Below are positions 1 to 64,000 of a DNA stretch of 64,000 bases, one piece after another. The position numbers and the translations under genes were made by a program. Origin of the DNA: Mizuhopecten yessoensis (Eukaryota). Positions within the stretch are counted from its first letter, which is position 1; each line of letters opens with the position of its first letter. The DNA is taken from assembly GCF_002113885.1 (NCBI RefSeq), contig NW_018406583.1, positions 155,355 through 219,354 of the forward strand, read 5' to 3'. Below the pieces are notes generated by a model. That model searched no databases and was not told the DNA's origin. It saw only the letters and a program-made list of their open reading frames with translations.

Positions 1-926
1 AACGTCTCTCAGGTATTCAAAACAAATAGCATGTACAAACAACAGTCGAGACACCTATTTAAGTTCAGATGCTGTGAACAAATATCAATCAAGAGACACA
101 AATTAATAATTTGAATAATTTTCAGAACTTTTTATATGTGACTACATAGTATTAATATTTGCCGTCATTATGGGTGGCCAAGACAGACTGCCACACAATG
201 CTGACGATGTGGAACGACCAATTTGCAGAAACCCGTTATGATGTTAAGATCTGTGAAGTAAAAACTTGGGTTGGCATGGTTTGTGGTTGTCTGTGGAATG
301 CTAATGTTAGCAGACGAATGTTAATGTAGCGTTATATGAAACAGGATCGCACATTATTTAGGATCTGATAACCGATAGGTCTAAGGTTTATATTAAGGAC
401 ATGCTTTTCAGATACCCTTGGTGACTAACTCAAGCATGTAATGGTTGTAAAAACGTATATTTACTTGGCTGATATCAAGATCATTTTTTTTCTGTATGGG
501 ATCTAACCAATCAACTAACTTAATAAACCAATGGTGATGGACAAGTCAGTTTAATTAACTGATATGAGGGGCAAGAACAATTTGATGAACACCTGAAGGT
601 CAAGGACAACCATAATCATATGCGTGGGTCAATAAACCTTGAAGGTCAAGGACAATCTTTAACATATGTGTTGGTTTTGGAACTATTTATATATGGAATT
701 GTTGAGGACAATTAATATGTGAAGGTCAAGGATAATTTGAAGAGATGTAAAGGTCAAGGACTATTGATCTTAATGGGTCAGATATAAAGATGGATATCAC
801 AACATTGGACTTTTATTTACACCATCAGAGAAATATAATATACTGCTTAATTTTCATTGTCACAACAGAAGATGTGAGATTTAAAAACTTTTTCAAAGTT
901 TCTCACATCAGGATTTGAGAACTTAC

Positions 927-1239
927 CGTAGATTTCAACCACCATCCCAAGGGGCATGACCAGCAACGAGACGAGTAGGTCAGCGATGGCTAAAGACATG
1001 AGGAAGTAGTTGGTCATATTTTGTAGGCGTCGGTCCCAGATTACGGCCAAACACACGAGCAGGTTACCCAGGGCGGACATGCAGATCACCAACAGCAGAA
1101 CCAACATGGCCAGCTGTGGCATGCGCTCCTCCACCCTGTCCACCCCGCTAGTGTTGGATAGGTTCCCACGCCCCTCATCACTCACATTCATTGTGTTGAT
1201 CAGCGTAACATCCTCAGGCAGTGTGGCATGGTCAAACAT
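927..1239 (-). CDS. HTR2: First coding exon (N-terminus, TM1, ICL1, TM2) of a 5-HT2-type serotonin receptor; its downstream exon would lie left of the window
   Basis: Translation MFDHATLPEDV...GNLLVCLAVIWDRRLQNMTNYFLMSLAIADLLVSLLVMPLGMVVEIY closely matches the 5-HT2 family TM1-TM2 motif (GN..V..AV....LQN.TNYFLMSLAIAD). Three N-glycosylation sequons (NVS, NLS, NTS) lie in the N-terminus. The first ATG is at 1239, with an in-frame TAG upstream (~1273-1275). The exon ends TAC G|gtaagt, a consensus phase-1 donor at 926-921. Confidence 0.9.
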
Positions 1240-1680
1240 ACAAACAGTTATCTCCGCCACACTTATATCTAACTATTCCAAATTAATCCAAAATTAATTT
1301 TTCCCGAAAATAAATTCCACACTTTTTTGAAGCACCTGGACTGCAGGTAATACCTGTATTTATTATCACCGGGTTTCTGTTAACACTGACTCAATAGAAA
1401 ACACATTGTGTGTGACTCCTCCTGTATTGAATGGACTTTATAGCTGATTGTATGTTGTGTGTGGGATGCTATGGGGGACTGGATAACCCCTGACGTAGGG
1501 AGCAGTACCTGGGGTGACCATCACAGAGAGCCACATCGTGTGATGACATCATATACACGCTGTCAGATCTGACTGTGGTGGGATTGTGAGGAGGATCTGC
1601 CTCAGCAGCTAGCTGTACACCAATCAAGTAGCAGGGGCTGGCCTAGTGTCCACCATATATACATAGCAGTGTAACTCCTC

Positions 1681-2410
1681 ACCATTCACCAGTCTACTCC
1701 TCGTTACTGATGTACTCACAGTAGACCATTCACCAGTCTACTCCTAGTAACTGATGTACTCACAGTAGACCATTCACCAGTGATTCTAAACGGTCAATTC
1801 AGTACTTCTCACTAGTATAGGTACTCCACAGTGTTATGATAGACACATGTTAATTCACTACTGTTTAATCACTTTTCATAATTCAATGGTTTTCACTATA
1901 TTCATAGTTCACTGGTTTTCACTATATTCATAGTTCACTGGTTTTCACTATTTTCATAGTAAACTGGTTTTCACTATTGTTATAATTTTGAGGTACTCAT
2001 CAGTACTGTATTAGTTCACTTGTACTCACTATTATAATAGTTCAGTAAAGTATTGTAATACACTGGTTTTCAGTATTTTTCAAAGTTCACTGGTTTTCAC
2101 TATTTTACTAATTAATGGGTGCTCATCAGTAACATATTAATTCACCTGTACTCAATCTTATAATAGTTCACTGGTTTTCACTTTTTTCAAAGTTTACTGG
2201 TTTTCATTATTTCATAGTTCACTGGTTTTTCGCTATTTTCATGGTTAACTGGTTTTCATTATTGTCATAATTAATGGGTACTCATCAATACTGTATTAGT
2301 TCACTTGTACTCACTATTATAAAAGTTCACTGGTTTTTACTTTTGTAATAATTCATGGGTACTCGTACCTTATTAGTTCACTTGTATTCACTCTTGCAAT
2401 AGTTCACTGA
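1681..2410. repeat. 44-bp tandem duplication (x2.3) followed by a degenerate ~26-bp repeat (ATAGTTCACTGGTTTTCACTATTTTC)
   Basis: accattcaccagtctactcct... recurs at 1681, 1725 and 1769; gttcactggttttcact variants recur from 1890 to 2410. Confidence 0.75.
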
Positions 2411-3176
2411 TACTGTTGTAATTCTAGACACTGTCTATTCACACTGTAGTAAAACTAACATTGTCCTTCGCTGGTATTTATTGTCTATTTACATGCCAGC
2501 TCCTAGGGTACATACAGGGTGCATCGGTGCTGTCCATGATTTCGTAGTCCTGGACCTTTCTGTATAGTCATCTGATAATTACATGATCAGTTAGGTCCTG
2601 GTAGCATCTAGTCCTCTTATACTGGTTAGTGTTGTAATGGAACGAGGATTTCTTAATAATTCCACATCACATCTGAGATTCTACAAAACAGGTTCGTATG
2701 TTTGTTCAATTACCTCTGTGGTCATCCATGTAATTACAGTTTCCTGGTCTGTAGAACACTTTAATTCCCTCGCCTAGGTCTTCCTTGCCAGAAGTATTTA
2801 CTTACATGGTCTAAAGATCTGCTCACGATAGCTATAGAGCTGCTGAGGTTCATGCGTGTACGATTAAGTATGGTGAATGATAGTTTGTTCCTATGTCCTT
2901 TTTTTTTTACGCGGTGATGATGTCTGGGAAAGATTTAGTTAACTCCAATTATATGGTTTAGTGTATCCATCTCCTCATCATATAGAATCTCCATTAAGTG
3001 GCCAGGTCCTACCTGCAATCACCATCATTCACACCTGTCGGCCTCTTTATGATCAGAACTGTATATTTACTTACATTAGACAGTGATGCCACAACTGTAT
3101 CGCTATAACTATCATAATTCACCTGTCCAGTATCTGTAGCTAATGAGATACTCCTAATGTTTAGTTCAGCTTAGTA

Positions 3177-3769
3177 GCCTTGAGCCTATCTACCCCTGTA
3201 AGTGTATCATCCTTGAGCCTATCTACCCCTGTAAATGTATCAGCTTTGAGCCTATCTGCCCCTGTAAATGTATCAGCCTTGAGCCTATCTACCCCTGTAA
3301 ATGTATCAGCCTTGAGCCTATCTACCCCTGTAAATGTATCAGCCTTGAGCCTATCTACCCCTGTAAATGTATCAGCCTTGAGCCTATCTACCCCTGTAAA
3401 TGTATCAGCCTTGAGCCTATCTACCCCTGTAAATGTATCAGCCTTGAGCCTATCTACCCCTGTAAATGTATCAGCCTTGAGCCTATCTACCCCTGTAAAT
3501 GTATCAGCCTTGAGCCTATCTACCCCTGTAAATGTATCAGCCTTGAGCCTATCTACCCCTGTAAATGTATCAGCTTTGAGCCTATCTGCCCCTGTAAATG
3601 TATCAGCTTTGAGCCTATCTGCCCCTGTAAATGTATCAGCCTTGAGCCTTTCTACCCCTGTAAATGTATCAGCCTTGAGCCTATCTACCCCTGTAATTGT
3701 ATCAGCCTTCAGCCTATCTACCCCTGTAAGTGTATCAGCCTTGAGCCTATCTACCCCTGTAAGTGTATC
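3177..3769. repeat. 33-bp minisatellite, ~18 copies (GCCTTGAGCCTATCTACCCCTGTAAATGTATCA)
   Basis: Read directly; it explains the SLSTPVNVSAL-repeat ORF. Confidence 0.97.
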
Positions 3770-5596
3770 GATACAGTACCAAACCTCCCTACCATGTGCT
3801 GCAACGGCTATGAGAGATAGGTCGGTATAACCATATCAATATTTAACTCTCCCTGCTCTTTTAACAATTAACAGCTATACAGAACCCTTTACCACACCTA
3901 TAACCATGGCCGGGGGCTAGCTCAGATTCACAATAACTATTAATACCATTTCCGCGCCATTTGATTTTCAATCAGATAATTTGTTTGTCTTGGTGATTAA
4001 TACTGTTCCGACAGAAACTTGGCCTTGTATGTTTGACCTTGTGTTAGCTATCAGGAGCAAAATAGTACAGAAAGATTGTTGAGAATTGAGTAGAGTTATA
4101 GGTTATGTCACCAGTACCTATTTTGTCTATAAGGGCGGGCTTAAGTCTTATCTTACGATGCTGGATTATCTAGGACATTTACCAAAAACCAGCTATCTCA
4201 AAATCAACAGATAATTAAGTGATTTAGCAATCCCACAAATTTAACTCAGGTTGTGGCATTTTGAGCTCTGGAAAATGATGACCCCGGAGTACTGAGCTAG
4301 GTTAAGCCCTACCGAGGACTGTTGGCTCCAAGTGCCAGTGGTAATCGATGGAGTCTAAATTCAATTTTATTTATCTGGCTGGAGAGTTAAAAAAAGCATA
4401 TTAAATCACTTATCTAGATGTTTAATCTGACGAATGTTTGGTAAATTTTCGGTTATTTTCAGTGCTAATGAGTGATAATTAAAAAAATATTTTGAGTGAA
4501 ATCTTTGCTGCAGGTGTCTGCTTAAAAATGTGCGAGACATTTTCTGCAAGGAAAGTTTACATGTGCCTAAGGTGGATATGATTGCAGATGAGTAGGTATG
4601 TCTGATGTATGGGCACCTGTGTTGTTTCAGCTGCGGCTCCTACTTATCTATACACACCACACTTCCTACAGCTAATTAATTGTTCCCTCACATAGTTTGT
4701 ATGGCTAATTTTCACCACCATCTATTTACATGATGAATTGAACGGCTAATTTGTATAGTCTTTTTGTATGAAAGATGAGTTGTACAATAGCTGAGTGTTT
4801 CATTCATGTCGTAGGTAAGACTACTCCCTCTGAGCTTACACAGAATTGTACTAAGTCCACCAGAATCATTTACTGATGTTCGGTAAAGAAAAATTGGCCA
4901 GTACGTTCTTCACACAGCATTTAGTGTTAAGTAGGTATCCATATTCCTCTGTAGAATTATACAACACATGTCTGATATTTCACAGTTAACACTGTGGCTA
5001 ATTCGTAATGTGTATTTGATGAATGCTGCTCCTTTGAAATATAATCACAAATTCCTTATAGTAATTCCATACAGAATCACAAGATAAGAATCTCGGCTAT
5101 CCAGTCTAGTGTGTCTTTGATTTGTACATGTTTCGGGTTGTCATCGTCAGCTTCGGCAGCCATTAGTCTCCACATAAGTAATTGTGACTATACCTACATC
5201 CTCCGTGTCCTCTTGTTAGTCAGGTGTGATAGCCAGGTGTTTTCCTGCCTGACCTTCTGACAGATTTCACCTATAAGTTAGTATATCTCCCCACGATTTC
5301 TATCGAACCACACCTCCAGTATAGCGTCACATCAAACGAGCTGGCATGTTTTTCTCTCTAATGACAGCTGTAATTAACCTTGATGTAACGACTTATCTCT
5401 CAGGTGAGTTACAAAGGTAGATCATACAGCCAGTAATGAATTGAAACCATATCTAATCTAATATTGAAATGAAGTGGTGATATATGACTTATGTAGATGA
5501 GTCTCGACACTGACTCTATTGTAAACCACATATACTCAAGCATCCTAATTGGTTTTCTATTTTGTCAGTCCTGAAGCATACTTAGAATACCATTAT

Positions 5597-5883
5597 CACC
5601 ATACTCTTTTTAAAGTTAGAATTTATGGACATTTTTGTCCCATGTGTCATTTTCTTTTGTAAAATGGATTTTTTTTTTACCATATACTTAAGTTGTTTAA
5701 GGTAAAAAAAATGTTTACCATATTTGTTGTAATATTACCATACCCTTTTTAAAGTTAGAAATTATTGACATTTTTTGTCCAATGTGACATTTTCTTTTGT
5801 GAAATAATAAAAGAAATATCATATACTAAAGTTGTGTTTAAGGTAAATAAAAGAAATATTAAAAGTACCATATTTGTTGTAAT
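5597..5883. repeat. Diverged ~140-bp tandem duplication
   Basis: ttttaaagttagaa...gacatttttgtcc...tttcttttgt...catatact...accatatttgttgtaat occurs twice. Confidence 0.75.
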
Positions 5884-6322
5884 TAGCACCTGTCCTCTTG
5901 CAAATGCTCTTTATTTTTTGGGAAATTATTTTAAGTTATCTAAGCATTTTCCCAAACTAAGATCAAGGTCAAGCTCTTTATTACTTTGAGCTTTACAGCT
6001 CATCAGTATGCAATACAGTGCAAACTATGTAAAGACACCCTCCCCGATAAGTACAAATTTATATTTTTTCGCACCATTTTTGGTCGGTAATTTAAGGGGA
6101 GATAATGCTGAAGGCATTGGTAAAAGTACAATTTTCAGCTGTCGTGTCTGATAGGCATGCCTATTGCCACTCCATTGTTTTTATTTACCAACACTACTGC
6201 AATGATAATTGGTCGTAACACCTGGATTTGATGGCCTTGTTACTTTGATGGATTATGGATACACTTGCATAGAGACGTTAACTTTGAGCGAGACACTTGA
6301 ATTTAATTTATGGCACTCAGTA

Positions 6323-6461
6323 AAAAAATTGAAGTAGAGGTAACATTCTGTGTTAATACAGCCCTTGACAAAAAATTGAAGTAGAGGTAACATTCTGTGT
6401 TAATTCAGCCCTTGACAAAAAATTGAAGTGAAATAACATACTGTGTCAATTCAGCCCTTGA
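6323..6461. repeat. 47-bp tandem repeat x3
   Basis: aaaaaattgaagtagaggtaacattctgtgttaat(a/t)cagcccttgac repeated. Confidence 0.85.
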
Positions 6462-8226
6462 TTTCATAACAAACACTTCACCGACTTATATAACTGTTTA
6501 CCCAGTGATTGTGGTATGATTTGGAATAGGGGCAGAACCTTAAATGTGAATTTGAAAACTATATAATGTTCCTTGTCTCCATCATTTGTATGAATCTAAA
6601 CTTTTTCCTGTCCATATGAGCGGGCAAGCTTGTTGACAGTCGTGTGAACAGGTACTATTGTCCCGGGGGGAGCAATTAATGGATTATGATATCCGATCAA
6701 TTCTCTCATTCACAGAGCTGTTTGTCCGTATTTGATGACGTAGAATATTGTAGCATCAATGCTTCCTAATTAGTATGACACCATGGTCCTCCAATCGAAT
6801 CCGTTCATTCAATGTGTTTCGCTGATATAATAGGATCGTCAGTAAGAAAACAAGCTGTGCACGTAAAAGTTTGTGTCATAACGCAGAACAACCGTGTAAT
6901 CAAATCTATCATATTACCCGTAAAAAGGGGCATGAAATCTAGACGATGAGTGGTCGATGTATGATGTTAATGGACAAGTAACAACCTGGAGGATGCGGGG
7001 CGCTATATTGATCAGAAAAGTTGGAGACATCTCGCAGTCTGACAGGTTGTACAGTGGCACTGAAATAGAGACTGTTTTATTACAAATTATTCTTGTTGTA
7101 ATCGGCAGTATTTTGTTACATTTCCACTTGTTCGATTTAAGCCATTTAATTCAAAGCCATTTCCATTGAATTCCATTCCCTGCTTTTGATAACGAATTTA
7201 TTTACTCCCTGTTGGGGATTTTTTAAAAATAAAAATATTGAAAAAATATTTAGTATGGAACAACATTATTTTTTTTGTAATTGGGAATCTCTTTGAATCT
7301 TGCTTCTGACTAAAATTCCATTTAAAGCTTTGTTCAGCGGCTTTCCTGACAAATGCCAGTTACTTTTGTTCTGTTGGATGCAGTTGTCATTTTGTCTTAA
7401 ATTATTAATGATCATTGATCAAGTAGTATCAGTGTATGTGTGTCTTTCATGCAATCTTGGGGATTCATTTTCTTTTTGAGACTAATGTGAAACAAGAAAT
7501 TCATCACATTGATTGTCCAATTTTGCCATAAGTTGGATATTTCAGGCTGCATTACAGTTCTCGGGAATTAATCTCCCGGAGAATGAAATAAAATAAAATG
7601 CAATGGTGAAAAGCGGCAGGTCTGAGAAAGATTAAAGGGACAATGAGACGCCTAAGGCTTGTTATATTGGACACCTAATGTTCATTTGGAGGCTCTGTTA
7701 AGCAGCTCGGTGTTAATCAAATTGATAAGCTTATGAAATTAACGAATACAAATTTCAATTCTGAAATTAGTAGGACTGTCATAACTTTCATTGTGAGCCG
7801 GCAAATTAAATGATTTCATGTGAAGACATAAAAAAGAACGGGCATAGAAAAGTAATTGTTTGATACAAATAGGATTTTCTATAGTGTCATTATAGAATTT
7901 TCTTTAGTAAAAACTGGCGATGAATAATGGGTTTATTTTGTTGTCATTATAGAGGTATTTCCGAGTGGTCTGCGTAAGGTCTGTTTTAGGGCAGAATGTC
8001 TGTTTTAGGAAGCACTGGTGGATGTATGTGGTGAGGGGTTTAAGTGGCCCCCCTTTATGTCCATGGTACTCACAAGCACACGTACACCAGTAAACACTGG
8101 CTCATTGTTTATAGCGGAAAATGATCATTTATGTTAATTTGTTTGACACAATTGATCAGAAAAATGTTCAGTAAAAGTTAAATTTAAATAAAACGTGACA
8201 ATTCTTTTACAAAATAGAATCTTGTG

Positions 8227-8317
8227 TCAATTCATTCACCCCCAAAATTTCATAATGAACTATTCCAACCTTTGAATTGGAAGAGTTTAAATGTGTCTTC
8301 AGGAGTAAATGAGTTAA
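8227..8317 (+). mobile_element. 91-bp hairpin MITE, subfamily A (degenerate left end)
   Basis: TIR-like ttcattcacccc...ggagtaaatgagttaa; core tttcataatgaactattccaacctttgaattggaagag. Confidence 0.85.
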
Positions 8318-8708
8318 TGAACATGTCATACATTGATTTAACTGTTTCGAAATCCAAGATATATGGAAAATCAACAAACTTAATACAATTTGCATTGATG
8401 TAAGGAATATATGTTACGGGTAAAGAGGCTAAAAATCAAAGTGGAAGGTCACATGGTTAAACAAATTTAAAACAGCAATTTCCCAAGGAAAATATCTCTT
8501 ATATTCTATTATTGGTCAGAGAAATATAAAGATTCAGTGTAGGGAACGAAGATGTTTAAAATAAATGTATCACACATTTGTTTCTACCTTTAGTTGTTTG
8601 TCATGTTTATCGTGGATTATAACGTAAATAATGAAATTTGAATTAAATGTGAATATGTAATATGAAGGCTGCATGGAGAGCAAAGTTCAAGGTCGCAATA
8701 TCTCTTGG

Positions 8709-8801
8709 TTAACTCATTCACCCCTACATATCTAAATAGGACTTGCCCAGTCTTTGATTCGGTAAGGTTCAAATGGGACTATAGATGTGAATCATGGTTA
8801 A
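8709..8801 (+). mobile_element. ~91-bp hairpin MITE, subfamily C
   Basis: ttaactcattcacccctacatatctaaataggacttgcccagtctttgattcggtaaggttcaaatgggact...ggttaa. Confidence 0.85.
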
Positions 8802-8947
8802 ATGTTTTTTTTCAAACATGCCTTTCTCTGAAATTCAAGAAATATCATCAAGTGATACTTAACCGCTGTTTGTTATGACATAAGTATGCGAAGTAATCTG
8901 GTTAACTTGATTTGAATAAATACTTCATCAGGAAGAAAGATTTGAAA

Positions 8948-9141
8948 TACTGTGAAATCTCTACTTTTTGTGGGGTTTTAAATTTCATTTAAGATCTTCT
9001 TCCACTTATTCATATGTCCACGAAGTAATTACAAGTTTGACATGAAGTAATTCTTCGTTTGAGTGGGGACTTGTAATCCACGAATTCATGTAGCCAGGAA
9101 ATGGTGATTTGTTGGGTAACCACGAAATTCGGGCCACAGTA
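8948..9141. mobile_element. Degenerate Tc1/mariner-like MITE (TACTGTG...CACAGTA ends, repeated CCACGAA motifs)
   Basis: Short terminal inverted repeat with TA ends and three ccacgaa motifs; a similar decayed element lies at ~50205-50420. Confidence 0.45.
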
Positions 9142-9178
9142 ACAGTCATATTTGCTGGATACATCAAAAGATGGGACA

Positions 9179-9614
9179 TGTGTTTTGCAGAGTTTGGTGA
9201 AGATTTATAAAATATGTTTTGGTGCTGAAAGCTGGTGAGAATTCTAACTTCTGAAGAAGAAACTTAACACACCATGTCTTGATGCCGAGAGCTAACGAGG
9301 ATGCTGAACTTTTCAATAGAAATTTAAATACAATATTTCTTAGTGCTGAGAGCTTCTGAGAATACTAAACTTCTGACTAGGAATGTAAACAAAATATGTC
9401 TTACTGCTGATAATTGGATTTATGGAAATATTTTACAGGGTAATATATTTTATGAACATAGAATGTTCTTGAATTTGGTTTGTTTGAATATATTGTTGTT
9501 ATTTATATCTTTTATTATTCAACGCTTTATGGAATACTGCTATCAAAGCTATTGCTGAGAGTTGGCAGAGAGACAGTGAAGTGTTAGGAAGGTTTGCCAA
9601 CATTTGTAAAATTG
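9179..9614 (+). repeat. 436-bp direct repeat, copy 1
   Basis: Near-identical to 11526..11961 (offset 2347); the identical 71-aa ORFs at 9343 and 11690 reflect this. Confidence 0.95.
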
Positions 9615-11392
9615 TCAGAGTGACCAGTGAAGCTTTAGACCACTATCTATAGTCAGAGTGACCAGTGAAGCTTTAGACCACTATCTTTAGTCAGAGTGAC
9701 CAGTGAAGCTTTAGACTACTATCTTTAGTCAGAGTGACCAGTGAAGCTTTAGACCACTATCTTTAGTCAGTGACCAGTGAAGCTTTAGTCCACTATCTTT
9801 AGTCAGAGTGACCGCTGAAGCTTTAGACCACTATCTATAGTCAGAGTGACCAGTGAAGCTTAAGACCACTATCTATAGTCAGAGTGACCAGTGAAGCTTT
9901 AGACCACTATCTATAGTCAGAGTGACCAGTGAAGCTTTAGACCACTATCTTTAGTCAGAGTGACCAGTGAAGCTTTAGACTACTATCTTTAGTCAGAGTG
10001 ACCAGTGAAGCTTTAGACCACTATCTTTAGTCAGTGACCAGTGAAGCTTTAGTCCACTATCTTTAGTCAGAGTGACCGCTGAAGCTTTAGACCACTATCT
10101 ATAGTCAGAGTGACCAGTGAAGCTTAAGACCACTATCTATAGTCAGAGTGACCAGTGAAGCTTTAGACCACTATCTATAGTCAGAGTGACCAGTGAAGCT
10201 TTAGTCCACGATCTTTAGTCAGAGTGACCAGTGAAGCTTTAGACCACTATCTATAGTCAGAGTGACCAGTGAATCTTTAGACCACTATCTTTAGTCAGAG
10301 TGACCAGTGAAGCTTTAGACTACTATCTTTAGTCAGAGTGACCAGTGAAGCTTTAGACCACTATCTTTAGTCAGAGTGACCAGTGAAGCTTTAGTCCACG
10401 ATCTTTAGTCAGAGTGACCAGTGAAGCTTTAGACCACTATCTATAGTCAGAGTGACCAGTGAAGCTTTAGTCCACTATCTTTAGTCAGAGTGACCAGTGA
10501 AGCTTTAGACTACTATCTTTAGTCAGAGTGACCAGTGAAGCTTTAGACCACTATCTTTAGTCAGAGTGACCAGTGAAGCTTTAGTCCACTATCTTTAGTC
10601 AGAGTGACCAGTGAAGCTTTAGACCACTATCTTTAGTCAGAGTGACCAGTGAAGCTTTAGACCACTATCTTTAGTCAGAGTGACCAGTGAAGCTTTAGAC
10701 TACTATCTTTAGTCAGAGTGACCTGTGAAGCTTTAGACCACTATCTTTAGTCAGAGTGACCGGTGAAGCTTAAATTTAGTCTACTATCTTTAGTCAGAGT
10801 GACCAGTGAAGCTTAAGTCCACTATCTTTAGTCAGAGTGACCAGTGAAGCTTTAAATTAGACCACTATCTTTAGTCAGTGACCAGTGAAGCTTTAGTCCA
10901 CTATCTTTAGTCAGAGTGACCTGTGAAGCTTTAGACCCCTATCTATAGTCAGAGGGACCGGTAAAGCTTTAGACCACCGGAATCTATAGTCAGAGTGACC
11001 TGTGGAGCTTTAGACCACTATCTATAGACAGAGTGACCAGTGAAGCTTAAGTCCACTATCTTTAGTCAGAGAGACCGGTGAAGCTTTAGACCACTATCTA
11101 TAGTCAGAGTGACCGGTGAAGCTTTAGACCACTGGTATCTATAGTCAGAGTGACCTGTGAAGCTTTAGACCACTATCTATAGTCAGAGTGACCAGTGAAG
11201 CTTTAGACCACTGGTATCTATAGTCAGAGTGACCGGTGAAGCTTTAGACCACTGCATATATAGTCAGAGTGACCGGTAAAGCTTTAGACCACTATCTATA
11301 GTCAGAGTGACCTGTGGAGCTTTAGACCACTATCTATAGTCAGAGTGACCGGTAAAGCTTTAGACCACTGGTATCTATAGTCAGAGTGACCG
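9614..11392. repeat. 38-bp satellite array 1 (GTCAGAGTGACCAGTGAAGCTTTAGACCACTATCT(A/T)TA), ~46 monomers, HindIII site per monomer
   Basis: Period 38 (9614, 9652, ...). Confidence 0.97.
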
Positions 11393-11525
11393 TTACTTCA
11401 GTGACCGCTTAACTTAAGTGATCGTTACTAAGGTGACTGCTATACTTAGTTGATCCTTAATTAGATGATTGTTACCTAGGTGACCGTTTCTTAAGTGACC
11501 GTTACTAAGATGACTGTAACCTAGG
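11393..11525. repeat. Short degenerate stretch of the 30-bp (2x15) satellite
   Basis: Junction and monomers match 15066 onward (gttactaagatgactgtaacctaggtg). Confidence 0.85.
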
Positions 11526-11961
11526 TGTGTTTTGCAGAGTTTGGTGAAGATTTATAAAATATGTTTTGGTGCTGAAAGCTGGTGAGAATTCTAACTTCTG
11601 AAGAAGAATCTTAACACACCATGTCTTGATGCCGAGAGCTAACGAGGATGCTGAACTTTTCAATAGAAATTTAAATACAATATTTCTTAGTGCTGAGAGC
11701 TTCTGAGAATACTAAACTTCTGACTAGGAATGTAAACAAAATATGTCTTACTGCTGATAATTGGATTTATGGAAATATTTTACAGGGTAATATATTTTAT
11801 GAACATAGAATGTTCTTGAATTTGGTTTGTTTGAATATATTGTTGTTATTTATATCTTTTATTATTCAACGCTTTATGGAATACTGCTATCAAAGCTATT
11901 GCTGAGAGTTGGCAGAGAGACAGTGAAGTGTTAGGAAGGTTTGCCAACATTTGTAAAATTG
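11526..11961 (+). repeat. 436-bp direct repeat, copy 2
   Basis: Matches 9179..9614; one substitution noticed (gaagaaactt vs gaagaatctt). Confidence 0.95.
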
Positions 11962-12369
11962 ACAGCCCCACAAAACTCGGATAGGATGATATATTTATCA
12001 TGGCCCTATCAGACTTTCTTGAACAATTTCATGTGAAGATAAATAGTGATAACTGCCACACTACAAATCTTTTCTGAGTTTTAGGTTTTCACACTCCCAG
12101 GGGTGGTTTTGTTCTGATCTATCTACCCCACCCACACATGAGACCTATACATGGAGATATAGATCCCAGGGGTGTTGGCCTGTCTGGTATAATCAGCTCA
12201 TACAAAATGTTCATGTAAACTGGAATTACCTAGACTAAAGGACATCCCCTCTCTCGTATTCTGTTGTTCCTTTTAACTCCTAACATCACCACATCTATCA
12301 AATGCAGATTCTTTATTTCCAATCATCCAAATAAATTATTATTATTACTAAGCATACATTCCCGGAATA

Positions 12370-12867
12370 GAGTTGTGAAATCTGCTAAAGTTATAATCTG
12401 ATAATACATTCTATATCTACAATTTACATTTGAGTTGTGAAATCTGCTAAACTTATAATCGGATAACCCATTCTATATCTACAATTTACATTTGAGTTGT
12501 GAAATCTGCAAAACTTATAATCTGATAACCCATTCTATATCTACAATTTACATTTGAGTTGTGAAATGTTCTAAAGTTATAATCTGATAATCCATTTTAT
12601 ATCTACAATTTACATTTGAGTTGTGAATTCTGCTAAACTTATAATCTGATAACCCATTCTGTATCTTCAATTTACATTTGAGTTGTGAAATGTTCTAAAG
12701 TTATACTCTGATAATCCATTTTATATCTACAATTTACATTTGAGTTGTGAATTCTGCTAAACTTATAATCTGATAACCCATTCTGTATCTTCAATTTACA
12801 TTTGAGTTGTGAAATCTGCTAAACTTATAATCTGATAACCCATTCTATATCTACAATTTACATTTGA
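12370..12867. repeat. 62-63-bp tandem repeat, ~8 copies
   Basis: gagttgtgaaatctgctaaacttataatctgataacccattctatatctacaatttacattt repeated. Confidence 0.95.
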
Positions 12868-13020
12868 ACATCTCTCCACTGACCTATCAGATTCATTGAA
12901 TCTATGATCACTAATAGACATGGTCTAGACATGGACAACTGGAAAGGATTTTATCTAGTTGCCGTCCCCTCTTATCCTTTACCCCTCTTCTGTTCCCTAT
13001 CTTGATCGTGCCCTCCAAAT

Positions 13021-13066
13021 CCTTTGCCCCTCCTTTGCCCCTCCTTTGCCCCTCCTTTGCCCCTCC
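13021..13066. repeat. 11-bp microsatellite-like repeat (CCTTTGCCCCT)x4
   Basis: Read directly. Confidence 0.9.
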
Positions 13067-13861
13067 CCCATACCCACCCAGTTTTTGTTGGGTGTGTCTA
13101 TGATGTAACAGACAGACCATAATCACCATGTGTAAGACTCTGACGTACGTTATGCACCCACTGTAATATAAGTGAGATAACAACATAGTGTTCCCATCAA
13201 ATAGCTTATTGCCTTATTGTCTTTCCTGTCTGGTCATCATCAACGGACTCAAAAATAACTCGCACAGCATCCAGTTTATAGCTGATTCCAAGTACGCCAG
13301 GTCGTGCAAAATCCAACCTAGTCCTGCATCCTTGTCTTGTAATTCGTATTTCTCACAGATAATGGCCATATATATAATGCAGCAGGTGACAGTCACGACT
13401 CCCCCAAGGTTACTTTTGACTTGCCGTATAATTTGTACACTCCACAGAGTTATTGCTGGACATTTTTAGATATTGGTTTTAAGATAAAACTCCTTATATA
13501 GGGAAGTTTTTGGTTTGCAGATAATGTCTCGAGTTTGGTAGATCAATATACGCTAGGCTTGCAGCACTTTCCCTGGCCTCACAGTTCATAGATTGTTTGA
13601 TGGGAGAATAATTTAACATGACAAAACTTTCCTTAAAAACATTTTTTTTGGGAGTAAGATGAATCTAACTTTTCAACATGAGGAAACATTTCTAGTCATG
13701 TAATTCAGTGCAAACGGTGAATGTTTCTAGTCAAGTAATTCTACAGTATCCTTAAGCATTCTTAATCAAGAAATTCAGTCTTGACGTGGCAGAAACTAAA
13801 TGCACATAATCAAAGTCTTCAAGGCGGAGAATCCTCGGATGGGACAAACAGGTATCTTAGT

Positions 13862-13950
13862 TTAACCCATTCCCCCCTAAAGTCACCTTTGAACTTCCAA
13901 ATCATAGACTGGGCAAGTCCAATTTAAATATTTAGGGGTGAATGAGTTGA
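13862..13950 (-). mobile_element. ~91-bp hairpin MITE, subfamily C, reverse orientation
   Basis: ttaacccattcccccctaaagtcacc...gactgggcaagtcc...taggggtgaatgagttga. Confidence 0.8.
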
Positions 13951-14244
13951 GTGTCACTGGGTCTGATAAGGGCAAACCTCCATTATTGCTCCCTGTCCTG
14001 TCATCCGCCTTAATGTACATAGCTATGAATGAATTGCCTCCTCTGATTTCTGAAATGGTTGAACAGGGATTATACCATTCTTACATGTATTATTGGCATT
14101 ATGTCAGACAAGGAACTAAATCTTGGGCAACAATTAATGAAATACACTGCTAATCATCTAAAACGTGCTGAGATCATTTACTGCCAGCTCCCAGGGGACA
14201 TTGGACAGACAGTTCCTACTACACTTGTCATTCCAAGATGAACA

Positions 14245-15065
14245 TTTAGACCACTATCTATAGTCAGAGTGACCAGTGAAGCTTTAATTTAGACCACTAT
14301 CTATAGTCAGAGTGACCGGTGAAGCTTTAAATAGACCACTATCTATAGTCAGAGTGACCAGTGAAGCTTTAGACCACTATCTGTAGTCAGAGTGACCAGT
14401 GAAGCTTTAATTTAGACCACTATCTATAGTCAGAGTGACCAGTGAAGCTTTAGACCACTATCTGTAGTCAGAGTGACCAGTGAAGCTTTAATTTAGACCA
14501 CTATCTATAGTCAGAGTGACCAGTGAAGCTTTAGACCACTATCTGTAGTCAGAGTGACCAGTGAAGCTTTAGTCCACTATCTATAGTCAGAGTGACCAGT
14601 GAAGCTTTAGTCCACTATCTTAAGTCAGAGTGACCGGTGAAGCTTTAGACCACTATCTATAGTCAGAGTGACCAGTGAAGCTTTAGTCCACTATCTTAAG
14701 TCAGAGTGACCGCTGAAGCTTTAGACCACTATCTATAGTCAGAGTGATCAGTGAAGCTTAAATTTAGTCCACTATCTATAGTCAGAGTGACCAGTGAAGC
14801 TTTAGACCACTATCTATAGTCAGTGACCAGTGAAGCTTAAATTTAGTCCACTATCTTTAGTCAGAGTGACCAGTGAAGCTTTAGACCACTATGTATAGTC
14901 AGAGTGACCAGTGAAGCTTTAGTCCACTATCTTTAGTCTGAGTGACCAGTGAAGCTTTAATTTAGACCACTATCTATAGTCAGAGTGACCGGTGAAGCTT
15001 TAGACCACTATGTATAGTCAGAGTGACCTGTGAAGCTTTAGACCACTATCTATAGTCAGAGTGAC
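14245..15065. repeat. 38-bp satellite array 2 (same family as 9614-11392; many monomers have a +5 AATTT-type insert)
   Basis: Same monomer sequence. Confidence 0.97.
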
Positions 15066-16258
15066 CGTTACTACAGTGATCGCTTAACTTAAGTGATCGT
15101 TACTAAGATGACTGTTACCTAGGTGACCGTAACTAAGTTGACTGTAACCTAGGTGACCGTTACTAAGATGACTGTAACCTAGGTGACCGTTCCTAAGATG
15201 ACTGTAACCTAGGTGGCCCTTACTAAGATGACTGTAACCTAGGTGACCGTTACTAAGATGACTGTAACTTAGGTGACCGTTACTAAGATGACTAACCTAG
15301 GTGACCGTTACTAAGATGACTGTTGCCTAGGTGACCGCTAGTTAAAGATGACTGTAACCTAGGTGACCGTTACTAAGATGACTGTAACCTAGGTGACCAT
15401 TACTAAGATGACTGTAACCTAGGTGGCCGTTACTAAGATGACTGTAACCTAGATGACCATTACTAAGATGACTGTAACCTAGGTGACCATTACTAAGATG
15501 ACTGTAACCTAGGTGACCGTTACTAAGATGACTGTAACCTAGGTGACCGTTACTAAGATGACTGTAACCTAGGTGGCCGTTACTAAGATGAATGTAACCT
15601 AGGTGACAGTTACTAAGATGACTGTAACCTAGGTGGCCGTTACTAAGTTGACTGTAACCACGGTGACCATTACTAAGATGACTGTAACCTAGGTGACCGT
15701 TACTAAGATGACTGTAACCACGGTGACCGTTACTAAGATGACTGTAACCTAGGTGACTGTTACTAAGATGACTGTTACCTAGGTGGCCGTTACTAAGATG
15801 ACTGTAACCTAGGTGGCCGTTACTAAGTTGACTGTAACCTAGGTGACCGTTACTAAGATGACTGTAACCTAGGCGACCGATACTAAGATGACTGTAACCT
15901 AGGTGACTGTTCCTAAGATGACTGTTACCTAGGTGGCCGTTACTAAGATGACTTTTACCTAGGTGACTGTTACTAAGATGACTGTTACCTAGGTGGCAGT
16001 TACTAAGCTGACCATAACTAAAGTGATATGGATGACTGTAACCTAGGTGACCGTTACTAAGATGACCGTAACCTAGGTGACCGTTACTAAGATGACTGTT
16101 ACCTAGGTGGCCGTTACTAAGCTGACCATAACTAAAGTGATATGGATGACTGTAACCTAGGTGACCGTTACTAAGATGACTGTAACCTAGGTGACTGTTA
16201 CTAAGATGACTGTTACCTAGGTGGCCGTTACTAAGCTGACCATAACTAAAGTGATATG
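15066..16258. repeat. 30-bp satellite built from two 15-bp subunits (AGGTGACCGTTACTA/AGATGACTGTAACCT), ending in a 114-bp higher-order repeat
   Basis: Period 30; the variant gctgaccataactaaagtgatatg occurs at 16007, 16121 and 16235. It explains the GYSHLSNGHL ORF. Confidence 0.96.
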
Positions 16259-17310
16259 AGGGAGTCACTGTATTTTTTCTTTGGTTGATCTTGTTTAACT
16301 GTCATAGACAAAATGTTGCTTTAGAATGGTCCTTGTTGGTACCGGATATTGTTTCTGGTTTTGTAGACGTCTCCGACCAGCTTTGTCACTATCAGAAATA
16401 ACAGAATTTGGCATTGTTAAAAGTAAAATGTCTGGGTCTGTATCTAGGTACAGATCTTGGACAAGGCAAATTGTAAGGTGTGCTTACACTGTCAGACCTG
16501 ATGTGCTTGTGTTATAATCTTGTTGAGCATACCCAAAAGATATAAATAAAGACTGGTTCCGGTAGATATTGAATTCTCCAGTATACTGCTGATATCATAT
16601 CTATGTCATCAAATGTTTTTCTGCAAACCAGATTTGTCAGAGCTCGCCACTGCTCTATGTTATCTAGTTAAGATCCGAGGCAGATTCCCGTACCACTGAC
16701 TTGGTTCTGAATCAGGTGTTTTCATTTTAACCCATCCTCTATTTTCTATTTTGTTCATTTCATGTCTATGTCAGTTCTGATGAGGTTTTCTTACATAATG
16801 CCTGGCGTGCTATTTTCCGGACCTGTCAAACATGTTGTTATTGTCACACTATTGTCAGTTAAGTCCTAATTTACCCTCGGCTGGACACATCTTGTGCTGT
16901 CCTCAAATTATTACAGGCAGCACCATTGGGCTCATCTGGCATCAGGTCCAAATTACAGCCTTATCTTTAAGCTCAATGTACATAATTTTTGTGTTAGGCA
17001 ACTCTCCCCAGAGAAGGCACAGTATTGAATGTGATGTTAAAATCAGTGTTTTATTCCTGTTCAGTATCAGACCCTACATGTGTATTAACCTATTGAGTTT
17101 TGGGGAAGGCCAAAAGGCAGATCATAGCTAACATTGCACGGACTAGACATTTCTGAACTGTAGTTTTATCTTGTCTCTGTAATTTTTCATTTTGGAATAT
17201 TTTATCTGATAGGTCTTACAACAATGGGACAATAACAGTCAGAGCCTATAAAAGCCCTCCCCTTATGCTAAAGATTACATACATTTTTTCTTTTTGTTTA
17301 GAAAAAGCTA

Positions 17311-17716
17311 TACAGCCAAACCTGTATTGAGGCACTACCAACATTATATATAAACTTTATTTATTTTACAACAATTATGAAACAAGTTTTTACAACTTAT
17401 ACTAATCACTCTTGTTGACCCAAAAGTTAGCGCGCGGGGGTCTTACTGTGTGGGAGGAAACTGGAGTACCCAGAGAAAACCCACGTGGTCGGGCAGGTGA
17501 CCCTATATCTTTTCACGTTCGATCGGGGAATCGAATCCCGGCCGCCTCGGTGAAAGGCAAGTGCGCTATCCACTGCACCACCCGACCACCGAGACACTAC
17601 CCTTTGGAAGACCAAAACTTGGTCCCTTAACACAGGTTGGGTGGTCTGTCAATACAGGTTCTGTTAACAACCACAATGGGGAATATTAAAGTGGTCGCTT
17701 AATACAGGTGCTTTCT
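17311..17716. mobile_element. Tc1/mariner-like MITE (TACAG(C/T)CAAACCTGT...), interrupted by a SINE
   Basis: Starts TA-CAGCCAAACCTGTATT; internal aatacaggt/gtggtcgcttaatacaggt motifs resume after 17601. Confidence 0.6.
17340..17594 (-). mobile_element. Full-length tRNA-derived SINE with a V-domain-like core and a 7-bp TSD
   Basis: Minus strand: A box TGGTGCAGTGG, B box GGGATTCGATTCCC, core GGGTTTTCTCTGGGTACTCCAGTTTCCTCCCAC, AT-rich tail. TSD CACTACC at 17333-17339 and 17595-17601. Confidence 0.88.
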
Positions 17717-18210
17717 TTAAGGATCCCCAAACCACTGCCTCAAATTTTAACTACACATCGGTAAGATTTCTCAAAAGATAACCATACCTTGCAAGTGGTC
17801 AGATGGGCAGGATTGATTATTTATCACATAATGTACTGTGTTATCCAGTGAATATACCTATGTTTTTTGGCGTATTAACCCATGTAATATAAATTTTTCA
17901 TTTAAGCTCGCCAGAGGCACGCTAAATTGAAAAATGTTAGATCTTATGTATATATAACCATAGTCGTAAAAAATTGAATGTCCATGTGATCGTATAAATA
18001 GAATCAAAAAGACTATATCTTTCTAGTACCTTCGCCCACCCTGGGGCTCTTCAAGAAATTTATGAGCCCCAAGAAAGTACTAATGAAATAAAGCCTTGAG
18101 TGTTTTGTTTTAATTCTATTTAACCATAAATAAATATTTTTATGATATTTTGGTTAATTTGTGGACAAAATGACTACCAGTTGTTGCATTTGTAACACAA
18201 AAAGGAGAAT

Positions 18211-19434
18211 GCCACACATGATATTAGTCAATCAGCCACACATGATATCAGTCAATCAGCCACACATGATATCAGTCAATAAGCCACACATGATATCAGT
18301 CAATCAGCCACACATGATATCAGTCCATGATATCAGTCAATCAGCCACACATGATATCAGTCCATCAGTCACACATGATATCAGACAATCAGCCACACAT
18401 GATATCAGTCCATGATATCAGTCAATCAACCACACATGATATCAGTCAATCAGTCACACATGATATCAGTCAATCAGCCACACATGATATCAGTCAATCA
18501 GCCACACATGATATCAGTCAATCAGCCACACATGATATCAGTCAATCAGCCACACATGATATCAGTCAATCAGCCACACATGATATCAGTCAATCAGCCA
18601 CACATGATATCAGTCAATCAGCCACACATGATATCAGTCAATCAGCCACACATGATATCAGTCAATCAGCCACACATGATATCAGTCAATCAGCCACACA
18701 TGATATCAGTCAATCAGCCACACATGATATCAGTCAATCAGCCACACATGATATCAGTCAATCAGCCACACATGATATCAGTCAATCAGCCACACATGAT
18801 ATCAGTCAATCAGCCACACATGATATCAGTCAATCAGCCACACATGATATCAGTCAATCAGCCACACATGATATCAGTCAATCAGCCACACATGATATCA
18901 GTCAATCAGCCACACATGATATCAGTCAATCAGCCACACATGATATCAGTCAATCAGCCACACATGATATCAGTCAATCAGCCACACATGATATCAGTCA
19001 ATCAGCCACACATGATATCAGTCAATCAGCCACACATGATATCAGTCAATCAGCCACACATGATATCAGTCAATCAGCCACACATGATATCAGTCAATCA
19101 GCCACACATGATATCAGTCAATCAGCCACACATGATATCAGTCAATCAGCCACACATGATATCAGTCAATTAGCCACACATGATATCAGTCAGTCAGCCA
19201 CACATGATATCAGTCAATCAGTCACACATGATATCATGCAGTCAATCAGCCACAAATGATATCAGTCAATCAGCCACCCATGGTATCAGTCAATCAGGCA
19301 TACATGATATCAGTCAATCAGCCACACATGATATCAGTCAATCAGCCAGCCACACATGATATCAGTCAATCAGCCAGCCATACATGATATCAGTCAATCA
19401 GCCACACATGATATCAGTCAATCAGCCACACATG
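18211..19434. repeat. 24-bp minisatellite, ~50 copies (GATATCAGTCAATCAGCCACACAT)
   Basis: Homogeneous core from about 18460 to 19170 with variant edges. It explains the HMISVNQP and HDISQSAT ORFs. Confidence 0.98.
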
Positions 19435-19760
19435 AACGGGTTACCAGTAGTCAGATTCTTCTATTTTACCAGGATCTGATACACTTAAAGTTCGCTTGAG
19501 AAGAACTTGAGAACAGATTTTCCCATTTGTGAATGTATTTTTTAAAACGAGAACGTCTGCTTGTGCCAGGTGATGTCCTGATAGGGAATAGTATCCACAC
19601 ATATAAGGTGATCCGCATAGGGAAATTGTTCGTCATAAACAAATCATTATGAAATTATGAAAATATATTGTGATGATAACCACGCGATTTTACACATAAA
19701 TGTGGATATGAACAAGTCGGTCATGAAACTATTGTTTAAAAAAAATATTTCTGAATAGTT

Positions 19761-19851
19761 TTAACTCACTCACCTCTGAAGACACATTTGAACTCTTCCA
19801 AATCAAAGGTTGGAACAGTTCATTATGAAATTTCAGGGGTGAATGAGTTAA
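19761..19851 (-). mobile_element. 91-bp hairpin MITE, subfamily A, reverse orientation
   Basis: TTAA...TTAA, 91 bp, TIR ctca(c)tcacc.ctgaa / ttcaggggtgaatgag. Confidence 0.9.
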
Positions 19852-19968
19852 GGTGCATGGAATTCCTCCATGGAAATCTTCTGTTTGTTTAAGTTTGTCA
19901 CAGACTGATGATATTGATGATTATAATTAAGCCTAGTAGTAAATTAGAAGATATATTATTTAGTTGAC

Positions 19969-20064
19969 TTTTTTATGAATGGAGAAATACAAGGTATAGG
20001 TTTTATGAATGGAGAAATACAATGTATAAGTTTTATGAATGGAGAAATATACAAGGTATAGGTA
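19969..20064. repeat. 30-bp tandem repeat x3
   Basis: ttttatgaatggagaaatacaaggtatagg repeated. Confidence 0.85.
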
Positions 20065-20790
20065 TATAGATCATAAACAGTTTATCACACAATCTCTTCA
20101 GGGTTCATCGTTTAAACAATTTTCTCATCATGAGCACGTGGATGAAATCTCGTGTCCACCTGTAGTGGCCCTTGATTTTATCCAAGTGCTCTCGATGAGA
20201 AAATTGTTATCACGACAAACCCTGAAAGCACAGTGTGATAATCTATGATTACGTATAGCTTGACAAAATTGCTTTTTGTGACATGATACGGAAACAGACA
20301 GAAGGAGATTTGCTTTTCCGAGACCTTGACAATTATGTCAAAGACAAAGTGGTCAAGGGTTGGACGTTTCGGACGGCTCCTCTCCAGAACGGTATAGCCA
20401 CAGACGTTTTATGGTTTAAATTCCCTGAATGTCAGACATAAAACATGGTCCATTGCCTGTTCGTGTGTGTAAATGGCGATTACAAAGTTTTTACAGATTG
20501 ATCGAGCCGACTCCATTGTCCAGATTTGTTGCCCAATGTGGCAGTATTGTGTGGTTGTGTCTGCTTAATCTGTGGTGATGGTCATGTATAATAAAACCTC
20601 AATATATTGCCCTTCATTTGTATACAGTAAAACACCAATATAATGCCCCTCGTTTATGAACCATAAAAAAACCCCTATATAACGCCACTAATTGATATAG
20701 TAAAACCTCAATATAATGCTCCACATTTCATTTGCCACCTGGCTTACTGTCGATAGATTTCAAGGTTACCCCTTTTCCTGGAAATTCCTT

Positions 20791-20881
20791 TTAACCCTTT
20801 CACCACTGTAGACCATAATGGACCCATCCATATCAATGCATGGTAGAGTCTACTAAAGTTACATAGGGGTGAAAGGGTTAA
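20791..20881 (-). mobile_element. 91-bp hairpin MITE, subfamily B (TTAA-CCCTTTCACC...GGTGAAAGGG-TTAA, piggyBac-like ends)
   Basis: Perfect 14-bp terminal inverted repeat including TTAA. Confidence 0.9.
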
Positions 20882-21551
20882 GAATCCCCTTGTTGCATCA
20901 TCAAACCTCTTTGTAATAAAATAAAATGGACAAATGTTGCAGTATAACAAGATTTGGCTATAAATGGTCTGTGTGAAATATATACATGACAGCTGGGAGT
21001 GAACTTCGTGTCCGCACTCTGTGGAGCTATACATGTTGAGGCAGACGTTGTTGACCACGTGACAGCTGTTCAAGAATGTCAGTAAAAAGAAGTTGAACCA
21101 TTATGTGTAAAGATGTTGCAATAAACGTGGTTTAAGGGTTCTTTAGGTTTAGGTATCTTAGCAACCATCTGGCTTACATAGCAACCACCAGGTGCTTTGT
21201 CACTACATAAGTTGATTACTGATTTGTTTCTGTTCTTTACAAAATAAATGCTTAACAAAGCAGTTCTATACAAGTTAAAAGGAACAGGAAACAGGTCTAA
21301 CTTGTACTTTCTTTAACTGCCCAATGTAATGACCTTTGGTTACTTTTAAACATTTATTATGAAATTGACTGCACTTTTAGTTAGTAAGGAATACATTTCT
21401 ATTTTACATTGACAGTGTTGAGAAAATCTGCCTTGGAATGTTGCTATAATGCCAATATTTATTATCCAGAAAATTGTGATGTTATAATAATGTTTAGCAA
21501 TACGCCAAGGGAAACGCAAACATTCAAAAATAGCTAAGGGCTAAAGGGTCA

Positions 21552-21642
21552 TTAACTCGTTCACTCCTGAGATTTCATAATGAACTATTCCAACCTTTGA
21601 ATTAGAAGAGTTCAAATGTGTCCTCAGGGGTGAATGAGTTAA
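21552..21642 (+). mobile_element. 91-bp hairpin MITE, subfamily A
   Basis: TTAA flanks, 91 bp. Confidence 0.9.
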
Positions 21643-21768
21643 AATATATTGCATAGGCAGATGGTAAAAATGAACAATAGGCATAATGTTGACGCTTTCT
21701 TGTGTATAAAGGAGGGGCATTCTATCAAAGTTTTAATGTAAATGTGAGCATTTATCAAGGTTTTACTG

Positions 21769-21859
21769 TTAACTCATTCACCCCTGAAATTTCATAATGA
21801 ACTATTCCAACCTTTGATTTGGAAGAGTTCAAATGTGTGTTCAGGGGTGAATGTGTTAA
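21769..21859 (+). mobile_element. 91-bp hairpin MITE, subfamily A
   Basis: TTAA flanks, 91 bp. Confidence 0.9.
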
Positions 21860-22148
21860 TAAACGACTGACAAACAGCGATTTTTGTCCTTCCTTTGGTA
21901 TTCCAGCGTCCACCCAGCAGCTCTAAAGAGATGTCACAATAATTACATATGTATATCCTTGATACTAGAACATGCAGCGAAGCTCTGTTTACTAAACATA
22001 CAACAAAGACAAGGGTTTTGGCATATAATACCGCCACTAGGCATCGCTGATGCCTTCGCCACTATTGAAACAAGCGGCATTATAGCAAAGTTTTGCTGTA
22101 TAGAAACAATGTAAAGTTCAGTTTGACTACATTTTGAGTTCACTTTTA

Positions 22149-22266
22149 CTGTATTTGGAGTTTAAGTGTATTTGGAGTTTAAGTGTATTTGGAGTTTTAA
22201 GTGTATTTGGAGTTTAAGTGTATTTGGAGTTTAAGTGTATTTGGAGTTTTAAGTGTATTTGGAGTT
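22149..22266. repeat. 17-18-bp repeat (GTGTATTTGGAGTTTAA) x~7
   Basis: Read directly. Confidence 0.92.
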
Positions 22267-24722
22267 GGTGTTCACTGTATTAAGACTTCATTTTCAAAAG
22301 ATTTAGCATTTACTTTGAAAACAGAGGGAATTCACTTTGACAACATTAAGAGATAATCTTGACAGCATCTGAAGATTACTTTGTCCACATTTTGTCTCTA
22401 ATTCGTTTTTGTAAGACTCGTCTCCATAAGAAGACTTGACCAATTCCATTTCTGTAAAACCCAGTTGAGCAGTCACTTATCAGCAGACGGTGGCCACTGG
22501 TCAAGAGGAAGTTACTGTTGGACATATTAGGTTCATAAGTTCAAGTGAGACTTAATATGGACACTGATCTGGAGATGGAGAGCTGTGCACATTAGCTTTG
22601 GATTGTTGTATCTGACAGGGTGATCAAGGCAAACCCATATGATACATATAATACTGAGCTCACTGGCAATGCTGCCCGGGGGCAAGGAACGGGCTTATGT
22701 GTCTCGGACAAACACGGTAACGCGGCCTTCAGGCTGTTAGTGATGGCGTTGCAGGTTTGGAAAGTGCTGCTAACGAATTAATACCTGCTGTACATTCATA
22801 TAACAATAAACTTCGTAATTTAGGCAACCAAATTCCATGAATTGCGGTTCTTTAAAAAGCCTTTAACTGGGGAAAATCAAGCTGCTTTCACAAAATAATA
22901 GATATAACAATGACTCTTCTACCAAAGGTTGGGTCACTCTAAGGGCTCTGCACTATGTCTATAGTAAAAACACAGCTGCTCATGATATGTCTACTACATG
23001 GTGCAGTTTGGAATGATTTACCATATTCAAACTAATAAATGCCCCTGACACTAACATTTAAAAAATAAATGAAATGCCTTCAGAACCTTTCAAGCTTTTC
23101 AAATAAATCTTTAATAAAAATATTAAATTGGTAAATTACGGTAAAAGAAGGTGACGGAACAAAACCAGGGCCTGGGGGCGAGGGTCTAACAAAAGGGCAT
23201 GTAGGTTAAAGAGGATATAACAGCCAGGATTAAAAGGGTCATCAGAAGTTTAAGCAAATAATATTTTTTCTAAGATCTAGGTTAAAATCTGTTGGGTCTA
23301 TTTGTTCAAGATTGAAGTTTGAATTCTAAAAACGATCTCTTTCCTTCAAAAGACATTTTGCATGACATTTGTCGCTATACACAACAAATCTAGTTTGTGG
23401 AGCCAGAATGGCACTTGGATGGTTTGTATTGGGGTCAGGCCCTGAGGAAACTCGACACATCCCTGTAACAGTCAGGCTTCTTTCCGCAATGTTCCCCATG
23501 CTGCACTGGTAGGATTTCACAGAATCTAGAAGCTATTCATGTATGTTGGTATTGTTATTGGAGATTGGAAGTTGCACAGAGTAGAATACAGGATACTTAA
23601 GAGTACAGTGGACCTATCGCTGCTTAATATAAACCAATCAGAACAAAAACAGAACAAAAAATAAATATTTAAGGTAAGGAATCAAAAAATATTTCTAAGA
23701 AAAATGGACAAAGTACAAAAAATTGCTTTAATAAGGGAGGACCACTTGGTAAGAGGAGCTACTGTGATGATGACGTTTTTTAATTGTAAGGGGGTCATCG
23801 TCTATCTAATTAGGCGACACCGATATAAAGACGGACAGCTATGTAGCAGGAGATTGAGATGTGATGACGATTGGTTGGATTTTGTTGTTTGTTTCGTAGC
23901 TTGGTACCCAAGGCGGTGAGGATTAGGGACAGAAGAGAGTGGAACTGTACGAGTGGCACAGGTCTTATCACTTCTCCCTAATTGCTTTAAGATTGGGATA
24001 AAGAAAATTGCCAGACGCTGTCACAAAAAGCAGAGAAACCCAACCAAAGCCCGCTGACAAGAGATATTCAATTTATTAAATTTGGTGTATAGATATCCTG
24101 TGTTACCAACGGCCTCTGGCCATCGCCACCTGTGACGTAGACCTAGATCGGTGGCATCATGTAGCACTAAATCTCTGGGTATTGGTTATGAGGCCATCGT
24201 CTATTTGTACTAGACTCTAATAGATATAGCCTGCTGCATTCTTCAATGGTACATCTATTTCTAGATGGGATTCATCGCCACAGCAGTGCCCTGTATAAGC
24301 AGAAGTATTCTAATACATTGCACTGTAAAGGAACATGTTGCAGTTGTAATCTTAATTACGCACATTTTTTTGTCTTAACGTATTGCACTAAATAATAATT
24401 AAGCTTGAGTGAAGTTTCTCTATATTGTTTCATATCGGTTTTTTTGTGAGTGCACAAATTCATTAAAGCTACCTTTTTGGTGCTCTAATAATAAGGATTG
24501 TTTTCAGTAGTTCTTAAATCATTGATTAACACATCACAAGTAAAATTTGCATTGGGTGTTTGTTCTTTTATGATTAATTCTGTTTGCAACCAGAAGTATA
24601 AAGAGGGGTAAATTTTGGGAATTAATTTTGTTACTTAATAACATTAAACAAATTCAGTTTAAATTCCGCAGTAAAAAATTTGTATTTCTAAGTAACCAGA
24701 AACTGGCCATATATTTGTCGCC

Positions 24723-24812
24723 TTAATCATTCACCCCTACAATTTTAAACTGGACTTGCCCAGTCATTGATTTGGTGAGGTTCAAATGTGACTTTGGGGG
24801 TGAATGGCTTAA
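24723..24812 (+). mobile_element. ~91-bp hairpin MITE, subfamily C
   Basis: ttaatcattcacccctac...ggacttgcccagtc...gggggtgaatggcttaa. Confidence 0.85.
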
Positions 24813-38388: not shown

Positions 38389-39446
38389 GGGCTGGTTTAG
38401 ACACATTTTGACACATCAAATATGTACTGGGGCGGGCCTGGAATAGGGGACATACCTCTTTCTTACTTGGGTCTATAACATTTGGGCATTGCTATGTAGG
38501 TGACAAACCCATTTTTCAGGCAGGGTATATTTTGACCAGGGCTTGTTTAAGGAACAGACCCTATACATACAAGGGCAGGGTACATGTACGCAGGGCAGAC
38601 TGATGACTTACAGCGGGAGGGTACATAAGGACACAGCAGGTGTGGCAGACAGACCCATTACTTAAATGGGTGGGTTACACTAGGGTGAGTGTAGGGACAC
38701 ACACACTTCTTACTGGGGCAGACAACATTTTGGCACTTCAGCAAAAAACATATCGCTGAAATGAAATTTCTTTTTTCACAATGAGGAGCTGATCAGATGC
38801 TGATTGCTACATCTGATATTGTACCAAGGGTAAAGGGCAATAACTCCCATTGTTTGATCCAAAAAGATTTCAGATAATAGGTAGGAATGTAGAGGGATAC
38901 AGTGAATAGAGGGCTGTCAGTATAAATTTATTGTGGTGGGGATACACAAGGCTGTTGTGTTACTGTGTAGTATGTATCTCCAGACATTATACAGACCACC
39001 TGTGTGTATAAACATCTCATTTATTGCATATGTAAAATGTCTAACAGGTTAGTGTAACCCCTCTACCACCCAGCTTCTGGCCTCATTCTCTTCTACAACA
39101 CCAAATAACAAAATGTAACCCCCAACCACAAGGCTTCTCTCCCATTCCTCCCCTAAACACTTCCTTACAGTATAGGGAACCCTTTCATCAAATTATTACA
39201 CAAATAACTACTGTCGATATTTAAATAAACACCTGGTTTTGATTAAACTGATGAAACCTCTTTGTGTGTAATATGACTAGGAATTATGTACAAACCATGT
39301 GTTGTAGTAAAGTCTGCTGTGGTAAAGGCTTATGATTATGTAATAGTCATATAGTTGATTGATAAATGGTGACCATTAAATTTGTGATGGTGGAAACCAA
39401 AATTCTTTTCAGTGTGGTATGTTCTCCTTAACAAATATTTCAACTT

Positions 39447-40630
39447 TTGAGTTGTCGTTGTACCCTAAGCCACCTGTCGTGCTCTCATGGTACCTTTAGT
39501 CTCCTGTTTAGCTCTTCTGGTTCCTAAGTCTCCTGTTGAGTTGTCCTTGTACCCTAAGCTACCTGTCAAGCACTTGTGGTACCTAAAGTCTCCTGCTGAG
39601 CTTTCATGGTACCTTAAGCCACCTGTCGAGCTCTTGTGATACCTTAAGTCTCCTGTCTAGCACTTGCGGTACCTGAAGTCTCCTGCTGAGCTCTCATGGT
39701 AACTTTAGTCTCCTGTCTAGCACTTGTGGTACCTGAAGTCTCCTGCTGAGCTTTTGTGGTACCTTAAGTCTCCTGTCGAGCACTTGTGGTACCTTAAGTC
39801 TCCTGCTGAGCTGTCATGGTACCTTAAGCCACCTGTCGAGCACTTGCGATACCTTAAGTCTCATCCTGAGCTTTCATGGTACCTTAAGCCACCAGTCTAG
39901 CACTTGTGGTACCTGAAGTCTCCTGCCCAGCTTTCATGGTACCTTAAGCCACCTGTCAAGCTATTGTGGTACCTTAAGTCTCCTGTTGAGTTGTCCTTGT
40001 ACCCTAAGCCACCTGTCGAGCACTTGTGGTACCTTAAGTCTCCCGCTGAGCTTTCATGGTACCTTATGCCACCTGTCGAGATCTTGTGGTACTTGAAGTC
40101 TCCTGCTGAGCTCTCATGGTAACTTAAGTCTCCTGTCAAGCTCTTATGGTACCTTAAGTCTCCTGCTGAGCTTTCATGGTACCTTAAGCCACCTGTCGAG
40201 CTCTTGTGGTACCTGAAATCTCCGGCTGAGCTTTCATGGTACCTTAAGCCACCTGTCGAGCACTTGTGGTACCTGAAGTCTCCCGCTGAGCTTTCATGGT
40301 ACCTTAATTAAGCCACCTGTTGAGCTCTTGTGGTACCTGAAGTCTCCTGCTGAGCTTTCATGGTACCTTCATTAAGCCACCTGTCGAGCTCTTGTGGTAC
40401 CTGAGGTCTCCGGCTGAGCTTTCATGGTACCTTAATTAAGCCACCTGTCGAGCACTTGGGGTACCTGAAGTCTCCTGCTGAGCTTTCATGGTACCTTAAT
40501 TAAGCCACCTGTCGAGCTCTTGTGATACCTGAAGTGTCCTGCTGAGCTTTGATGGTACCTTAAGCCACCTGTCGAGCACTTGTGGTACCTGAAGTCTCCT
40601 GCCAAGCTCTTGTGGTACCTTTAGCCTCCT
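39447..40630. repeat. 30-bp satellite with an alternating 60-bp dimer (GGTACCTTAAGCCACCTGTCGAGCACTTGT / GGTACCTGAAGTCTCCTGCTGAGCTTTCAT)
   Basis: Period 30, A/B alternation, KpnI site per monomer. Confidence 0.95.
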
Positions 40631-42721
40631 ATGGAGATATACCAAATACGTAATGGCAGTACTGTTTAGGGGCAGACGAATTATTGGGGCTGCATACACT
40701 GGCACAGTTAGTGTAGGGGACAGACTTATTTCTTACAGGGCTGGGTACATTATAAGGCTATTGTTAGGAACAGACCCATTACTGGTGCAGGGGACCACCC
40801 CATTATTTACAGGGAGTTGTGTAATTGTATTAGAAAGTAGAGACAGGGAATTGTGTAACAATGTACCAGAACACAATTATATTTGAGAGAGACATTGACC
40901 TATTGTAAAGTATGACAACAATCTGATGTGATAGCGGGGAGATTTTATAAACTCTGATTGTTCTGCAATGTATGGGGTGATTGTTTTTTCCTTAAAGGCA
41001 ATAAAGATAGTTTTACAGGGTAGTAACCTCCATACACAATTCCTCTGATGAATAGCCCTTACACTGACCGATAAAACCAATGTTTATAATATGTTTAGGA
41101 CTATTCCCTTCTTTATGGAAACAGCGATGAGTATTTTAGTAGACAGATGATAACGGCTGGCTTCCGTAGTGATGGATAGAGTATATGTTCTTTTGTGACA
41201 GCAGCTCCCACTGGGCTCCACCCCTCAAGGGGAGATCACCCCCACTGGTGGCCATGTCTAATGTTTCCAACCATATCATTTTATGACAAATTTCTTCCCA
41301 GGTTTGATCGTAAAATGAAATAGATAGACATATTTCTATAAATGATTTCCTGGACCTGTCATCAGCCATTCAAAATCGCTGGGATATGTAACATAAATCA
41401 GGGTCATGTCGTTGATCTAGATCATTAAAATGTTTATATGTCATTGGTCTGCAGGTAATGACTGGTTCCATGTAACCAAGTATACATACGATACAGAGTA
41501 AACACAGCCATTCCTGCCTTTAACCCACTGGGTCTGGCAGTGGACTGCGATTTCTCTCCAGATAAAAATGTCAAAAAGGGCACGAAACTACACAATCTGC
41601 TGTTTCATCTATGTATCCAGCATAAAGACACTGTATCGTGAAACAGGAATGTCAGTCCCCGACTGTTCAGTGTATAAGATACACGAAAATCACATTCTTC
41701 AGTTTTGTTTTCCTGTAGAGTTTGCATGCCAGTACAGTAAAAACACCTTTTTAATATATACAGCTCAGTCAAACTAAATATCGGTCTTGTATGGACCACA
41801 AAACATCTCACTACCTGTTTTACTTGTATTGGCGATTTACCTCAGTTTTTACATAAAAATTCTGTTTGGTAACGCAGAACTTCGGTCACTCCCCATATAC
41901 AAATTTGATGATATTCAACATTTTTGTTATTTCTAAATGGAAATGAAGATCATATGAATTAGACTTGATTTGAATGATCAATATGTGATTTGTATTCAAA
42001 TTTGAAAAAAAAAAAGTTTCATTTGAACAATTGAATTAAATTGTCTCACTTTGCTAAAATATATTGAACTTCTTGACCTGAGTCAATGAATAATTTATAT
42101 GAACTGGAAAGTCAGTGATACAGTAAACCTTCCTTGTTATGTGCCTAATCACGACAGGTGACTAATTGATAACTAGTAGTTAATAGACGAAGGTTACCAA
42201 CATTCCATATCTATAATTGACACGTTGTCAAGGTCAGGGCGTTTGTCAGTAACATTGACAGCCTGTAAAGGTCAATGATTAGTAAAAATAACTTACGCAG
42301 ATAGAGAAGATAAGTATTATGTGACCCGACTTTGAATTGGTATTGACACAACAGTATTCCTGTGGACTGACACGTTACACGTCCCAAAGTCAGTTATTAT
42401 CTATATCTAATTTAAAACACACAAAAAAACACAGTATGTATTGACAATAACAGTTATAGGCAGTTCTTATTAACACCGTGCTTTACAGAAAATGTTAGAC
42501 CTTTAGAAACTGGCAGGGTTAAGATGAATGACGATAACTGTACAAGAAATAGATTGTAAATGTGATCAAGAGATGGCCCTGCGCTGGTAACAAACAAGGT
42601 CATCGAGACCCTGTATACATTGTCTGTGGAGGAACATGTGTTTTGGATGGAATTTGTTCCAGCAGTGATAAGAGTGACATTAACAGGTAGTTCCTATGTA
42701 ACCCCTGGTCCTTAAAGTCAA

Positions 42722-44693
42722 AAGACATTCTGTTTAGAGGCCCTAGGTATGGAAAGTCGAGAGATATTCCGTTAAGAGACCCTAGATATGGAAAGTCGAG
42801 AGATATTCCATTAAGAGGCCCTAGGTATGGAAAGTCGAGAGATATTCCGTTTAGAGGCCCTAGGTATGGAAAGTCGAGAGATATTCCGTTTAGAGGCCCT
42901 AGGTATGGACAGGAAAGTCGAGATATATTGCGTTTAGAGGCCCTAGGTATGGACAGTAAAGTCCAGAGATATTCCGTTTAGTGGCCCTAGGTGTGGACAG
43001 TAAAGTCCAGAGATATTCCGTTTACCCTAGGTATGGACAGGAAAGTCGAGATATATTGCGTTTAGAGGCCGTAGGTATGGACAGTAAAGTCCAGAGATAT
43101 TCTGTTTAGGGGCCCTAGGTGTGGGCAGTACAGTCCAGAGATATGCCGTTTAGAGGCCCTAGGTGTGGACAGTAAAATCCAGAGATATTCCGTTTAGAGG
43201 CCCTAGGTGTGGGCAGTAAAGTCCAGAGATATTCCGTTTAGTGGCCCTAGGTGTGGACAGTAAAGTCCAGAGATATTCTGTTTAGAGGCTCTAGGTGTGG
43301 GCAGTAAAGTCCAGAGATATTCCTTTTAGAGGCCCTAGGTATGGACAGTAAAGTCCAGAGATATTCCGTTTACCCTAGGTATGGACAGGAAAGTCGAGAT
43401 ATATTGCGTTTAGAGGCCGTAGGTATGGACAGTAAAGTCCAGAGATATTCTGTTTAGGGGCCCTAGGTGTGGGCAGTAAAGTCCAGAGATATTCCGTTTA
43501 GGGGCCCTAGGTATGGACAGTAAAGTCCAGGGATATTCCGTTTAGAGGCCCTAGGTGTGGACAGGAAAGTCCAGAGATATTCCGTTTAGAGGCCCTTGGT
43601 GTGGACAGTAAAGTCCAGAGATATTCTGTTTAGGGGCCCTAGGTGTGGGCAGTACAGTCCAGAGATATGCCGTTTAGAGGCCCTAGGTGTGGACAGTAAA
43701 GGCCAGAGATATTCCGTTTAGAGGCCCTAGGTATGGACAGTAAAGTCCAGAGATATTCCGTTTAGTGGCCCTAGGTGTGGACAGTAAAGTCCAGAGATAT
43801 TCCGTTTAGTGGCCCTAGGTGTGGACAGTAAAGTCCAGAGATATTCTGTTTAGGGGCCCTAGGTGTGGGCAGTACAGTCCAGAGATATGCCGTTTAGAGG
43901 CCCTAGGTGTGGACAGTAAAATCCAGAGATATTCCGTTTAGAGGCCCTGGGTGTGGACAGTAAAGTCCAGAGATATTCTGTTTAGGGGCCCTAGGTGTGG
44001 GCAGTAAAGTCCAGGGATATTCCGTTTAGGGGCCCTAGGTATGGACAGTAAAGTCCAGAGATATTCCGTTTACCCTAGGTATGGACAGGAAAGTCGAGAT
44101 ATATTGCGTTTAGAGGCCGTAGGTATGGACAGTAAAGTCCAGAGATATTCCGTTTACCCTAGGTATGGACAGGAAAGTCGAGATATATTGCGTTTAGAGG
44201 CCCTAGGTATGGACAGGAAAGTCCAGAGATATTCCGTTTAGAGGCCCTCGGTATGGACAGTAAAGTCCAGAGATATTCCGTTTAGAGGTCCTAGGTGTGG
44301 ACAGTAAAATCCAGAGATATTCCGTTTAGAGGCCCTAGGTATGGAAAGCCGAGAGATATTCCGTTTAGAGGCCCTAGGTGTTGACAGTAAAGTCCAGAGA
44401 TATTCCGTTTACCCTAGGTATGGACAGGAAAGTCGAGATATATTGCGTTTAGAGGCCCTAGGTATGGACAGTAAAGTCCAGAGATATTCTGTTTAGGGGC
44501 CCTAGGTGTGGGCAGTACAGTCCAGAGATATGCCGTTTAGAGGCCCTAGGTGTGGACAGTAAAGGCCAGAGATATTCCGTTTAGAGGCCCTAGGTATGGG
44601 CAGTAAAGTCCAGGGATATTCTGTTTAGAGGCCCTAGGTGTGGGCAGTAAAGTCCAGAGATATTCCGTTTAGAGGCCCTAGGTGTGGGCAGTA
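42722..44693. repeat. 44-bp satellite (GGACAGTAAAGTCCAGAGATATTCCGTTTAGAGGCCCTAGGTGT) with 37-, 39- and 43-bp variants
   Basis: About 45 monomers; linked variants recur. Confidence 0.96.
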
Positions 44694-45104
44694 TAGGCGT
44701 AGTACAAGGATTACTCAGCTCAGCGAAATGTCAGCAGGATGTCCTGTTCCTCTGTGTCAACAAAAGTTGATATTTCTGTGTTCTCATTTTATTTGCTATC
44801 AATTAGACTTGCCCCCATCTTTAGAATATTGAATTATTTAAAAGAAATAATAAACTCTAATAATTTTGATTACTTGGATGTGTGATTCTCTAACTAAGGG
44901 AGATAAGCTAGTAGTATAATGCAGCTAGGAAATTCTTCATAAAAACTGTCAAGCTATCAATTGATTTTATTATTCAGAGACATTAAGACGGTGACCATTT
45001 TTCACCAATATTTCTGAAAAGAAAAACATGGCGGATGGGATTATTGAAAGCTTTGTCCGTCATGTTTGTTGATCATTTTGTCCTGACATTAACAGATATG
45101 ATTT

Positions 45105-45242
45105 AATTTGCTAAGTTAACACGACCAGTTATGGACTTTATTAAAATTTGCTAACACGACCAGTTATGGACTTTATTAAAATTTGCTAACACAACCAGAT
45201 TTTGACTTTATTAAAATTTGCTAACATGACCAGATTTTGACT
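45105..45242. repeat. 35-bp tandem repeat x4
   Basis: atttgctaacac.accag.t.tg(g)actttattaaa at 45146, 45181 and 45216. Confidence 0.85.
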
Positions 45243-46520
45243 GGTACAAACTTTCAAACACAACCAGAAATCTAACTCAAAGAAATTTGCTAACTTCAGT
45301 TAGGTTATTGCAATAAAATATGCACTTTGTTTCCTACCTATATACATTCTAATTGCTCTTGCCTTGCTTGACAATTTATTCGTAAACCAGTTTGAGGAAC
45401 TATATGGTGAGCACATTCGTAACAATGCTTTTTGTTTTATTTGCAGGTAAGTGATGTTGGTGTTATATTGAGGTGAGAGGTGTACATGAGTAGGTGTTCT
45501 TGGTGACCCTAACTGTCACGTTCGTTACAGGTAAGTGAGTGACAGGTGTTACAGGTAAGTGAGTGACAGGTGTGTGTCCCCGTGCACAGTTCTGATGGGA
45601 AACAACTGTCTGGATATTCCTGGGTGTGTTCATGTCAACATGACAGCTTTATGTGAACCTTTTTATTTCAGATTACGTAAACTTTAAAGGATTAAAACTT
45701 GGGTCATGTTATAAGCATTATGTTGAAACTGAGATTGCCTGTAATGTCATGAAGACTGATGCATATACGAGTTGCCATGACGAAATATATTGTAAGCATA
45801 TGCGTATATTTCAACGTTTTGGAATGGATCCAAGGCTTAAAACCTAGTATATACCCAATGTGCCTTTTCTGTATTTAGGGCATATTTATTACCCACCTAA
45901 ACAGATAAAAAGGTATTGTCAATAATGAACTATGGGTATTTTGTTTAGATGGATCAGCCTCTGAGACAGCTAGTCTGACTACTGCACCAGGGGTTTGTCT
46001 GATATAGAGTTACCGTGCAGCCATTACCAACTTTCACTTCCTGTGTTGTTTTACAGATTAATTTGGCCAAATTTGCTCCGGTATTATATTGGTTCCCCTG
46101 ATAGGTATGGCCTGCTTGTAACGGTATGCAAAGCTGCAGCATGTCATCTTTACAGGCAGATCAAAGAGCGCAGGCTAGTGCATTGATGTGCACAGGGAAT
46201 CCGCCCCCCTATGGGAGCTATTTATCCAATGCTTTTGATCGAGGTCAGAGGTCACTTTCGTCCTCAATATGGAGGATACATTTGGTACAGTGTTAATCTA
46301 AGTTGTAGGTGTTGTGATCGGATCCAGTCTGCACATGGTAAAATAATTAAGCATGAAAGGAGGAGAGTTTCATAATTTTCACACTGCCTTTAATTTTCAT
46401 AATTTGGTGTCACCGTTTTTTGGAATTCCTATTCCAGTGTTGGATGATTGGTATTGCCCCTGTTGGTGCTATCAGAGGATACATTAGGTTTGATTTCTGT
46501 CTAGAAGTCAGTGTGTCACT

Positions 46521-46905
46521 TAGTCCTGGGCTGATCATGATCGATTATAATCGAAAATTGATCAGTTTGCCCTTTCTGATTCCAATTCTATTATTGATAT
46601 AATCAGTTCTTTATCAAAATCAAAGTGTTAAATGTTTTCAATGTAGAAATTCATTGAGAGTCGTATATATCTTATGATTACTGTATGATTGATAAAACTG
46701 CACAAAAATTGCTTGAAATCCATTCCTTGTAAAAGAACGAAACCTAGTGTATAATTAACAGCTCTATTGATGTAATAATAGTGTTCTCATTTTGTTTGGT
46801 TATTTAGTTCCGTAAAATTATGAATCGATTATGCAATAGATCTTTGATCAGTTCACTACTTTCGATTACAAACCGATTATTGATTATGATTTAAACCAAT
46901 TGCCC
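46521..46905. mobile_element. hAT-like MITE with ATCGATTA subterminal motifs, inserted in an older repeat
   Basis: GTCACTT flanks both sides; atcgattataatcg near the left end and cgattac/cgattat motifs near the right end. The host continues to ~47117 (gagttattgcccttt ... ggcggtgggggg ... cttgtt). Confidence 0.5.
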
Positions 46906-47698
46906 GTCACTTTGTCCTGATAATTTCTCTAAAACTCTTGCCTCTGACAATGGCCAAATTATGTTTATGAATTCCTTACAGGATGTCATAGTGTTGCATA
47001 CCAAAAACAGGTCTTTTGCCCCGCTTTATATAGAGTTATTGCCCTTTGTTCATTTTTGATTGCTGACTTTGTCAGGCGGTGGGGGGCTGTGGATTGCTTG
47101 CAACACTTGGCCTTGTTCAGGTTATTGCCAACACACACCTTGATTGACCATACATATCTGACATTCCTGGGGATGAATGTTTTCTGATCTCTTGTGTGAC
47201 TGTCTTTAAAGACAGCTGACAGCCTTTCATTAGAGGGTCAATTATCTTACTTGCTGATGACAAGGCTATGCTTAGTATTAAGCCAAGTGCGTTGTTAGAT
47301 TCCTTCTACAAACACTTTTGTTGGCATTTCTTCCTAAGAGAAATATATTTTGGTGGGCTTATTATCAAGCATGGGCCTGTTGCCGGATTAATACGGTAAT
47401 ATGAAATGGTCAAATCCATGTATCTGGTTAAGAAAAAAATGTTTTGTGTATATCTGGTTTATCCATAAGTGCTGGATGAATTATACTTTCATTAATGATG
47501 CCGTAAGACAGCTCTACTGATTACATGGTATGATGTTACGGATGCTGAATTTGACCTAAATGTTTTGCTTCATTGCACTCTGTACCATTTACATGTACAT
47601 TGGAACTGTGTATCTCATTACGACTTGTCTATTGAGTGATGGACATTGATGATAGTCTTCTTGTACTTTTGAGGGTGTGCAGGCACCATATGACTTAA

Positions 47699-47934
47699 GG
47701 GTCCCCGTACCAGTACAAAAAAAAGTATAACTAAGTATCAGATGAAGATGAAACGAACAAATCACAGTGTTTCGAACCCTGGACTTCAGATTGTTAAACT
47801 GTCGCTCCTACCGATTGAGTTATCTGGTCTACGAAATTAACCTGGCTGTACTGTGCTACAGTTTTATCCAAACGGAAGTTAAGGGGAGGTCACTGTATAT
47901 GGGAAAATAATACAGCGCAGTGGTACAGGGATCC
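47699..47934 (-). mobile_element. Kolobok-like non-autonomous element with a tRNA-like cassette (same family as 28662)
   Basis: TTAA TSD at 47695-98 and 47935-38; TIR GGGTCCCCGTACCA / GGATCCCTGTACCA; minus-strand A box TAACTCAATCGG and B box GGTTCGAAAC. Confidence 0.78.
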
Positions 47935-48109
47935 TTAAATAAAACACAGACGAGCTGAAAAGTGTCCACAATGTTTAATATTACATATCACGAGGACATA
48001 TCACATGATGATGCTATTACTTCATACTACAATTACAGCATCTGTGTCCCTACACATCTGTGTCCCTACACAAGTTATAGCACAACACATACTCACAAGA
48101 TTTGTTCCC

Positions 48110-48200
48110 TTAGCTCATTCACCCGTGAAATTTCATAATGAACTATTCCAACCTTTGAATTGGAAGAGTTCGTATGTGTTTTCAGGGGTGAATGAGTTAA
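48110..48200 (+). mobile_element. 91-bp hairpin MITE, subfamily A
   Basis: TTAG...TTAA, 91 bp. Confidence 0.88.
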
Positions 48201-49129
48201 AAGAGTTTTTGTGACCAGCTGTAAGTTGAGGTTTTACCGTGATATTCCCCTCCAAAGTTTACTCATGCATAATCAATCATCTCAGCTGTGGTATAATTTA
48301 GTTATTGGAGAACATGTTGAAGAAAGATTGAGAGAAAGGTAGGTTTTTTTTCTCTCCTGGCCGTCCTCACTTCCACTGGTTGAGTGCCAGATCTCTGTTT
48401 AATATGGGTGTACCCCAATAACTCAATCTAAAGCATTTAGCTTCAATCTGGGACTTATTTTCTCAGATATCCAAATTGACAAAAGTTCCAAATTGAATAA
48501 AATGCATTAAAAATCCATTTTTAGTGAGCAATGGTGGCTGAGCTGTGCCAATCTCCTGTATGTGTTCTACCGCGACATGCATCGAAATCAAAGCCGATTT
48601 GGTGCGCAAATCAAACAAAATGCTCACCTCCCGGAGACTGTAAGTGATATGAACTCCTGGGATTCATATACAACCAAGGCGATCACTCATTATCCCTTCC
48701 AAGGTTACATGCTAATCAAAATTGTTGTTTTCTTTAATGATATAGATTTTATAATGCAAAGTTTATGGTAGTCAACCCTTTTAATTATGAACTAATAATT
48801 GCTTACTTATATTTCAATCATGTTTTGTTATTAACTTTCACTAGGTTATCTTTGTTTTTATAAGGAGGGAGTTCCGAGGTAATTTCAGTGGTATATTTGG
48901 AAGTTTGAACTCCCGTATGGAGGACTTTATAGATTTATATACAATCAAGTTTTAATGCGAAATTATTGCCGCGGGAATTTAGCAGAGCAGGAAAGAAGAT
49001 GACTTTTAATCTGGAATTGGTTGTGCTACGTTTGGGTAATCTGTTGCCATGTCAACTGATTTATCTTAATAATTCTCAAGTTGTGTAACTTATAGAACTC
49101 AGGTTGATAGAAAGAAGCCTGCTGGTCTA

Positions 49130-49899
49130 TGATAACAGTTCACTGGTGATAGAAGGAAGGGCTCCACTGATAGGGAGGGTGTTCTGTGGAGTCATTGACA
49201 ACCACTGTCTAGTTATAGAGAGCACCAGTGAGGGGAGGGTGTTCCCTGGATAGAGGGCACCACTGATGGGGAGATTGTTGTGTAGAGTCAGTGGCCACCA
49301 CTGTCTAGTGATAGAGGACACCACTGATGGGGAGGTTGTTCTGTAGAGTCAGTAGCCACCACTGTCTAGTGATAGAGGGCGCCACTGATGGGAAGAATGT
49401 TCTGTAGAGTCAGTGGCCACCACTGTCTAGTGATAGAGGACGCCACTGATGGGGAGAATGTTCTGTGGAGTCAGTAACCACCACTGTCTAGTGATAGAGG
49501 GTGCCACTGATGGGGAGGTTGTTCTGTGGAGTCAGTGGCCACCACTGTTTAGTGATAGAGGGGGCCACTGATGGGGAGAATGTTCTGTGGAGTCAGTGTC
49601 CACCACTGTCTAGTGATAGAGGGCGCCACTGATGGGAAGAATGTTCTGTAGAGTCAGTGGCCACCACTGTCTAGTGATAGAGGGCGCCACTGATGGGGAG
49701 ATTGTTCTGTGGAGTCAGTGGCCACCACTGTTTAGTGATAGAGGGTGCCACTGATGGGGAGAATGTTCTGTGGAGTCAGTGGCCACCACTGTTTAGTGGT
49801 AGAGGGTGCCACTGATGGGGAGAATGTTCTGTGGAGTCAGTGGCCACCACTGTCTAGTGATAGAGGGCGCCACTGATGGAGATGGACTGTTCTGTGGAA
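49130..49899. repeat. 61-bp minisatellite x~12, downstream of the receptor stop codon
   Basis: ccactgatggggagaatgttctgtggagtcagtggccaccactgtctagtgatagagggcg; period 61. Confidence 0.95.
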
Positions 49900-50066
49900 T
49901 CATTGTACAGTTAATCAAATTTTGTAGAGATATTATACTGAAACTTTACCATTTGTAAATATATTTCTCGTCTGTTCAAAAATGGTTGTGAAATCTGTTT
50001 AAATATTTTGTGTTTACCCTTAAAATCTGTATTTCGAAATGAAATTTCTGATTAAGGAATGGATGA

Positions 50067-50494
50067 TTTATTATGCATGTTTCATTATAATTACAAATTC
50101 TTTGAAAAATCCAAAAACACCACAGTTTGGAAAGTGTGGAGAATATATTCTCCTTGAACTTAAGCTTTCTATGACACAGTTCAGAGTAATACGCTTTCTT
50201 AGACTCCTACTTTATAACATACAATTATTTGTGGTGTACATACATTCTTGGTTTAAGTGGTTCCCATTTGAACCACGAAAATAAATACAACTAATTTAAT
50301 TGATAAACTTGTCTACTGTTTGTTAATATAGGATATCCACTGAAATGTGTACCACAAGACAGTCTAAATAGCTTCTAACCAGGAATGAAAGTACCCACGA
50401 ACATTTCATGTTATATAGTACCTGATGTGAGAAATGGAAGGAAAGTGACTACAGTCATTACTTCAACGAAGCGAACTACATTTACTGCTTTATT
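50067..50494 (-). promoter_or_regulatory. Candidate polyadenylation signals (AATAAA) of the upstream 5-HT2 gene
   Basis: tttatt on the + strand at 50489-50494 and 50067-50072, about 310 and 735 nt downstream of the stop codon. AT-rich background, so the evidence is weak. Confidence 0.3.
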
Positions 50495-50806
50495 TGTGAG
50501 CTGTAGACATAGACATAAAGTTGAGAGAAAAGTGGAGGAGGAAACCTGTATTCTAACTCTTTATGAAAACATACAGACTTTTGAAGTCAGTTTCTATAAG
50601 TGCACAAAGTGTTGTTCAACCTGCTTCATTGCATAACTTATCATGTTCACAGCGAAGTGAAAGTTTACGTATACCTTTGTAATTCCACCAGGCTCATCTT
50701 CAGTCATTGAAGTCTTTTTATAATGCAATTGATGAAATCTCAAAATATACGGACCATTTGAATATCCATGGTAATGTTTATAAACATCATATGATTTATG
50801 ACATCA

Positions 50807-52095
50807 CTAGCAGGGTGTGTCTAAACTGTTCGAACTTGAAGCATTAACATGATAAGAATTTCCATTGCTAAGCAACCAGCTCCGAACCCGTTTGCCACGT
50901 TGTAATGTGTCGTAACGACACATGATGAGTTTTTTGAAGGTCATTTTGAAGGTCTTGTTGAACATGGTGTAGATGATGGGATTGAGCGTGCTGGACACCC
51001 AGCCCAGCCACACGGAACCTGCTATTAGGTTGTTGTCGAAGTCACATGAGGTACACAACACAGTGAGGATGTTAACAATGAAGAAAGGGGCCCAGCACAC
51101 CACAAATAGAATAAACACAACTCCTATGACCTTTGAGGCCTTCTTCTCGGTGTGTACATCATTTTCCTTCTGCATGGCTTCCTTTTTCATCAGCAGTATA
51201 CTGGCTGCCTTGATCACTAACTGGTGCTTTTTCACGAGTCCCTGAAGTGACGAGGTACCTGCAGAAGCGGCAGTGTGTGTCCACAGGGGAGAGGGACTGC
51301 CACCATTAGACCCAGGGTTAGGGGAACTGTCCCTCGACCACAAGGTGCTACTAGGACTATTTCCATTGGATGGTGGAACTTCCTCTGTCCTCAAGTGAGT
51401 CACTTTCCGTCTCTCCCCACGCCCATCTCCCCGTCCCTCCCCCCGTCCCTCCCCCCGACGACCTCCCCCTGAGTGGCTACTGGAATTTTGATTGTGCCGA
51501 CGATGATGGCTATGTATTGGGAATGAAATGCTTGACTTAATAAGAGGTTTGCGCTGTATGATGGGTGTTGTATCCTGACTACACTCTTGGTCCTCTACCG
51601 GACAGCTTCGTGTCCGTCGTGCCGAAAACTTCACCCGAGGACGCTGTTTGTTTGGCTTGCGACTGAGTGACCGACGTATCATTGGTTGGCCCTCCACCCG
51701 TCCGGACTTACACTTGTTACACTGACCGATGAGGAGATATAGTGTAAAGCTATATGAAATTACCATTATGGTCAGCGGGATGAAGAAAGCACAGATGGAC
51801 CCATAAATGATAAAATTCTGATTGGTCAATACACATTGGCTGTCATTCAGCACATTGGACTGTTCTATAAATCCTAGAATTGTGATTGGACTACAGATTG
51901 CCAGGGCAATGACCCACACCAGAATAATTTTCAAGATTACCACAGATTTTGATTTGTTTCGCGTTGCTAATGGATATCGTATGGCCATATACCTTTCCAA
52001 TGAAATCGTACACAGATGAAGAATTGATGAAGTACTCATGAGAACATCCGCAGTCACATACAGATCACAGATGATTGGTCCAAACAGCCAGTAAC
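50807..52095 (-). CDS. HTR2: Terminal coding exon (ECL1, TM3-TM7, C-tail) of a 5-HT2-type serotonin receptor; its first exon would lie right of the window
   Basis: Polypyrimidine tract plus acceptor tttttttctattggtag|GT TAC TGG (phase 1). Motifs: CDLYVTADVLMSTSSILHLCTISLERY (D3.32, ERY), GSICAFFIPLTIMV (TM5), EKKASKVIGVVFILFVVCWAPFFIVNIL (TM6, N6.55) and NPIIYTMFNKTF (NPxxY plus helix 8), all characteristic of 5-HT2. Long ICL3. Stop codon TAG at 50809-50807. Confidence 0.93.
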
Positions 52096-52876
52096 CTACC
52101 AATAGAAAAAAAATTGACATCATGATATGATTCAGTGAAAGTTTTTGGATTTAGCCAATAGATTACTGGCATGTATTCAAAGGTTCAAACAGAAACTTAA
52201 TAATGTAATTAAAATAGATATTTTTACGATTTAGAATTTTTCTCAATAACTGAAATTCTGAAATATATTTTGATGATATCTCACACAACATATATATGAT
52301 ACAATTTATTACGTAGATATAAACAACTGGCGCACTGATAAGAGCGTAAAAGTATGAAGATAAAGTTAAAATAAAATATAGCCGTAGTGATGAAAAAGAC
52401 AAACTTGGTTGGAATTCATATTTTATTGTGTAGAACGTAAGATAAGCTGTAAATACATTGTTCTTTCCGCCAATCAATCCACATGACAAATGGAAATAGT
52501 TTACGTAATGTCATTAGGTCTGCGATAACTCAATCAGACAATAAAGTAGAGAGTCAGGCAGGGGAGGTAATCATTGGTTAACATCGTAATAGCAGAGACC
52601 CAAAACTGTCCTTCAGGACTCTATGTGGGGTGTGTAATCTCTCAGGGGAAAACGGAAACAGATTTAATGTAAAATAGGGTACACCAATAAAAGTGATTGA
52701 TATGGGGATGTTTCGTCATATTTAAGTTGCTATTATTGTTTCTAAATCTGACTCCCTCGATCATCAGTGTATATTGAAGGGTTCGAGGAATTATACTTCG
52801 GTGGCTGCATGCAAGCAAGTGCTGTTTTATAACAATGTCAGGCTTAATAGATGAAAATCATTGATGATAAATCTAT

Positions 52877-52966
52877 TTAGCCGTTTCACCCCTATGCAAC
52901 TTCAGTAGACTCTACCAGCATTGATCTGGATTAGTCCAATATGGTATACAGTGGTTAAAGGGTTAA
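52877..52966 (+). mobile_element. Hairpin MITE, subfamily B
   Basis: ttagccgtttcacccctatgcaac...gtggttaaagggttaa. Confidence 0.85.
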
Positions 52967-54170
52967 ACAAGAAAACCAAACCTTTCTAAGAATAAAATAC
53001 ATGCACAATATACATAATACAAATTTAAATTATAAATTGTTAATTGATACCTATATAAACAATAATTAAATGAATTGAATATTTGGGCTAAAATACCAGA
53101 CTTAATGATTTAAAAATATAATTTACAGTTTCGCCACTTAGTTATACAGGGATAGTTATTGAAAATAGGAAATGAAACACAGTCATATGTAAGTCAATGA
53201 TTTACAATCGATCCAGATAATCACAGAATCGTGATGTGTATGGATATATTAACAAAGTATGTTTTAGATCTGTAGTCAGTGAATACGAGAGTTGAGAGAT
53301 GTATATATATTTACGTTGAAATAGGTATTATTATGTTTTGTTAGGAGAGGTGCTAGCAGATATGATGGAGATATAGGTAAACATTTCTTCCTACCAAGTG
53401 GCAGGGTTATCAGCCTGCAGCTACAGAATACATATCTATTCCCACAGATAGCTTATCCTAACAGAGTCTGATCAGCTAGATACAGGCATGAGGCCTTTCT
53501 CCTGTTAGACCAGATAGTACTGGCTGGCCGATACTATAGGTAGAGAGCTGAGGCCTGGGATATGGGCCAGGAGTATATTCCAGTGGGAATATCTGCTAAT
53601 ATTCTCGTTCTGCATGGAAGCCATGCTAATGTTTTATGAGGTGTCCATGATGTCTTATACAACCATGTACCATTTTTAATTTCCTTTACAAACTACTTCA
53701 AACGCCGGCCGTAGGAATACGGTTTGCTTGTGAACACCACCCCCAAGACATCACTGATGGCCCGCTTACTGTCTACAAATATTTTGACATGCCTTTAAGG
53801 TTTGTGAACAGATGAGCTACACTAGGCTTGTGAGTCCATCTCCTCAAGTGTTCGGGATGATTTACATTTTATGAGAAGGATTCTGAGTAAAGTATAAACA
53901 GAGTAAAAGGGTGGTGTTTTTTAACGAGGACGAGGAGGTTCCGCATCAAAGATGGATCCCTGGATGTGGTCCGGGTGCCACATAGCAGGGTTCTTTGTAT
54001 ATTGATAACCCATATGTAGACTCTCTTCTGAGACAATGTGGTACTTACGATATTACCTGCAGCAGTATTTTAATTATGATGTGACTACAAGCTTACACAT
54101 TAAGTACACATCACATTATGTTTTACCTCATCATTTTCTCAAGTAGGAGGCCCACATACATACCCTCCCC

Positions 54171-54249
54171 NNNNNNNNNNNNNNNNNNNNNNNNNNNNNN
54201 NNNNNNNNNNNNNNNNNNNNNNNNNNNNNNNNNNNNNNNNNNNNNNNNN
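54171..54249. other. Assembly gap (79 N) flanked by C-runs; a single N also at 34856
   Basis: Read directly. Confidence 0.99.
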
Positions 54250-54875
54250 CCCCCAAACCCCAAACTCCTCTACGACCTTAAATTTTGAAATTCTGCTATA
54301 TAACTCTACCAAATTTGTCTTACCCAGAGAAAACCCGTGACCTTATGACCTCTCTATAGCCTGTCCTCAACTCTGTCTGAGCCGAGGACAACACCACTAT
54401 TAAATTGGAATCTTTGGTTTTATGACCAGCGTAAAAGACTTCAATACTTTGACCACCTGTTTCCATTCCACTTTGAAGTCGAGGACAAATCTGTTCTGGT
54501 GATTAAATTGTATCAGTTTAATAGGAAGAGTGTCATACGTTGGACTAATAAGTTTTCATCAATTTCCAGATTATCCGATATAACATATTGTATTGAGAAG
54601 AGCCAATATCAGAAGTAATAATTTCACGAAAGTGTAGTCCAATATGTTTGTTTCGTGATCACAGGTAACTCAATCGTGAACAATTTATCACTAATACATT
54701 CTACTGTAGGTGAAACATGAATTAATGTTCAAGCAATTAAGTACAGATACGTCACGGTGAATAAGTTATGAGCAATCTACACTATGTCTACGTGTGTCTG
54801 GGTTTTTTACTTCCACTTATCGGTAAAAGATGTGCATTGATTAGGTTGCCTTACAAGCATCAGCTATAGGGAATT

Positions 54876-54947
54876 TCCATTTAGCTCAGCGGTAGAGCAT
54901 CGGGCTGGAAAGTCAAGGGTCGCGGGTTCGAGGCCCAGTGACCGCAC
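54876..54947 (+). pseudogene. tRNA-like pseudogene or SINE head
   Basis: A box TAGCTCAGCGGTAGAGC and B box GGTTCGAGGCC, but the anticodon and acceptor stems do not pair properly. Confidence 0.6.
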
Positions 54948-57050
54948 TTTCTTTATCACTATTCCTCGTACTACTACATATTCATTGATATTTATGATTT
55001 TTAATCACAAGAATGAAATAAAGTGTTAGATGTCGACAACTAAAGCTTGCAGATTAAACAAATGATGGGATGGATATTGACTGTAAATGTTATCTCATCA
55101 GGATTTAATTACTGTTTATCTCCTCAGGATTTAATTACTGTTTATCTCCTCCGGATTTAATTATTGTTTACATGTAATTGTTACTGTACTCTACACACTT
55201 GTACCCACATCATGTGATGGGTTCCTGATAAATCTAGAAATCAACATGTTCATTTCCTGGTTAGCTAAAACCGAAATTGCAAAATGCATTTTATTCATTA
55301 CTGTGAACTAATATAAAGATAAAAAAATCAAACTATTAGTTAAGGGAATTAAAATGGCCATCATAAAGAGAGCACTTGCTATACTTGAGATATTGACAAA
55401 AGAAAGAAAATATTTGTAGCGTTGTGGAAAACATATCCTAAAGTTGACAGAGCTTTTAGCTTTCCTGTAGACATATGGGTCCCTGCCCACCCTGGATGTG
55501 CTCATTAGAATACAAGTCAAAGGCAGGTCTTGGCCATTGAGGCGAAAAAACATACATTGATAAAGGGAATATGTAAATATTATCTCAGCAGATCAAAGGT
55601 TTGGGAGAGATAGCTATCACAGACCGTTAACTCCTACATCTTCTGCACCGAACAGTGAGGTCTGGCGGACTCTCAATAACTGCATTCTCGTTTTCCCAAC
55701 CAGACTCATTGTATTCAGATTATAGCTTGTAACGATCTTCTAAAGCTTCAAGATTTATCATAAACTTCAAAAATGCCCATAGTCTTGTTTCTGTGTACAC
55801 AGATGGTCTCAATAAAACAACACACATCCTGTGCTGTATTAATTGGAGTAGCATATTCTACTTTCACTTTGTATGTATAATATACTGCTAATTGAGAAAG
55901 GCAATCAGTCTCCCCAAGGGAAGTCCATTTCATGATTTGCCAATAAGGTATTGATTGAACTCAAACATGTGAAATGCTTTAAGAAAATTTGATGGATTTC
56001 TTTTTCCTGTATTTACAAAATTCATCCTAATTATTCCATGATTTTTTTTATCTTGCAAGATATAACTTCCGATGTGATCAATCATTTCTTCATTCTGCAA
56101 CATCACATTTAAATAAATTGTTGTCAAATAGCAATGGTTCCACGTCAAGTGCATGTAAAAGCCATTTGACAATCGTAAATACAAAATGATTGGATCAAGT
56201 CAGGAGCGCTCATGGAAAGTATCAGTTGACTAAATAACTGCATGTGACTGGACTTAGTGGCCATTCCAATGTGTCTGCCCACTCCCTTTTCTAGTTTGTT
56301 GACTGTCTAATGGCTGTGCCGATATATTTACCAACCCCTATCATAAGTACTTTAGGGAACTGATGCCAGATTGGGAGTGATGAGAACAAAAGACAGTCTA
56401 TTGTTAGATGATATGTAGATTGTCCTCCTGTACTCCTTTTAATACGATTTTTTACCAAAAAAATGAATGTAGTCTTCATCATTTCAACATGGGGCCAGCT
56501 TACACGTCAATTATTGTTTAAAGCAAACATTACAGTATTATTCATAGGCATGTCAAACTAATATGCCTTTCGAGCAAAATTCAAATAAATTGATTGATTC
56601 AAAAAACAACATTCCATGCTTCCGTAGTGACTGTAAAACTGCCGTTCTGATTCTCATTGGTGAAGAGTCTGTTACTGGATCTATTGCTCCTTCGTAAAAC
56701 ATCGTTATTCTTACACACGATTAGTCATAAATGTCAAAATTAATTTTCTTATGTTCATTCCAGTTAAATTCCGAGTTCTGGTTATAATAATTATAATAAT
56801 TCATATTTCTTTTGAGTAGATCTTACGAGAGCCAGTGAAACTCCCACAAATATATTTTATTTAGGTTATTAGTATCAACACTTGCCTGAGTTTTTTTTAC
56901 GACCACCAAGGGTTACTGGTACATTTTTACAGTGTTAATGATGTGATGAAAGCAGTGAAGTGGATAGAGAGACAGACACGGGGCCAACCCCACTGAGGGA
57001 TCACTGCCCCGTCAGTAACATAAGATATACTTCTGCCATCTTCATCCAGT

Positions 57051-57345
57051 GTTCTGTAATTGAACATTACCGTATATAACATAACAATCGCCACCATAAC
57101 ACAAGATACTTCTGGTCTCATCATAAAGCGTTCTGTAATTGAACATTACCGTATATAACATAACAATCGCCACTATAACACAAGATACTTCTGGTCTCAT
57201 CGTGAAGCGTTCTGTAATTGAACATTACCGTATATAACATAACAATCCCCACTATAATATAAGATACTGCTGCTCATCACCCATTTCAATACTTCAGCCC
57301 TCCTCACTTATAGTGTTCTGTAATTTAATTTTACCTTATATAACC
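57051..57345. repeat. 79-bp tandem repeat x~3
   Basis: gttctgtaattgaacattacc at 57051, 57130 and 57209. Confidence 0.9.
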
Positions 57346-57460
57346 TAACAATTTCGGTCCGTCTGAATACTGCCACTGTCCTCATTCCTTTATCATTGTT
57401 AAGAGACAGAACACTACTAGCAGTCTGTCTTTGGCAAGGTACCTTATAACACATTTAAAA

Positions 57461-57662
57461 TGATAATTGAATATCAATAATTTCACATTGGTTCTGATAT
57501 TGATAATTGAATATCAATAATTTCACATTGGTTCTTATATTGATAATTGAATATCAATAATTTCCCATTAGTTCTGATATTTATAATTGAATATCAATAA
57601 TTTCACATTGGTTCTGATATTGATAATTGAATATCAACAATTTCACATTGGTTCTGATATTG
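57461..57662. repeat. 40-bp tandem repeat x5
   Basis: tgataattgaatatcaataatttcacattggttctgatat repeated. Confidence 0.95.
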
Positions 57663-57944
57663 TAGCGATTATTTTGATTGATACACATCCACATAAGAAA
57701 TGACGTAGAATTCATTCTGATCCTGGGTCTTGTCCTCACGCTGATAGGCTCCTATGCCTATATGATCAGCCTGATTACAACCTGTGCCTATAGGATCAGA
57801 GCATGACAGCCTACAATATGCTGACTATCACACTCATTACACTTCCTAGTACAGGTGACTTTCACTTGTGATTTTTCCTTTCTCTGTCTTTTCTGCACCC
57901 TTTTACGTTCAGCGAGTTTTGAATTTATCTCTTGACACAATGCT

Positions 57945-58152
57945 TTGTTTGTTTGTTTTGGTTTGTTTGTTTGTTTTGGTTTGTTTGTTTGTGTTTTACG
58001 TCCTATTATCAGCTATGGTCATTTAAGGACGTGCCAGGTTTTGGTGGTGGAGGAAAGTCAGAGTTCCCAGAGAAAAACCACTGACCTACGGCCAGTACCT
58101 GGCGACAGCCCCACAAAGGTCTCAAACCCACAACCCAGTGGTGGAGGGTTGG
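57945..58152 (-). mobile_element. SINE (36147 family) with an extended (AAAC)n tail
   Basis: Same core and tail as the 36147 copy. Confidence 0.85.
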
Positions 58153-59976
58153 TGGAAGCAGGCACAATGATATCTGTTTATCATGTATAATCGTTCAATT
58201 TGTTCCTTTTCTATCATTTATCCTGTGAGGAGGGTTCATTTTGGGATGAATATGGTGGCGGTGGTGATTGAGGTAGATGACTATGGTACCTGTGATGAGG
58301 TTATCCACCCTCGGCCATTACTACAGGGCCATTTATCACAGTGATAACAGGGTGTACTACAGTACTTTTATCTAGATTTATAGCAGATGGTTATATAGGC
58401 CATCCTATAGTCCTCAAACTTCACTGGTACTCTGTGGGTTGAAAGCCCTCATAACGAAATGTTACGTATAAGTACACTGTAGAAAAAATAAATGTCCACA
58501 CACATATTGACCAACGTCCAGACACATCCTGACTAATCCTCTACGGCATATGTCCACACAAATATTGTGTAATGCTTCTGATGTGAAGTATCCAGCAATA
58601 TAACTCTATCTGATCTTAAAAATTGATAACAGTCAGGTTTTTTCCCCAATGTCAACGTTAATTATTTGACTATGTTTGTCTATGGAGGAAAGAATAAAAA
58701 AATATCTTTCCAAACATAAAGTGTGGAAAACATTGTCCAATGGTGGAAAAACAATGTTCTGTACTTCAACATAAACTGTGGGTATATAAAGTTCCAGTTT
58801 ATTCTACTGTATTGATTGGTAAGAAAATTTTATCTCTTCCACTCTGATCATTATAGTTGCACATTTCATTTAAAAAAATAAAAATAAAATGTATAAAAAC
58901 CAATACACGGAGGGTTAATGAGAACAAGGGAGCGTAACAGGACGATAAGATCTGATGTACATTAAAGTGTGGGTCCATTTAATTATTTTTCAGCGATGTA
59001 AAGGGATGGGTGAGGTTCCCGTTACATGTCATCGACTCCATAGTAATTTCGTCATCAACAATATTCAAGGATTGGGTAAACTGTTGATTTCCAGGAGCTT
59101 CATTGCAGACCAGGGATACGGGGTCCGTTTAATTTCCAAAACTTTCATTAAGACGAAAGGATAAAACAGACATTTAATTGCCACAATATTGTTGCCCAGG
59201 CGATGGTTCTAGACCAGCAATTTGTCTCAATTTAACTAGCACTTGTTTATCCTCCTTAGACCAGCTCGCTAATGGAGTCAAGCTTGTGCATGATCCTGAC
59301 TATAAATCAGAGGAGTGTCCGGTAACGCTCACGGACTGGACAGTCCCATACAACTAATCAATACCCCCTCGTTCCTGTCCCCAACAATCTGCTTACGGAA
59401 TGATGTATCTAACCCTCTCTTTACGGCTTCAGTCAGACTTTATTGGTGCCGACTTTACTTACAAGGCACTCTAGGGGAATTAAGTCTTCGTAAAGACTAA
59501 CAAGGCACAACGCAACTAAGGGACGCTTTCGGCCAGCCGCTGTTGATTTTATAGTTTCCCGAGCGATCTTAAAAAATCAAGGCAGCCATTAATTGCTATT
59601 CTGCGTGTGTGATTAACAATTTGGAGATGTCGTAGTCGGGCAATTTAGCCACGTTGTGTACTGGAGACAAATTACACTACAAAATTAAAAGACAATGTTC
59701 GTATGAGAAATGGCTGGCTATTGGGACAATATGGCTGTCTGCTTATATATTATGTACTGAAACTCCCTGACCTTTCACTTCTCCGAAACAAATAGCCTCG
59801 GTATTTGATCCCTAACTACAGTCTCCCCAACAAATTGCCCGACACTCAATGTCTAAACATAAACCTCTCTTTACACTTAATATATCCCAACACAAACCTT
59901 TCTACCCGATTTACAATACTACAATATGGTTCCTACCTCATGTCACTATTCAGGCTTATTTCCCCCCTATTTCTCT

Positions 59977-60067
59977 TTAACTCATTCACCCCTGAAGACA
60001 CATTTGAACCCTTCCAATTCCAAGGTTGGAATAGTTCATTATAAAATGTCAGGGGTGAATGAGTTAA
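59977..60067 (-). mobile_element. 91-bp hairpin MITE, subfamily A, reverse orientation
   Basis: Perfect 19-bp TIR ttaactcattcacccctga / tcaggggtgaatgagttaa. Confidence 0.92.
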
Positions 60068-61097
60068 GAAAAAGTTTCTATATGACTTTACATTGTATCT
60101 GTAACACTAGCTCTTTAAAATAGTCCCTATTTCAATGAAAGGCTCTGTTTTGTCTTGGGCACTTCTAAACAACGTTTTTGAGAATAAATAATTTATTCAG
60201 GGCCATTGTGTTTTGACAGCAAAATCAATGATACCATATCAGCCTTGAAAAAGGAGAAGCATGATAAGGAAACAGTGGTGATGTGCTGCCAGTGTTGAAG
60301 TTGATAACTTGTTCAGATATAGCAAGTTTGTTAACATGTTCGGGTAGCCGTGGCTCTAGTTTATGTTGTTTATTGATGGTGGCTGGTGTTACGCATTTGG
60401 GAATTCAGTAAGTGATACATTATCCTCGCTCAAACAAATACGCTCGCCTGATATTGGTAATCATAACACAGATGTCACATCCAGGGCTTGTTATTTTATG
60501 ATGTCAGAAATTTAAATTAAGCAAACTGTGTAACACTCCATTGTTTTTGCTGTGGTATTTTTGCCATTATGTGATTGTCTGTCAGTGTTATGTGTCACAA
60601 ACAATCGTTCCATTTAGTTGACGTTCAAAAAGGTCAGAGAATATTTCCCGTTTTGAAAGCGTGTAACCTTGACCCTGCCAGGGTTTTGAACTGTGATTGC
60701 TTGATGCGTCCCTGGGAGCGGCTCCCTGACAGCCATGTATCATTATACAGATACCACTTCTGGGACTGGTTCTAAGGACCTCTGATCCCGACGTTTGTCC
60801 AGGGAAATTGTCAAGGTGATCAATGACCTCCGACGCCTCGTCACTTAGATCTGCTCTATATTTATACAGCAATCTGCATCAGCATTGCCTAATCGCTTGG
60901 CATCAGTCATCCAGGGGAGACAACTGTCAGCAATGGTCATCATCAAATGCTGATCAGCGTTCAGCTGTTTCACTAATTAGGTACCAGGCGCAAGACACTT
61001 GGGGTCAAAAATGTCAACTACACAGGGCTGGTATGTGTTGGTGGTATTTGTTTGGGTGATACATCTTGGTCTTGTCAATGTTATTATTATGGCTATT

Positions 61098-61188
61098 TTA
61101 ACCCTTTCACCCCTATGTAACTTTAGTAAACTCTACCATACATTGATCTGGATGAGTCCATTATGGTGTACAGTGGTGAAAGGGTTAA
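61098..61188 (+). mobile_element. 91-bp hairpin MITE, subfamily B
   Basis: ttaaccctttcacccctatg...gtggtgaaagggttaa. Confidence 0.9.
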
Positions 61189-62125
61189 GGCATTCAGTGA
61201 TGTTTGATACAGCTGGTGACTGTGTGACGATCAGATATTGTACAGGAAGACCTGTCATAGAGTATAGCTGATCAAGGGACAGCAGTCTTATACAGATCTG
61301 ACAGGTTTTATACCAATCTAAAAGTAACATTAATACAAAGACAAACGATATCAATCATTTAGTGCAATCGAAAATAAATGTTTTGACAGTTTCAAACATT
61401 CCCCATATGCCATCACAGCTATTTTTTAAGTAAGGAGGGTGAAATACTGTACGATTCTGCTAGAATAAGACGCATTGAAAACTTAGAAATGAAAATAGAC
61501 AGATATCATCCAGTTTTCTGTACTCTAAAGATGGGTTCCCGCTTCTTATCAGTATTTTACGAAATATTGAGACATTTCTTCTTGTGATATATAAAAAAGA
61601 TGTATATATTACACACATGCTGTGTGATATTTTGAAGTAGTATTATTTGAAGCAGTATTACAGCATCTTATCTTAAAGTCGGAAAACATTTTATATTTTG
61701 GTACCTATCTTTGGAATTTTCTTTAACAGCTGATGCTATTTATGGAAAGGTCGGAACTTCTTGGTAGCTTAAAAAATTTACCTTAATGTTGAATTCATAT
61801 TTTGATCCAGTGGATTTACCAAAAAATCATTTGGATTTGGTAAGAGACCCGACAACACAAGGTGCAAATGGTCAGTTACTCTGTATCTCTATACAGTTTG
61901 CTGCATATTATTTATCGCTATCCATAATAAGGGCAAATTTATCATGACCGTTTACAGTAAACAACAATAGAAATAGAAATAAAATGTGAATGGCAAAATT
62001 AATACAGGGCAGATATAGGATTTTGATCACGGAAGGCGAAAGTTTGATTGTATGAAATATGCAGAAAACAGTCATGGTGTCACTCTGTCTATTACATAAA
62101 GTGATTGATAATCTTACTTTTTTTG

Positions 62126-62493
62126 GTAGAGTATGTGTCTGTGTAGAGTATGTGTCTGTGTAGAGTATGTGTCTGTGTAGAGTATTTGTCTGTGTAGGTA
62201 TGTGTCTGTGTAGAGTATGTGTCTGTTTAGAGTATGTGTCTGTGTAGGTATGTGTCTGTGTAGAGGATGTGTCTGTGTAGAGTATGTGTCTGTGTAGGTA
62301 TGTGTCTGTGTAGAGTATGTATCTGTGTAGAGTATGTGTCTGTGTAGGTATGTGTCTGTGTAGGTATGTGTCTGTGTAGAGGATGTGTCTGTGTAGAGTA
62401 TGTGTCTGTGTAGGTCTGTGTAGGTATGTGTCTGTGTAGAGTATGTGTCTGTGTAGAGTATGGGTCTATGTAGAGTATGTGTCTTTGTAGGTA
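62126..62493. repeat. 16-17-bp minisatellite (GTAGAGTATGTGTCTGT)
   Basis: Read directly. Confidence 0.95.
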
Positions 62494-62536
62494 TATATAC
62501 CTTAACAAAACAAAGTAGGGGAGGCAGAGCAACAGT

Positions 62537-62902
62537 TTAACTCATTCACCCCTGAAATTTCAGAATGACCTATTCAATTGGAAGACTGTCTGGACACAGG
62601 CACAATGTCTAAGGATGGCTGGACATGAGCTTGAGCTGGACACTGGTCAAACAGTGGGATTCAGTTCCAAGTAGACTGTTTTGTCAAGCCATAGAAATGA
62701 CTGTTTTGTCAAGCCATAGAAATGATAACACCAATATTTATAGAGATCTCTTATAAATGACCTTCGCTGTTAATAGAGCGCTAAACCAAATAAACCAAAC
62801 CAAGCAGTCGACAACTCATTGACCCCTATATTTTCGTGATGAAATATTCCAACCTTTGATTTGGAAGAGTTAAAAAGTGTCTTCAGGGGGTGGATAAGAT
62901 AA
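62537..62902 (+). mobile_element. Truncated MITE A (62537-~62586), a retroposon 3' tail (~62751-62802) and a degenerate MITE A (62811-62902)
   Basis: ttaactcattcacccctgaaattt...; taaatgaccttcgctgttaatagagcgctaaaccaaataaaccaaacc; actcattgacccc...cttcaggggg. Confidence 0.65.
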
Positions 62903-63226
62903 AATTATAGACAAGTAAACGTTTAATGTAAGACTTTCAAGATGTTTTGGAAAGATTTGTATTGAGATAATTTGTTTCTCACATCTACGAATACAGTATC
63001 TCAGCCATGCTATATTCACATCAGCAATTCTCCAAAGACTGAAGGATGTGAACGGATGAGTAAAATTGGAAGAAACGTGCCACAATGTAACTTATTCATA
63101 AGTGAATGACATCAGTATTTGCCTCCATATATACTCAATGTCCTGATGTCTGTTAAATGTGACTCAGAAGGTAGTCTGAACTTTACTAGCTGTACTGTTC
63201 ATCATACTTAACATCACACACTATAC

Positions 63227-63317
63227 TTAACTCATTCACCCCTACATATCTAAACTGGACTTGCCCAGTCTTTGATTTGGTAAGGTTCAAATGGGACTTT
63301 AGGGGTGAATGGGTTAA
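63227..63317 (+). mobile_element. 91-bp hairpin MITE, subfamily C
   Basis: TTAA flanks, 91 bp, ggacttgcccagtc core. Confidence 0.9.
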
Positions 63318-64000
63318 ACCTTTATGGGGATGCGACGACATAGCATTCCCTCAGTAATCAGGGGGGTGTAAGTGGACCCTTAGATTTGTTATGATGTATG
63401 TCCGGATGCCGATATAAACATTGGCTTGGTAATGATTCCCCTGTCCTCTGGTGGCTATCTATTCAAGGAGGTGTCACTCTGGTGTTACAGCGTCTCCGGT
63501 ACAGTCTTCGGGGGTCATTATGTCAAAGGAGAATTTCAATACTCATTACCTAAATGATAATACGGTCAATGCTCTGAGCTTGGTGTATGATAGCCTCAAA
63601 TTCATTCCAGCATTGGTGTTTATGTGCTCACACAGAAGTAGGTTTGATCTGGTTGTCTGGGCTACTTAGCAGACAATTTAGCACTAATGCTATATAGATG
63701 ATGTCAAGCAGCACGACTTTGCTTACAAAGCTAATATTATTCTTCACTTCTTTTCTGTTCATGTCAATAACTTATCATCGGGAAGTGAGAAACCTTCCCA
63801 GAGTCATTAGCCATCAATGACAGCATTTGTTTTATAAGAATATTTCGCAGAGACAAGTCTTGGTGCACAGATTGTTTGTATATAGAACAAGGGTCGATGG
63901 TAACGTCTCCATTCTTTTGATGTGGTTTCAATAGTTTCTTGTCTTTAGCCTTAAGATAGAGCTGTTACAAAGCTGTTATCACCAATAATCATGGCGGATA

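Follow-up and report, generated by a model that had tools for sequence, protein, structure and literature searches.

A probable tandem pair of divergent 5-HT2-type receptor genes, each cut by the limits of a 64-kb window, in the scallop Mizuhopecten yessoensis

The window, that is, the whole stretch of 64,000 nucleotides analysed here (Mizuhopecten yessoensis contig C3256:155355-219354), contains two exons of 5-HT2-type receptors, both on the minus strand, as a sequence-only reading had stated and as sequence and translation bear out. The first coding exon of one gene, hereafter gene B, starts with an ATG at 1239, runs over 104 codons and ends with ...GAA ATC TAC G/gtaagt (a slash marks the exon border), its last base being 927, in phase 1. 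The last exon of another gene, gene A, begins with ...ttggtag/GT TAC TGG at 52095, also in phase 1, and comprises 428 codons up to a TAG stop at 50806-50808. The former matches positions 1-45 of the Pfam 7tm_1 profile and the latter positions 50-260, so that by sequence the two appear as complementary receptor halves, and they can be joined in frame: the 'seamless' fit between a TM1-2 and a TM3-7 exon, noticed in the earlier reading, is confirmed, both in the complementarity of the halves and in the phase 1 of the two splice sites. Each exon matches a deposited scallop protein with 100% identity (for gene B exon 1, residues 1-104 of OWF49075), and RNA contigs cover gene A exon 2; they are therefore real exons rather than chance ORFs. 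Their order is nevertheless reversed, the gene A stop codon lying, in transcription order, 49,566 bp upstream of the gene B ATG, in agreement with the distance of about 49.6 kb first announced. The features of the locus are as follows.

Window 927..1239, minus strand: first coding exon of gene B (ATG, N-terminus, TM1, TM2; phase-1 donor G/gt in extracellular loop 1)
Window 50806..52095, minus strand: second and last coding exon of gene A (TM3-TM7, third intracellular loop, C-tail)
Window 1240..50805, no strand: spacer of 49.6 kb between gene A stop and gene B start (gene A 3' UTR, at least 50311-50805; many minisatellite arrays)
C3256:233131-233536, minus strand: gene A exon 1 (donor ...TTC ACA G/gtaagc)
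C3256:207450-233130, minus strand: single coding intron of gene A, 25,681 bp, part of which is window 52096..64000
C3256:130825-132917, minus strand: gene B exon 2, where the remainder of OWF49075 maps (acceptor ag/GT TAC TTC at C3256:132917)
C3256:132918-156280, minus strand: single coding intron of gene B, 23,363 bp, its first 926 bases being window 1..926 (donor at window 926/925)
C3256:90166-262122, plus strand, opposite to the receptors: intron of PSMD1/Rpn2, about 172 kb, containing the whole window 1..64000

When searched against its own genome, each window exon was found once, and each proved to have a distinct partner on the same contig and the same strand: at C3256:233144-233362 lies an exon-1 homologue with 45% identity, and at C3256:130858-132915 an exon-2 homologue, 49%/41% identical. 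The exons were searched singly, and comparisons at full length were made with XP_021356297 and OWF49075. Both partner exons have matching phase-1 splice sites. Gene A corresponds to RefSeq XP_021356297 (564 aa), the first 136 residues of which map to an exon 1 situated 13.8 kb beyond the right end of the window, and the rest to the TM3-7 exon of the window. Gene B corresponds to OWF49075 (801 aa), made of the TM1-2 exon of the window and of an exon 2 beginning 22.4 kb to its left. The proposal that one gene would have its exon 1 beyond 64 kb and the other its exon 2 left of position 1 was thus correct on both counts. Both genes are already in the public annotation, where they are modelled correctly, under consecutive RefSeq accessions (XP_021356295-296 for gene B, 297-300 for gene A): gene A models are XP_021356297/299/300, gene B is also found as XP_021356295, and an isoform X2 of gene B (693 aa) begins at a Met within exon 2. 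The pair is an ordinary tandem one, though old.

We consider it very probable (about 95%) that the window cuts a tandem pair of divergent 5-HT2-type GPCR genes, in which each window exon is joined by cis-splicing to a partner of its own that lies outside. The two genes are placed head to tail on the minus strand, and in each of them the two main coding exons are separated, in extracellular loop 1, by a phase-1 intron of about 23-26 kb. Gene A, upstream, contributes only its 3' exon to the window and gene B, downstream, only its 5' coding exon, which is why a 3' exon seems to come 'before' a 5' exon; the seamless fit of the two would come from an intron position and phase common to both paralogues. 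Two head-to-tail, two-exon 5-HT2 genes had been put forward as the simplest reading, and the contig, the RefSeq/GenBank models and the RNA contigs of gene A support it.

The length of the gene A intron is approximate, because it contains two assembly gaps (79 N at window 54171-54249, and a second run at C3256:228709-229494). Such gaps near the exons, together with the in-frame junction that the window exons would form, speak for a scrambled assembly, in which a scaffolder would have misordered the exons of a single 5-HT2 gene. However, the own partner of each window exon, on the same contig, is only 41-49% identical to the counterpart in the window, and two different full-length proteins have been deposited. 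Moreover, the independent, chromosome-level assembly of Pecten maximus has the same two genes in the same order with a spacing of about 48 kb, and blastn finds it colinear with Mizuhopecten in the regions that were fetched, which comprise both genes with their flanks and the spacer edges. This contradicts the suspicion of mis-assembly or scrambling, and since gene A exon 1 is also joined to 52095 in RNA contigs, we regard such an error as extremely unlikely.

These RNA contigs come from three runs belonging to two studies; two runs are recorded as RNA-Seq, and the third is only guessed to be RNA. Their match to gene A exon 2 ends at 52097, after which they read as the reverse complement of C3256:233133-233162, where exon 1 ends, so that the question of which exon 1 meets 52095 receives the answer that it is gene A's own. 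For gene B, the junction in Mizuhopecten (927 to C3256:132917) is based on the deposited gene models and on the transcript of a relative: a homologue of 802 aa, with both exons joined, is present in a 3.9-kb transcript contig of a related scallop.

As all four splice sites of the two genes are phase 1 and fall in the same codon, any combination of exons would be in frame, and the two genes lie on one strand with 49.6 kb between them. Chimeric receptors might then be produced beside the normal mRNAs, either by read-through from gene A exon 1 to gene B exon 2, or by trans- or back-splicing of 927 to 52095. Nonetheless, the sole loose end found at 52097, in three runs, is gene A exon 1; none of the assembled contigs, which drop rare variants, joins the exon 1 of the window to 52095; and the listed RefSeq/GenBank proteins of both genes are non-chimeric. 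The trans-spliced or chimeric receptors envisaged at first are therefore very unlikely, bearing in mind that rare joins could escape contigs.

Between the two receptor genes we could recognize no other one. RNA contigs extend down to 50311 or 50063 on the 3' side of gene A, and the 5' UTR and promoter of gene B presumably lie within the same spacer, 1240..50805, in which inspection of ORFs and Pfam matches revealed no further protein-coding gene. Its sole long ORFs (15345-16268, 18327-19256 and 3180-3827) are minisatellite translations, with repeat-type Pfam hits or none. Rfam gave no match in the window, and a comparison with the oyster locus, spanning the whole oyster spacer, gave no other conserved coding block. 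The paralogues are thus adjacent on one strand, with no intervening gene on that strand.

As to the family, human 5-HT2C/2A/2B come first among solved structures with both genes (E 1e-57 to 1e-45), ahead of the D2/D3/D4 dopamine receptors (1e-39 to 1e-42) and of 5-HT1 (1e-36 or weaker), and Pfam 7tm_1 matches all four exons of the two genes. The aspartate D3.32 is residue 16 of gene A exon 2, where it aligns to 5-HT2A position 155 in an invariant column of the alignment (D152); W470, P472, and N507-P508 with Y511 of NPxxY are also invariant. D3.32, the class A aminergic 7TM fold, the E/DRY, WxP and NPxxY motifs are shared with vertebrate HTR2A, HTR2B and HTR2C. From family membership, the ligand would be serotonin and the coupling presumably to Gq. 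Unlike the vertebrate receptors, the scallop proteins have a long third intracellular loop, of some 180 residues for gene A and some 420 for gene B.

Gene B has the DRY motif, whereas gene A has ERY (window 51989-51997). This substitution could betray a decaying duplicate, in which case the locus would hold a single functional 5-HT2 receptor and a pseudogene. Yet both genes have uninterrupted frames and intact splice sites, and keep D3.32, W6.48/P6.50 and NPxxY; orthologues of both are found at 81-93% identity in other scallops, and also in distant phyla; and gene A is present in contigs of RNA libraries. ERY itself is found in the abalone orthologue and is thus a conserved variant. A pseudogene is consequently very unlikely, and we retain the reading of two intact genes in tandem.

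In both scallop genes, the phase-1 intron splits an invariant Gly between TM2 and TM3, and exon mapping places an intron at the same position in the oyster, abalone and nemertean orthologues. The complementarity of the window exons is due to this intron of extracellular loop 1 having been retained by both paralogues. In the honeybee study, four out of four insect genes retain one splice site in extracellular loop 1, exon I of Am5-ht2beta ending at Gly132 (PMC3855752); the scallop intron resembles it, judging from the text description of the insect genes, in its place in this loop and in splitting a Gly codon. Insects have two old paralogues, 5-HT2alpha and 5-HT2beta (Apis mellifera Am5-HT2alpha/beta; Drosophila CG1056/CG42796), and the beta type of the honeybee combines a third loop of extreme length (399 residues) with a short C-tail (PMC3855752), two traits also seen in scallop gene B. 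In contrast, the honeybee genes reside on two linkage groups, LG9 and LG10, with 6-7 exons (PMC3855752), whereas the scallop pair is adjacent, with two main coding exons each.

A phylogeny of 5-HT2 copies, proposed as a check, placed gene A and gene B in separate old clades. The tree comes from a quick search and has long outgroup branches; in it, clade A is supported at 95% and clade B at 99% (SH-aLRT), and all 5-HT2 sequences, both genes included, form one clade (100%) relative to seven other scallop aminergic receptor ORFs. To judge from these sequences, the A/B duplication is an old one, giving two ancient and separately conserved clades. Clade B also takes in sequences from rotifers, brachiopods and annelids. 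The three genes Sc5-HT2-1/-2/-3 of Sinonovacula constricta lie on one chromosome (PMC10603676), and two of them, Sc5-HT2-1 and Sc5-HT2-3, belong to clade A, of which heterodont clams, unlike the scallop, have extra copies. The razor-clam paper describes neither the tandem A-then-B arrangement, nor the intron common to both genes, nor the PSMD1 host. Clade members carry contradictory automatic names, among which '2A', '2B-like', '2C-like', 'D2 dopamine' and 'tyramine/octopamine receptor-like'.

The A-then-B order on one strand is shared by Pecten maximus, Saccostrea cucullata, Haliotis rufescens and Lineus longissimus. A local 5-HT2 cluster had rightly been expected, yet it also occurs outside this genome, in other bivalves as well as in a gastropod and a nemertean. 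The three vertebrate 5-HT2 genes are on different chromosomes, and it is by their adjacency that the scallop genes differ from these dispersed relatives.

The pair has a further neighbour on the opposite strand. RPN2_N exons are present at C3256:66720-69868 and RPN2_C exons at C3256:295605-298487. Between them, the exon C3256:90101-90165 aligns to residues 607-629 of human PSMD1, and the next one, C3256:262123-262237, carries the following residues, its alignment to human residues 624-670 also spanning ORF residues derived from the intron. These consecutive exons bracket the receptor pair (C3256:130825-233536), which, on these alignments, is nested antisense in one PSMD1 intron. The middle PSMD1 exons, for which genome scans with Pfam PC_rep and HEAT_2 were too insensitive, were located by four short Rpn2 motif patterns, used as a lead, and the decisive exon is the one that was checked against solved structures. 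Blocks conserved between Pecten and Mizuhopecten, in the introns and the fetched spacer edges, were translated in search of hidden PSMD1 exons, and none looks coding.

A similar context is seen elsewhere. In Pecten maximus, a gene model of 974 aa (RPN2_N...RPN2_C) extends across the two receptor loci on the other strand; in abalone, a PSMD1 gene model likewise covers the two receptor genes; and in oyster, gene B is adjoined by the PSMD1 exon that precedes the host intron. The scallop pair inside PSMD1 is paralleled by mouse Htr2b, which is inside Psmd1 by its coordinates (PMC3420870), and a human CpG is annotated PSMD1;HTR2B (PMC7579899); beyond such incidental co-listings, we found in the literature no treatment of HTR2B-PSMD1 synteny or nesting, one 'microsynteny' match being PSMD14. 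Taken with the PSMD1 context in scallop, abalone and oyster, the position of mouse Htr2b suggests that this host-guest arrangement may be very old. Where 5-HT2 genes were looked up in Octopus bimaculoides (clade A), in Lingula (clade B) and in Lineus (genes of both clades), none is overlapped by a PSMD1 gene call, so that the nesting is either not universal or unannotated in these three.

A wider proposal, to which we give somewhat less than even odds, is that the A-then-B pair in a PSMD1 intron would represent the ancestral bilaterian 5-HT2 locus. The nesting would then predate the protostome-deuterostome split and survive as the mammalian Htr2b-in-Psmd1, and the A/B duplication would be at least older than the mollusc-nemertean split; the rotifer, brachiopod and annelid members of clade B make it possibly older than the wider spiralian radiation. 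The two clades may match arthropod 5-HT2alpha and 5-HT2beta.

For the scallop itself, the suspicion of an assembly error or of exotic splicing is removed, and what remains is a normal tandem pair of genes. Gene order offers a simple way to tell clade A from clade B in spite of contradictory names, which may be useful for work on invertebrate serotonin receptors. The 5-HT2-in-PSMD1 arrangement could be tested across animals and, if the locus is indeed ancestral, it would supply a positional anchor for naming the inconsistently annotated 5-HT2 subtypes of invertebrates.

The window carries two receptor exons, both on the minus strand and at the positions read from the sequence alone, with which sequence and translation agree:

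927-1239, minus strand: exon 1 (TM1-2) of gene B; ATG at 1239, 104 codons, last exon base 927
50806-52095, minus strand: exon 2 (TM3-7) of gene A; 428 codons plus the TAG stop at 50806-50808

Gene B exon 1 ends in ...GAA ATC TAC G before gtaagt, a phase-1 donor, and gene A exon 2 begins with GT TAC TGG from 52095, after an acceptor reading ...ttggtag. Positions 1-45 of the Pfam 7tm_1 profile fall in the first and 50-260 in the second, so that each supplies one half of a rhodopsin-type receptor and complements the other, the TM1-2 exon lying 49,566 bp downstream of the TM3-7 exon in transcription order. The 988-Mb assembly was searched with each exon singly. Each window exon has a single copy in the genome. 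A diverged homologue of each lies just beyond the window, on its own strand of the same contig (NW_018406583.1, here C3256, of which the window is 155355-219354):

C3256:233131-233536, minus strand: exon 1 of gene A; ORF with 45% identity to window exon 1
C3256:130825-132917 (L025:2326-4418), minus strand: exon 2 of gene B; ORF resembling the window's exon 2

The former ends in ...TTC ACA G before gtaagc (phase 1); the latter begins with GT TAC TTC after ...ttccag (phase 1) and is 49% identical to the window's exon 2 across TM3-5 and 41% across TM6-7. Gene A joins C3256:233131-233536 to window 50806-52095 across an intron of 25,681 bp, counting two unfilled N runs inside it, and gene B joins window 927-1239 to C3256:130825-132917 across 23,363 bp. 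The sequence-only reading had proposed tandem two-exon 5-HT2 genes, one with its exon 1 beyond 64 kb and the other with its exon 2 left of position 1, and both partners are now located. On a small unplaced contig (C82157; L015, 5442 bp), gene B exon 2 is present again with 97-100% identity at the protein level, under a separate partial RefSeq model (XP_021344843, 'alpha-2C adrenergic receptor-like, partial'); most likely, and most simply, this contig is an uncollapsed allele.

Searching deposited proteins by keyword showed that both full-length receptors of Mizuhopecten yessoensis are already public. In the 564-residue gene A protein (XP_021356297/299/300, '5-HT receptor 2B-like'), residues 1-136 come from the outside exon 1, all later ones from the window exon; in the 801-residue gene B protein (OWF49075, '5-HT receptor 2A'), residues 1-104 come from the window's exon 1, all later ones from the outside exon 2. 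Gene B also has RefSeq isoforms of 816 residues, with 15 C-terminal residues past the in-exon stop codon that suggest an optional further 3' exon, and of 693 residues, whose first residue is a Met within exon 2 and which has no TM1-2. Among solved structures, human 5-HT2A, 2C and 2B are the best matches of both genes (E about 1e-57 to 1e-45); dopamine D2-D4 (1e-39 to 1e-42) and 5-HT1 rank below them. Both keep the amine-binding Asp3.32, WxP and NPxxY, and family membership predicts that both would be activated by serotonin and couple to Gq. At the end of TM3, gene A has ERY (window 51989-51997, minus strand) in place of the DRY kept in gene B; ERY also occurs in the abalone gene A orthologue, while the nemertean orthologue and all aligned clade B proteins have DRY or DRF. 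Automatic names conflict among orthologues of both genes (5-HT2A, 2B-like, 2C-like, D(2) dopamine receptor, tyramine/octopamine receptor-like, dopamine D2-like, uncharacterized).

The question arises as to whether chimeric or trans-spliced receptors are made, given that the exons of the two genes fit in frame. Contigs of four RNA-library runs were aligned to window 49300-52800. In three runs from two studies (X7, X14 and X3), a contig follows gene A exon 2 up to 52097; its next 30 letters match C3256:233133-233162 in reverse complement, where gene A exon 1 ends. It is thus gene A's own exon 1 that joins 52095; none of the contigs in this interval runs on into the 3' end of window exon 1. Chimeric or trans-spliced receptors have no support and are improbable, although assembled contigs tend to lose rare variants. 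One unspliced contig of the fourth run (X1) extends into the gene A intron and represents either DNA or pre-mRNA. These contigs bear on the gene A junction; that of gene B is based on the deposited models and on a 3.9-kb transcript contig of a related scallop. The 802-residue protein encoded there shares 85% identity with window exon 1 and 82% with the outside exon 2; a 23-kb intron being too large for such a contig, the two exons of the gene B homologue are spliced together in that species. Contigs are stacked at window 49651-49884 and 50236-50352, 10-70 times deeper than over the exon next to them, and many of their loose ends fall at 50305-50344. This suggests that members of a repeat family abundant in the runs lie within or beside the gene A 3' UTR.

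Alternatively, the reversed order might reflect a single gene scrambled by mis-assembly. An independent chromosome-level assembly of Pecten maximus contradicts this, having the same gene order, strand and spacing, and the possibility is effectively excluded:

LR736851:21183578-21206400, same strand as B: gene A orthologue, first in order
LR736851:21254364-21283926, same strand as A: gene B orthologue, after a gap of about 48 kb

The fetched Pecten sequence is colinear with C3256:113.8-163.4 kb and 201.3-245.5 kb. Conserved non-coding blocks in the receptor introns of the two scallops (C3256:222618-222994, or L026:3264-3640; window 55501-56249, 59129-59649 and 60638-61083; L027:4300-4657) are 78-84% identical, the receptor exons being about 80% identical; their translation gave no plausible protein, and they may be regulatory elements. 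The spacer (1240-50805) is full of minisatellite arrays whose units measure 24-62 bp, each array up to 2 kb long and with up to 46-50 copies (3176-3769, 9614-11391, 14245-16240, 18211-19435, 30210-31785, 39460-40630, 42713-44693 and 49249-49902); one 38-bp unit is common to 9614-11391 and 14245-15066. Long spacer ORFs, the longest spurious ones of the window, were rejected as artefacts of these arrays, and Rfam gave no match in the spacer.

The local 5-HT2 cluster anticipated from the sequence is real and is shared with Pecten maximus and three further species, in each of which A precedes B on the same strand:

Saccostrea cucullata: gene A 285860-295270, gene B 264158-271418
Haliotis rufescens: gene A 1892059-1908506, gene B 1777584-1814666
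Lineus longissimus (nemertean): gene A 149839-174019, gene B 198594-216999

In these three, exon-1 and exon-2 matches lie at opposite gene ends, so that the two-exon structure, with an intron at this point, is common to them. In a quick maximum-likelihood tree (57 proteins, none from arthropods or deuterostomes), clades A and B together stand apart, at 100% support, from the ORFs of seven other aminergic receptors of the scallop. Clade A (SH-aLRT 95) holds a nemertean, a cephalopod, gastropods and bivalves; clade B (SH-aLRT 99) holds rotifers, a brachiopod, annelids, nemerteans, a cephalopod, gastropods and bivalves. The duplication is therefore older than at least the mollusc-nemertean split, and its date may lie further back. 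Honeybee likewise has two 5-HT2 paralogues, alpha and beta, the latter with a third loop of 399 residues; the four genes of bee and fly all conserve one splice site within extracellular loop 1 (ECL1), and Gly132 is where exon I of the beta gene ends (PMC3855752). By published description, this site fits the scallop intron, which splits the invariant Gly of that loop. Exons of two different genes fit seamlessly because this old intron is common to both. In the brachiopod Lingula anatina, the clade B gene (L060:1462-3927) can be translated directly from genomic sequence and has no ECL1 intron, possibly as a retrocopy or by intron loss.

The plus strand of C3256 carries exons of the proteasome subunit PSMD1/Rpn2:

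C3256:66720-69868, plus strand: RPN2_N exons
C3256:90101-90165, plus strand: exon aligning to human PSMD1 residues 607-629
C3256:262123-262237, plus strand: next exon, with the residues directly after
near 284.3 kb and 293.5 kb, plus strand: further exons, from motif patterns
C3256:295605-298487, plus strand: RPN2_C exons

The middle exons were located with motif patterns that served as a lead, only the decisive one being confirmed by database search. Since 90101-90165 and 262123-262237 are consecutive, a single intron of about 172 kb (C3256:90166-262122) holds both receptor genes in antisense, and the entire window (1-64000) lies within it. In Pecten, both receptor loci fall within the span of a 974-residue PSMD1 model on the opposite strand; an abalone model likewise covers both genes, and in oyster a homologue of exon 90101-90165 lies just past gene B. 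No PSMD1 call overlapped the 5-HT2 genes looked up in Octopus, Lingula or Lineus. Mouse Htr2b (87,930,441-87,942,088) lies inside Psmd1 (87,895,789-87,970,466; PMC3420870), a nesting that resembles the scallop one at the level of gene coordinates, and a human CpG is annotated PSMD1;HTR2B (PMC7579899). Our literature search found no discussion of 5-HT2 within PSMD1 as a conserved arrangement.

The locus is an ordinary tandem pair of two-exon 5-HT2 genes, already known in that public annotation models it. Its interest is evolutionary, and mild: an old tandem pair, a common ECL1 intron and nesting within PSMD1.
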